Shown: positions 1-64,000 of the stretch, in pieces | Layout of the letters: each line of letters begins with the position of its first letter | Position numbering within the stretch: position 1 is the first letter of the stretch | Source of the DNA: Pseudovirgaria hyperparasitica | Lineage: Eukaryota | Direction: 5' to 3' (one strand) | Assembly: GCA_010093815.1 (NCBI GenBank) | Contig: ML996565.1 | Length of the DNA stretch: 64,000 bases | Position numbers and translations under genes: made by a program | Notes under the pieces: generated by a model | The model's database searches: none | What the model saw: the letters and a program-made list of their open reading frames with translations, nothing else | What the model was told of the DNA's origin: nothing

Positions 1-464
1 AAGAAAGCGTAAATAACTATTTTAGAAACGCGACGCGATATACCATAATAGAATAATATAGAGGAGTCTAGAATGGACTAATATAGACCATTATACATGA
101 GAAAAACATAGGACTAAGAACCTAAAAAAAGGTACCCTACTATAGAATTAAACTCTTAATACGAAATATAAAAGGTTAGAGTACCTAAACTAATAACTAC
201 TAGGCTACTAGTTCGGGTACTCTAATAGAATTTATAGAGATAAACTAATTTATATACGGTGCCTATACTTAGGTAACTTAAGGAAAATTAGAATGTAGAA
301 TCTAATAGTTATAAGCTAAGCGAGCGCATATATAATATCGTTAAGTTAAGAATTAAATTACTAGAAACTAGCCGACGGGTATCTAAATGGTCTAAAAAGG
401 ACTAAAACGGATAAAAGCTAGGTAAATAGAGCCGGCGTGCACCACCTATAGTAGATCTAGAATA

Positions 465-580
465 TATAGAGCCAGGTATAGAGCTAATATATAGAGCTAG
501 GCATAGAGCTAATATATAGAGCTAGACTATAGAGCTAATATATAGAGCCAAACCCATAGAGCTAGAACCATAGAGCTACT
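465..580. repeat. 12-bp tandem repeat (ATAGAGCTAnnn), about 9 copies
   Basis: tatagagccagg tatagagctaat atatagagctag gcatagagctaa ... ccatagagctac. Confidence 0.85.
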
Positions 581-585
581 CCTCT

Positions 586-1887
586 ATCTTATTATCCGTC
601 CTAACCTCTAGTATAGTCCTCTCTAACCGCATGATATAGCGGCGAAGAACGACGACCTTAGCCTCTAGAGTAATAACCCGATCTATTAGAGTCTAGAGGG
701 AAGAGCCTTAAGCGCTAGAGCGTAGCGACTAGGTCTAAAGTTAGCTAATATAATCTAGAATAATCTAGAAGAGAATATATACCCTCTTATAAGGCGACTT
801 AGAGGGAGAAATAGTAGACCTCTTATAAGATCTATTAGTAGCGCGAGATAGACGGAGGGGATAGAGCGAATCCTCTCTACGGCCTCTATAGCTAGGATAG
901 ACTCCCTAGAATAGGTAGCCTAGGCGCTAGGGATCTTGCGGCGGCTAGAAAAATTAATAGGTGTTAAAAATAATTAACGTGCTCGTAACTTATACTTTAA
1001 TAACCTCTAGGAAGAGCTTATAGCGCTCCCTAAACTCCCTCTATATAGTAGGTAGGCGGCTATAAGGACCCCTAAGGGTCTCGCGGACGCGAAGGTCGTT
1101 ATATATATCTTATATATACATAGGAACCTAAGAATGTATTAGCGCGGACTACTTTAGATTATACTAGATTAAGATAGCCCATTATACTTACCTATAGATA
1201 AGTCTTACTAGTCACGGTATAGCGGCGGTAGCGGGTAGATAGAGTAAAGATAGGGTATATAGGCCCGTCGCGGTTAGTAGAGTAGTAGCTAATGCTAGAG
1301 TTAGAGCGAAAGAGATATTTAGAGCCGGCTATATGGCCCTTAATATACTTATAGTATATTAAACCGTAGTTCGCCGTTTTCCTATGGCGTAAACCGCGAC
1401 TACGTTTAGTATCCTTAGCGACCTAGGCCTTATTATTAGTAGGCTAGGGTTTAGAGCGAATATTAAGATTCTAAAAGGACCTAGAGCGACTAAATCGGTC
1501 TATATTAGACCGGAAGGAAGAGCGGCAAGGTAGCGGCGTAGGTAAGCGCGAGGGCTCGCGATTATCGTCTATAATAAGATCTTCTTTATTCTCTAGAGGA
1601 GGTAGAGTAGGCGGCGTGCGCTTTAGAGCGAGAGGAGAACCTACGACTACTTTATCTATAAGTTTAGTACTAGGATTACCTAGATTAGAGCGACTAGTAG
1701 CTATATTAGTAGTAGAGGTAGTAGTAGTAGTAGCCCTAGCTACTCTCTTCTCCGACTTAGAGCGCGCCTTTATACTACCGCGATAGATAGGCTTCTTAGC
1801 CAGCGTGGCCGGGGAGGAGGCGATGCCTTTAGAGCGAGTCTTACGAGAGAAGGAGGTAGGCTTAGAGATAGGACTAGTATTAGATAT
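586..1887 (-). pseudogene. RIP-degraded spliced ORF with a Ser/Arg/Pro-rich N-terminus and a putative Cys-rich (C-x2-C-x6-C) motif, within putative retroelement C
   Basis: Long near-open minus frame (SNTSPISKPTSFSRKTRSKG...RYRRYTVTSKTY). Intron GTAAGT...GCTAAT...TTAG at 1191-1128. GCTAAC...TAG lies just before the inferred start. Confidence 0.55.
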
Positions 1888-2346
1888 CTATATATATACG
1901 TTAGCTAGAGATCTAAGGAAGGAATATTCGTCTACCCTTAACGGCGATTAACGAAGCTAAATTAGTAACCATAATAACGCGAATAGGTTACATAGGACCG
2001 GTTCTAATAAGAATAGACTACTATAGACCCTTCTAAACCTAAACTAGGGAAGATAGTATATGAATTAACGACTTACCTTAAGAGCGAGGTAGATATACTA
2101 GAGAATAAAATTAAAGGCGAGCGAAGCTAAATATATACTCGACCAAAGTGGCGATTACGTGTCCTAGGTAGTAGCTATAAAGTAAGGGATAAGCGCGTGT
2201 ATAAACTAGTAAAAGTGAACTAGAATCTCGAGTTCACCTATATTAAGGATGGTTATAACGTTATAGAAACTTAGTTACGGATATATAGATATACGATAGA
2301 TTATAGAGACTTAGGATTATATATACTTAAGTGCTTTAGGGCGAAG

Positions 2347-2604
2347 TATAAAAAGAAGAAGGATATTATTAGAACGGGAACCATAATAGACCTATATAGA
2401 CTATTCTAATCTATATAGCTACGTAGTGGCTAGAGCTAGATTAAGTTAGCTGAGTTAAGCGAGGTTACTATATAAGTAGACCGTATAAACCGATTCCTAC
2501 TCGTTAGGAATCAACCTCGTATAAGAGTAAGATTACTCCATAAATACATTTCTATGTCTCTCTATGAACTGTTAGACTGCTATCCTACGTCTTTACTCTT
2601 TATA
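2347..2604 (+). mobile_element. Putative 3' LTR of retroelement C, inserted into a family-B element
   Basis: TAT(=TGT)AAA...CTTTATA(=ACA) ends, a purine-rich tract before, TATATAA and ATAAAT inside. Family-B sequence begins exactly at 2605. The left boundary is uncertain and no partner LTR is in the window. Confidence 0.4.
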
Positions 2605-3252
2605 CTATCTACTATTATTCGACGTAGTTCTTTAAGGGACTCCTTAAGTTCTTATCTCTTTATAAGGAGTTTTATATATTCTATCTATTCTTTAAGGGTT
2701 TAGATCTCTTAGGCCTAATTTATAATATATTTCTAAAGTTTAGCGATAGTTTATTATAATACCTTACGTAGCTCTACTACGACTTATTATCTAGCTTTCT
2801 ATTATTAGAAGTTACTTAGCGTGTCTACTATTTCTTTATTAGAAAGTTCCGTGATTTAGTCTAATATCTCTACTTCTCTATTAAGAATAGCTAGATTTAA
2901 TACTAATTATAGAGGATCCCTATTATTTAATATAGTATTACTTATCTCTATAGTAGATCGTGTTAACCTTCTTAGTTCTAGTTAGACTATCTTAACTATA
3001 GTACTATATAGGGAGTAATTTAAATATAAGAATAGAGTAATTAGATAGTAGTATAGCTAGATAGAATAATAGGGTATATTCTATTATAGGACGAATTACT
3101 ACTAAACCCTTTTAGTAGAAATCTAAGAGTATATATATAAAGAGACGCCGATCTATTTAGTACGTAACCGTTTACTATCTATTATACTACTATCTAACTA
3201 AGTTAGCTAAGGTACGTGTAGATCGAGTTATATCTAGAGCTAAGTTCTAATA
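2605..3252 (-). mobile_element. 5' part (leader/gag start plus 5' LTR 3025-3252) of a third family-B Ty3/gypsy copy (B0)
   Basis: 2605-3024 aligns with 58785-59204. 3025-3252 matches the LTRs at 4088, 6457 and 59205. Confidence 0.9.
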
Positions 3253-3665
3253 GTAGATAGAGTAGATAGAGTAGATAGAGAAGCTAAAATACTATATACT
3301 ATTTATTCTATAAGAGTAATTAGTATATAGTAAATAAGTAGTACTAGTAAGCTAATTAGTATTAAGAAAATAACTAGTACTAATGATTCTATTAGTATAA
3401 ACGGTACGTTTAGTATAAACGGGACGTTTAGTATAACTAGTACGTTTAGTATAAACGGGACGTTTGGTATAACTAGTATATTTAGTATAAACGGGATATT
3501 TAGTATAAGTAGAACGTTTAGTATAAACGGGATACTTAGTATAAATTATATAAAGCCGTCCCGTTAGAATAGATAGTAAGTAGGTCCGCCTAATAGATAT
3601 AATAGGATGAAAGAATACTTAGAGAGTACTTAGGAGTACTTAGGAGCGCTATATCTTCCCTAATG
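3253..3665. mobile_element. Right terminus of a second D-like (CACTA/Plavaka-like) element, with an 18-bp subterminal array at 3393-3545
   Basis: The terminal ggagcgctatatcttccctaatg matches ggagcgccgtatctttcctaatg at 53032-53054. About 8 copies of TTTAGTATAAACGGGACG. Confidence 0.6.
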
Positions 3666-4087
3666 TATAAGGCGCTTAAAGTTATATAATATAATATATA
3701 CTAGTACTAGACTACGCCTAGTGCGGAGCTAGGCTCCTATATTTAATTCTATCTAAGCTCTACTTTAGCCTTACCTTTAATACCTTTAACCTTACCTCTA
3801 AAACTTTAAAATTCACTCTTAATACCTTATATAAAGCTATTATAGCTTTAAATTCTTTCTCTAGCCCTCTAGATACTACCTCTTATATCTAGTATTACTA
3901 GATCTTTACTAAATAGATGGATAAGCTTCTTAAAATACTATCTAGCGCTACTAATCCTAATTCTAGTCTTTATATAGGCTAAGCTTCTACCTTTAGCCTT
4001 ATTAGATCGTCTATATCTACTATATATAAGTAGGTATTCTTCTATAATTCTATCGTAGCTAATAAGCTATTAGAGATCCTTACCTTT

Positions 4088-4315
4088 TGTAAGAATAGGG
4101 TTATTAGATAGTAGTATAGTTAGATAGAATAATATAGTATATTCTATTATAGAACGAATTACTACCGAACCCTTTTAGTAGAAATCTAAGAGTATATATA
4201 TAAAGGGACGCCGATCTATCTAGTACGTAACTATTTACCGCCCTTTACGCTATCTTCTAACCCTATTAGCTAAGATATATACGGATCGAGTTATATCTAA
4301 GGCTAAGTTCTAATA
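4088..4315 (-). repeat. 3' LTR of B1 (228 bp)
   Basis: Direct repeat of 3025-3252, 6457-6683 and 59205-59432, with an adjacent PPT. Confidence 0.95.
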
Positions 4316-4887
4316 GTTATCCCCTTCCTTTAGGAAGCTACTCTTAGTAACCTAGATTATTATCTATCTCTATATCTCTATCCTAAATCTTATAAGACCT
4401 TAGTCGTTCTCTATACTTCGTCCTAGATATTTACTAATATTTACCAATCTAAGATTTATATAAGCGTTTTCCTAATAAACTAGATTTTATCTATCCTAAA
4501 ATATTATATAGGTAAGATTATCTAATTAGGCCTAGTATATCACGTAATATAATTAGATAAGTCTAGGTACTATCTATATTAAAATCTTTTCTTAGAAATA
4601 TTCCTTTCTTTAAAAAACTTCTTAACTCTTTATAGAGTTTTTTAGATTATTAGATATATTACCCGATTCTTATAGATATAGATTTATATAGATTTACTAT
4701 AATTTAGTATAATTTATATAATTTACTAATTTTTATACTATATTTAGCTAGTAATAATAATAATCTATAATAATCCGTATAAATTAGTAATAATCTTAAT
4801 ATAGTTTCCTAAAATCTCGACGCTCTAAAGTAATTAGTATAGAAATAGGCGTCTTTAAATAATCCCTATCTTATATACGTTACCGAT

Positions 4888-5800
4888 ATATTAAAAGCTA
4901 TTAATCTACCCTAACCTAGACCGGGCTCTAATAATCTAGCTATATATTATTATAGTTATCGCTTTCTATTATATATTACTTACGGCGGTACTAAATCTAT
5001 AATATATAGTACTTATATAACTAAGAAGCGTTATTACTTATAGATAATTAAATAAGTTTAAAGAACTTTACGTAGATTTACTTATATTAGTATAGATTAC
5101 TACTAGGCCTCTAGTAACCCCTACTAATAAGAAGCGTAGTACTACTAATTATAACGCCTTAGAGAAGGCTTTCTATAAGCTATATACCTAAGGTAAGAGT
5201 TACGCCTAGAAGTACGATTCTAATAAGATCTATAAGGATTTATTAGAATCTACTATAGCTATTATTACCGCGATTACTAGATAATATCGTTTTTCTTAAA
5301 TCGTTATAGATTCTTACTAATATATATTAATNNNNNNNNNNTCGTTTTTCTTAAATCGTTATAGATTCTTACTAATATATATTAATCTCTATAATAGTAC
5401 TAAAATCTCTACTACTTCGGACTTCTTTCTATATACTAGTAATATTAAAATTCCTAGGAAAGGTTCTAGCAAAAAGGCTAAGGTTCCTTTCTTACGCGTG
5501 CTAAAGAGCTATAAATTTAGAGAAGATAGCTCTAATCTAGAAGTTTCTATACTAAAGGTATATAGTTCTATACTAATTATTATATCTTTTCGCTAATTTA
5601 TATAATTCTTAGCGTGCCTACGCCGGTCTATCCCTCTCTATTCTAGGTTCTACCGCTCTATAGGTTTCTATAGAGGAGTTTATAGCTATAAGGCACGCTA
5701 TATAGAATTTATAGCGTCGGAATAAAAGGCTAGAGACTTATATTATAAAGCTCTATACTATACTAAATAAGAACTAGCGGAAGAAATTAGATATAATTAT
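4888..5800 (+). pseudogene. Antisense extra ORF in the 3' region of family B (B1 copy; the B2 copy starts at ATG 7256)
   Basis: B2 keeps ATG TCG AAA GCT and reads MSKAINLPRPRPGS...YGTYITKKYYY, followed by a GT...TAG intron (7412-7463) and a continuing frame. The end is approximate. Confidence 0.5.
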
Positions 5801-6456
5801 CGCGGTAATTAGTACTTCTACTCCTACTCTAACTTAATTAGTTTAGATCTATACTAATTAGTACTAATATATCTCTTTTATCTAGCGTTTTTAGTTTTTT
5901 TAGTTTTAATTTTAAAGTAATCTTACTTCTTCTAGATAGATTAGTATAAGTTTATATAGATCTATATAGATCTTTATATTTTCTTTTAGCTTCTTAATTT
6001 TATCTTTCTTTAATAATAACTTCTTTAATCTCTTTAGTAATCTATACCGATCTATACCAATTAGCACCGATTTTTAATGTCCATTTCTCTTAGTGAATTA
6101 TTTTTCTAAGTCTCTTTTTTAGTTAAATTTTTTAAAGTTCTAAGTTTAAACTTTCTAAGGGAGTTCTAAGTTCGAACTTTCTAAGGAAGTTCCTTAATTC
6201 CTTAGAGTGTTTTTAAAGATCTATATCTCTTTAACCTTCTTCCTTTTAGGCGGCCGTTCTTAGTACTAAACTATACTAAAAAACGTTAAATCGCCGTACT
6301 TTAGTATAATTCTCTACGATTCCGTAGCTTCCTTTACTAATCGCTACTTATATACTAATATCGCTACTTTACTAATATTTATTATAGGTTTTTAAGTATC
6401 TTTATTAGGATTATATTCTTTCTAATAAATTTTATATAGCCACGTACTATCTTCGG

Positions 6457-6683
6457 TGTAAGAATAGGGTTATTGGATAGTAGTATAGTTAGATAGAATA
6501 ATAGGGTGTATTCTATTATAGAACGAATTACTACCAAACCCTTTCGGTAGGAATCCGAGAGTATATATATAAAGGGACGCCGATCTATCTAGTACGTAAC
6601 TATTTACCGCCTTTCACGTTACCTTCTAACTCTATTAGCTAAGGTATATATAGGTCGGGTCCTACCTAAGGCTAAGTTCTAAT
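6457..6683 (-). repeat. 3' LTR of the second family-B copy (B2), inserted into the chromodomain of B1
   Basis: The B1 chromodomain stops at cttcgg (6456) and a new TGTAAG LTR plus PPT follows. 6684-7744 duplicates 4316-5431. Confidence 0.92.
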
Positions 6684-8599
6684 AATTATCCCTTCCCTCT
6701 AGGAAGCTACCCTTAGCGACCTAGATTATTATCTATTTCTATATCCCTATTCTAAGTCTCGTAAGACCTTAGTCACTCTCTACGCTTCGTCTTAGATACT
6801 TACTAATATTTACCGATCTAAGATTTATATAAGCATTTTTCTAATAAACTAGATTTTATCTATCTTAACTTCTTATATAGGTAAGATTACCTAATTAGGC
6901 CTAGCGTATCACGTAATATGATTAGATAAGCCCGGGTACTACCTATATTAAAATCTTTTCTTAGAAATATTCCTTTCTTTAAAAAACTTCTTAACTCTTT
7001 ATAGAGTTTTTTAGATTATTAGGTATATCACCCGATCCTTATAGATATAGATTTATATAGATTTACTATAATTTAGTGCGATTTACGTAATTTACTAATT
7101 TTCGTGCCGTCCTTAGCTAGTAATAATATAATTCGTAATAATCTATATAAATTAATAATAATCGTAATATAGTTTCCCGAAATCTCGACGCTCTAAAGTA
7201 ATCGGCGCGGAAATAGACGCCTTTAAATAATCCCTATCTTATATACGTTACCGACATGTCGAAAGCTATTAATCTACCCCGACCTAGGCCGGGCTCTAAT
7301 AATCTAGCTATATATTATTATGGTTATTACTTTCTATTATATATTACTTATAGCGGTACTAAATCTATAATATACGGTACTTATATAACTAAGAAGTATT
7401 ATTACTTATAGGTATTTAAGTAAGTTCGAAGAACTTTACGTAGATTTACTTATATTAGTATAGATTACTACTAGGTCTCTAGTAACCCCTACTAATAAGA
7501 AGCGTAGTACTACCGATTATAACGCCTTAGAGAAGGCTTTCTACGAGCTATATATCTAAGATAAGGGTTACGCCTAGAAGTATAATTCTAATAAGATCTA
7601 TAAGGATTTATCAGAATCTACTATAGCTATTATTACCGCGATTACTAGGTAATATCGTTTTTCTTAAATCGTTATAGATTCTTACTAATATATATTAATC
7701 TCTATAATAGTACTAAAATCTCTACTACTTCGGACTTCTTTCTANNNNNNNNNNNNNNNNNNNNNNNNNNNNNNNNNNNNNNNNNNNNNNNNNNNNNNNN
7801 NNNNNNNNNNNNNNNNNNNNNNNNNNNNNNNNNNNNNNNNNNNNNNNNNNNNNNNNNNNNNNNNNNNNNNNNNNNNNNNNNNNNNNNNNNNNNNNNNNNN
7901 NNNNNNNNNNNNNNNNNNNNNNNNNNNNNNNNNNNNNNNNNNNNNNNNNNNNNNNNNNNNNNNNNNNNNNNNNNNNNNNNNNNNNNNNNNNNNNNNNNNN
8001 NNNNNNNNNNNNNNNNNNNNNNNNNNNNNNNNNNNNNNNNNNNNNNNNNNNNNNNNNNNNNNNNNNNNNNNNNNNNNNNNNNNNNNNNNNNNNNNNNNNN
8101 NNNNNNNNNNNNNNNNNNNNNNNNNNNNNNNNNNNNNNNNNNNNNNNNNNNNNNNNNNNNNNNNNNNNNNNNNNNNNNNNNNNNNNNNNNNNNNNNNNNN
8201 NNNNNNNNNNNNNNNNNNNNNNNNNNNNNNNNNNNNNNNNNNNNNNNNNNNNNNNNNNNNNNNNNNNNNNNNNNNNNNNNNNNNNNNNNNNNNNNNNNNN
8301 NNNNNNNNNNNNNNNNNNNNNNNNNNNNNNNNNNNNNNNNNNNNNNNNNNNNNNNCTACTCTATCTACTCTATATACTCTATCTATTTTAATAGAAGTCT
8401 CTTTTCTAAAGTAATATCTTTATCTAAAGTATCTCTATAACTCTATATATCTTATTATTCTAAATTATATCTTTAGTATATTTAATTATAGTCTTTAAAT
8501 TTAATACTAGAAAGATAGTATATAATAGAGAGTAGAGGTTAAAAATTAATTAGACTAGGAACTTAAATGAAATAGTACTATTCTAAGCTCTCTCCAACT

Positions 8600-10790
8600 A
8601 TATAGCTACAATGAAATATAGTAGACCTTCCTTTCTTCTACCTTTAGGCGGTGTCCTTTATCTATTAAAAGGTGTCCTTATCTAGAACTACCTTTAATAA
8701 CCTTTTCTCCCACTAGACACTTCCCTCTATATTTCTAGTTACTATTTTTATTCTCTCTTATATTATCTATTCGGCCTCGTGGTAGTCTATATAGTTCCCT
8801 AGCTATATACTAATATCCGACTTCTCTTAAAAGTGTATACTCTTTATATATAGGTTAAAGACCCGACTTGAACGTCCGCCACCATCTAACTTTATTTTAA
8901 TTTAAGTATTAGTCGGGGTAGATAGACTACTAGTTAAGGTAGCTATAACTAGGGATAATAAGTTAGTAATAGACTTATTCATACTACACGTATATATACT
9001 ATTATTTACCGTTCCCGCGGTTACTTAGAGCGGGTCTATACTTAATACCTAAGATGGTATAATCTTATCCGTAGCTACTACTAGTAGTATAGAACTCTTA
9101 CCCATATCTAATGGCGCATGAGATAATTTAAGGCACTTATCTAACTAGTTTAGAGTATCCGACTCATCCTTTTCGTAGTAGTTAGTATCTATATAGCCTC
9201 TATAACTTTAGTATATACTTATATTACCCGATAGCTTAGACTCCTCGCTCTTATCTAAGTTATCCATATCTACTTTAGAGAAGTTATCTAGGTTATCTTT
9301 ATATAGGTTCATATATATAGTATCTAGGTCGATTAGTGTTAGTGCTATAAATACTAATACTATTAGCGATTTTTAAATATAGTTAATGCGGTAGGGCGCC
9401 TAGTTCGACTATGTTAGGCTTAGCGCTCGCTATTCCTCTATATAATTTAGCACGCGATTAGATAAAGGTATATATATATACCTAGTATTAGTAGAGAGCG
9501 TGCGAATCTATAGCGACCGAAGGACGAGTTCGGCGCCCGCCCGCTACTATATTCGTTAAGGGTATATCTTATTATAATATATATAATGGTAATCGTAGAT
9601 GGTGGGATCGGTCGGAATATACTACTATAGTGCTCCTTTAATCTAAGGAATCTTAGAGACTATAGTAGAACTAACTTTAGAGCCTTAATTACTACTAGCC
9701 CTACGAACATTTTCTAAGTTACGCTAGTATTATACTAATAATTAGTAACACGTCTAACACGACGTAAGTAATATACCTTTACTCCTATATACGCGTTATT
9801 ACGTATTAGGTTACTTATACTAGCTTTTCTCTTCTTAGCTATCTCCTAGTCCTAGTATTCGGATACTATCTATCTAACTCTAGAGAGGAGTTAGTAACGG
9901 AAGTCTATTATATCTTCCTTTACTAGCGTAATAACATGGGTAGGAGGTATGTTTTATAAATTATAATTAAGGTAGTAGCTACTAAGATTAATATCTCCGG
10001 CGGCTATCTAGGCCGATTATACTAGTATCCTAAAACTATCTAGGCTACTATCTAGCCATATATTAAGGCGATCGAATACCGGTAGTAACCGGTCTAAAAA
10101 CGTTATGGTAATCGAAATCTCTATTATCGCGAGGTACCGGTCTCGTTCGTAAGGCTAGAGACTATCTCTATAGGACCGCCTCTTTTCATAGATAGTTAGT
10201 TCCCTCTCTACTACTATTTCTCTACCTTCTTCTATCGAGCTAGATAGCTAATACGGTAGAGAAGAGGACGTAAGGCCGTTATATCCCTAGTTACTATTAC
10301 GGTAGGATATTACCGTGACGTCTAAGCTATATAGGGCGTTACTACTATATTCGCTGCCGGTATACCTAGACTACTAGGTTGTTAGTAGATAAACGAACGC
10401 GTCGAGATAAGCTAGGTGTATATATATACGTTTTTTATATTAATAGCTATCGTGTAAGTCCCTATTATTAATGCTAATACGTGTCTACGTTATATCGTAT
10501 CTTCGTTTACCTATCCCGTTTAGTTTACTATAGTTACTAGATTATCTTCTATTAGTATTACCGCTACGGTAGCTAGATAGTCCCTTAACTATCTTCTATA
10601 TTAGAGGTTCTATAGAGAAGATATATAAGAGATTAGTAGATATTTTCATTAGTAATAGGTCGGTAACCTACTAGGCGATAATATTAGATAGCGGGATAAT
10701 AACTAGCTAGTAGACACGATAAAGGTTTAGGCGTAGACTAATATAGTGTTTTTATAGACGCGTGATGCTTACGCGTTATTATTAATAATT
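8600..10790 (-). pseudogene. RIP-degraded, probably multi-intron gene of unknown function in element D
   Basis: Minus-strand coding-like stretches (MNLYKDNLDNFSKVDMDNLDKSEES...) are separated by CTAAC...AG intron-like signals. Boundaries are approximate. Confidence 0.35.
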
Positions 10791-10999
10791 TTAAGCGAGC
10801 GTATATAGGAATTAAGGGGCTAAGAGCTAGGTAGAAGTCAGGGGTTAGTAGGTATATATTGGGCTTTCGACGGGCTTACACCTAACTTCTTCTAGTATAC
10901 GCCTAGAATATCCGCCGTATGCCGTATTATTACCATCCACTAATAATTATACTATAGTATTTTTCCTTTATAGTAACTACACCTCGAGATACCACGGGC

Positions 11000-13900
11000 C
11001 GTAGTCTCCTACTAATACTATAGTAGAAAGATTAGTAGTATACACTATATAATCCGTAGGCACTATAACTCGGAACCGTATAGACGAGCACGGCTTACCA
11101 TATTACTATTATTATTATAACCATTAGGCCCGTAGCTACTACCATCGACTAGGTCACGGCGTAGCTTTAGTACTCGTAGTTATATTAGTCGATAGAACTC
11201 TTTGGTTCGCTCTATTGGTGTTTAGCCGTCGAGCGTTAATTAGAAGTCCGAGTCTATAGAATTAGGTACTTCTACTACTAATATTACCCTATATAAAGAT
11301 ACTACTATTTTCTCTAATTCTATTTCGGACCTAGAATCTATAGATAGCGTTACTAGTAGCTATAGTACCGATTTAGTATATTAGTCTAATATATATAGTA
11401 GAAATACTATGTCCATAGTAACGAGGGCGTCTAGTACTATATATTTAACGAAAACGTTCGAAGAGGAGAGCGGTATATATATTATAGTAGACTAGAGTAG
11501 ACGTGATAATCCGTCTAACGTAAGTATATATAGTCTAGGTTTATAGTAGTAACTAATTTAGTAGGCCCGATTTAGTTAATTCGATAGTAAGTTTATAGAG
11601 CGCCTTATAATATAGATGAATCGGTTCGGTATTTCGAATATAGTATACGATAAATTAACTACTATCCTTAAATAGACTTCCGCTATACCCCCTGACCTTT
11701 TTATACTAAAATCTAATATCATGTATAAGTAGTTATTATACTACCCTAAAGGGATACCGTATGAAAGTTGGTAGCGTAGCTACGACATATTCGGCACTAC
11801 TATAGTTGAATACTAGCATAGGGATCCGCTTACGTTAGTAGAATTCCTTCTTAGATACCGACCGTTCGCTAGTAAGCTCGTGTTTAAGCTAGTACGATAA
11901 TTTACTAGTTTAGGCGACCGGGTATATAGTAAAGCCTATATAGTAGATAGTTAGTAGAATATATACGCTACTATTCCGGATAGTACCGTTATTATCCCTA
12001 TTATTTTATCTTCGGATAAGATAAACCTTACTAACTATAGTAGTAATAGAGTAGCATGGCTAGTCTACCTATCTATTTATAATCTACCACTAAACGTCCG
12101 CTTATCTAGGAGTCTACTATTATTTCTACTACTTACTCTATTACTAGTAGTTAAGCTAGAAACGGTAGCGAATCGCTTTATGTTCCATTAGGTTATAAGT
12201 AAAGTTCTAGCCCGTATATCCGCCCATGATAGAGTCGTTAACTATACTAATTATTATATAGCGTTATAGACTATATAGAGTACTAGAGTATTAGTATTAT
12301 ATGCCGATGGCGGCTTGCGTAAGTACTATCCGCGTTTAGCTTTATATATTATAGATTTTCCGGAGTAGGTGCTTATCACGGGTATATCCCATTAGTATAC
12401 ATGTCTAATATATATAGTCCCTAGTAACAGACGATAGTATCTACGAGAAGCTATTACTAGTATATAGGAGTTCTATATATACTTATCGTTATAGGAATAG
12501 ATTTACCGTATACGTCGTAAGTTAATAACTAATAGCTACGGTAGCGAGTATACTAGTAGTAAGATAGATAATAGGACGAGTGTACCCGGTATCTTATTAT
12601 TTTCGTCGACGTCTTTCGCGCTAGTAGTATAGAGCTATTATATTCGCCAATCGGTTAAGAGTCGGTATTCTAGTAGGTGGATAGAGCCATTAGATAATTT
12701 CGCCTAGTTACTTACTAGAGTCAATATACACCGCGCGGTCGCTCCGGACATTCTATATTAACTATATAAGGGTATATTAGAATATACGTTTAATTGGATA
12801 GTCTTATATATTATTAATTAAGAGCGTACGGGACATAAGTTAAAGGGTGTATTTACCGGTATACCCCCTATAGAACGAGTAAAGAAGGCGATCGATAAGT
12901 AATTTACGTCTATTAGGGTATTCGGTCGTTATAACCTACTCACGTGTATAACTTTAGTAATATAATAGACGGGGGCAATGTTTAAGCGTATACTAGTAGT
13001 GTTCATAGTCGCGTTTAAACCGCTCCTATGTTATAATCGACACTTCCTAAGCGTAGTACGGGCGGTTATTAATATATGCATGTTAGCGGCGTACTATACG
13101 CATGATATATAGATACTAGCATACTTAGAAGAGGCTATATTACGCTTAGACGACCTGAAATACTAGTTTATACTATATCGTGGAGATAAATCGGAGGATA
13201 ATCATTTTAACTTTCCGAAGTTCCATGCATTATCGCACCTAGTTGATGCCATTAAACACTATAGTTCGTTATATCTAATATCGGTAGAGCTACTAGAGCG
13301 ATCTTATATCGTAGTAAAGGAATTATATTAAGGTTTAAATAAGAGGGAGACGTTTCTATAGTAGATGCTAGTAGTAGATACACGCACGACGAATACTAAA
13401 ATCTCTAGTAGTATAGAGGTGGCGGCTAGTACTAGTATATTAGTGGCCCCTGGCCTAGAGTAGCTTAATAATATACGTAAGCTAGTCGGCTAGCGGCGTA
13501 TTCTAAAGGAGCTACGCCGGAGTAAATATACACTCTACGTCTTATAGAGCCATGGACTATCTACGTCCTACTAGACTACCGTTAGCGACCTCTATAACGT
13601 GTATAGTAGTAGTTTTATATTACTTGATGCGGTTACACCCTTTATATATAACTATTATAATCGGCTTATTAGGGATAATATATTAAAAGGTACGAATATC
13701 GAATATATTAAAAAGGATCCTTCGTAGGCACGGGTCCTTTCTATCTATATATACGAGACTATATACGTGCCGATACGACTAGATAGAGACATATCTATAG
13801 AGGCCTTCGACCTAATTTAGATAAGGTATACCCGTAACTAGTAAAAGAGTGGTAAGGCTAGGGAGAATTATATAATAGTATAGGAGTTTAACGAGGGTAG

Positions 13901-14315
13901 TAACTACCTTAACGGGAAGCGGGTTAGTAAAGTCCGTATATTTCTAGAGGTATACGATACGGAGAGTATCGATATAACTAGTAGTATAGCGGCGCGATTC
14001 CTAGGTGCGTTAGTTAAACTACTTAATAACTTAGGTAGAGGTAATATCGATACCATTAGTAGCCTTATACCATTACGTATAGTGGGTTAAAGGTCTAGTA
14101 ATAAGACTTATACGATGGATAGGTTCCGTGTCTATAAGCTAGAGCATGTTCTACGCCCTATATAGATTATATCACGTCGGTTAGTTATAGATAGTTTATT
14201 CTAGTTAAATACGTATAGTAATTAGGGGATCTATAACGAGGTATATAACCTAGACTTCTAGGCTATGAATAGACGAAACGTGACCGTAGCGTTAAAACAC
14301 GGGCGCGTGTCGTAA
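11000..14315 (+). pseudogene. Plavaka-family (CACTA/En-Spm-like) transposase, RIP-inactivated
   Basis: HRDPLTLVEFLL (about 11817); IIPIILSSDKINLTNYSSNRVAWLVYLSIYNLP (about 11990-12090, family motif SDKTxL...AWPVYLSIGNLP); YIIDFPE*VLITG; APDILY*LYKG (PDxLHQLxKG); NFPKFHALSH. The start is approximate. Confidence 0.88.
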
Positions 14316-17300
14316 GTCTATCGCTATCTACCGCCATCTACCGTAGTATACCGGCATATGCCGGTATATAGCGGAAGTTATAGTTTATACATAGTAGCAC
14401 TCGATAGTCATATCCTATACTAGGATATCTCTAAGGAATAATCGTGGTTTATTACGATCGGTTCTATAAAAGGCTTATATTTAATAACTATCTATAATTT
14501 CAGCTAAGAAGCATCTAGGGATGCACCTCCTTATTATCTAATAATTACTAGCTAGTATAAAAACTCCACGCCTCTAAAAGGGGCATATAGAACTTAAAGG
14601 ATCCTTATTTATAGGTAGAACTAGACGCGGATAGTATTAACCTAATATAGATAGATTATATATATTAATACCCTAAAATCCGAACTATATCTCTAGGCCC
14701 ACTAGATCTAGCTCGTACCCGATTCTAATGTTTTCGTTATTCGCGTTTATACCTTATTAGATGCCGGGCATATAATAAGTCTATGGTTAAGTAAGTATTA
14801 GATACGTAACGAGTCTATTAATGAATAAGTACCGGGTATATAACGAGTCTATATAAATAAGTATAAATAAGTATATACCGGGTATATAACGCTCTTACTA
14901 GGGAAACGTCTTCCTTAAGTATCTCCCCCTTCTAATGTTTCTCCTCCTCTTTCTTTATTCTTTCTCTAGCCTTATAAGTGTAGTTAGACTTATATCGCTG
15001 TATTATCGATATATACGTTCTTATATAGACCGTTAGAAACTACGGTAACTAGATGTACGTTCTTATAATAGATAAATATACTATACTAATACGTTACATT
15101 GTTCGTGTTTAATATAAGGGTTCGCTACTATAATTATTCGTTATTACGCTCGTCTATCTCTTCTTAATAATAGTACTAATCGATAACGACCTATTATAGA
15201 GATGATAGTTAGTATTACGTACTTCTCTTAAATATTCGTATATTAATGTTATATGAGTACATGCTTCGCGGAGGTTCTCTATCCTTCCCTTAAGCTACCT
15301 AGACCATCCCCTAATTGCTAAAAACTCTTATATCTAACTATTTCTACTATTTATTCCTTAGTTCTACTCGTTAGGCTTCGAACAATAGCGAACTACAATA
15401 GGTTAGCGGTTATCTATATTTCGCGTACGCTGAGTTAGTATACCTAAATATAATAGATAATAGTATATTTATAATAGTATATACTAGATCTTATAGTATT
15501 CCTCTTTAGCGGTAGATCCACGTGGTCGTAAAGACGGCCTACTATCCTATCGTGCCTATATACTACGCTACTCTTTTATCGTATATAGATAGTATTACTA
15601 GAGTAGGGCCATCGCCCGGTAAACTTAACATTATATATAGAGTATTATATATTTAACGTCGTTATTTCACGTGCCCTATATTAGTACGGGATCGGATGCC
15701 GGCCGTATGTTTCCCTACCTCCATTAAATTAACGAGTTATTACCAATAACTATACGGACTACTCGCGTTAATATAGCCGTAACGTACATGTTATACCTAC
15801 GCCTATTATATAGTATATATATCTTATCTCTCCATCACCCTAGTAATATATACTATTCCCTATTCCGTCTACCTATAGCTACGTCCGGCTAGCCGCGAAT
15901 AAATAGCCGAGTAGAAGCGAGTCTCGACCTACTTTATATATTTAGAGCGTCCGATAGGTAGAAACTTCGGGTACACATAGAAGAGTTAATTTAGAAGGAA
16001 TTTACTAGCCTATTACTAAACCTACGTAGTAAGGAAGTAAAGGACTACCATATAAAACGAGAGCGTTACCTATAGACGGTCGCGGATAAATATATATTCA
16101 TTAATAGTAGTTATACTATTTCACGGGTAGATGCTATATATTAACTTAATACTATATTCTTAGTATTTACGCGTAACTAGCGGCGGTTAGCTAAATACTA
16201 TTATATACGTTAAAACGATGCCCCGGGCTAGACGAGCTATTATAATGTTATATATACCCCACGAACCCGCCTAATATATCTAGCTAACCTAGTTATTCGA
16301 CCGACGGACTACTAGTATCTATATCTTCTAAGGTAGCCGTGCCGCCGTGTTATATACGTATATCTATAGTCCTTATCCGCGATCGTACTTGGGTCACCCT
16401 AGTACTAATAACGGCTATATAGAATGGCACAACGCCGTTAAATGTTAAGGGTGTAAAAATACACGATATAGTAGGTCTTAGTATAAATAAACTATTAGAA
16501 TTTATTAGCTTATCTATAGATATACTAGGGGACGTAGGCGGTTATAGGTATGGTCGCGTCTATCTAGAGTACCCGATTCTACTAAGCGAGTCGAGTAATA
16601 TAATCCTTTGTAAGGATAGTTTAGACTAGGTATTATAGTAGGCTATTAAATAGTATAGAAGGCCGCTCCTACAGCCCTATATGTATGTGTCCCTAGCTCG
16701 ATTACATGGCTTCATTATATATTTAAGGAGGGCGTTTTCCTTGGTCATTCTACTCAGCGCGCTTCCCCCATCACTAATATTCGACTATTCGACCTTTCCT
16801 TACGTTCATAGGCCTCTATAGGTATTAATTATTAGGCTTAGCTATTAAAGAATTAATTAAGAGTATTATATAGACCCGTCCTATTATAAAAGAGAACTAA
16901 TAAGAAGTCGTGCGTTCAAAGAGAACTTATAATACCTAGGAGAGATACTTATGAGTTCGTCGCGACTACTATACTAGGAATATAGCTATTTATAAAAGGG
17001 ATACACGTAGCGATAGCTTACTATAATTTTAGAGGTCGTACCCGGACTATAAACTTATAGGGGGAGATTAGAACTCCGAAACTAGCTTAGGGGAAGTATA
17101 TAACGTGCCTAATAAGGTAGTCTAGACTTACTAGATTAAAGCTATAAGTCTAGAAAATAGGGAGTCCGGAGTCGCTAGAGGCTAGCCTCTTAAAAGTAGC
17201 TATAAAAAGTATATATATACTAACACGGGTAATAGCGCGACTCGAAAATATCTTAGGGGAATAGAATATAAAATAGAGCTAGATGAAGTAGCAAAGAAGA

Positions 17301-17399
17301 GTTCAAAAACGACAAATATAACCTATTTAGTACTACTATAGCTGTTATTTATAAACACGGCTACACGAGTATACTACTTTAGGAACGCCTTACACGAAG

Positions 17400-20300
17400 A
17401 TAATAATATAAGTAGAATACCGTGAACCTTATATCGATAAAGACGATAGTAATAGTTTATCTTATAAAGGGATTAGTTAATATAGAGAAGGGATAATAGG
17501 TGTTATAGGTAGACGCATTAGGCCAACCTTTAGTTAAGGTAATCCCTTAACTAATAACCTTACCCCTAGCGTCTCTACTAGCACATCTACTACTAGTAAT
17601 AGTATAATAGAAGCTTAAAATAACGACCTAGTAACTCGTAGAGAGATGCTTAACTTCTTCGTAGCATTTACGCGATAAGAAAGGATGGTACCTCTATCTA
17701 CCCTAGCCCCTAAGCGCTTTAAAGGAATAAATATTACGGCCTTCCTTCGGAAGTACGAGGACATATATATAAACTATAAAGTTCCGCCTAATAAGAAGAT
17801 AACCTCCCTACCGTTATACTACGAGGACTATCTCCGTCCTACTATTAAAGGAATAAGTAGGTTTTAGAAATAGTAGTAGGCCACGCTACATAAAGAATTA
17901 TTAAAGGAATTCTCTCTATTTAACTCTACCCTCAAGGAAGGTACTATCCACTTTATCCGAAAATACGTGGAAATAGTTAAAGTAGACCCATTCTACTCTC
18001 TCCCTATATACTACTCCTAGTATTATATTATCATAGAGAAACTTATAGCTAAAGGAAGCCTAAGCTCGTATTCGCGAATAGAGCTCTTCCTAGAAGGGCT
18101 GCCTAATAGTCTTAAGGCTCGGGCTATAGAGAAATGTTAACTCACGATAGAAGCACATAGTTATAACTAGGTAATTATCTATGGCTTTATATTATAAAAG
18201 GCTAGAGTACTTAAGGAACTAGCTTATATTAATAAGCACTTAGCCGTATAAGAGCTAGCCATAGCTATATACTATAAATTAAAGATAGAGAGTAAGAAGA
18301 CCGGCTTAGAAGAGTAGTTACATGAAGAAAGAAGAACTAATAAATTTAACCACCCCTCTCTAGTCGTAGTACACGTCGCGCTAGAATCGGATAAGTTTAA
18401 TGAGATAGTAGAGAGATTTAGTAAACTAGACCTTACGTTAATTAAGATGAAGTCCTACTTTATCTCTAATCCCTTATTTCTATCCCTTAAGAAGTATAAA
18501 CCTAAGCTACTTTCGGCTATTATTAACTAGTAGGCGCGAAGGCTAAATCTTTTAGTATATCTCTAAGTACGAGGCATACCTATAGAACTAACGTAAGTTT
18601 ATCCATAGAATTATATATAGAATAGAGAATACGTCTCTACCCGAGACTCCTAAGAAGGCGTTATAGCCTAGAATAGGCCTCGAAGACCGATTATATATAT
18701 CACGTATAGAGAAGATCACCTAATATATAGATATCCGGAGATAGTAGAATATATTAGAGACGGATTACTAAATATTAACGGGGTATAAGTATTCTAAGGG
18801 CGTTTCGGGGCGAACGGAGAAGAAATCCTATTACTACCCTCCTCGGTAGGGCTATAAGCTACTCTATAAGCTATCTAGAACTATATAGTAATAGTTTAAA
18901 ACGGTCTAAGCTAGTACGGAGGAGGAGTAAAGGTTTCTATATCTATAGTAAATATTAATACTTTATAGGGAGTGCCGGTATATAGTATTAGTATAAAACC
19001 TACGAAGGGTCCCTACTAGGTCTTAGTAGATAGTAATTTAGAAGAAGAAGTTATATTATCCGAGAGTAAGAAAGATAGATATATAGAATTCTACGAACGC
19101 TTCGACGTAGCTAGTAATAGATATATCTATAAGGAGATAGCCCTAGAAGAGCCTACTATACTTATAATATCTAGAAGGGGGATTACGAAGAGTATACCTA
19201 ATCGTACTAAGGAAAGAAAGATCGTCCGTCTCCGCGGAATACGTAAAGGGTAGTATATAAGAATTATTAAGGAATAGAAGGATAGTAAGAAGAGTAGCGA
19301 CTAGAGAACGTCTAAATAAGAGCTAATAGCGCTAGAGGATAAGATAGATAAAGGGGATAGCCTAAATCCTAGTTAAAAGGTATATATCTAAGGTATTAAG
19401 CTTAATAACTATCTACGCGAAGGATAGCGGCTAAGTATAGAAGCTAGCGAAGTATAGCTAGTGCGCGTTCTAGGGATAACTATAAATATTACTATTAGTA
19501 AACTATTAAGCCTTAATAGTAACTTATATCGTACGGTATTCGAGAAGGGCGCCCCCGACTTTATAGCTAGAGAGGTCTATAAGACTTAAGAAGAGAGAGC
19601 TAAGAAGAAAGGAAGAAATAACTATACTATGGCTCCCGAGATAAATAAACTTAATATATTAGCACCCCTCTATACTATAGGGACGGCTATCACGTAATAA
19701 GATATTAATTAGCTTAAGGAAGGGATAGTAAGGCTAGTAGCCGAGTATCTAAGGTACCCTATAGAAGTTAGTTCTAAAAGGGCGACTAGTATAGTACTAT
19801 TTAATAGTAGCGCATAGGTAAATAGTATTTAACTAGATACTACGAGGCGTCTCGGGCTAGCGATATCTTCGCTTCTACTATATATAAAGAACTCGAGTTT
19901 AGTTAGCGCTACTTAGTATAGCACTCTATTCGTAGGAATAGTATAGTAATACTCTATCCGTATAGGTCGGATCGTTATAGCTACTTCGATATTTATATAT
20001 AGTAAACTTAATTATAACCTTATCCTAGGGGAGCCATATACTAGATAGACCTTACTTACGGTATAGAGGTTAGCCTCCGGGTAAGTACTCTTAATAGTCT
20101 ACTCCGTATATAGATAAGAATATATAACCTTTAAAACTAGTCCGGATAAGTATATTCTAGTCTTAGAGAAGGAGGGTAACTCCGTGGCTAGAGACTAACT
20201 ATATAGCGGAGTATATCGCCGGAAGCCGGAGTTAAGCCGGATTATTAGTTAAGGGCTACCCTTAACTAATAATCTATACTAAATAGAGTCTAGTAAACCT

Positions 20301-23300
20301 ACTAATAAAGGGGATAGGCTATATTTTTATACGGATATAGAAATAAGTTATATAGAGTTACTTTCCGAGAAAATCCGGCCTAAAAATATTACTTAGTTAT
20401 TAAGAAAAGATGACTTAGCCGCCCTAGTTACGGTAGTAAGGTACGCTACCTTTATATATAAATAAGGCACGATAATAGAATAGCTTATAGTAGACTCTAC
20501 TAGCCTCTAAAGACGGTATTTATCCAGGGTATTAAAGGGATTTAGTATAGCTACTATATATAAAAGAAAGGGAGTTAAAGTACACCCTATAGATAACTCC
20601 GAAGCCTACTAAAAGGTTTCTAGGAATCTATTAGGGTATCTAGACTAGCGTGAACGAGTAATCGCATAGTAGGTACTTCTTCTAGCCGTCTACCTAGGCC
20701 TTAACGCGTTTAATAGGCTAATAGAGCCTCGAAAAGTAACTATCCCGCTAGAAATACGTCTAACGCCTCTATATATAAGTTAGCTAAAGATTAGAATAGA
20801 GCTACGTCCCACGGAACTTAAGTTACTATATATAATCTTATTATATCGCGAGGAAGCACTAGTATAGGAATTCTTATACCTTAGTAAATTTAATAAAGAG
20901 GTAGTACCTCCGTAGGAGATCCGAACGGTAGAATATAAGGTATAGTAGGCTAAGAACTTTAATATTCCTAGAGCCCTTTATAGAAAGGTACTTATAATTC
21001 TAAAAGAGCGTCTTAATAGTAGAAGGCTCGAGCCCTATAGTAGTCCTTATCGAAACGCCTATTTTCTTATAGAAAAGAAGAAGGAAGCTAATAAGGAACG
21101 AGATTATAGGTTAATTAATTCGGCGATAGAAATTAACTAAGTTACTATTCGTAATACGGCCACGCCGCCCTCGTATAAAGAGTTCTCGGAGTACTTTATA
21201 GGGATAGCCGTCTTAATATTTACTAACTTCTTCTTAGAATATAATTAGATTCTATTAGTAGAGTATTACCGAGACTTAACGGGGTTTATAACACCCCTAG
21301 AATTACTACGTAGGATAATATTACCTTAAGGGGCTACTAATTTAGTAGCTTAGTTTATTAGAATTATATTAACTATTATATAAGAATATATCCCGGAGAG
21401 GGCTCTACTATTCCTAGATAACTTAGGTATTAAAGGACCTACGACGAAATATAACTCTAAGGAGGCCCTACCTAGAATTTATAGATATATCCTAGAATAT
21501 TTAATTAACGTAGATAAGGTTCTCGCGGATATAGAGCGCGCTAGATATGCCCTAAGTAGTAAGAAGACTTAGTAGTATATTAAAGCTACTAATATTATAG
21601 AATACGTCTATAATATTAAAGGGAGGCGACCGAGTAATAAAAAGGTTACTACTATTAGGGACTAGAAACCCTATAAAAACACGACGAATATACGAGCCTT
21701 CCTTAGCGTTTATATATATTTCCGGATATAGATCCCTAGGTACGCTATTATTATATCGCCGCTATTTATACTATTAAAGAATAAATCGGCCTAGTAGTAG
21801 ATAGCTAAGAAGTAGACCTCGATAGACGCGCTAAAGATAGCTCTAACTACTACTCCCGTACTAATAACGTTACGGTACGGGATAGATACGGGAGATATAA
21901 TTCTAGTAGTAGACTCTAGTAACGTTAGGTAGGGAGCTACGTTAATATAGGAGAACGAGAATCGTAAATATTAGCTATCGCGGTATAATAGAGGAATATA
22001 GTTAAAAGCTAAGAGAAACTACGACACCGTGAAGCTAGAGTACCGAGCCCTCCTCTACGCGTTATAGAAGTTCCGGTAATACCTCTATAGCACGTACTTT
22101 ATTATAGAAATAGACGCGAATACTCTAGTCGCTTAAATTAACCATACCGTAACTAACTTACTAGGGGCGCTTATTACCAGGTGGCTCGCGTGGATTTAGC
22201 TATAGAACTTTATAGTTAGGTACGTACCTAGGAAGCGTAACGTAGTCGCCAACGGTATCTCACGGATATATAAAGGAGAAGAACCACTAGACGTCTCTAC
22301 CTTTAACCTAGACGAGTTCGTGGATATGGCTCTATATATAGACGTACTAGAGACGTCGTTAATTAAGCCCGTTAGCGGGAGAGATTATATAATAGGGATA
22401 CTCGACTATACCGCCATTAAGTCTCCCTTAATAGATAAATATAGCGATAAATAGTAGAGGATTACGAAGTACCTTACTATACTTAAGAGGCTAACTAACC
22501 TAACCGACCGAGCGTATAAGGCCTTTATAACCGACTACCTAAAGTTCCTCGTGTATAACCGAATACTCTAGCGGAGAGGAGATAGGTATTACTAATATAC
22601 ACGAGTGATTAAGGATCTAAATACTAGGGCGTATATAATTACCGCTACTTACGATAAGATAGATTATAGAGGTAGCGAAGGGACCCTCGGAAGGATTAAG
22701 GATAAGTATTAGTAGATAGGTATACGTAGAGACGTGCGATAGTATATAAAAACCTATAATAAATATTAATAACGAAGTAAACTCCTCGGAGATCTTAATA
22801 AAGGGCTCTACTACGTTATAACGTCTATTCTTTAGTAAAGAATATACTTAGATGTAATAACGCTACTACCTTCTATAGAGTATAGTAAAGTGGTATCTAT
22901 ACGAGAATAGCTAAGCGGATAGACTAAGGCGGAGGCATGTACGGCGGCCACGTCTATAGTTATTATAAAGTTCCTCTTTAAGAACGTAATCTATAGATAT
23001 AGAATTATTTCTAAAATTACCTATAACGGTAGTAGAGAAAATATAGGTGCCATAGAGGAGCTCCTCCGACTCTATGGAATTTATTAGAAGGTTATGTCTA
23101 TATATAATCCCTAAGTAAATAGAATTATTAAGAGAAGTTTTATACTACTTACTAATACTCTCGCGAAGATAACTAATAGCGGATTCAAGAACTAGCGCGG
23201 CTACCTCCATACGGTCGTCTAGGTAGATAGAATAATAATACGTGCTAGCATAGGGTATAGTACTATATATCTCATGCTCGGCCATAAACTAATCATACCT

Positions 23301-23909
23301 ATTAAAGTCGAATTCGAGTCGCTCTAAATACTCCCTTAGGACGAGGTACGATTAACGTCCGACTTACTTACTCTTTAAGCTAGATAACTTAAGAGAAGAT
23401 CCGAGGATCTTAAGGAGGCCTATACCTACGCGATATAAACGCGTAAGAAATTAAGAGAGGTATAGAATAACGACTATTACCTTCATTAAGAGTCGTTACT
23501 AGTTAATACGATTATCCTTCTATACGACTCGTAGTAATAGAAGAATATAGGGCGGAAGCTAAGATAGTATTAGAGGGGGCTATATAGAATCCAGTCCGTG
23601 TTTAATTATACTTATAAGCTTACGGAGCTTAATAGAGCCATACTTAGAGGGACGTTTCCTAGCTATAAGTTAAAGAAATATTTTATAAGAAATATAAGTA
23701 ATAAGAGTTATAACGAGCCCTCACGACTACTAATTAGAAGAATTACCAAGGAAAATAAGGAGAGTAGTAATAAGGAAAACTATTATAAATAACTTACGGA
23801 ATACCTCGACGACGCCACACGAACCCAGGTAGAAGTGGTAATTCCTACTCTATAAGACTTTAATAGAGAAGAATATTTACGTTTCCCTAGAATTAACATC
23901 TCCTTCTAG
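17400..23909 (+). pseudogene. A1 single-frame gag-pol (PR-RT-RH-IN)
   Basis: Gag piece (17685), protease LFNSSA (=DSG, about 19797), RT FLDNLGI (=FLDD, 21411) and the 23598 ORF are in one frame. Also RNase H LVVDSS (about 21903), integrase HHCC (about 22650-22770) and a GPY-like motif (about 23577). The start is approximate. Confidence 0.92.
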
Positions 23910-24580
23910 AGGATAGAAGTTTTTTTAAGGAGGGAAGGGATACTTATAAAAGTAGTCTTATAACGATAAACTCCATTATCGAAAAAGGACGATGAACTCC
24001 ATTATCGAAAGAGGATAATAAACCCTATCATTACTATAAAATGATAAAACTTATTATTAAAGTAGACAATGCTCGAAAGAAGACATAATGGCGTTTACGC
24101 GAATTCTACCTACCATATATTAAAGCCGGTCGTGTAATCAAAGCCTACCTATTAAAGGCCTATTTCGTTACTATAGAACGGGCCCTATTAGAAACTAATA
24201 AGGAAGAAAAGAAGGAGAAGGTATAGGAGAAAAAGATACTTATAGGAAGTCTTATAAGGATAAGAATATACCCGGTATCTATTCATTTATAGATTCCGCT
24301 ATATACCCGGTAGACACATTCATTTATAATATACCTAGTATATATTTATTCATAAATTCGACACGTATACGGGCCTACGGCCGTTAGTAAGGATTATTCA
24401 TAAAAATTACTATATACCCGGCATTCGAGAAGGCATAAAAAGAGAACTTAAGATAGTATATAACTCTTCCCTCTTACACCTCTCTATACCTCCTTAATTA
24501 ATAAAACCTCCTCCTCTACTTCCGCCTCGCTTAACTACCTCTTCTTAGAATATAACTCGCCGATAGAACCGATAATAATA

Positions 24581-27514
24581 ATAGCCCCGCCGAAAAAGAA
24601 AACGCCTACCTATAAAGAGTTATAAGATCGTTAAGTACTAATAAGATAGATACGGTCCTAGTTAAGAGTCGTAAGTACTAAAGTAGAGCTATTAACGGCT
24701 ATCGTGGTATTAAGGCCATCTACTACTCTATACGGATAGGCTATAGAAGCTACGGAAGTAAATAAGTCTACTATTAACCGAATTATCGCTATCTAGGACC
24801 CGTAAGAGTAATAGAACTATATTCTAGACACGTTTAATAATCTCCTTCACATTACTAGCCTCGTAGAATAGCTCTTAAGTAGTATAGTTAACCTCTTCTA
24901 GGAAGTAGGAGCCGTAATAGGGTATAGTAAGGTAAAGATTAACTCCTCCATTCCGAAAGAAGTCTATAAGATAATTTATCGTGGAAGAGATACTAACTCC
25001 CGTATCCTAAAAGCTAAAAATACGATCCTATAAAACTAGCGAAAAGACCTCTCTAATAATAATAGCTAGTTACTCTAATCCGCCCTCGGATAGCTCTAGT
25101 AAATATAGAACTTTATAGAAAAGCTAGTAGCGCTCTTATAAATATAGACATGGGCGAGAGCGAGGAACTAGTTAAACGTATCCCTATAGTCCCGAATCGG
25201 CTAGGGATAGAAGAGAAGAGGAATTAAGGTATATCTTTAGAGCTCTAATATTAATACCGCCCTAGCTAGTAATAGTAATGAGGACGGTCTATCTCTCTAG
25301 TAACTCTCGAACTACCCTAGCCGATAAAATAAACTAACGTTCTATAATAAGATAGGACTTATTATCCCCGCTAGTTAATAGTTACGGATAAGTAGAATAG
25401 TTTATAGGCCTATCGAATACTACCTATAAATTGAAGAGATAAGTATATCGCCTCCGCCTTAGACCTTACCGTCACTAAAACTAGTATAGGTAACGCCTAT
25501 GGTAAAGTCCCCTCTATAAAGCACGCCTTCTAGTTTAGTAGCACGTCGTCTCTTTAAAGCTAGTCATCCGTTTAAAGTAAGTATTCCTCCTACTACTACT
25601 AGTATACGTCTCTTACTAGGCTATACGAGAACCTCTTTAGTACCTATTACGGCCACGCCGATAAAACCCACTCGCGGACGTACCTTATCTACCGGCCCTT
25701 AGTAATTACTAGGGGCGCCTATACGATAATCCCCGGTTATTCTTAGTTCGCACCCTAAGATAATAGTATCGGTTAAGAAAGAGGACGAGCCTAAGAAGTA
25801 TTAATACGCGCCTTTAGTAACGAAGACTTTTAAGGTAGCTATATTATTAAAGAAGAATTTCACGAGCATTAAGGGAATGGCCCTACTAGTACGCTAGAAA
25901 GCGTAGATAGGTAACATAGCTATTCCGTATAAAGTCTACTATAAGCATTACTAAGACGTGGCTAGAAAGAATAATATACTCGTTAGCGTGTTCTACTTAA
26001 ACCTAGTAGCGAGACTTAAAATAGTATATAAGTTTAGAGATAATGTGGGGGCCCTTAAAGTTTATAAGGACTACTATATCTAGTTCGCGAAGTACGCGCG
26101 GCTACCTTATCCAATAGAGGTATTAGGTATCTATTATTACTAGGCCCTAGAGACCCCGAAGCAAGTTATTAATATTAAAACTATCCTTACTAGTATCGCA
26201 TTTATAATTTAGAAGAAGGATAGTAGGATAGGTAGATAACTCTTCGATAAGTAGGAACGTACTAGAAGTATTAATATTAAAGGGCTCTTCGAGCTACTTA
26301 AAAAGACAACCTCTATACTTAATAAGAGTATCCTAGAACTCGCGAGGGATGAATTTAATATATATAAGTACTACTAGCGCATGTTTAATAAGAAATCGAA
26401 CTACGGCTAGCTACGAACTATATACCACTCCTATATCTAATAGTTTATTAGGTAATACCTACTTTACTAGCTTATCTATATTACTCTTCGGCCCGATCTT
26501 AACTACTATCTAATCTTATACCCGTACTATACGAAGTCCTAGGATAGAGGCGATAAGACGGGTTTTAAGTATCTCGATAACGCCATTAATCGAATCCTCG
26601 ATCCTAGTAATAGACACGGGTTTAATATAATCTAGGGGAGTATTAGTCTCGACGACGAACGAAGTAACGACTATACTATAATCATTCCCCGCTTCTATAA
26701 GTTCTTAAACGAATAGTAGTTAAAGACTAAGCTCCGCGAGAGGGTCAATTAAAATAGTATAATTATAGCTATTAACGATAAGATCTATAATACGGACGAT
26801 AAGAAACGATTTAGTCCCTTTGTTCTAGTCCTCTACCAGTCCCTTAAAGTACGTATCTCTAGCCTACTAATAATATACGGCGCCTAGGGTCCCGTAAAGG
26901 GTGGAAGACGCACGATACTTCTATAGTATATCGCGATTAGCCCTAATTACATAATAATAGAAGTACCTAAAATAGGCATATAGGAATAACTCGTAGTAGC
27001 TTATAGGAATTTAACTCCGGGACCTACGTCTCTATCGGGATTTTCTAATAAATATAGCGCGATTTCTTTTGCCTTCCTAGCCGTAGTTTAACTCCTGAGT
27101 TTTAACGCCGTTAGTAACGTATTAGTTAGCCGTAAAAGATAGGATAGCTAGAAGATAAAAGAAGAGGTAGCTACATAGCTTAACGTAAGTCCTTAATAAC
27201 TTAAAGCTAAGGTAAACGCCTGGTTTAAGGAGGGCTCGAGGGTATTTATAGAGACCTTTAAGAAAATAGTAAGGTAGAAAAGGCTAGTCTATAGGGATAG
27301 GTCGTTCTAGAAGGAATTTAATAAGGCGCGCGCCGCTAAGCGGCTAATTAATTTTAAGAAATTTAAGTCTAACGCGGGCCTAGATAACATTAAAGAGAAC
27401 TTCTATAGATAGAAGAGGCCTAACGAACTATCCGACGAGGAGGAATCTAACCTCTCTAAGATAAGCGACACGATTCTTTAGGAGCTGGCTCGCGACCTCG
27501 AGTACTAAGATTAG
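24581..27514 (+). pseudogene. A1 extra ORF (about 975 aa) with a PhyH-like 2OG-Fe(II) dioxygenase domain
   Basis: A2 keeps ATG GCC CCG CCG AAA. In one frame: YPYY...GFK(Y/H)LD (HxD, 26570-26578), *GSISLDDE...(C)TIIIPRF(H), ISSPLII(H)GA (26876; CAC retained in A2), GGRRTIL(P)(W)Y. Confidence 0.75.
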
Positions 27515-28439
27515 ACGCCTAAAAACCTACCTAATTATTAGTTAAGGGCTGCCCTTAACTAATAATCCGGGCTAAGGTTTACCCGCGCTAAGAGGTTTAC
27601 TAGGGGCGTATTTTATTTATATTAAGGTCTTTCTTTTAGGCGTTCTTTACACGGTTTGTTACACGGTTACTATACTACTAAGGGTAGTAGTTCTATAGGC
27701 CGGGGAGGTATATATGGAAGGCCGCTCCTATAGCCCTATATATATATATCCCTAGCTCGATCACATGGCTTTATTATATATTTAAGGAGGGCGTTTTCCT
27801 TGGTCATTCTACTCGGCGCGCTTCCCCCATTACTAATATTCGACTATTTAACCTTTTCTTACGTTTATAGGCCTCTATGGGTATTAATTATTAGGCTTAG
27901 CTATTAAAGAATTAATTAAGAGTATTATATAGACCCGTTCTATCGTAAAAGAGAACTAATAAGAAGTCGTGCGTTTAAAGAGAACTTATAATACCTAGGA
28001 GAGATACTTGTGAGTTCGTCGCGACTACTATACTAGGAACACAGCCATTTATAAAAGGGATACACGTAGCGATGGCTCACCACAATAGGCACTAGGCTTA
28101 GGACTAGATCGGGTGGTTTTCCGCGTGGGCGATATAAACGGTATATTTAGAAGCCTACTATAACGTATTAACTATAATCCAACTATATAGGAACGTCGCG
28201 CTATGAGTATAGTAGCGGGATTCATCCGTCTAGCGCGCGTAGGTAAGCTCGAGATATATATACGCCGATAGATATCGGCATATATCGATATATTACGACT
28301 ACTAAGCGGTGTATACTAATATATGCCGGTATATCCGGTATATACCGGTATAATACCGTCGCTCTTCCGTGGACATAATACTATTTATATATCTTAGGTT
28401 TTTAGTTATTAGTTATGTATAGTATTATATATATAGCGG

Positions 28440-29130
28440 ATACCTTACTAGATTTAGGTCTTTCGTCGATAGTATATAGGTACGCCCTAGTCTACTTAAT
28501 ATAGGCGTAGTCGACGCTTTATCTACTTAAACGATAGACATTAATAACGACGCGACTAGTATATTTACCTATTATATTATTAGCTAGCTAACGTTATATT
28601 AGGAGAGTCGAGCGCCGCCGTCCCGTCTACTCCACCCGTCGATGTTAATATGCTAGTAATTATAACCTAATCGCCTTACGAATCGATATATAATACCGGT
28701 ACACTCGAGAGTTCGAGCGAACGTATAAAAGTCTAATATTATATACTATTTAGAGCTAGGGAGGAAGCGTCTACCGGCGTAGTAGTTATTAAGGCGATGG
28801 TGGAAGTCTATATATAACTAGATATACTAAGTCCGCCTCCTTCTTATATGGTCCTATCGCTAGATAATGTTACCGGTTTTAATATTACGGGAGAGGAGTT
28901 TATAGACACGAACCCATGAATATCGGTATAATATCGGCTCGATAGTACGTATTATAGTATAAGGCAAGTTATATTTAAGCGGTAGTTAGACACGTGCGCT
29001 AGTATACTAATAGATATATAGTATCTCTACCATAAATAGAATAGGTAAGGCATGGCTAGTAATATCTTACTATCTAGAAGAGATAGTTACCATAGAATTT
29101 AGGAGATAGGCTCGGCGTCTATGGCGTTAG
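28440..29130 (+). pseudogene. Small multi-intron gene remnant of unknown function in element D
   Basis: Three intron-like units (GCTAAC..TTAG about 28600; GTAT..CTAAT..TTAG about 28723-28753; GCAAGT/ACTAAT..TAG about 28965-29021) separate coding-like segments. Confidence 0.3.
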
Positions 29131-29588
29131 TATGTTAGACGGTTAAACTTTTATATAATACTATTTACTTATACCTATATTTACCTAAGCCCCGATTCGA
29201 TAGCCTTCTATAACATACTATATACTCGGTCGGCGAGCTACTAGACTTATATAATAGTAGTATACTACCCCACTTTATATACTACTTAAGCTACTATTAC
29301 TTTAGCCTACGTTAATCTTAGCTTCCTTTAGTCGTCCCTATATTATAAAAGAAAACTTCTATAAACCTTTCCTCTACTTATCTTAGTTTTTAAACCTAAA
29401 TCTTACCTTCTATACTTTATTCTATATTAATCACGACTATATACGAACGCTACGTCGAACTCGACTCTATTAACCCTTAAGGTCTATTCTATATAATAGT
29501 TAACGAGGTCATATTTATAGTTCATAATATGGATTAAGAACTTATTACATTCGGTAATGTTTAGGACTAGTCTACGCTTAACGTAATT

Positions 29589-29790
29589 AAGCCTTACGTT
29601 TAAGCCGAGCCTTACGCTTAAGCCGATTCTTACGTTTAAGCCGAGCCTTACATTTAAGCCGATCCTTACGTTTAAGTCAAGCCTTACGTTTAAGCCAATC
29701 CTTACGTTTAAGCCGATCCTTACGTTTAAGCCGAGCCTTATATTTAAGCCGAGCCTTATATTTAAGCTAAGCCTTACGCTTAAGTCGAAG
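29589..29790 (+). repeat. 18-bp coding tandem repeat, about 11 copies (de-RIP E/D-P-H-V-Q-A)
   Basis: TTAAGCCGAGCCTTACGT units, in frame in the helicase N-terminus. Confidence 0.9.
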
Positions 29791-30317
29791 CTTATAATAC
29801 GACTACCGTCTCGACTAATAATAAACCACTCGTCTTTAGTATACTTACCGGTAACTACCGTCCTAACGACGAGTATAAACTTAAGAAGGTCTAAAGTAGT
29901 AAGGCTCCCGTTCCTACTTACGCTACCTATTAGATCTCTCTTATATAGGGCGATCTATAGTTAACCTTTAGGAATGTCTATGGTATTAGTAGAGAAACAG
30001 ATGGACTTAAGTAGGAATAAGCGAAAACTTAAGCTGAGCTTAAGCTAGTAGTATTTAAGGCTCGTGGTAAAGGTCACGGCTTTAAAGAGTCGATTAGTTA
30101 TATATATAGATTCCTTGAATTCCCTAAGTACCGCTCTTAGATTAAGTTACGTGCTCGCTTCCGATAGATTAACGAAGGGAAATCGGTATCCTTAATAAGC
30201 TTACTCCGCTTTAATCGTACTAATATTCTTCTATCGTCCGACTACCCTACGGTATAGATCTTTAAGATTGAGTAAGTAGGCGACTTTATCGAGTATTTTC
30301 CTAAACTTCCTAATCTC

Positions 30318-30918
30318 TATTAGGCACGTGAGGAGCACGTGGCCTACTAGTTAATTATACATGTATATAGTAGTCGTATATAAGTAGTATACTCCACCCT
30401 TAAAGTAGTAGCTTTAAGATTCAGTCCTTTTAGTATAGTTAGTTAGTACGTGGAGCCCGCCTCCTTATATAATCTTAAAGCTACTACGGGGTCACGGGTT
30501 CAACTCTCGGTCTAGTTAACCGTTATTGAATTTCGCACGATTCCGTTTAGCTTACTACGTTACGTATACTTTATGCACGTAACGGATGACATGGTGGTAA
30601 CGTTACTACGGTAAGTTAGCGTGTCTGGTACTGGAGGCGGCATTACGAGTATTGGTTATGTATATACATGGTTTATACTAGGCCTGTTACGGCTAGTTTA
30701 GTTTATCTTTCGTAAGGTAGTATGCCTACGACGCGTAAGGACACGCGCCTTTGAAAAGGGGGATAATGTTAGGCACGTAAGGAGCACGTGGCCTACTAGT
30801 TAATTATACATGTATATAGTAGTCGTATATAAGTAGTGTGCTTCACCCTTAAAGCAGTAGCTTTAAGATTCGGTCCTTTTAGTATAGTTAGTTAGTGCGT
30901 AGAGCCCGCCTCCTTATA
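30318..30918 (+). mobile_element. TRIM (non-autonomous mini LTR retrotransposon), 601 bp
   Basis: 152-bp LTRs at 30318-30469 and 30767-30918. 5-bp TSD ATCTC. PPT gaaaagggggataa. 297-bp noncoding interior. Confidence 0.95.
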
Positions 30919-33900
30919 ATCTCATTATAAGCGAAGCGGATAAAGCCAATATACTATATATTAACACCGGCCTCTACGAAGACCCTCGTGACTTTTAGGT
31001 TATCGAACTTATAGCTAGCGAGCTTCTTAGTGTAGGTTTTACCATCCCGTCGTATATTAGACCCGATATAATACACGAATAAGTAAAGCAATTCTTTAAA
31101 GATCTAGGTGCTTATACTATAGTTCGTATCTTGCTACCGCTACGTAACCCTATGGATTTTACCGGCTTTAATAATAAGCTTAAACTAGAGAGCGATCCGA
31201 TTAATTCATGGTATATAGGAGTTACTACTCCCTATATATAATACGGTATAATAAGTAGGCCGGATACTTAGCCCTAGATCTCTATTCCCTACCGCGAGTC
31301 ATTCGATAAGAAATTTAACTACCTAATATATATCGCTATAAGCACCTTGTAAGACAAATAGACGGATCTCCTATTATCCTAATTCCAAGACGTTACCGTT
31401 AGATATATCTAGCTCTTAGGTGTTACTTAGGCGCTCTTAGCTATCGTCTATCCTATTAATGCGAAAGGATTCTATCGCATAGAACCAGGTAGTCGTGGGT
31501 ACCTTAAAGTGGATTTAAAGGATTATAATGACGACATATACCGCTTTAAAGTCCTTCGATTTTGCCTAGGTATCCTTCTATTTAAATGCCTCGCTCTAAA
31601 AGTCTTTAATAAGGTTAGGCGTCCTCCTAAAGCACCTAAGGTACTAATTATATTAATGGATGCGGTTACTAATATAACTCGAGCTCGTCCTAAACATTTT
31701 ATTCGGACTAGCGATACTAGTTTAAGTATAATTAGGTCGTCCCTTACTACGCTTATAGAGTTTACGGACGTTCCGGCTTTAGTTAGCGTATAAACCTATG
31801 ATAAGCTTACTAAGCAACGTATTAATACGTGCTAGAAACTAACCTACCACGCCGTGTAAGCTTCTAGAGACGGCGGCGCAGACGACCACGCCGCTTAGGA
31901 TACGTTTAATACGATGGTCCTTAATGTTATTATGGACTCGGTGTCTATATCTCTAATATATAGGTCCCCTAACCCTAACGACGAGATTCTAGATTATAGT
32001 ATAGAGCCTTAGGATACCCTTGTTACTCTTTCTAAATTATCTATATCCCTAGATAATAATAAGGATACGAATATAGAATATAGTTACGATGTTATTAGCG
32101 ACGAAGGTTCTATTACTAGCCCCGTCGCCGATATATACACACTCCTAATATTATCCAAAGTCTACTCTAGTGTCCTATCCCCTTTACCACCCTCTATATA
32201 GGACCTAATACTCGGTAATAACTACCTAAATCTTTAACCCGTCGACTACAACCGCTATATTAAAGATTATGAAAGATTCTATAATCTCTAGGATATTATA
32301 CGTTCGGAACTATCTCCCTAATAATAGTATACCTATATATAGGCGATAGACGTACTTAGGGCTTAGTTCCTACTTTACGGCTATAGAGGAGCTAGGAAGA
32401 GCCATTTATAGCTTCGTCTACTACTAGCTACACTTCTAATTAATGAAATAAACGGTGCTCCTATTATCACTTATACTACTAAGGTAGTCATCCTATCTAG
32501 CGATGTAATAGCGCACCTCCCTACGCTAGGTTCCACCTAAATATATAGAATATATATACATGTTATTATCGGCCTAACTAACGAAACCTACGACGACGCT
32601 ATAAGAAAAGCATATAAATATACGAGTAATATATTTACTTACTATAAGTCTCTAAAGATACTAGTTATTCTTTAAAGATACCCCGAAGCCGTTAATCGAG
32701 AGGTTTTCTTTACTATAGCTAGACTATCTTATCGCGGCGACCCTCTTATCGGGCTAACCTAGGATAATATAATAGGCGGTACTATCCTCGCGTAAGCCTA
32801 GGCCGACTATAGTAAATAACTATCGGAATATAGCACGGATCCCCGTGCTCGTCTATAGGAACTATATACCGGTTACGTTACGCTCGAGGTCGTTAGACTC
32901 GTTAAATCTCGATACTAATATGAATAGATCCCTAAGAATTTTAAGAAAGAAACGGCTCGGCTATTACGCGCTATCTATAAACGTTACGCTCGTAATAAGG
33001 ACATATCTAAGGAGGAGTATAATAGGATGAACGAGCTATACCTCGCTACCTAGGACCTAGTTACTATCCACGCCTAGATTTATATAGGGACTCTATATGT
33101 TATGAACATCGCTAAGGTAGCCCGTAATATATATCCGATTTTAGTTATAATAGAAGGGGCTACGTATATCCTTAAAAGTAATATACTCGGGATTATCGTT
33201 AATTATACTACTATGGAATAGTAACCGACATTTATTTACGTCGGCGACCTACGCTAGCTCGACACCTACTAGCGTAATAGTACTAATATATAGACCGTAA
33301 ACCAGAGGATCTCCTTTATAAAGCGCTAGATATAATATAGTTTCCCGACTACTTACCTTACCGAGTTAGAACGCTTAGTTCCTAGTGTAGTGAGCTATCG
33401 CTACGTGTGTCCCTTTTATAAATGGCTGTATTCCTAGTATAGTAGTCGCGACGAACTCACAAGTATCTCTCCTAGGTATTATAAGTTCTCTTTGAACGCA
33501 CGACTTCTTATTAGTTCTCTTTTATAATAGGACGGGTCTATATAATACTCTTAATTAATTCTTTAATAGCTAAGCCTAATAATTAATACCTATAGAGGCC
33601 CATGAACGTAAGGAAAGGTCGAATAGTTAAATATTAGTAATGGGGAAAGCGTGCCGAGTAGAATGACCAAGGAAAACGCCCTCCTTAAATATATAATAAA
33701 GCCATGTAATCGAGCTAGGGACATATACATATAGGGCTATAGGAGCGGCCTTCTATATATACCTCCCCGGCCTATAGAACTACTACCCTTAGTAGTATAG
33801 TAACCGTGTAAGAAACCGTGTAAAGAACGCCTAAAAGAAAGACCTTAATACGAATAAAATGCGCCCCTAGTAAACCTCTCGGTACGGGTAAACCTTAGCC

Positions 33901-33955
33901 CGGATTATTAGTTAAGGGTAGCCCTTAACTAATAATTAGGTAGGTTTCTAGGCGC

Positions 33956-36889
33956 CTAATCTTAGTACTTAAGGTTGTGAGCCAGCTTCTAAAGAATCGT
34001 ATCGCTTATCTTAGAGAGGTTAGATTCCTCCTCGTCGGATAGTTCGTTAGGCCTCTCCTATCTATAGAAGTTCTCTTTAACGTTATTTAGGCCCGCGTTA
34101 GACTTAAATTTCTTAAAATTAATTAGCCGCTTAGCGGCCCGCGCCTCGTTAAATTCCTTCTAGAACGACCTATCCCTATAGACTAGCCTTTCCTACCTTA
34201 CTATTTTCTTAAAGGTCTCTATAAATACCCTCGAGCCCTCCTTAAACTAGGCGTCTACCTTAGCTTTAAGTTATTAAGGACTTACGTTAAGCTACGTAGC
34301 TACCTCTTCTTTTACCTCCTAGCTATCCTATCTTTTACGGCTAACTAATACGTTACTAACGGCGTTAAAACTCGGGAGTTAAACTACGGCTAGGAAGGTA
34401 AAAGGAATCGCGCTATATTTATTAGAAAATCCCGATGGAGACGTGGGTCCCGGAGTTAAATTCCTATAAGCTACTACGAGTTATTCCTATATACCTATTT
34501 TAGGTACTTCTATTATTATATAATTAGGGCTAATCGTAATATACCATATAAGTATTATACGTCTTCCACCCTTTACGGGACCCTAGGCGCCGTGTATTAT
34601 TAGTGGGCTAGAGATATATACTTTAAGGGACTAGTAGGGGACCGGGACGAAGGGACTAAATCGTTTCTTATCGTCCGTATTATAGATCTTATCGTTAATA
34701 GCCGTGATTATACTATTTTAATTAACCCTCTTACGGAGCTTAGCCTTCGACTACTATTTATTTAAGAACTTATAGAAGCGGGGAACAATTATAGTGTAGT
34801 TATTACTTCGTTCGTCGTCGAGACTAATACTCCCCTAGATTATATTAAACCCGTATCTATTACTAGGATCGAGGATTCGATTAATGGTGTTATCGAGATA
34901 CTTAAAACCCGTCTTATCGCCCCTATCCTAGGACTTTACATAGTACGGGTACGAGATTAGATAGTAGTTAAGATCGGGCCGAAGAGCAATATAGGTGAGC
35001 TAGTAAAGTAGGCATTACCTAATAAACTATTAGATATAGGAGTGGTATATAGTTCGTAGCTAGCTATAGTTCGATTTCTTATTAAACATGCGCTGGTGGT
35101 ACTTATATATATTAAATTCATCCCTCGCGAGTTCTAGGATACTCTTATTAAGTATAGAGGTCGTCTTTTTAAGTAGCTTAAAGAGCCCTTTAATATTAAT
35201 ACTTCTAGTACGTTCCCACTCGTCGAAGAGTTACCTACCTATCCTACTATCCTCCTTCTAAATTATAAATATAATACTAGTAAGGATAGTTTTAATATTA
35301 ATAACTTACTTCGGGGTCTCTAGGGCCTAGTAACGATAGACACCTAATGCCTCTATTAGATAAGGTGGCCGCGTGTACTTCGCGAACTAGGTATAGCGGT
35401 CCTTATAAACTTTAAGGGCCCCTACGTTATCTCTAAACTTATATACTATTTTAAGTCTCGCTACTAGGTATAAGTAGGACACGCTAACGAGTATATTATT
35501 CTTTCTAGCCACGTCTTAGTAATACTTATAGTAGACTTTATACGGAATAGCTATGTTACCTATCTACGCTTTCTAGCGTACTAGTAGGGCCATTCCCTTA
35601 ATGCTCGTGAAATTCTTCTTTAATAATATAGCTACCTTAAAAGTCTTCGTTACTAAAGGCGCGTATTAATACTTCTTAGGCTCGTCCTCTTCCTTAACCG
35701 ATACTATCATCTTAGGGTGTAAACTAAGAATAACCGGGGATTATCGTGTAGGCGCCCCTAGTAATTACTAAGGGCCGGTAGATAAGGCACGTCCGCGAGT
35801 AGGTTTTATTAGCGTGGCCGTAATAGGTACTAAAGAGGTTCTCGCATGGCCCGGTAAGGGACGTATACTAGTAGTAGTAGAAGAAATGCTTACTTCGAAC
35901 GGACGACTAGCTTCGAAGAGACGACGTACTACTAAACTAGAAGGCGTGCTTCGTGGAGGGGACTTTACTATAGGCGTTATCTACGCTGGTTTTAGTAATA
36001 GTAAGGTCTAAGGCGGAGGCGATATACTTATCTCTTTAATTTATAGATAGTATTCGACGGGCCTATAAACCATTCTACTTATCCGTAACTATTAACTAGC
36101 GGGAATAATAAGTCCCGTCTTATTATAGAACGTTAGTTTATTTTATTAGCTAGGGTAGTTCGAGAGTTACTAGAGAGATAGACCGTCCTTATTACTATTA
36201 CTAGCTAGGGCGGTATCGATATTAGAGCTCTAAAGATATACCTTAATTCCTCTTCCCTTCTATCCCTAGCCGATTCGGGACTATAGAGATACGTTTAACT
36301 AGTTCCTTACTCTCGTCTATATCTACATTCGTAAGAGCGCTACTAGCTTTTCTATAAAGTTCTATATTTACTAGAGCTATCTAAGGGCGGATTAGAGTAA
36401 CTAGCTATTATTATTAGGGAGGTCTTTTCGCTAGTTTTATAGGATTATATTTTTAGCTTTTAGGATACGGGAGTTAGTATCTCTTCTACGACGAATTATC
36501 TCGTGGACTTCTTTTAGAATAGAGGAGTTAATCTTTACCTTACTATACCCTATTACGGCTCCTACTTTCTAGAAGAGGTTAACTATACTACTTAAGAGCT
36601 ATTCTACGAGGCTAGTAATGTGAAGGAGATTATTAAACATATCTAGAATATAGTCCTATCGCTCTTACGGGTCCTAGATAGCGATAATTCGGTTAATGGT
36701 AGACTTATTTACTTCTATAGCTTCTATAGTCTATCCGTACGGAGTAGTAGATGGCCTCGATACTATAATAGCCGTTAATAGCCCTACTTTAGTACTTACG
36801 ACTCTTAACTAGGACCGCGTCTATCTTATTAGTACTTAATAATCTTATAGCTTTTCACGGGTAGGCGTTTTCTTTTTCGGCGGGGCCAT
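33956..36889 (-). pseudogene. A2 extra ORF with PhyH-like 2OG-Fe(II) dioxygenase domain
   Basis: ATG at 36889. The distal His codon CAC is retained at 34594-34592. Confidence 0.75.
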
Positions 36890-37568
36890 TATTATTATCG
36901 GTTCTATCGGCGAGTTACGTTCTAAGGAGAGGTAGTTAAGCGAGGCGGAAGTAGAGAAGAAGGTTTTATTAATTAAGGAGGTATAGAGAGGTATAAGAGG
37001 GAAGAGTTATATACTATCTTAAGTTCTCTTTTTATGCCTCCTCGAATGCCGGGTATATAGTAATTTTTATAAATGATTCTTACTAACGGCCGTAGGCCCG
37101 TATACGTGTCGAATCTATGAATAAATATATACTAGGTATATAGGAAATCTATAAATAAATATGTCTACCGGGTATATAGCGGAATCTATAAATAAATAGA
37201 TACCGGGTATATTCTTATCCTTATAAGACTTCCTATAAGTATCTTTTTCTTCTATATCTTCTTCTTCTTTTCTTCCTTATTAGTTTCTAACGGGGCCCGT
37301 TCTATAGTAACGAAATAGGCCTTCGATAGGTAGGCTTCGATTACACGACCGGTTTTAATATATAGTAGGTGGAATTCGTATAAACGCTATTATATCTTCT
37401 TTCGAGCATTACTTACTTTCATAATAAGTTTTATTATTTTATAGTAATAATAGGGTTTATCATCCTCTTTCGATAATAGAGTTTATCGTCCTTTTTTAAT
37501 AATAGAGTTTATCGTTATAAGGCTGCTTTTATAAGTATCCCTTCCCTCCTTAAAAAAACTTCTATCCC

Positions 37569-40500
37569 CTAGAAGAAGATATCGATTCTAGGGAAACGTA
37601 AATATTCTTCTCTATTAAAGTCTTACGGAGTAGAAATTACTACTTCTACCCGGGTTCGTGTAGCGTCGTCGAGGTGTTCCGTAAGTTATTTATAATAGCT
37701 TTCCTTATCGCTACTCTCCTTATATTCCTTAGTAATTCTTCTAATTAGTAGTCGTAAGGGCTCGTCGTGACTCTTATTACTTATATTTCTTATAAAATAT
37801 TTCTTTAACCTATGGCTAGGAAACGTCCCTCTAAGTATAGCTCTATTAAGCTCCGCGAGCTTATAAGTATAATTAAACACGGACTAGATTCTATATAGCC
37901 CCCTCTAATACTATCTTAGCTTCCGCCCTATATCCTTCTATCGCTATAAGTTATATAGAAGGATAATTATATTAACTAGTAACGACTCTTAACGAAGGTA
38001 ATGGTCGTTATTCTATGCCTCTCTTAATTCCTTACGCGTTCGTGTCGCGTAGGTATAGGCCTCCTTAAGATCCTCGGATCTTCTCTTAAGTTATCTAGCT
38101 TAAAGAGTAAGTAAGTCGGATATTAATCGTATCTCGTTCTAAGGGAGTATTCGGAGCGACTCGAATTCGACTTTAATAGGTATGATTAGTTTATGGCTAA
38201 GCACGAGGTATATAGTACTATACCCTATACTAGCACGTGTCGTTATTCTATCTACCTAGACGACCGTATGGAGGTGGCCGGGCTAGTTCTTGAATCCGCC
38301 ATTAGTTATCTTCGTAAGAGTATTAGCGAGTAGTATAAAACTTCTCTCGATAATTCTATTTACTCGGGAATTATACGTAGATATAACCTTCTAATAAATT
38401 CTATAGAGTCGGAGGAGCTCCTCTATGGCACCTATATTTTCTCTACTACTATTATAGGTGATTTTAGGAATGATTCCGTATCTATAGATCACGTTCTTAA
38501 AGAGGAACTTTATAATAACTATAGACGTGGCCGCCGTACATGCCTCCGCCTTAGTCTATCCGCTTAGCTATTCTCGTATAGATACCACTTTACTATACTC
38601 TATAGAAGGTAGTAGCGTTATTACATCTAAGTATATTCTTTACTAAAGAATAGACGTTATAACGTAGTAGAGCCCTTTATTAAGATCTCCGAGGAGTTTA
38701 CTTCGTTATTAATATTTATTATAGGTTTTTATATACTATCGCACGTCTCTACGTATACCTATCTACTAATACTTATCCTTAATCCTTCCGAGGGTCCCTT
38801 CGCTACCTCTATAATCTATCTTATCGTAAGTAGCGGTAATTATATACGCCCTAGTATTTAGATCCTTAATCACTCGTGTATATTAGTAATACCTATCTCC
38901 TCTCCGCTAGAGTATTCGGTTATACACGAGGAACTTTAGGTAGTCGGTTATAAAGGCCTTATACGCTCGGTCGGTTAGGTTAGTTAGCCTCTTAAGTATA
39001 GTAAGGTACTTCGTAATCCTCTACTATTTATCGCTATATTTATCTATTAAGGGAGACTTAATGGCGGTATAGTCGAGTATCCCTATTATATAATCTCTCC
39101 CGCTAACGGGCTTAATTAACGACGTCTCTAGTACGTCTATATATAGAGTTATATCCACGAACTTATCTAGGTTAAAGGTAGGGACGTCTAGTAGTTCTTC
39201 TCCTTTATATATCCGTAAGATACCGTTAGCGACTACGTTACGCTTCCTAGGTACATGCCTAACTATAAAGTTCTATAGCTAAATCTACGCGAGCCACCTA
39301 GTAATAAGCGCCCCTAGTAAGTTAGTTATGGTACGGTTAATTTAAGTAACTAGAGTATTCGTGTCTATTTCTATAATAAAGTGCGTGCTATAGAGGTATT
39401 ACTAGAACTTCTATAACGCGTGGAGGAGGGCTTGGTACTCTAGCTTCACGGTATCGTAGTTTCTCTTAGCTTTTAACTATATTCCTCTATTATACCGCGA
39501 TGGCTAACGTTTACGATCCTCGTTCTCCTATATTAACGTAGCTCTCTACCTAACGTTACTAGAGTCTACTACTAGAATTATGTCTCCCGTATCTATCCCG
39601 TACTATAACATTATTAGTATAGGAGTAGTAGTTAGAGCTATCTTTAGCGCGTCTATCGAGGTCTACTTCTTAGCTATCTACTACTAGGCCGATTTATTCT
39701 TTAATAGTATAAATAGCGGCGATATAATAATAGCGTACCCGGGGATCTATATCCGGAAATATATATAAACGCCAAGGAAGGCTCATATATTTATCGTGTT
39801 TTTATAGGGTTTCTAGTCCCTAATAGTAGTAACCTTTTTATTACTCGGTCGCCTCCCTTTAATGTCGTAGACGTATCCTATAATATTAGCGGCTTTAATA
39901 TACTACTAAGTCTTCTTACTACTTAGGGTATATCCGGCACGCTCTATATCTATAAGAATCTTATCTACGTTAATTAAATGTTCTAGGATATACCTATAAA
40001 TTCTAGGTAGGGCCTTCTTAGAGTTATATTTCGTCATAGGTCCTTTAATACCTAAGTTATCTAGGAATAGTAGAGCCCTCTCCGGGATATATTCTTATAT
40101 AATAGTTAATATAATCCTAACGAACTAAGCTACTAAATTAGTGGCCCCTTAAGGTAATATTATCCCGTATAGTAATTCTAGGGGCGTTATAAACCCCGTT
40201 AAGTCTCGGTAATGCTCTACTAATAGAATCTAATTATATCCTAAGAAGAAGTTAGTAAACGTTAAGACGGCCATCCCCGTAAAGTACTCTAAGAACTCTT
40301 TATATAACGGCGGCATGGCCGCATTACGAATAGTAACTTAGTTGATTTCTATCGCCGAATTAATTAACCTATAATCTCGTTCCTTATTAGCTTCCTTCTT
40401 CTTTTCCACGAGAAAATAGGCATTTTAATAAGGACTACTATAGGGCTCGAGCCTTCCGCTATTAAGACGCTCTTTTAGGATTATAAGTACCTTCCTATGA

Positions 40501-43500
40501 AGGGCTCTAGGAATATTAAAGTTCTTCGCCTACTATACCTTATGTTCTACTGTTCGGATCTCCTACGGAGGTACCACCTCTTCGTTAAATTTACTAAGGT
40601 ATAAGAATTCCTATACTAGTGCTTCCTCGCGATATAATAAGATTATATATAGTAACTTAAGTTCCGCGGGACATAGCTCTATTCTAATCTTTAGCTAACT
40701 TATATATAGAGGCGTTAGACGTGTTCCTAGCGGGATAGTTACCCTTTAAGGCTCTATTAGCCTATTAAACGCGTTAAGGCCTAGGTAGATAGCTAGAAGA
40801 AGTACCTACTATGCGATTACTCGTTCACGCTAGTCTAGATACCCTAATAGATTTCTAGGAACCTTTCGGTGGGCTTCGGAGTCATCTACGGGGTATACTT
40901 TAACTCCCTTTCTTTTATATATAGTGGCTATACTAAATCCCTTTAATACCCTAGATGAATACCGTCTTTAGAGGCTGGTAGAGCCTACTATAAGCCATTC
41001 TATTATCGTGCCTTATTTATATATAAAGGTAGTATACCTTACCGCCGTAACTAGGGCGGCTAAGTTATCTTTTCTTAATAACTAAGTAATATTTTTAGGC
41101 CGGATTTTCTCGGAAAGTAACTCTATATAACTTATTTCTATATCCGTATAAAAATATAGTCTATCCCCTTTATTAGTAGGTTTACCGGACTCTATTTAGT
41201 ACGGATTATTAGTTAAGGGTAGCCCTTAACTAATAATCCGGCTTAACTCCGGCTTCCGGCAATATACTCTACTATATAGTTAGTCTCTAGCTACGGAGTT
41301 ACCCTCCTTCTCTAAGACTAGAATATACTTATCTAGACTAGTTTCGAAGGTTATATATTCTTATCTATATACGGAGTAGACTATTAAGAGTACTTATCTA
41401 GAGGCTAACCTCTATACTATAAGTAAGGCCTATCTAGTATATAGCTCCCCTAGGATAAGGTTATAATTAAGTTTACTATACATGAATATTAAAGTAGCTA
41501 TAATAATCCGACCTATGCGGATAGGGTATTACTATACTATTCCTATAAATGGAGTACTATACTAAGTAGCGCTAACTAAACTTAAGTTCTTTATATATAG
41601 TAGAAGCGAAGATATCGCTAGCCTAAGACGCCTCGTAGTATCTAGTCGAATACCATTTACCTATACGCTACTATTAAATAGTACTATACTAGTCGCCCTT
41701 TTAGAACTAACTTCTATAGAGTACCTTAGATACTCGGCCACTAGCCTTACTATCCCTTCCTTAAGCTAATTAATATCTTATTACGTAATAGCCGTCCCTA
41801 TAGTATAGAGGGGTGCTAATATATTAAGTTTATTTATCTCGGGAGCCATAGTATAGTCATTTCTTCCTTTCTTCTCGGCTCTCTCTTCTCGAGCCTTATA
41901 GACCTCTCTAGCTATAAAGTCGGGGGCGCCCTTCTTAAATACCGCACGACGTAAGTCGCTATTAAGGCTTAATAGTTCGCTAATAGTAATGTTTATAGTT
42001 ATCCCTAGAACGCGTACCAGCCATGCTTCGCTAGCTTCTATGCTTAGCCGCTATCCTTCGCGTAGATAGTTATTAAGCTTAACGCCTTAGATACGTGCCT
42101 TTTAACTAGGATTTAGACTATCCCCTTTATCTATCTTATCCTCCGGCGCCGTTAGCTCTTATTTAGACATTCCCTAGTTACTACTCTTCTCGCCGTCCTT
42201 CTATTCCTTAATAATCCTTATATACTACCCTTCATGTATTCCGCGGAGATAGGCGATCTTTCTTTCCTTAGTATAATTAGATATACTCTTCGTAATCCCC
42301 CTTCTAGATATTACGAGTATAGCGGGCTCTTCTAGGGCTATCTCCTTATAGATATATCTATTACTAGCCACGTCGAAGCGTTCGTAGAATTCTATATATC
42401 TATCTTTCTTACTCTCGGGCGACGTGACTTCTTCTTCCGAATTACTATCCGCTAAGGTCTAGTAGGGACCCTTCGTAGGTTTTATACTAATACTATATAC
42501 TAGCACTCCCTATAAAGCGTTAATGTTTACTATAGACGTGGAAACCTTTACTCCTCCTCCGTACTAGCTTAGACCGTTTTAAACTATTACTATATAGTTC
42601 TAGATAGCTTATAGAGTAGCTTATAGCCCTACCGAGGAGGGTAGTAATAGGATTTCTTCTCCGTTCGCCCCGAAACGCCCTTAGAATACTTATACCCCGT
42701 TAATATTTAGTAATCCGTCTCTAATATATTCTACTATCTCCGGATATCTATATATTAGGTAATCTTCTCCGTACGTGATATATATAATTAGTCTTTAAGG
42801 TCTATTCTAGGCTATAACGCCTTCTTAGGAGTCTCGGGTAGAGACGTATTCTCTATTCTATATATAATTCTATAGATAAACTTACGTTAGTTCTATGGGC
42901 ATGCCTCGTACTTAGGGATGTGCTAAAAGATTTAGCCCTCGCGTCTACTAGTTAATAATGGCCGAAAGTAGCTTAGGTTTATACTTCTTAAGGGATAGAA
43001 ATAAGGGATTAGAGGTAAAGTAGGACTTTATCTTAATTAACGTGAGGTCTAGTTTACTAAATCTCTCTACTATCTTATTAAACTTATCCGATTCTAGTGT
43101 GACGTGTACTACGACTAGAGAGAGGTAGTTAAATTTATTAGTTCTTCTTTCTTTATATAACTACTCTTCTAAGCCGGTCTTCTTACTCCCTATCTTTAAT
43201 TTATGGTATATGGCTATGGCAAGCTCTTATGCGGCTAAGTACTTATTAATACGAGCTAGTTCCTTAAGTACTCTAGCCTTTCGTAATACGAAGCTATAGA
43301 TAATTATCTAGTCGTAACTATATACTTCTATCGTGAGTTAACATTTCTCTATAGCCCGAGCCTTAAGACTATTAGGTAGCCCTTCTAGGAAGAGCTCTAT
43401 TCGCGAATATAAGCTTAGGCTTCCTTTAGCCATAAGTTTCTCCGTAATAATACGATACCGGGAGTAGTATATAGGGAGAGAGTAGGATGGGTCTACTTTA

Positions 43501-44080
43501 ACTATTTCCATGTATTTTTAGATAAAGTGGATGGTGCCTTCCTCGAGGGTAGAGTTAAATAGAGAGAATTCCTTTAATAATTCTTCACGTAGCGTGGCCT
43601 ACTACTATTTCTAAAACCTACTTATTCCTTTAATAGTAGGACGGAGATAGTCCTTATAGTATAATAGTAGGGAGGTTATCTTCTTATTAGGCGGAACTTT
43701 ATAGTTTATATATATATTCTCGTACTTCCGAAGGAAGGCCGTAATGTTTATTCCTTTAAAGCGCTCGGGGGCTAGAGTAGATAGAGATACTATCCTTCCT
43801 TATCGCGTAAATGCTACGAAGAAGTTAAGTATCTCTCTACGAGTTACTAGGTCGTTGTTTTAAGCTTCTATCGCACTATTACTAGTAGTAGGTGTGCTAG
43901 TGGAGACGCTAGGGGTAAGGTTATTAGTTAAGGGATTACCTTAACTAAAGGTTAGCCTAATGCGTCTACCTATAACACCTATTATCCCTTCTCCATGTTA
44001 ACTAATCCCTTTATAAGGTGAACTATTACTATCGTCTTTATCGATATAAGGTTCACGGTATCCTACTTATATTATTATCT
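37569..44080 (-). pseudogene. A2 gag-pol
   Basis: Reverse complement of the A1 gag-pol. ORF-track 37686..37880 matches 23598..23792. Confidence 0.92.
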
Positions 44081-45834
44081 TTATATAAGGCGTTCCTAAA
44101 GTAGTATACTCGTATAGCCGTGTTTATAAATAATAGCTATGGTAGTACTAAATAGGTTATATTTATCGTTTTTGAACTCTTCTTTACTACTTTATCTAGC
44201 CCTATTTTATATTCTATTCCCCTAAGACATTTTCGAGTCGCGCTATTACCCGTGTTAGTATACGTATGCTTTTTACGGCTACTTCTAAGAGGCTAGCCCC
44301 TAGCGACTTCGGACTCCCTGTTTTCTAGACTCGTAGCTTCGATCTAGTAAGTCTAGACTACCTTATTAGGCACGCTATATACTTCCTCTAAGCTAGTTTC
44401 GGAGTCCTAATCTCCCCCTATAAGTTTGTAGTCCGGGTACGACCTCTAAAATTATGGTAAGCTATCGCCACGTATATCCCTTTTATAAATGGCTATGTTT
44501 CTAGTATAGTAGTCGCGACGAACTCACAAGTATCTCTCCTAGGTATTATAAGTTCTCTTTAAACGCACGACTTCTTATTAGTTCTCTTTTACGATAGGAC
44601 GGGTCTATATAATACTCTTAATTAATTCTTTAATAGCTAAGCCTAATAATTAATACCTATAGAGGCCTATGAACGTAAGGAAAGGTCGAATAGTCGAATA
44701 TTAGTAATGGGGAAAGCGCGCCGAGTAGAATGACCAAGGAAAACGCCCTCCTTAAATATACAATGAAGCTATGTAATCGAGCCAGGGACACATACATGTG
44801 GGGCTGTAGGAGCGGCCTTCCATACTAGAATAATAAACGTTATATCGCTAATTACTTACTCGGGTAAGCTAACGACCTCGCCCTACATAACGAATAATAT
44901 CGATATACTACTTATAGAGACCGTTCGACAAATATTTAGAATCTACGGCTATTAATATATTATATATACTAACATTAATAGGGATTACACGCACACGGTA
45001 AATAACTTAATATATAACATGGACTTATTACGTTTCACTTAGTAGATTATTACCGAGCTCTTCCGTTATAGCGTCATACTTAATCGCGTACTCTATATTT
45101 CTATATACGCCGCCTAACGTAATCTATTTAAAGGGATAGTTAGGAACTCGCTTCTAACTACACTTACCGCAGCGGATAAAGCTCGATTTAATACCCTACC
45201 TAAGCCGGTATAGAAGCTTGTCCAATGGCGTTCATAGGACGGTTCTTAGGGTTATAATAACGATATAGTCCTTATTAACCCGGTCTAAACTAATCGCTTC
45301 GGCTTCCTCTCGGAAGTAAACCGTAACGTCGTTACTATCACGCGCGCTAAATAGATAATAGTTATTATTACTAACTTCGTATCTCTTAAGAGGTAGAAAG
45401 TCCTAGACGGCGTACTTAGCGAGATATAGAATAAGTACTCTAAGATTTATACGATATACACGTGCACGACCCCCGACCTAGATGGCCTCCCTCCACTCTC
45501 TAATATACCTAATCCCTAATATAGTTACTCTATACTTAGTATTAGAGAGAGGGGAGAACGAAGCGATTAATAAACTACCGATAGTGCTAAGCCCCGTAAG
45601 CCGCTAGTCTACCGTAAATATAACGTCGAAGAATATAAGTCTATTAAGTATCTAAGAGGGTCGACGCTTACATGTAATAACTATTAGGACATTAGCTATA
45701 AAGCTAATGTTTACCCTAAACCCAAGACGCTTACGGGTACGTTTTACTATAATTATAGAACTACCGGTTATACTTGGCGTTATTGTCCTAGCCGCACTAA
45801 ATTACTAGCACGTATAAATGGTAATAATCTAGTT

Positions 45835-45921
45835 AATGCTACTGGAGCTAATACTACTAGAGCTAATGCTACTAGAACTAATACTACTAGAACTAATACT
45901 ACTAGAGCTAATACTACTAAT
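45835..45921 (+). repeat. 15-bp coding repeat (N-A-T-G-A) in the helicase tail
   Basis: aatgctactggagct-type unit, about 5-6 copies. Confidence 0.8.
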
Positions 45922-46899
45922 GAAGTAACTACTAGCGGCTAGGACGATAGAGACTATAAGGATACCGACCGAGACGGCGGTTTTACGACATATAAAGATA
46001 TAGAAGTTAATTAGTAATAGTATATAATTAGACTTACGTGTTAGGGCTACTTAGTTACGGCTTCTTAGTAAGTATACCTCTATATCCATTTTAGATATAG
46101 TTACGATATCCTACTAGGTAGATAGTTTAGCTCTATTAAAGACCTATTAAGGGTATTTCTATTATGTCTACTCTAGTATAGACGCGCTATTAGATAATAC
46201 GGCGCTACTAGGCACGTTAACTAGTACCCACCGATTAAGAAATAAACACGATTCTATATCTACCGTGAGCCCCGGCCTAATAACGTAGGCTTCCTTTAGT
46301 TATCCCCTTTATACTTTTAAAACTACTTCTAGCCTTTATATCGGGAGATATTACCACCTAAAGAGAAAATATAAAAAAACATACGCCCTAATTAAAGCCT
46401 CTATCTTTAGACTTTAACTATGATGTATACGGGATATAGTAAACCTAAATATCGTATACTTTAAAAGCATGGAAGGATACGATACTTGAATATAACGAAA
46501 TATAGGCTTACGATACTCGGAGAGTACCTAGGGATAAGTATATAAATATAAAATGGGATAAGACTAACGCGGTACCTCGTATATACGTAGCCATATACCG
46601 TCCTAGACGTAGTCGCCTACGATATGATATTACGAGATAAGAATCATGGCTATCTAATTCTATTAAGGGTATTAGACGATATAAAGTAAATAACTACACG
46701 CCCGACCACGCCACGCTAAGTTACGTACGTGTTATAAACGCGTATTCGAGGAATAATAAGGATATAAACGAGGTTCACCTAGTAGGTGCCTCGTTATTCC
46801 GGCTTCTACCTCTATCGTCCGATCTATACCTTCGTCTTTCTCACGCCTATAATATACTACACGTATACTATATAATTAGTCCGTAAATTATAAATACTA

Positions 46900-48245
46900 T
46901 ATTAACTACGTACGTTAACTATACATGATTAATATATCGAATCCGATTCTATAATAAAGTAACCGTCCAAATATAGTAATTACTATAGTACTACTTCGTA
47001 TCTTAAGCCTAGATATATAAGTAAAGCGTAAAGCTATGGAGGCGCGTATAAGGTAGCTATATATAGAAGTATATACGGCTACTCTACTCGTAGACTATAG
47101 GCGTTAAACTAAGAACGAGCTTAGCGTAAAAAGAGTACGTGAGATTATTAATAAGGTAGCGGGCGAATTCCTAGTAGTATAGAAAAGAGTAGTAGAGTGT
47201 ATAGAGATAAAGGCGCTATACTATATCTACGACTAGGTACGCACTATAGTATAGAAAACCGTATATTATAGAAAAACTATCTCCGAGTGTAAGAAGAGGC
47301 GCGTAATTATAGCTCTACATCCTACGACCTTATAATCCCCGCCTATTATGACCTTATAATCTCCGCCTATTGCGACCTTATAACCCCCGCCTATTATAAC
47401 CTTATAGCTCTCGTATACTACGACCTTATAGTCTATACTCGTAGCAGTCCTATAGCCTACTAACGTACATACTACGAGAAAAATTAAATTCATGATTAGG
47501 TTCGACGATAACGCATTCCTCGAAATACTAGTACCTATATCTAACTAGTAGAAAGACCATAGCGACGCTTCGTGTATTAATTTAGTAGTATTTATATAGT
47601 AAATTAGGGTCTAATACGTAACGAAGACTAGGAGGGCACTTAACTAGAGCCGTACTACTATATATTCTATCGTGCTAGTAGTCGAGTATATAATAAGTAA
47701 AACGGAACCAGAGGTAGATATTAGATGGCTCCTATAGTTAGTAATTAAATGTGTCCTAGAATATAGTAATAGTATAATACTCCTCGGCCTTAGATAGGAT
47801 ATAGATAGTATACCCGAAGTAAAACGAAATATAAACTAGCGACTAACACATGATAGTATAGATAGCTATATATAGGTTACGCTCGAATAAATCCGCCTCT
47901 CCGTCCCTAATACTACACTCGCTACGATTAGTATAATAATAGTAATAGAAAGCTACCGCCTATAACGGTAGAGATACCCATAGAGATAGTATTATAGGTA
48001 GTAGATAGCATTACCTAAACGACTTAACCCTTCCTCTAGCGATACTATATATACTACTATCGGTACCCGGGAAGTCGCGAGACCGACCTATAAGCTCTAA
48101 AGATAGTAACTTTAAAAGCCTTAAAAATACCTTAGATATAGAGGATATAGATGTCGCTTTCGAAGACTAATAGGATAATAAAAAGGGTACTAGAGGTAGT
48201 AAGAGTAGCGTGCGTACTTAGCTAAGGCGATACGATCCGACGTAA
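46900..48245 (+). pseudogene. Unknown ORF of element D with a 24-bp Pro-rich repeat (47322-47430)
   Basis: Coding-like plus frame containing acgaccttataatccccgcctatt-type units x4-5. Boundaries are approximate. Confidence 0.35.
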
Positions 48246-48579
48246 GACGGCTTCTATCTACTATATATTAGTATATACCCGATTCTACTAGCTATATAAC
48301 TATAGCGTATATATTTAGTTAAGATGTTATAATACTAGTATAAGCCGGCGTCTACCTAGTTCACGTCGGGATACGCCCGGTCCTACTAGCTATATTATTA
48401 CTATGACTATAATTATATAAGATCTACTCTAATAATTAAACATTTACTTATATACTTTACTTCCTCCGTACTTGTCGAAATTATATTATAATTACTAAAT
48501 ACGGCGACTTAACTCCTACCGCCTAAATCTAGTTTTTATATCTTGTCGCCATTAACGCCGTCTTACTACCTATAGCCTA

Positions 48580-51500
48580 AGTTATATATAGGAATAGATA
48601 GGCATAATAAGAGTCACGACTATCCTAGTTTAACTACTAGCTATAGAATGGCTAACCGTAACACGTATATACGACGTGCGGAGGCCTTAAGCGTTAGCGC
48701 CCTTCTACCTTACATCTAGTACCTCTAAGGCCTATATCTAATACCCGAAATAAGTCATGATATATATAGGGCTACTATTATTAAGATAGTAAGTAAAGAA
48801 GTAGTAATAGAGCTTGAAACTAGTAGTATAGACACTACTATACTCTATAGAATAGTTAAGGAAACCGTTACTAGAGAATTTAATTAGTATATCGCGGCTA
48901 TAAATGGTAAGTTAGTACCGACGGTTACGACTATAGATATAATAGAGGCTAAACTAGACATAGATACTATAGGTATAGGTACGTAGATATAGTTACCGCT
49001 AGAATATAAGGAGAAAGATAATATAGAAGATACTAAAATGGAAGACGACGTAGCTAGTATACTTAGACATATATATATACACACGGTCCTAGATACTAAC
49101 ATCAGAGTAGTATCGAAGATAGGTGCGGCTATAACCACCGACATAGATAATCCATCTATAAATATCGTCGTGTCTAGCGAAGCTTATCCACGCGTAAANN
49201 NNNNNNNNAGTAGTATCGAAGATAGGTGCGGCTATAACCACCGACATAGATAATCCATCTATAAATATCGTCGTGTCTAGCGAAGCTTATCCACGCGTAA
49301 ATATACTAGCTATAGAGATATAGTTATAGTTACCGTTAGAACATACGGAGAAAGAGAATGTGGAAGATACTAAAATGGAAGACGACGTAGCTAGTATACT
49401 TAGATACATATATATATACATGGTCCTAGATACTAACATTAGAGTAGTATCGAAGATAGGTGCGCCTATAATTACCGATATAGATAATTCCCCTACGAAT
49501 ACCGTCGTGCCTCTAGATACCAGCGAGACTTATCTATAGCTACTAGAAATAAAGAGGATACTCTCGGATAATATAGTAAACCTAGTCGATTCTCCGAAAC
49601 GCCTAAAACTAGAATATATTATACTACTAGATATCGACCGGTAGACATGTAAAAACCAGGAACTATTTAGGTTAGTAGATAATTTATATAGTAGATATAT
49701 ATCGGATAGTGTATTAGCGAACGGCCTTGACTTTAAAATCCTTTCTATAGATAACGACTCTAACGGAGACGAAGTAAAGCTAGATATAGAGAACTTAATT
49801 CCGGTAGATAACAATGTTAGTACGAAACTATAGGAAGCGTAAGTTATACTAAGAAGTAAGTAGGAATATATACTACTATACTAATATACCTATAGAATAT
49901 TCGCCGTTAATAACTCCGATAAAGTAGTCTAAGCTATCTCTTATTATACGGAAGAGATACGGTTACTTACTATAAGTATGTTTAGGCTTACGCTAGACGA
50001 TCTAATAAAGAAGTTCGGCCATATACCCACTCTATATCTAGCCTTTAGTATAAGTAGGTTATATAGGCCATAGGCCGGCTAGTTACTCGCGGTAGTTACT
50101 ATATTTAAGTAGCGGGCGGGTCCGTGGAAGTGCTAGATCTTAGTAGATGGCCTAGGGCTAGGGAAGATAATCGTGCTTATAACGTTTATCCGCCTCGCGT
50201 TTTATTAGGACTTTCTACGCGATAATATAGAACTTAATCTAGGAAATTACCTATAACCGACTTAAGACTCGGGCATGGATAGGAAGTGCCCGATATAATC
50301 TCTATATCTAATTAAATGTCCGTGTAGCTAGACCGATGATTTCGTCTATATACCCCGCCTTCGAGGACCATTTATACTATACTATCTAAGGTCCCTTCTA
50401 ATAGTGTATTGGCCGTAGCGCTTTAAACAGATATATAATAATACGGATAGCATGTTCACCGATTAAATCGATAAACGGAACCCGATAAAGATAATAGTGT
50501 GGCTGGTATACTCGAAAACCCTTACCGACGCCCCTAGTATCCGATAATTCTCGTATATAGACCGATAATACTTAGCTAAGAGATGCCTACACCCCGAATA
50601 GGAACATAGCGTCGATATTAGTAATACTACTAAATTCGAGACCAACGAGGAGTATATCGTTAGGGTATGGTCGATTCTAGTTAATAGGACCGCTACTACT
50701 AAATTTCCGTCGCGATACGCGAAGAACCATATAATCTATAGTACCGTCTAGAGTATAGAACCCTAATATCTTAAATCTTTTAAGGGACGCGTAGTTATAA
50801 GAGTAAAGAGGGCGAAATAATTCGGTACTAAAAACACTTAAACTCGCGAAGTAGTATTCCTTAGTATATTAATAGTAGACGAGTTCTATTCCGTAAAGAA
50901 CCCCGATATAAAATAGTATAAATATACGATATATAATACCCTTATATTTAGTATATAGGTTAGTGCAACGCCCCTCTCGAATAGTCTAGTAGATATTCTA
51001 GCGGCTATTAAGGTAGGTGCTCTAGATAAGTTACCTAACTATATCGACGATAATACTACTAAAAGAGTATTCGAGAGCCTATAGAATAAAACTATAAGGA
51101 AGATTATTATAACGTGGTTAAATAAACTCCTTAGTTTAATAAAAGGTAAGCTAGCGGACACGATGGCCGCGATAGTCCGTAGAGCATTAGAAACCATAGA
51201 AGGTAAGCGCACACTATGTATAGTAGCCGATTAGTATTTACTATTTATCCTATAACGGGGACTACTAACTAAATAGTTTAACGGAGAGGCATGTCTATCT
51301 ACGACATTAAAGCTAGTAGTAGAGTTTATATCTATCCCGGCTATAGAACTAGAGAAGATAATCGTACGGTTATACGAGAATAGAGGTAGATAGTTTAATA
51401 ATCTATAGTCTAACGGAACGCCGCGGGACTTATAGGTATAATCTACCGCCTAGAGTAAATCGAAAGGGGGTACCGGGTCCGGGCTTAACGCATACTACCA

Positions 51501-52390
51501 TTAGGCTAGGCTAGCTACTACGTATACACTACTTATATACCTTACTAATAAAAAGATAGAAGATAAGTAAATTAATATTACGCTTACGCGTCGGAGGGAT
51601 AGTAATAATAGTATACTAAGTAAGATAATCGCTAATCCCGTACGCAAAGCACTTCTATAGCTAGATAAGGCCATGCGAAAGGAGATGGTATCGCTAGCTA
51701 ATAAACACGCTTCGAAGGTAAACTAGATCTATAACTTTATTAATAATAACGTTTATAATAAAAGTACTAGACACGCGCGATAAACATCCGTCGACCGCCT
51801 AGAGAAAATCGTACTCGTATATGCCGTACCGGTAAGCTTAATATTCCTATACTTAGTAAGTATTTACACTGCCTACTAGTAACGTAATTCACTAATATAT
51901 ATAGGTACTACGTCCATATGCATAAGCGAAAATATTAGTATATTTACTAGCCGGCCTAAGTACGTCCGAATTAAATAAGGTATATAGATTATTTAGGTCG
52001 ACTAAGTCGGATTCTCCGTGTATTCTACTAGTATTAGCTTCGTAGGTCTACGAAGGATAAGACCTAATAGTCGCCGGTTTTATAGTATTAGTAGACTAAT
52101 ACTTATATAAGGAGACGTGGCCGTAGATAAGCATAAGATATTATCGCCATGGATAACATCGGCCTATAGTATATACGTATGCTTTGATTTTAGACTATTT
52201 AGAGGTTAAGGCTAGACTCGCCGCGTTAGGTAAGGCAATTAAAAGCATAAGAATATAAGCCTTGGACCTAGGAAAAGGAGATGCAGCTATGGTAGAGATA
52301 GCTATACCTAATATACTAGTAATAGGCGTACGCTTTAATTCCATAGAGATATAGTAGTATAGAAGTAAGTAAGGTAGTTAGTTAATTAGC
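48580..52390 (+). pseudogene. SNF2-family (SF2) ATPase, RIP-inactivated
   Basis: Motif I ILVDGLGLGKI (about 50137-50170; ADxxGLGKT); motif II IVDEFYSVKN (about 50872; DExH); motif III SATPLSN (about 50962); motif VI *G*TRRVR* (about 52208). The start is approximate. Confidence 0.85.
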
Positions 52391-52507
52391 TTCTAAGAGA
52401 CTAGATAGCATGGTAGTATAAATACGAACTACTATTTACTCGTGATTACATATCTATATATATCTATACGTAAAGAGAAATAAGATATTTATTCTATACC
52501 TTTATAT

Positions 52508-52818
52508 AGTAGGACGTTACTATATATGCCGGTATATAACGGAATATTCCGACATGCGCCGGTATATTATAGAATATTCCTAGATACTCGAAGTATAGTC
52601 GTAGTAAAAAGTAGCATTACTATTATATGCCGGCATATGGTAGAACGTTACTATATATACCGGTATATAACGGGATCATGTTCCGACATACTATACGCCG
52701 CTAGTATATTATAGAATATTCCTAGATACTTGAAGTATAGTCGTAATATAAAGTAGTATCGCTATACTATGCCGGCATTTAGTAGGACGTTACTATATAT
52801 ACCGGTATATAACGGGAT
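52508..52818. repeat. Subterminal repeat of about 135 bp x2.3, rich in ATGCCGG(C/T)AT
   Basis: agtaggacgttactatatatgccggtatataacgg recurs at 52508, about 52639 and about 52781. Confidence 0.85.
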
Positions 52819-52858
52819 TAAACGTTTTCTTAACATTCGATAGAACGATTCTAAAAGA

Positions 52859-53035
52859 ACTAGGACGGCTCTAGGAGAACTAGGACGACTCCGGGAGGAC
52901 TAGGACGACTCTAGAAGGATTAGGATAACTCTAGAAGTACCGGGACGACTCTAGGAGGATTAGGACAACTCTAGAAGTACCGGGACCCATTTAGGATAAC
53001 TTTAGAAGTATCGGGAGACCTAGAAGCATTGGGAG
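52859..53035. repeat. 20-bp subterminal tandem array of element D
   Basis: (C)TAGGACGACTCTAGGAGGA units x6-7 immediately before the terminus. Confidence 0.88.
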
Positions 53036-53589
53036 CGCCGTATCTTTCCTAATGTATAGGTTTCTATAGAGGAGTTTATAGCTATAAGGCGCGCTATATA
53101 GAATTTATAGCGTCGGAACGAAAGGCTAGAGACTTATATTATAAAGCTCTATACTATACTAAATAAGAACTAGCGGAAGAAATTAGATGTAACCATCGCG
53201 GTAATTAGTACTTCTACTCCTACTCCGACTTAATCGGTTTAGATCTATACTAATTAGTACTAATATATCTCTTTTATCTAGCGTTTTTAGTTTTTCGGTT
53301 TTAATTTTAAAGCGATCTTACTTCTTCTAGATAGATTAGTGCGAGTTTATATAGATCTATATAGATCTTTATATTTTCTTTTAGCTTTCTTAATTTTATC
53401 TTTCTTTAATAATAACTTTTTTAATCTCTTTAGTAATCTATACCAATCTATACTAATTGGCACTAATTTTTAATGTCCATTTCTCTTAGTAAATCATTTT
53501 TCTAAGTCTCTTTTTTAGTTAAATTTTTTAAAGTTCTAAGTTCGAACTTTCTAAGGAAGTTCCTTAATTCCTTAGAATATTTTAAAGAT

Positions 53590-56500
53590 CTATGTCTCTT
53601 TTACCTTCTTCCTTTTAGGCGGCCGTCCTTAGCGCTAAACTATACTAAAAAATATCGAATCGCTATACTTTAGTATAATTCTCTATGATTCCGCGGCTTC
53701 CTTTGCTAATCGCTACTTATATACTAATATTAGTACTTTACTAATATTTATTATAGGTTCCCAAGTATCTTCGTTAGGATTATATTCTTTCTAATGAATT
53801 TTATATAGCCACGTGCTATCTTCGGCGCGTTACTAGCTAAGTATCTACTTAACTTCGTAGATATCTATACCTTCTTACGTAACTACTTTATGTAGTATCT
53901 ATTCGGAACGATCCGGTAATAATAAGGCATGAAATGGCTCGAGAAGCGTAATATAGAATATATTATATATCTTTAATATAGAAGGGAGTTATAACTCGTA
54001 CGCCTGGTTATTAATTATACGAGTAATCTTATATAGACCTATTATTATATAGTTAAGCTTCTTCTTTAGCCTAATACTACGAATATTCTTACTATTTAGT
54101 AAAACTTTGTCCCTAATATTAAAGATCATGGGTTTTCTACCCTTATTATAGTGCGATTTACTATAATCCATAGTATCTTATAGTAACTTTATAACACTTC
54201 TTTACGTTTAGAATAGTTCTATAGTAATTTCTATTACTTTAACGTTAGGTTATTCTACTTTAAACTAAGTCTCTAAGAACTATATATTATAGTTCTAACT
54301 AAAGTTTACTTTAAATGGACTCACGTAGATTAATATATATTAACTATTATTATACACGAATTCCGCGATATAGACTAACCTTACCTAGTTATCCTACTTA
54401 TAGTTATAATATATATATAAATACGCCTCGACTATCTAATTCTACCGCTCTATCTATCTATCTATTTATAGATAGAATATAGTACTAAGTTTCCGCTTAA
54501 TTTCTAGCGTATAGTAGAAATCCTTCTAAAATTTAGATATTATCTACGGACCTCTATCTAAAACTATACTATTTAGTATACTATAGAGCCGAACTATGTT
54601 ATAGAGTAGTATATCTATAAGATCCGGTACTTAGATTATCTTCCTTATAGGGATATAGTATAATATCTTTATAAATCTATCTAGAACTATAAGTAAACTA
54701 TTATAAATATACCTAGAATACTTACTTAGGGGTAGATCTATAATAAAATCTATTAATAATTCCTTCTATACCTCCTTTAGTATAGGTAATAGCCTTAATT
54801 TACTATATAGTAAGTATCTATATACTTTCGTATACTAGTAAACATTATATATTTTTATATAGTCCTTTATATATTTATAAAGACCTAGCTAGTTATATAT
54901 TCTTCGGATTAAATTAACTATCCTTATAATACTAAAGTATTCTACTAACGCGTAATCGTGCTATTCCCTTAAAATATTAATTCATAAGCTATCTTCCGGT
55001 ATATAGAGTTAGCCTTAGAAGTAGATTGCGTCTAATTATCGTTTCTACCTTAATAACTACGGCGGATCTATAGCGCTTTCTTTTATACTTATAACTTTCT
55101 TTACTAATATATCGGAATTCTAGATAGATTTAATTAAGTCTTTAAGGGTTTTCTTATTTCCTTAGACGTTTATTTAGATTACTTAATACCCGCTCTAATT
55201 CCTACGGAGAATCGCCGAAAGTGTCCTAGCTTCTAGTATTCTATTAGATAACTAGTCTTATAGTATCTAAAGTATAGTATAGTCTAAATTATACTAACTA
55301 TCTACGTTATTCTATAACGATTTCTTATAATCTTTATACCGTGATAGAGGATTAGCTTTATTCTCTCTTCTAGCTTTATATAAGATTTTCAAGTTAAATA
55401 TTAATATCTACTTAGTCTAATATACTTATCGGCAATTAAGAACCTTAGTCGATATAAAGTAACGTAGATTTACGTAATCTAATAATAATTTAATCTAATA
55501 TACGGAGCCTTCTAAATAATATTACTATTACTTAAAACTCTTAATAATTATAAGTAGTTCCTAGTTGTGCGTATTATAACGCGTCTCTATATCTACTATT
55601 TTATAGAAAAAGAAGATAACCGGGTACTATTATACCTTATCTTTCGTATCTTTATATAGTTAACTAATAATTCTAGTAATTATAAATTCTAACGCGTTAG
55701 TTTCGACCTAAATATACTTCTTAGAATTAAAATACCTAAGAATCGGCGTAGTTATAAAGTAATTCTTTAATAATCGGAACGTATCTCGCGCTTCCGGCAT
55801 TAACTATATCTTAACCAACTTAGCTTTACACTATACTCGCCTATCTATAGAGATTTTACCACTATTCTCTATAAGTTTATTAAGCAACGCCGTAATTCGT
55901 AAGAAGCCTATAATAAATTTATAATAATAGTTTACAAAACCTATAAACATTCTAATTTAACGTATAGTAGTAGATTCTAGCCATTCTATAATAGTCTTTA
56001 CACGCTCCAGCTCTATTTTTAGGCCGCTATATATTATAATAAAGCTAAGAAACCTAACTTCTTATTAGTAAAACTCGTATTTAGATAATTTTATATAGAG
56101 TTTATACTACCTTAGACGATTTAGTACTAATTTCACGTATTCTTTATAATTCTATATACTATCGGAGTAAATTAGTATATTATTAAGATAAACTACGTAA
56201 ATCACGTTAAGTAATCCTATGAGTATAGTATTAATATATCCTTAAAACGCTTCTAGCGTATTTATTAGCCTAAATAGTATAATAGTATACTTAAAATAAC
56301 TATATCTAGTCCGAAATGCGGTTTTCTACTTATCTCCACAACAAATTCAAAGCCAGTAATATATATCTTATAAATCTAGCTTCATAAAGTACTTTACCTT
56401 TATTAATTAGTCTAAAGATTTACTAACTAGCGGTAATAGATAACGATTCTTCTTAGTTACTATATTTAGTATCTAATAGTTAACGTATAGATGTAAACTT

Positions 56501-56955
56501 CTGTCTTTCTTCTTTACATAGAGAATAGATATACCGGCTAATAATATACTATAACGTATCTAGCCTCTTTTAAGGTATTCTTTAATATATTTACGAAGAA
56601 CTTTAAGTTCTAGTCTTAAAAGTAGGTAAAGTAGGCTATAAAGGACGTCTACTCCCTCTTTAAGCTTAATCTTTAGCTTATATAGCCCGTGATTAGGGAG
56701 AAGTAATATATCTTCTACCGAAAACACATCCGTATACTATAAATATATATTAGATAGCGTATCTTTACCCCGATTATTACTATTATTCTTATCTTTATTA
56801 ATAATTAATAAGGATATAAGATAGATCGGCGATAATCGGGTCCGCACGGCGAGATTCTATACTATGAAAAGGGCAGGTATAAATAGATATATAATATTCC
56901 TTATATAAGGAATATATATCTAAATAGAGTTATATAATAGGATCTAGCCGTAATA
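53590..56955 (-). pseudogene. Family-B pol (RT-RNase H-integrase-chromodomain)
   Basis: RT VVYLNNILIYS (=YLDD, about 56165-56197); RNase H VETNALEF (about 55685-55708); integrase IVLDRGP (about 54550); GPY-like motif; chromodomain YEVK*IL...WLYKIH*KEYNPNEDTWEP (53755-53860); terminal GRPPKRKK. Confidence 0.93.
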
Positions 56956-57310
56956 NNNNNNNNNNNNNNNNNNNNNNNNNNNNNNNNNNNNNNNNNNNNN
57001 NNNNNNNNNNNNNNNNNNNNNNNNNNNNNNNNNNNNNNNNNNNNNNNNNNNNNNNNNNNNNNNNNNNNNNNNNNNNNNNNNNNNNNNNNNNNNNNNNNNN
57101 NNNNNNNNNNNNNNNNNNNNNNNNNNNNNNNNNNNNNNNNNNNNNNNNNNNNNNNNNNNNNNNNNNNNNNNNNNNNNNNNNNNNNNNNNNNNNNNNNNNN
57201 NNNNNNNNNNNNNNNNNNNNNNNNNNNNNNNNNNNNNNNNNNNNNNNNNNNNNNNNNNNNNNNNNNNNNNNNNNNNNNNNNNNNNNNNNNNNNNNNNNNN
57301 NNNNNNNNNN

Positions 57311-59150
57311 CTAATAAGGAAGTACCTTATATAAACTTATTAGATATAGTAGAGGTTAAGTTTACATATACCTCCTTACTAATAGTTATAACTTACTAGT
57401 ATAATTTACTATAGTATTATTAGAATATTAATATCTCCTTCTAAAAATTAAGGATGGGGTTTAGATATCTAAGCTAAGGTATCTCTAGAATTATATTCTA
57501 TTAGCTAATATTAGCTATAATAAATTTATTAGATATCTACTATTTTATTATCTTCGAGTTATAAACTTCGTAATTTATTATAGCTTTACCTAAAGTTCTA
57601 ACTTTATATCTATTAACTATAATAGTTTAGCTAACTTTACCGAGATTATACGATAATCTATACTCCTTTATAAGAATTAATAAAATATAGTTATCTTCTA
57701 TACTAGTATCTATAAGGGCCTATATAGTTTTATTACTATTTACTATAGGTAATAATACTTTTAGTAATATTAGGTCTTTACTTACTAGAAGGCGCTATAG
57801 CTCCTTCTAAGTATATATAATTTAGCTAAGAACGCGGTTAGATCTTATATACTAGCCTACTCTTTTTTCGGATTCTTATAGTTAGATAAAATATATTCTA
57901 TTTCTCTATACTTATAGTAACGAAGTATACTATAATCCTACTATTTTATAATAGGCGTTATATTTAAGTCTATACCTTATCCTTTTCTATATTAAGAAGT
58001 ACCGTCTCGATTATTTTAGTATTCTCTTAACGCGTTTCTACCCCGATTTACGCTCTTCTAGTACTAATTATAGTAAGGTTACTCTTAATCGAATGTATTT
58101 AATTAACCTCGTTTCTAACCCGTATAGAGTTTATTGGTTTTACCTAGAGAGCCGCGTTCCTTAAGAATGCGGTAGTATTTATTACCTTTCTCCTCTAATT
58201 TATATAGATAGTTAAAACTTAATAATACTATTTCTAGTCTTTTACGGATTAACGGAAGTAGTACTTCGCAAAACTAGAATATATAAATATTTTCCTATAG
58301 TATAGGGATATTATTCTATAGGTTTTAGAGGTATTATAGTAGTTAAGTAGGTGTCTAGTTTGGTTATTATACCACGCTTCTTAACTTAGATAGTACCTTT
58401 CTTTTACGTTCTCTATCCGTTCCGAGAGTGTTTAATATAAATATAGCTAAATATTTCTAGGTTATTATAGATAGTAGCTATACTTCCTTCTATCTATCCT
58501 ATTAATCGCGGGATTATAAGTCTAGGTATCGTTCTCTAAACGAAATATATTATACTTTAGTAGAAAAGAGTAGAGGGTTATTAAGGAAGTACTTTTCGTA
58601 GTCTCTCTTCTAGTCTTTCTACTCCTTTTAGTTCTTCTCTATAAATATAGTCGGGTCTTTAGATTTTAGTATACCTAGGGAAGGAGTAGAGTAAATTAGT
58701 AACGAAGCGGCCGGGTATATAGTAGATTATTATAACTCTAATAGTAGGTGAACTAATTCCGCCTAAATTAGTATAGGAAGTCGTCTATCTACTATTATTC
58801 GGCGTAGTTCTTTAAGAGACTTCTTAAGTTCTCGTCTCTTTATAAGGAGTTTCGTGCGTTCTACCTATTCTTTAAGGGTTTAAATCTCTTAAGTCTAATT
58901 CGCAACGTATTCCTAAAGTTTAGCGATAGTTTATTATAATATCTCGCGTAGCTCTACCACGACTTATTATCCTACTTTATATTATTAGAAGTTACTCGGC
59001 GTCTCTACTATTTCTTTATCTAAAAGCTCTATAATTCGGTCTAATATCTCTACTTCTTAGTTAGAAGCGGCTAGAATTAATACTAATTATAGAGGATCCC
59101 TATTATTTAATATAGTATTACTTATCCCTATAGTAGATCGCGTCGACCTT
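57311..59150 (-). pseudogene. Family-B gag/protease region
   Basis: Zinc knuckle YYKYREIEYILSNY (=CxxCxxxxHxxxxC, about 57878-57920). Possible protease NSRY (=DSGC, about 57533-57545). Adjoins the 5' LTR. Confidence 0.8.
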
Positions 59151-59204
59151 CTTAGTTCTAGTTAGACTATCTTAACTATAGTACTATATAGAGAGTAATT
59201 CGAA

Positions 59205-59432
59205 TATAAGAATAGGGTTATTAGATAGTAGTATAGTTAGATAGAATAATATAGTATATTCTATTATAGGACGAATTACTACTAAACCCTTTTAGTAGAA
59301 ATCTAAGAGTATATATATAAAGGGACGCCGATCTATCTAGTATATAACTATTTACCGCCCTTCACGCCACCTTCTAACCCTATTAGCTAAGGTATATATG
59401 GATTAGGTTATGCCTAAGGCTAAGTCCTAATA
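59205..59432 (-). repeat. 5' LTR of family B, carrying the B1 TSD
   Basis: Matches the other three copies and is followed by CCTTT. Confidence 0.95.
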
Positions 59433-60436
59433 CCTTTAGTATTTATACTAGCTATTCTAACTATAGATATTTAATACTAACTTTAGTATAGAATCTAATT
59501 ATTATATAAGCTACTAATTAGCCTATTTAAATATAGGAGAATCGCGCTATATATAATAGTACCCTTACTCTAGTTATTATACGCTATAGTATCTATAAGA
59601 CTAAGGCTCTCTTATTATAGCGGGCTTTATATATAAAGGCCTTTATTATCTACTCTCGCGGTTAGTAATACCTTCTTTAGAATTAGTTATTATATATATA
59701 CTTATATTAAACCTAGGATTTAAGAATACTATACTATATAAATAGATATATTTATATCTATAATAGTATAAATAAATTTAAGATGTATATAGACTATATT
59801 AGTCTATATAGCTACTTTAATAATATATACTCTAACTATATATATACTAAAGTAACTACCCGCTATAGTAAGAATTATAAGATTAAGAATATAAAGAATC
59901 TCTTATATAATAAGTTTACGTGCTATTTCTCTAATAGTCTACTATAGCTTTATCTATCTTTAGCTAGTAAGCGTATAGTAGATAGTCTTAGTAGCCCTCC
60001 TAGTATAAAACGTATTATATAATCTTAGAAAAGAACTAGTTAGTATAGATTTCTAGGGAGATAGGTATTATATAATATATAAAAGTTATATTATAAATAT
60101 ATAGTAGTAGAAATTAAAGAAATCTATACTTAAATCCTATAGAAATCTTAAGCTAATAACTTTATCTAATTAATACTATTAGATCTAGAAGGGACTTCTA
60201 TAGAAAATGGCTATAGAGACTTCTAACTTCTAACTTTGACTTCTGACTTTTGAGTTTTAGAAGTGTGGCCCGCTGACACATACCGTCCGCGGTAATCAGG
60301 CTAATCTACTCGCTACGACAGCTGAGTTTCGTGCGGCCTGGTCTGCAAGCCACACTGCGGGGTTCTTGATCTCTAGTAGAAACAGCTTTGTATCTTCACT
60401 TTTCTCCAAAAGCTGCGACGGAGTCTTTATCATATC

Positions 60437-62008
60437 ATGTTTGGTATGCAACGGGAGGCAATTCTTCGCAGAAGCCATTGGCAGCCTGGTCACAAGCTAT
60501 TAGCATATATCGAGGCTACCCAGCATCGATCTGAACAGGCACTTCCACCAAGTCTGCTCCGCGACTATCTAGAAGATGAAAATGTGTCGGCTTGGCTCAG
60601 TGGGCAAGAGCTGTCTGCAGATATAGAAGGAACTGCGGTCGATGTGGATGCTACGATACGTCTACTTGTGTCAGAGCAACCAACGTGGCATCAAACAATA
60701 ACGTCCTTTGGTATGAGCAAAGTCTCTTATCTGCAAGTTGAAAGGGCTTTTCAGATCCCAGAAGAGGCCCTTTCATGTTTCGAAACTACCCGAGGAAGAC
60801 ACACTTGCCATTTCGACTACGACGCAGATGGGCGCACTGTGGAATCTATAGGTATGCAGAGCTTGGTTTTTTCCAAGAAAATGTATTTATGAGAAACAGC
60901 CATCACCGTATCTTTTGCACCAATGTTCCAACTGGGTAACTTCAGTCTTGCGCTCAGATCTTATTGCAAGACTGGGAGAACGAGAGCCCTTCTACATGGT
61001 TCAAGTGTCATAGAAGCGAGAAACAAGGTTACGAATGAGGCGTCTACACCTCATATAGACTCCATACAGTGTTTCATCTCTCAAGCTGGACATCTCTTCA
61101 ATCACCCTCTCTTAATTCCAGTAGCCATGATGGAAGAACGCATCCGCCGCATGAGCTACCATCAAAGATTTGACTTGGGTCAACGTTTGCATCAAATAGA
61201 GGCTACTTTGGGCGTCACAAAGGCTGGCCGGAGGTTGCATCACAGCAAAGGCCTAGGGCCCGAGGGACTCATTGAAAGCGACCTTAAGCGAGCAGAGCTT
61301 ACTGTCAAGTTGAGTACAGCAATCACTGATGCCATTGGATTTACAAATACAATAAAATGCGACGCTCGTTTTATACAGTTCCTGCTGGACACCAACTTCC
61401 AGCTACTCAGAGAGGGACTGGTAGATGCAAGGCTACACAGAGACATGAAGGCGATTGTGTATGATCTGAAATGCGAATATGAATCAATAACGGAATACCA
61501 GCAAAGCCTAACAGCCAGATTACAGCTTCAGTTGAACGTGGTTAGTTTCTATTTAGTAAAATCTTTTACGGTCGGCTCACGTGCGTAGATGTACTCCTTC
61601 ATCGCTCAAGCCGATTCTTCTTTGTCTGTAGCCCAAGCAAAGCTATCCTCTGACGTAGCAGCGCTCAATTTCAACGTCGCTGCAGATGCAGGCCTAGATG
61701 CTGCTGCCATGAAAGCACTAGCTTTTGTTACCACTTTATTTCTACCTTCCACTTTTGTGGCTTCCATGTTTAGCATGTCCATGTTCAATTGGCAAGCGGT
61801 CACATCTTCTGGTACAGGTGAGCAAGTGGCAACGAGAGTTATTGTTCCCCAGTTTTGGATATATTGGGCGGTCAGCGTCCCCTTGACGGTCGGAGTGCTG
61901 GTGGTATGGCGATTTTGGTGGTATAATCAGAAGAAGAAATACGCTAAGAAATACACCCCAACTTGGGGTACAAGTGATCCAGGGCTAGGAAATAGTCACG
62001 ATGCTTGA
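60437..62008 (+). CDS. Fungal CorA-like transmembrane-domain protein; join(60437..60851,60900..61540,61589..62008), about 491 aa
   Basis: Two 48-nt GT-AG introns join three ORF-track pieces in frame. The C-terminus reads MKALAFVTTLFLPSTFVASMFSMSMFNW...FWIYWAVSVPLT. An additional in-frame 60-nt intron at 60444-60503 is possible. Confidence 0.88.
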
Positions 62009-64000
62009 GAGAATATCATAGATGCATAGCTGGGTACGACGGTCAATGGTCGCCAAGACAGGCACGGTTGAGCATTGCAGAGGCAAAAGCGAACGGTCTA
62101 TTTGGGGTTCGCGAACAGCATATAATTCGGTATATAACACAGAATCTCCTTGTTTATTTCTGATCTAAACTCGATTCGGAACATAATTAACCATGTGAGA
62201 AGTGGACAATGCTTTCACTGTCACCTCTTACGGTAGCATTAAATCCACATTTTCCATCCAACGCTCTTACACAATATCTGAGCACAGATTACCTTGACAT
62301 AATTTTGAACAACGTGGTAAGATACCAGCTTATCAACTGTGTGTTGACATGGGTAACATAACAGCAGCATTATTATCTCTAAGGCGGCGTCCCTACCCCT
62401 AAATCACCATCTGCAAACGGCTCGACCACGAACCGCGCAGAGCACCACTATTGCAGCTGTAGGCTTGTTGCTTTCTTCTTGTTGTCAGAAAACGATGCCT
62501 TTGAGTTTATGGGATCAGCAGTGGCTTCATCTGGAAGGAGCTCAAAGAATATGTCAATGTGGCCACAGATATCCGACCATTGAAGATGAATTGGCTCATC
62601 AGAAAAGCGACCAATCGCAGGTTGGCAAATATCTTCACATGCGGTCCGCATCCATGGTATGATATCTAGGAGGAGGATCCCATTCATCTCTGAGGCTGCA
62701 AAGCTCGGCGCAGGAGAACAATGACGATGTCCATAGGTTGGGGAAAGATCTGAAAGCTTGCTATAGGGCAGTATTATGATCAGGGCTATCCTTCAAAATT
62801 CATCACTAGCCTTGCTAAACAGGAGTATATTAGATCTCAAGGGTGGCCGTCCTGCTTAAGACTTAAAAATTCTACACCGTACATTATCAACGCCGAGCCA
62901 TGGGCTTTGACTGATACAAGACAATTCGGTTTTAGACTACAACAAAGCATTTCTCAGAACTGATGAACGATGGCTTTTTGAACCATAAAGCGGATTGCAG
63001 TGACTGCTAGCTCGAGTATACTTGTCTCCGGTCCTATCGTGGCGACCCTTGTTCTCGAATCATGCAGTAGGTTGTAAAATTCGATGCGCAAAGTCTAGAT
63101 TAGTTGAGCCTTTTTGTGGAATATAAAGCGTATTATCTCTTGGTTGGTGGCTTCCTTTCCGACGCGGCAACCAAGTTTTGGACCTTAATCCATTGTATAA
63201 CCTGATACACACCTGCTGGTCCATGAGTCGCCGTATATGCATCTACGCTTCTTAGCTGAGGATCCTCCTAGGAGGCCAACTCTGTGTTCGTCTGGCGACG
63301 TTGTCAAGCACCCCTTTGATGCGTCCCAGGGTGCGGCGCTTTTCTTGATAGCTGGCTGCGAGTCCTTGAAGTTTCGCAAGTTTACATAACTGATAGCACG
63401 TAAGCTTTTCTTTATTGCCTGTCCCATATTGCTCAGCTGATTGTGGCCAGGGCCCCCAGATCGGTAGCAGAACATTGTCAAACAGAATTCCTGTCTCCAA
63501 TCAGTGGCTTGCGATGTTTCGTATACAATAAATGCTGCACGTCAGGTATTAAAATTACTTTTTGGCATCGTTGCAGATACTTATCATCAGTTCTTGTCAA
63601 CAATCAAGGTATAATGAGACATTCTTGGAGCACCCTGAAAGATCCCATTTTTAAGCCGTGTCGAATCAGATCAGTGCGCTTCTGCAACACGATGCGGCTT
63701 TATCCAATGGGAACCTGTACTTCAAGGACTTCGAGGAGTGTCTCAACAACGAAAGACCAATTCACGGTCTAGATTGTCATCTCTGAGGTGTCACTGGAGC
63801 TCGCTCTCAAGTATGCTCATGACGAGACTCCATGTATGTTTTCTCGACAGGACCCATGACAGTATTCACTCACATCCACTGTAATCAATTACAGTAATAC
63901 CCATCCTGGTATTTCTTTTCAGAAGCTGGAGTAGGTTCAAGAAAGGACCGCAGAGGTAAGTGAGCGAGCTATCTGACCCATCCTTTGTAGGAGAATGCAT

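Follow-up and report, generated by a model that had tools for sequence, protein, structure and literature searches.

Does the long insertion in one copy of a host repeat on contig ML996565.1 of Pseudovirgaria hyperparasitica (assembly GCA_010093815.1) represent a single giant DNA transposon carrying its own helicase genes, or did its parts come together separately? The stretch that was analysed, 64,000 nucleotides long and called here the window, holds copies B1 and B2 of this repeat, and B2 is the interrupted one. Our reading, with a probability of about 0.68, is that the window contains the dead copy of one large (~22 kb) Plavaka-lineage DNA transposon, belonging to the EnSpm/CACTA-related CMCT clade.

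The insertion interrupts B2 at a single site, delimited by the following features:

6457..7744, + strand: left part of B2, host repeat and insertion target; aligns to B1 4088-5431
7745..8355, no strand: scaffold gap of 611 N; expected content 227 bp of B and, from the left end of the element, ~384 bp
53055..53825, + strand: right part of B2, host repeat; homology to B1 restarts at 53055

Self-BLASTN of the window matched B1 4088-5331 to 6457-7699 at 90.1% and B1 5659-6456 to 53055-53825 at 89.9%, and local alignment carried the left half of B2 to 7744, the equivalent of B1 5431. The two halves are complementary without overlap, and what B2 lacks is B1 5432-5658 (227 bp). The first-pass annotation had described exactly this split between 7744 and 53055, with an absent 227 bp that fits the 611-N gap, and the alignments reproduce it exactly. 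One interrupted site, exactly complementary halves and a single absent segment argue for the arrival of one transposon. The empty site in B1 reads ...CCGCTC/TATAGGTTTC at 5658/5659, and the left junction is predicted to read ...CCGCTCTA(T)/CATTAGG...; the TSD there would be 2-3 bp long, TA or TAT judging from the B1 empty site.

The insert in B2 spans 44.7 kb, including two nested 11.45-kb Ty3/Gypsy LTR elements in opposite orientation and a short assembly artefact:

16651..28097, + strand: nested Ty3/Gypsy-type LTR retroelement, copy 1; LTRs at ~16654-17027 and 27713-28086
33373..44827, - strand: nested Ty3/Gypsy-type LTR retroelement, copy 2, inverted; splits the SF1 gene
49199..49301, no strand: assembly artefact in the element; 10-N gap at 49199-49208, then a 93-nt exact repeat of 49106-49198

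The two LTR copies are 93.4% alike across 11,455 nt (self-BLASTN), nearly all their differences (732/752) are transitions, and each has direct terminal repeats of ~374 bp. Together with a Gypsy-type RT-RNase H in copy 1 (~21813-22194; Pfam RT_RNaseH 44.8 bits, RT_RNaseH_2 42.3 bits), these direct LTRs identify the nested copies as Ty3/Gypsy. Copy 1 is flanked by TTAAA and TTAGG, compatible as a TSD given G>A changes; the flanks of copy 2 give an ambiguous TSD reading. Once both copies are removed, 21,797 bp are left (the earlier estimate was ~21.6 kb), and ~103 bp of this is the assembly duplication at the 10-N gap 49199-49208. No inverted-repeat pair marking a further nested DNA element was found inside the net element, which favours a single transposon. 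Several kilobases of its intergenic DNA have no recognisable content, and stop-codon density separates coding from non-coding frames too poorly in such degraded DNA to confirm the roughly four unknown ORFs counted earlier.

The right end and the repeat arrays were located as follows:

3253..3665, + strand: second Plavaka-type element, an isolated right-end fragment; 18/36-bp and 10-bp arrays, then ...GGAGCGCTATATCTTCCCTAATG
8356..8385, + strand: 9-bp array CTACTCTAT x3.3, the element's first visible bases
29590..29788, + strand: 18-bp tandem array of 11 copies inside the element
52490..52986, + strand: right subterminal repeats; ~142-bp x1.8 at 52562-52818 and 20-bp x6.7 at 52841-52974
53032..53054, + strand: right terminus GGAGCGCCGTATCTTTCCTAATG; B1 homology restarts at 53055

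The subterminal arrays (9-bp, 142-bp and 20-bp repeats) and the terminus common to 53054 and 3665 had both been noticed before, and both were recovered. The 23 nt ending at each position are identical at 20/23 positions, a match that is statistically modest when taken alone (E 0.098 in a small search), and the 14-mer TATCTTYCCTAATG has exact occurrences in the window at these two places alone. The right end, ...CCTAATG (reverse complement CATTAGG), compares as ...TAATG with the published TGATG of PlavakaB, agreeing at 4/5 positions and differing by a TpG>TpA change. The previous label "CACTA-type" is loose: it suits the wider EnSpm/CACTA-related clade, of which Plavaka is part, but the ends would be CATTAGG...CCTAATG and not CACTA.

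At the inner edge of the isolated fragment, (AGTAGATAG)3 at 3252-3280 corresponds, in reverse complement, to 8359-8385, with 96% identity over 27 nt. This inverted match (3254-3280 with 8385-8359) would put the left end ~385-413 nt into the gap, and 611-227 leaves 384. The 9-mer is common in the window (16 sites), and the placement is a hint only. A near-match to the left TIR at 2042-2055 had no extension and is attributed to chance (4 matches at <=2 mismatches vs 2.2 expected), and a search for the left TIR by short-word BLAST of 8356-10400 against the right end returned noise alone.

Genes were sought with Pfam in stop=X read-through translations of all six frames of the three element arms. 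Two genes lie in the left arm:

9519..9944, - strand: DUF6532 gene remnant; PF20149, 27.1 bits (cut-off 24), E 4.5e-6
11805..14282, + strand: Plavaka DDE transposase; colinear in one frame, with many RIP stop codons

The Plavaka transposase of the first-pass annotation is genuine and nearly full length. It scores 100.1 bits against Plavaka PF18759 (E 1.8e-28, cut-off 26.3) and 357 bits against a profile of its 10 closest relatives, all of which carry PF18759, covering profile positions 45-822 of 842. The motifs SSDK, IIDFPE*, DILY*LYKG and HFNFPKFHALSH and a downstream E fall at conserved profile columns, with several residues altered in RIP style (H>Y, Q>stop); read from this alignment, the conserved residues would be the catalytic ones. 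A full HMMER search gave 927 relatives at E<=1e-3. A word-indexed protein search gave 2 matches, a method that RIP-damaged queries leave nearly blind. The DUF6532 gene had been counted among the unknown ORFs. At E<=0.01, in six frames of the 21.8 kb and with a sensitivity reduced by degradation, no second transposase, Rep/HUH or tyrosine recombinase/DUF3435 was detected, which agrees with the earlier statement that no tyrosine-recombinase captain is visible; there was likewise no TET/JBP match in the element. That the sole transposase is a Plavaka one, near full length in a single frame and accompanied by no Rep or recombinase, further supports one transposon.

The helicase remnants are more degraded:

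30930..33372, + strand: N-terminal part of an SF1 helicase, truncated by LTR copy 2; motifs read by eye alone, Walker A-like GYRGARKSH and VIIEGATY
44830..45375, + strand: SF1 C-terminal helicase domain, AAA_12; PF13087, 41.5 bits, profile positions 30-193 of 195
50125..51036, + strand: SNF2-like ATPase N-lobe remnant; PF00176 (SNF2-rel_dom), 21 bits, below the cut-off of 24.9, E 2e-4
51929..52330, + strand: possible SNF2 C-lobe (helicase C-like), frame shifted by +1; read by eye alone

Of the two helicases claimed previously, the SF1 gene is supported by its AAA_12 domain, whose match begins at the first residue past LTR copy 2, while the SNF2 assignment stays below the Pfam cut-off, with motifs ILVDGLGLGK, ILIVDEFYSVKNP and SATPLSNSLVDIL read by eye. 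The best PDB match of the AAA_12 piece is Sen1, a weak one (E 0.031), and PDB sequence searches with the helicase pieces gave nothing significant. The RIP-damaged N-terminal half of SF1 had no match in Pfam (AAA_11 included), PDB or protein databases, and the putative SNF2 C-lobe none in Pfam or PDB. The sub-threshold SNF2 score and the by-eye motifs of the SF1 N-terminal half and SNF2 C-lobe count against a single transposon. In its favour, the SNF2 remnant stops ~700 bp short of the Plavaka-like right terminus.

The RIP signature is as uniform as had been reported. The (CpA+TpG)/(ApC+GpT) index is 0.24-0.28 in the three arms, transposase, SF1, SNF2 and spacers, and all three arms and every gene have a TpA/ApT of 1.64-1.67; the corresponding values in the unaffected flank (60001-64000) are 1.31 and 0.85. 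The first index is 0.07-0.13 in B and 0.19-0.22 in the LTR elements. Equal indices in all segments, unlike those of B and the LTR elements, count in favour of one transposon. Furthermore, thousands of diverged source-sample contigs, whose differences are nearly all transitions, together cover the 8.3-kb left arm, the single arm tested, evenly and to a high summed depth, which also favours a single multiplied unit; that copy number comes from the left arm alone counts on the other side, as does the fact that no second copy joining the transposase to the helicases was seen in this genome.

Relatives of the transposase were examined in metagenome contigs (80 loci in 46 families, 29 of them with >=3 kb of flank). 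The first-pass annotation held that its reading would fail if the helicases were never linked to the transposase elsewhere; linkage was found. SF1 and/or SNF2 genes adjoin the transposase in 5/29 families with enough flank, and 24/29 have no helicase there. AAA_11+AAA_12 SF1 genes lie beside the transposase in three families and SNF2 or Helicase_C genes in three, and DUF6532 ORFs lie upstream on the opposite strand in six locus families. One contig, L005, has all four gene families, arranged as DUF6532(-), SNF2(-), transposase(+), SF1(+) and, after them, 8-mer repeats arrayed over 1 kb; its left end lies outside what was seen. In another family, a 10.6-kb SNF2+transposase block recurs in copies ~90% identical with different flanks, its right boundary common to 4 copies and its left one to 2; the TIRs and TSDs of this unit were sought and not resolved. 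The SF1 helicases of intact relatives carry CCHC knuckles. That relatives of the transposase adjoin SF1, SNF2 or DUF6532 genes supports one transposon in the window. Several observations weigh against it: the window's helicase remnants show no specific similarity to the helicases beside related transposases, the gene order of L005 is unlike that of the window element, no SF1 lies in the 3.5 kb upstream in L001, which is related to the SF1-linked transposase of L008, and none of the 34 longest or best transposase homologues has a helicase-domain fusion.

The best-surviving alternative, which we nevertheless consider unlikely, is a normal-sized Plavaka (DUF6532 and transposase) beside one or more unrelated repeated segments with SF1 and SNF2, so that the 22-kb unit never moved whole. 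Those segments would stem from further degraded mobile elements or from host gene copies that had been captured, inserted into or next to the Plavaka. Nested insertion is common here, as the two LTR elements show, and the kilobases without recognisable content between genes leave room for such an origin. The helicase remnants, in addition, have no detectable relationship to the helicases found alongside Plavaka transposases elsewhere: profile and hhalign comparisons based on the SF1 and SNF2 ORFs of the metagenome contigs left them unmatched except for motifs V-VI (16.7 bits, vs 357 bits for the transposase), and tblastn between window and metagenome loci, in both directions, recovered the transposase and not the helicases. 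Linkage is also not universal, given the families without a helicase and L001. Against this composite origin stand the lack of a second transposase, Rep, recombinase or internal inverted-repeat pair, the Plavaka-type right end adjoining the SNF2 remnant, identical RIP indices throughout, the union of all four gene families in L005, and the SNF2 and transposase genes that are co-mobile in another family.

We regard as quite improbable a wrong scaffold join over the 611-N gap, with the contigs ending at 7744 and starting at 8356 derived from different loci. B is a very high-copy repeat, with a summed depth in source-sample contigs ~10x that of the element, and no contig among these spans 7745-8355, nor is a loose end listed at 8356. 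The window's two 10-N gaps both turned out to be overlaps left unmerged, and B1 5348-5431 is 100% identical to 7661-7744 where other B sequence is ~90% alike, which shows that the assembly of B is troubled. The left terminus and TSD lie within this gap, a point against the single-transposon reading. However, exactly complementary B2 halves with 227 bp fitting the gap would be rare for a join of random B fragments, the right junction (53054/53055) lies within one contig, and the gene content and right end of the element would be unaffected even by a wrong join. Another class of giant element, Starship or Helitron-like, with a mere Plavaka insertion would account for the large size, the cargo-like genes and a helicase, but is very hard to credit given no tyrosine recombinase/DUF3435 or Rep/HUH in any frame (E<=0.01), an AAA_12 (Upf1/Sen1-like) rather than Pif1-like helicase and a Plavaka-like right end.

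If the window does hold one large Plavaka transposon, its genes, in addition to the one for the DDE transposase, would have encoded a DUF6532 protein, an SF1 helicase of the Upf1/Sen1 type and an ATPase of the SNF2 type. The element would have entered B2 by cut-and-paste insertion at a TA-rich site, and its family would have multiplied to many copies in the genome; later, two Gypsy-type LTR elements would have inserted, one within the SF1 gene, and RIP would have inactivated the copy. The transposase may recognise the terminal and subterminal repeats, and the DUF6532 protein, much like TnpA of En/Spm, could bind DNA as the element's second protein. The role of the helicase and SNF2 ATPase might be to help the element remodel or open DNA or chromatin at the sites that it leaves and enters, or to help it evade silencing. 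More tentatively, at somewhat short of an even chance, there may be an undescribed lineage of large Plavaka elements in fungi or other soil eukaryotes, in which four components recur: DUF6532, the DDE transposase, SNF2 and an SF1 helicase of the Upf1/Sen1 kind, with CCHC knuckles where the relatives are intact. An element of this lineage would bring its own equipment for opening DNA and chromatin, either to transpose or to counter silencing, and the window would hold a RIP-killed member that once had dozens of copies.

Cut-and-paste transposons usually have one or two genes. Classical En/Spm (CACTA) elements have CACTA...TAGTG termini, a 3-bp TSD and no helicase genes; the window element resembles them in that its DDE transposase falls in this broad clade, its subterminal regions contain repeat arrays and it encodes another protein of its own, and differs in its right end (CCTAATG, not TAGTG) and helicase genes. 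Starships of the Pezizomycotina are large cargo elements whose movement depends on a captain, a tyrosine recombinase (DUF3435) encoded at one end. The window element is likewise a large, cargo-carrying mobile element in a RIP-running fungus, but it has a DDE transposase and no captain match in six frames. Helitrons, also eukaryotic DNA transposons encoding a helicase, have Rep/HUH fused to a Pif1-like helicase and lack TIRs, whereas the AAA_12 Upf1/Sen1-like helicase of the window is a separate gene beside a DDE transposase, with no Rep match.

Closer relatives are found within Plavaka itself. PlavakaB of Agaricomycotina, in the EnSpm-related CMCT clade, has termini 5'-CATCA..TGATG-3' and a TSD of 2 or 3 bp, and the portion of that paper considered here gives TET/JBP as the sole accessory gene described and leaves helicase cargo unmentioned (Kojima 2025, PMC12730594). 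The window element shares with it, on that description, a Plavaka-domain transposase; its right end, ...TAATG, compares with the published ...TGATG, and the predicted TA/TAT would fit the published TSD size. It differs in its ~22 kb, its SF1, SNF2 and DUF6532 genes, the lack of a TET/JBP match and the strong RIP of its genome. Giant Plavaka elements of red algae are, in the account available for Bostrychia, accompanied by PAG1-3, with an N6-adenine methylase and SET, and a ParB-like domain and 2OG oxygenase (10.1101/2025.02.11.637652), and Chondrus En/Spm elements of 16-20 kb have been cited (PMC6431247). As far as these accounts go, the likeness covers a Plavaka transposase, a length in the range of 17-20 kb, several DNA/chromatin accessory genes, tandem arrays, and massive proliferation followed by decay; the difference lies in PAG1-3 without helicases, and in red-algal rather than fungal hosts.

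Plavaka elements are already known to acquire genes for DNA and chromatin modifiers (in mushrooms TET/JBP; in red algae methylase, SET and ParB-oxygenase genes), and our literature search, which covered main texts, found no published description of helicase cargo. If the SF1 and SNF2 lineage is real, motor enzymes join this list, and it would be a testable case of a transposon with its own means of chromatin opening or silencing resistance, for which the intact metagenome relatives (L005, L013, L008 and the 10.6-kb SNF2 family) are more suitable than the dead window copy. For annotation, a helicase-like fragment in RIP-degraded DNA can derive from the cargo of a transposon and not from a decayed host gene. 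Set beside these systems, the window element looks like a member of a little-known family of large gene-carrying Plavaka transposons, a known kind of element with a new set of cargo.

The first-pass annotation read the insert at 8356..53054 as a single Plavaka-type DNA transposon carrying two helicases, and our results largely support this reading for the family; for the copy in the window, which is dead, the left end and the unity of the element are putative. The interruption of B2 by a gene-bearing insert was confirmed as first noticed. The insert lies in the AT-rich portion of the window (about 2 kb to 60 kb), which is marked by the following features.

Runs of N (n = 4) and nested LTR elements in the window
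5332-5341, run of N
7745-8355, run of N
16651-28097, plus strand, nested LTR element copy 1 (self-BLASTN)
33373-44827, minus strand, nested LTR element copy 2 (self-BLASTN)
49199-49208, run of N
56956-57310, run of N

Self-BLASTN aligned B1, the uninterrupted copy of host repeat B, at 4088-5331 with 6457-7699 (90.1%) and at 5659-6456 with 53055-53825 (89.9%), and local alignment carried the left part of the target copy B2 to 7744, which equals B1 5431, so that only 227 bp of B (B1 5432-5658) are unaccounted for and fit in the 611-N gap. The missing 227 bp agree with the earlier description. The uninterrupted B1 site reads ...CCGCTC|TATAGGTTTC; in B2, the element end ...CCTAATG is followed by TATAGGTTTC.

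At each of the two 10-N gaps, overlapping contigs were left unmerged, as 49106-49198 is exactly repeated at 49209-49301 and the sequence before 5332 is back after 5341. B1 5348-5431 is 100% identical to 7661-7744, whereas elsewhere the B copies agree at only about 90%, a sign that B may have been poorly assembled. The two copies of another repeat, "A" (2605-3252 and 58785-59432), span 648 bp and are 86% alike; their final 226 bp recur at the start of B1 and B2 (4090-4317 and 6459-6684), and all four copies of this segment stop at one point (...GCTAAGTTCTAAT), in the manner of an LTR or terminal segment. Adjoining the right part of B2, 54313-56400 (minus strand) is another degraded Gypsy-type element, which the reverse transcriptase (RT)-RNase H and integrase ORFs of the metagenome locus L075 match with E values of 3e-22 to 5e-23 and to which B may belong.

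The two nested LTR copies are 11.45 kb each and 93.4% alike by self-BLASTN, with direct terminal repeats of about 374 bp in each, Gypsy-type RT-RNase H domains on the plus strand of copy 1 (44.8 and 42.3 bits), and transitions making up 732 of their 752 differences. Copy 2 sits within the SF1 helicase gene, since the AAA_12 match begins at the first residue after it (profile position 30) and helicase motifs directly precede it. Subtracting both copies leaves 21,797 bp, of which about 103 bp stem from contigs left unmerged where they overlap, at the 10-N gap 49199-49208; this bears out the net size of about 21.6 kb proposed earlier. The 3' part of the LTR copies (26084-27166 and 34304-35227) encodes a protein like an 800-aa ORF without a Pfam family at metagenome locus L020 (3275-5674, minus strand; 28-31% identity, E 2e-26 to 8e-34), and this may explain the element's unusual length. 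Additionally, both copies share 11 nt (AGGMACTARGC) past the 3' LTR end set by the 5' LTR (28087-28097 and 33373-33383), which could be either a short 3' extension of the LTR element or a preference for such targets.

The genes of the net element were sought by a Pfam scan of the six-frame read-through (stops as X) of its three arms, namely, 8356-16650, 28098-33372, and 44828-53054.

Pfam matches in the three arms
Plus strand, Plavaka transposase domain PF18759 (100 bits, E 1.8e-28)
About 9519-9944, minus strand, DUF6532 (27.1 bits; cut-off 24)
44830-45375, AAA_12 of the SF1 helicase (41.5 bits)
Within the shorter piece 50050-51399, SNF2-rel_dom (21 bits, under the 24.9 cut-off; E 2e-4)

A full HMMER search with the read-through gave 927 transposase relatives at E<=1e-3, and the window transposase scored 357 bits against the profile of its ten closest relatives. 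It is colinear in a single frame from nucleotide 11805 to 14282 over profile positions 45-822 of 842, and the gene is therefore essentially full length, though riddled with RIP-type changes. Neither the SF1 N-half nor the SNF2 C-lobe had a match in Pfam and PDB searches. By reading, motifs I, II, and III of SNF2 are visible, followed by a helicase-C-like stretch in a different frame; in PDB, the AAA_12 piece came closest to Sen1 (E 0.031). No second transposase, Rep, or tyrosine recombinase was found in the same scan of the three arms, in line with the earlier statement that no tyrosine-recombinase captain is visible. Inside the element, an 18-bp array of 11 tandem copies (29590-29788) is nearly stop-free in two frames (+1 and -1).

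The uniform action of RIP, a mutation process on repeated DNA, held up as well: each arm, the transposase, SF1, SNF2, and the spacer segments gave alike values of (CpA+TpG)/(ApC+GpT) (0.24-0.28) and TpA/ApT (1.64-1.67), compared with 1.31 and 0.85 in the unaffected reference flank at 60-64 kb. The first index was 0.19-0.22 in the LTR elements and 0.07-0.13 in B1 and the left part of B2, so B is more heavily RIPed than the Plavaka arm. Copy number was approached with two runs from a single sample, from which the assembly probably also derives: at a likeness of at least 85%, 9,025 and 3,845 of their contigs could be placed on 7000-16650. Over 8356-16650, summed depth was even, at about 13-27 thousand in one run (X1), with single contigs among those listed mostly at about 250, and the differences from the window were almost all transitions; consequently, the entire left arm (8356-16650) is a family present in high copy number and diverged by RIP. 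Summed depth over B (7000-7744) was about 10 times that over the Plavaka arm, so that B far outnumbers the Plavaka arm in this genome.

At the right end, a repeat of about 142 bp and a 20-bp array precede the terminus GGAGCGCCGTATCTTTCCTAATG. The isolated, array-bearing 413-bp fragment 3253-3665 ends in the same 23-mer with 20 of 23 positions matching, and the exact 14-mer core occurs at two places only (the 53054 and 3665 ends), which agrees with the subterminal arrays and shared terminus first described. Published PlavakaB termini are CATCA..TGATG with TSDs (target site duplications) of 2-3 bp (Kojima 2025, PMC12730594); the element here ends in TAATG, one TpG>TpA change from the published TGATG. 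Several features bear on whether the insert is one element: only a single B2 site is broken and a single transposase is present within the window, no internal inverted-repeat pair was found within the net element, about 700 bp separate the SNF2 remnant from the Plavaka-like right end, and the RIP indices of the segments are uniform. On the left, the element resumes after the gap with (CTACTCTAT)n, which matches the inner edge of the 3253-3665 fragment in reverse complement (27 nt, 96%). By this match the left end would fall some 385-413 nt inside the gap, compared with 611-227 = 384, as a hint only because the 9-mer is common in the window. At the predicted left junction, the 227 bp still missing from B would run out in ...CCGCTCTA(T) and be followed by CATTAGG(A/G)AAGATA..., with about 380 bp of the element's left end in the gap up to the (CTACTCTAT)n array. 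None of the contigs placed on 7000-16650 crossed the 7745-8355 gap.

Linkage of helicases to the transposase elsewhere was examined in metagenome contigs scanned with the alignment of the ten closest transposase relatives. The best 80 loci form 46 families at 80% identity, 29 of them with at least 3 kb of flank; Pfam was run on 82 of 84 flanking ORFs of at least 200 aa (the two left out being overlapping frames in L052) and, for L005, L016, and L013, on 35 of their 61 shorter ORFs (the other 26 overlapped transposase or SF1 genes). Helicases were linked in five of the 29 flank-bearing families, and DUF6532 was linked in six families (L005, L029, L033, L043, L045, and L065/L067), which answers the earlier concern that helicases might never be linked to the transposase elsewhere. 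SF1 (AAA_11 plus AAA_12) lies downstream of the transposase on the same strand, with CCHC knuckles, in L005 (1,311 aa) and L013 (1,297 aa), and upstream in L007/L008 (961 aa); SNF2 ORFs occur in L005, L058, L061, L068, and L075, whereas L016 has a Helicase_C ORF. All four gene families meet in L005 alone, as DUF6532(-), SNF2(-), transposase(+), and SF1(+), after which an 8-mer recurs over about 1 kb in 26 direct and 3 inverted copies; the families are those of the window, but their order differs. L005 1-20205 is an apparently intact relative of more than 19 kb with a 1-kb GCATTCTG repeat array at one end; its opposite end falls outside the available stretch.

The family L058/L061/L066/L068/L072/L075 (about 90% identity) is present on at least six metagenome contigs. 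L058 (1842-12337) and L075 (3493-14101) share a 10.6-kb block with the transposase and, upstream on the opposite strand, SNF2; their flanks are unrelated, and four copies share the right boundary although the flank differs in each. Hence, SNF2 and the Plavaka transposase travel together in this family. The unit contains TGTCAGAG-type repeat arrays, and its termini are not obvious; no TIRs (terminal inverted repeats) or TSDs could be defined for the metagenome units.

Helicases of different Plavaka families are very divergent. Identity between the SF1 helicases of L005 and L007 is 23%, BLASTP gave no match between the SNF2 of L005 and that of the 10.6-kb family, and the window remnants are not detectably related to the metagenome Plavaka-linked helicases. 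The L005 helicase has two relatives only, both unnamed, in a set of 5.8 billion proteins, no helicase fusion occurs in 34 long transposase homologues, and L001, whose transposase shares 76% DNA identity with that of L008, has no SF1 within its 3.5 kb upstream. Such comparisons are compatible with ancient linkage as well as with repeated capture.

The intact environmental relatives are a more valuable lead than the dead window copy. A search of main texts returned no description of SF1 or SNF2 cargo in Plavaka, which may be mentioned elsewhere, as in Iyer et al. (2014) or in supplements. The available portion of Muszewska et al. (2017, PMC5751038) names "helicase" among accessory domains for filtering DNA transposons, without Plavaka detail. 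A preprint on Bostrychia (10.1101/2025.02.11.637652) reports giant Plavaka elements that measure 17-19 kb and carry three accessory chromatin/DNA genes, and gives TET/JBP as the sole known accessory gene of basidiomycete Plavaka; Chondrus En/Spm elements reach 16-20 kb according to a review (PMC6431247). Large Plavaka elements with accessory genes are known, and SF1/SNF2 cargo adds a new variation to them.

Follow-up and report, generated by a model that had tools for sequence, protein, structure and literature searches.

A RIP-inactivated, gene-less LTR element with a putative self-priming site in a fungal genome

Introduction

Which polymerase transcribes a retrotransposon of a few hundred nucleotides that encodes nothing, and what primes its reverse transcription? 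Both questions are raised by an LTR element at positions 30318–30918 of a 64,000-nt stretch of contig ML996565.1 (Pseudovirgaria hyperparasitica, GenBank assembly GCA_010093815.1), the whole of which we refer to as the window. Gene-less LTR elements of this kind, known as TRIMs, are characterized by direct repeats of ~100–250 bp, a short interior and a total length below ~1 kb. An original prediction made from the sequence proposed that (i) the 17 nt behind the 5′ LTR are complementary to a segment of the LTR and form a self-priming site, and that (ii) this site is bracketed by the two parts of a tRNA-like Pol III promoter, the A box in U5 and the B box in the interior, from which a transcript would start near the primer segment. 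A lack of tRNA similarity was among the outcomes it named as speaking against the proposals. Here, we describe the structure of the element, its RIP history and its relatives in public sequence data, and evaluate both proposals by complementarity statistics, predicted RNA folds and tRNA searches.

Results

Element structure and surroundings

The element comprises 601 nt of non-coding DNA on the + strand (30318–30918). Two LTRs of 152 nt each, at 30318–30469 and 30767–30918, enclose an interior of 297 nt (30470–30766) that is likewise non-coding, contains no ORF of at least 30 aa and shows no likeness to any other part of the window. The 5′ LTR starts with TA at the position where the 3′ LTR starts with TG, and it ends with TA. 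On both sides the element is bordered by the same five nucleotides, ATCTC (30313–30317 and 30919–30923, + strand), which form a target-site duplication. A polypurine tract, GAAAAGGGGGATAA (30753–30766), abuts the 3′ LTR, and a putative primer-binding site (PBS) of the self-priming type (30471–30487) begins 2 nt past the final base of the 5′ LTR. Because the polypurine tract and the position of the PBS fit only the + strand, the element is assigned to this strand and the reverse orientation is ruled out. Within 30318–30918 we found no ORF of at least 30 aa; one minus-strand ORF of 35 aa merely overlaps the element edge. By the size of its repeats and interior, the absence of coding sequence, the polypurine tract, the complement at the position of a PBS and the target-site duplication, the element is a TRIM, as the original prediction had called it. 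BLAST detects no second copy within the window, where the best other match to the element spans 18 nt.

In U3, a TATA-like 8-mer, TATATAAG, is located at 30377–30384 (+ strand), 28 nt upstream of position 30405, at which we place the presumed RNA 5′ end. The same 8-mer occurs 48 times in the window, counting both strands, and is therefore weak evidence for a start at 30405.

The surrounding DNA contains other repeats. Two copies of an 11.4-kb LTR retrotransposon (16651–28097, + strand; 33373–44827, − strand), 93% identical and with LTRs of 374 nt, are inverted around a 5.3-kb stretch that holds the TRIM, and a 33-nt near-perfect palindrome (ATTATTAGTTAAGGG..CCCTTAACTAATAAT) is found inside both of them (27534–27566 and 33904–33936). 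At a distance of 500 nt, the TRIM is preceded by a minisatellite of ~13 AAGCCGAGCCTTACGTTT-like units of 18 nt (29571–29812). Another family is represented by four copies of its 226-nt LTR, which are 83–93% alike (3027–3252, 4090–4315, 6459–6684 and 59207–59432); a common interior of 1.0–1.2 kb follows two of them, and the LTR carries the 12-mer TAGTATAGTTAG, to which we return below. We considered this family as a second example of self-priming and rejected it, as the longest complement found is 9 nt and lies 23 nt behind the LTR. Runs of N total 986 positions (5332–5341, 7745–8355, 49199–49208 and 56956–57310) and represent assembly gaps or masked stretches.

RIP and related copies

The window is AT-rich DNA with a fungal RIP signature. 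The TpA/ApT ratio is 2.26 in the element and 1.64 in the window (the usual RIP threshold is above ~0.9), and the ratio (CpA+TpG)/(ApC+GpT) is 0.42 and 0.28, respectively (usual threshold below ~1.0). The two LTRs differ at 9 of 152 positions; all nine differences are transitions, and seven of them set TpG or CpA against TpA. The copy at 30318–30918 is dead, inactivated by RIP.

Relatives of the element were sought in Logan contigs from four public runs under one organism label (X1–X4), of which X1 and X2 may be the source sample of the window assembly. Contig pieces that match 30250–30990 at a likeness of at least 80% number 1,562 in X1 and 765 in X2; these pieces are unitigs of ~100 nt and hence give no copy count. 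Among the 40 of 60 variants listed, all located outside 30282–30500, alternative letters at single sites occur in up to 34 distinct contigs, and nearly all differences between contigs and element are transitions. The number of pieces, the recurrence of alternative letters in many contigs and the predominance of transitions therefore show a multi-copy family that has been diversified by RIP. Purine-rich tracts are also present upstream of the LTR start in the loose ends of other copies in the public contigs.

Two observations document that the family has moved. Three contigs (two in X1, one in X2) join position 30310 directly to 30917 and thus skip 606 nt, i.e. the 601 nt of the element and one 5-nt duplication, with 7 ambiguous letters at the joint; this joint is an empty site, found in a further copy of the repeat that hosts the element. 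In X3, which stems from a second study, a 940-nt contig contains a solo LTR that starts with TGTCAGG, ends with CA two letters past 30916 and is flanked on both sides by CTTTT, its own 5-bp duplication. The solo LTR is therefore an independent confirmation of the TG...CA ends and of the 5-bp duplication, and together with the empty site it establishes the mobility of the family. Scans of metagenomes with degenerate patterns for the U5/PBS junction and for U3 returned 0 loci each.

The copies also vary in structure. Several of them, including the X3 solo LTR, proceed from the first GGCACGT directly to 30791 and skip 30779–30790. The ~11–12 nt that these U3-short copies lack correspond to one unit of a short tandem duplication, and the TRIM family therefore includes at least two U3 length variants. 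Contigs of X3 and X4 match 30469–30836 at ~91% and carry unrelated letters ahead of this match, among them a PstI-like site; the junction at 30469 is probably the end of a restriction-site library fragment. Contigs of X1 and X2 diverge past 30574 (4 and 5 records, respectively). Either 30469 or 30574 could be the point at which the interior of the TRIM departs from that of a related, perhaps autonomous, element.

The fold-back behind the 5′ LTR

As the original prediction had stated, nucleotides 30471–30487 are the exact reverse complement of 30405–30421. All 17 positions pair (17/17), with 49 nt between the two arms. We compared this length with two controls. When the 25 nt that follow the LTR were shuffled 20,000 times, the longest complement to the LTR measured 12 nt, and among 19,758 random 25-mers of the window it measured 14 nt. 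The 17-nt fold-back is thus far beyond chance. Its polarity is that of a PBS, as the paired LTR segment points with its 3′ end towards the base adjoining U5. In the RNA fold predicted for 30405–30530, the 17-bp helix is retained and closes a loop of 49 nt that contains two small hairpins; within this loop, a small GC hairpin, GGAG-CCCGC-CTCC, is predicted at 30452–30464 in U5.

The sequence of the helix varies among LTRs and copies. Position 30406 in the 5′ LTR reads T where the corresponding position 30855 in the 3′ LTR reads C, and 30864 reads C in some copies; at these two helix positions RIP seems to have struck both arms, by coincidence without disrupting the pairing. Rfam returns four matches on 30400–30530, all of them miRNA hairpin models on the 17-bp helix. 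Their E values (0.005–4) and scores (10–23 bits versus gathering thresholds of 70–245) mark them as generic matches to a long hairpin, and we rejected miRNA models as an explanation for 30405–30487.

A further pairing is seen in variant copies. With G at 30851 and C at 30864, 30848–30855 becomes the exact reverse complement of 30860–30867. In the 5′ LTR the corresponding stretch is 30399–30418 (30848–30867 in the 3′ LTR), so that the variant 8-bp hairpin straddles the presumed RNA start and overlaps the primer segment. This hairpin could compete with the fold-back or regulate it.

Tests of tRNA likeness

The strings from which the split promoter had been composed are found where they were placed. 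The LTR string spans 30872–30900 in the 3′ LTR; its counterpart in the 5′ LTR (30423–30451) has A for G at 30423 and 30448 and includes the A-box-like 12-mer TAGTATAGTTAG at 30431–30442, which is repeated at 30880–30891 in the 3′ LTR. The T-arm- and B-box-like string GGTCACGGGTTCAACTCTCG (30490–30509, + strand) is unique in the window, and none of 100 shuffles yields a match. It contains GGTTCAACTC (30497–30506), a perfect GGTTCRANYC and the sole such match in 64 kb. The core GGTTC (30497–30501) belongs to the interior, downstream of the PBS; neither LTR contains it, and the B-like motif follows only the 5′ LTR. From start to start, the A-like and B-like strings are 66 nt apart.

The tests of tRNA likeness were all negative. 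ARAGORN reports 0 genes in the window and 0 in each of three constructs, the native sequence and two splices from which 30457–30487 had been removed, whether run at default settings, with introns or with the -ps setting, which we take as 95% of the default thresholds; the splices follow the removal of 30457–30487 that the original prediction had suggested. Two constructs that carry the less mutated letters of natural copies at 12 sites are likewise negative. Lowering the threshold to 80% gives one call in the element, a "tRNA-Ile" at 30436–30521, and 37 calls in the window (112 with introns), so that the call in the element is noise. The Rfam tRNA model has no match at E values up to 10 on 30200–31000 (801 nt) or on 30400–30530 (131 nt), and the single Rfam match on 30200–31000 is an unrelated viral pseudoknot with an E value of 2.7. 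The lack of tRNA similarity named in advance as evidence against the split promoter is thus what both programs return.

Neither motif exceeds chance expectation. GGTTCRANYC matches once in the window compared with 0.47 expected, and 41 of 100 shuffles contain at least one match. For the A-like pattern TRGYNNAGTTRG, five matches compare with 2.87 expected, and 16 of 100 shuffles contain at least five. Three of these five matches are the identical 12-mer TAGTATAGTTAG in the unrelated 226-nt LTR family (4112, 6481 and 59229); the A-like 12-mer is a common string of the RIP-mutated DNA at this locus. Each canonical A-box pattern matches at a single site of the window, in both cases outside the element. 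The window has 107 RIP-tolerant A-like sites, and 5.0% of its positions fall within 35–95 nt downstream of such a site; hence a pair of A-like and B-like strings is expected in a few percent of windows once the B-like 10-mer is given.

Positions 30881 and 30884 are G in other natural copies, with which the A-like string still fits TRGYNNAGTTRG. At position 30501, T accounts for 58,781 of 62,056 depth units in X1 and 29,448 of 32,119 in X2, and it is also the letter of the main contigs of X3 and X4; C is kept in the remaining depth of X1 and X2 and in one X3 contig. Since RIP only converts C to T, the family probably descends from a master copy with C at 30501. Where the 5′ LTR has A at 30448, the 3′ LTR has G, and other copies have G in place of the A at 30884; the proposed D-stem pairing is thus partly a product of RIP after insertion. 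With G at 30884 and 30897, the four pairs of the D stem would consist of one Watson–Crick and three G–U pairs.

The remaining parts of a tRNA were sought in the folds and in the sequence. A T-arm-like hairpin is absent from both the minimum-energy and the centroid folds, and 30488–30530 folds with z = +1.02, 168 of 200 shuffles folding at least as well. The element sequence contains neither an anticodon arm of tRNA form nor a strand behind the T-arm-like string that pairs with GGTCCTT. Runs of T are limited to TTTT at 30428 and 30877, and no run reaches five. We examined a depletion of T runs as a hint of Pol III transcription and discarded it, as two TTTT in 601 nt compared with 3.6 per kb in the window represent no depletion. 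The tRNA-like strings are likely a chance resemblance, made closer in U5 by RIP mutations and by the low complexity of DNA mutated in this way.

Discussion

Proposed mechanism

We consider it probable that the locus holds a RIP-inactivated copy of a multi-copy, gene-less and self-priming TRIM that depends on a partner element, and that its tRNA-like strings are there by chance and not as a Pol III promoter derived from a tRNA. Transcription of the active element would begin within the 5′ LTR, at 30405 or a little further upstream; the short U3 (30318–30404), which has a TATA-like 8-mer 28 nt ahead of 30405, would probably direct RNA polymerase II to this start. The pairing extends 26 nt beyond the A-like box on the upstream side, which argues for a start no later than 30405. 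The leading 17 nt of the transcript (30405–30421) would then pair back onto 30471–30487, and, by analogy with Tf1, the RNase H of the partner would cut past the paired segment and free a 3′ end that could prime minus-strand DNA. The polypurine tract at 30753–30766 would prime the plus strand, and the integrase of the partner would insert the copy with a 5-bp duplication. In this scheme we infer the polymerase, the start site, the RNase H cut and the partner. An autonomous partner was not found in the 64-kb window. The flanking 11.4-kb elements were considered for this role and rejected, since BLAST shows their LTRs to be unrelated to those of the TRIM; the 40 nt behind their 5′ LTR contain no complement of at least 8 nt to the 5′ LTR and one 8-mer complement to the 3′ LTR.

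Alternative explanations

In the split-promoter model, U5 supplies the A box of a working type-2 Pol III promoter and the interior past the PBS supplies its B box, so that both boxes come together at the 5′ LTR alone; Pol III would produce the self-priming RNA, which would make the element a split-promoter TRIMp3. The perfect GGTTCRANYC, unique in the window and with a probably ancestral C at 30501, speaks for this proposal, as do an A-like string 66 nt upstream, a spacing workable for a type-2 promoter, and the absence of any run of five or more T from the element. The G letters of natural copies at 30881 and 30884 also leave the A-like string within its pattern. Pol III-type TRIMs do exist, namely Cassandra, Helenus and Ajax, and the 601 nt of the element fall inside the range of 311–1263 nt given for Helenus by Kojima (PMC10886601). 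These points are set against the tRNA searches, the motif statistics and the folds, none of which supports the split promoter: ARAGORN and Rfam find no tRNA similarity in any tested form, the A-like 12-mer recurs in an unrelated LTR, the less mutated D stem is reduced to one Watson–Crick and three G–U pairs, an anticodon arm and a 3′ acceptor strand complementary to GGTCCTT are absent, and the T arm is not predicted to fold. A TTTT run moreover separates the presumed start from the A-like box. Starts of tRNA-type Pol III transcripts lie ~10–20 nt upstream of the A box, but the pairing begins 26 nt upstream of the A-like box, beyond this usual range. Chance alone would produce a motif pair of this kind in a few percent of windows like this one, and the survey comprised ~250,000 windows. 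We regard the split promoter as very unlikely, and we see hardly any chance that a master copy carried a type-2 Pol III promoter assembled only at the junction of 5′ LTR and interior, with a transcript that served as both template and primer and needed no tRNA.

Two further readings were weighed. The strings might be the decayed relic of a real tRNA or tRNA-SINE that once lay inside the element and is now past recognition and function, the priming site having evolved or been inserted within it. We judge this unlikely: the A-like and B-like strings do stand in the right order, on the same strand and at a workable distance, and Kojima (PMC10886601) proposes that TRIMp3 elements originated by SINE insertion into the LTR of a TRIM, but the B-like part here lies outside the LTR, where a single insertion into the LTR would not place it, the ARAGORN and Rfam tRNA searches are negative, and acceptor or anticodon remnants are absent. 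Alternatively, the 17-nt fold-back might be a dimerization or packaging hairpin, or the by-product of a near-palindrome at the start of R, with priming achieved in another way. The position and polarity of the fold-back, which are exactly those of a PBS, speak against such a role, as does the precedent of self-priming in fungal Ty3/Gypsy elements (PMC4600332, PMC6934838). A PBS complementary to a tRNA is not evident, the window holding no tRNA for comparison. The variants G at 30851 and C at 30864, which render 30848–30855 complementary to 30860–30867, are the evidence on the other side, as they make the region palindrome-rich and offer alternative pairings; we nevertheless consider a fold-back without a priming function highly improbable.

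Implications

If the self-priming TRIM is the correct reading, the element is a well-delimited gene-less parasite of self-priming fungal retrotransposons, documented by a target-site duplication, an empty site and a solo LTR. Our literature search did not find this combination of a gene-less self-priming element with a target-site duplication, an empty site and a solo LTR. The description is of use for repeat annotation in RIP-rich fungal genomes and for the search for the partner element. The locus further illustrates that TA-rich DNA mutated by RIP can mimic D-arm and A-box strings of tRNAs, which calls for caution with tRNA-like assignments. A split Pol III promoter, if true, would be a new way to limit transcription to the 5′ LTR and would join SINE-like transcription with Tf1-like priming, an arrangement that the evidence does not favour.

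Comparison with known systems

With TRIMs in general the element shares its size (601 nt, with 152 nt in each LTR and 297 nt in the non-coding interior), the presence of a PBS and a polypurine tract in that interior, the 5-bp duplication and the presence of many copies. It differs in that its PBS is complementary to the element itself, whereas theirs is complementary to a tRNA, and our search of the literature found no paper describing a self-priming TRIM. Among TRIMs associated with small RNAs, for which Kojima's paper was the sole relevant one found in a literature search on TRIMp3, Cassandra has LTRs derived from 5S RNA, and Helenus (tRNA) and Ajax (5S) constitute TRIMp3 (Kojima 2024, PMC10886601). 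According to that paper, each LTR of Helenus contains a recognizable tRNA-like sequence with boxes A (TRGCY..YGG) and B (GGTTC), and the PBS is complementary to the 3′ end or the anticodon loop of a tRNA; Kojima did not find the tRNA-like part and the PBS to be complementary to each other. Fungal Helenus elements are described there from Pucciniales and three Agaricomycetes, not from ascomycetes, and have 5-bp duplications (PMC10886601). By this description, our element resembles Helenus as a TRIM with strings that recall Pol III boxes, a 5-bp duplication and a size within range; it is distinguished from Helenus by the lack of detectable tRNA likeness, by a B-like string outside the LTR and by a PBS that pairs with the element itself. 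Because it lacks two features of Helenus, the tRNA sequence and the location of both boxes in the LTR, it should not be filed as Helenus.

The closer parallel is Tf1. Like Tf1, the TRIM has a PBS directly behind the 5′ LTR that is complementary to a segment of its own LTR, taken as the RNA 5′ end, and not to a tRNA; it also shares with Tf1 a fungal host and a target duplication of 5 bp. Pairing with the PBS in Tf1 involves the first 11 nt of the RNA, and the RNase H cut falls between bases 11 and 12 (PMC7175516); for Tj1, self-priming has been proposed (PMC4600332). In contrast to Tf1, the TRIM carries neither gag nor pol and must borrow them, its pairing extends over 17 nt compared with 11 in Tf1, and its RNA start and RNase H cut are predictions. 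By this analogy, the TRIM most likely primes its own copying as Tf1 of yeast does. The element would combine the working of the Tf1 type with the build of a TRIM, which makes it a modest variation on known kinds.
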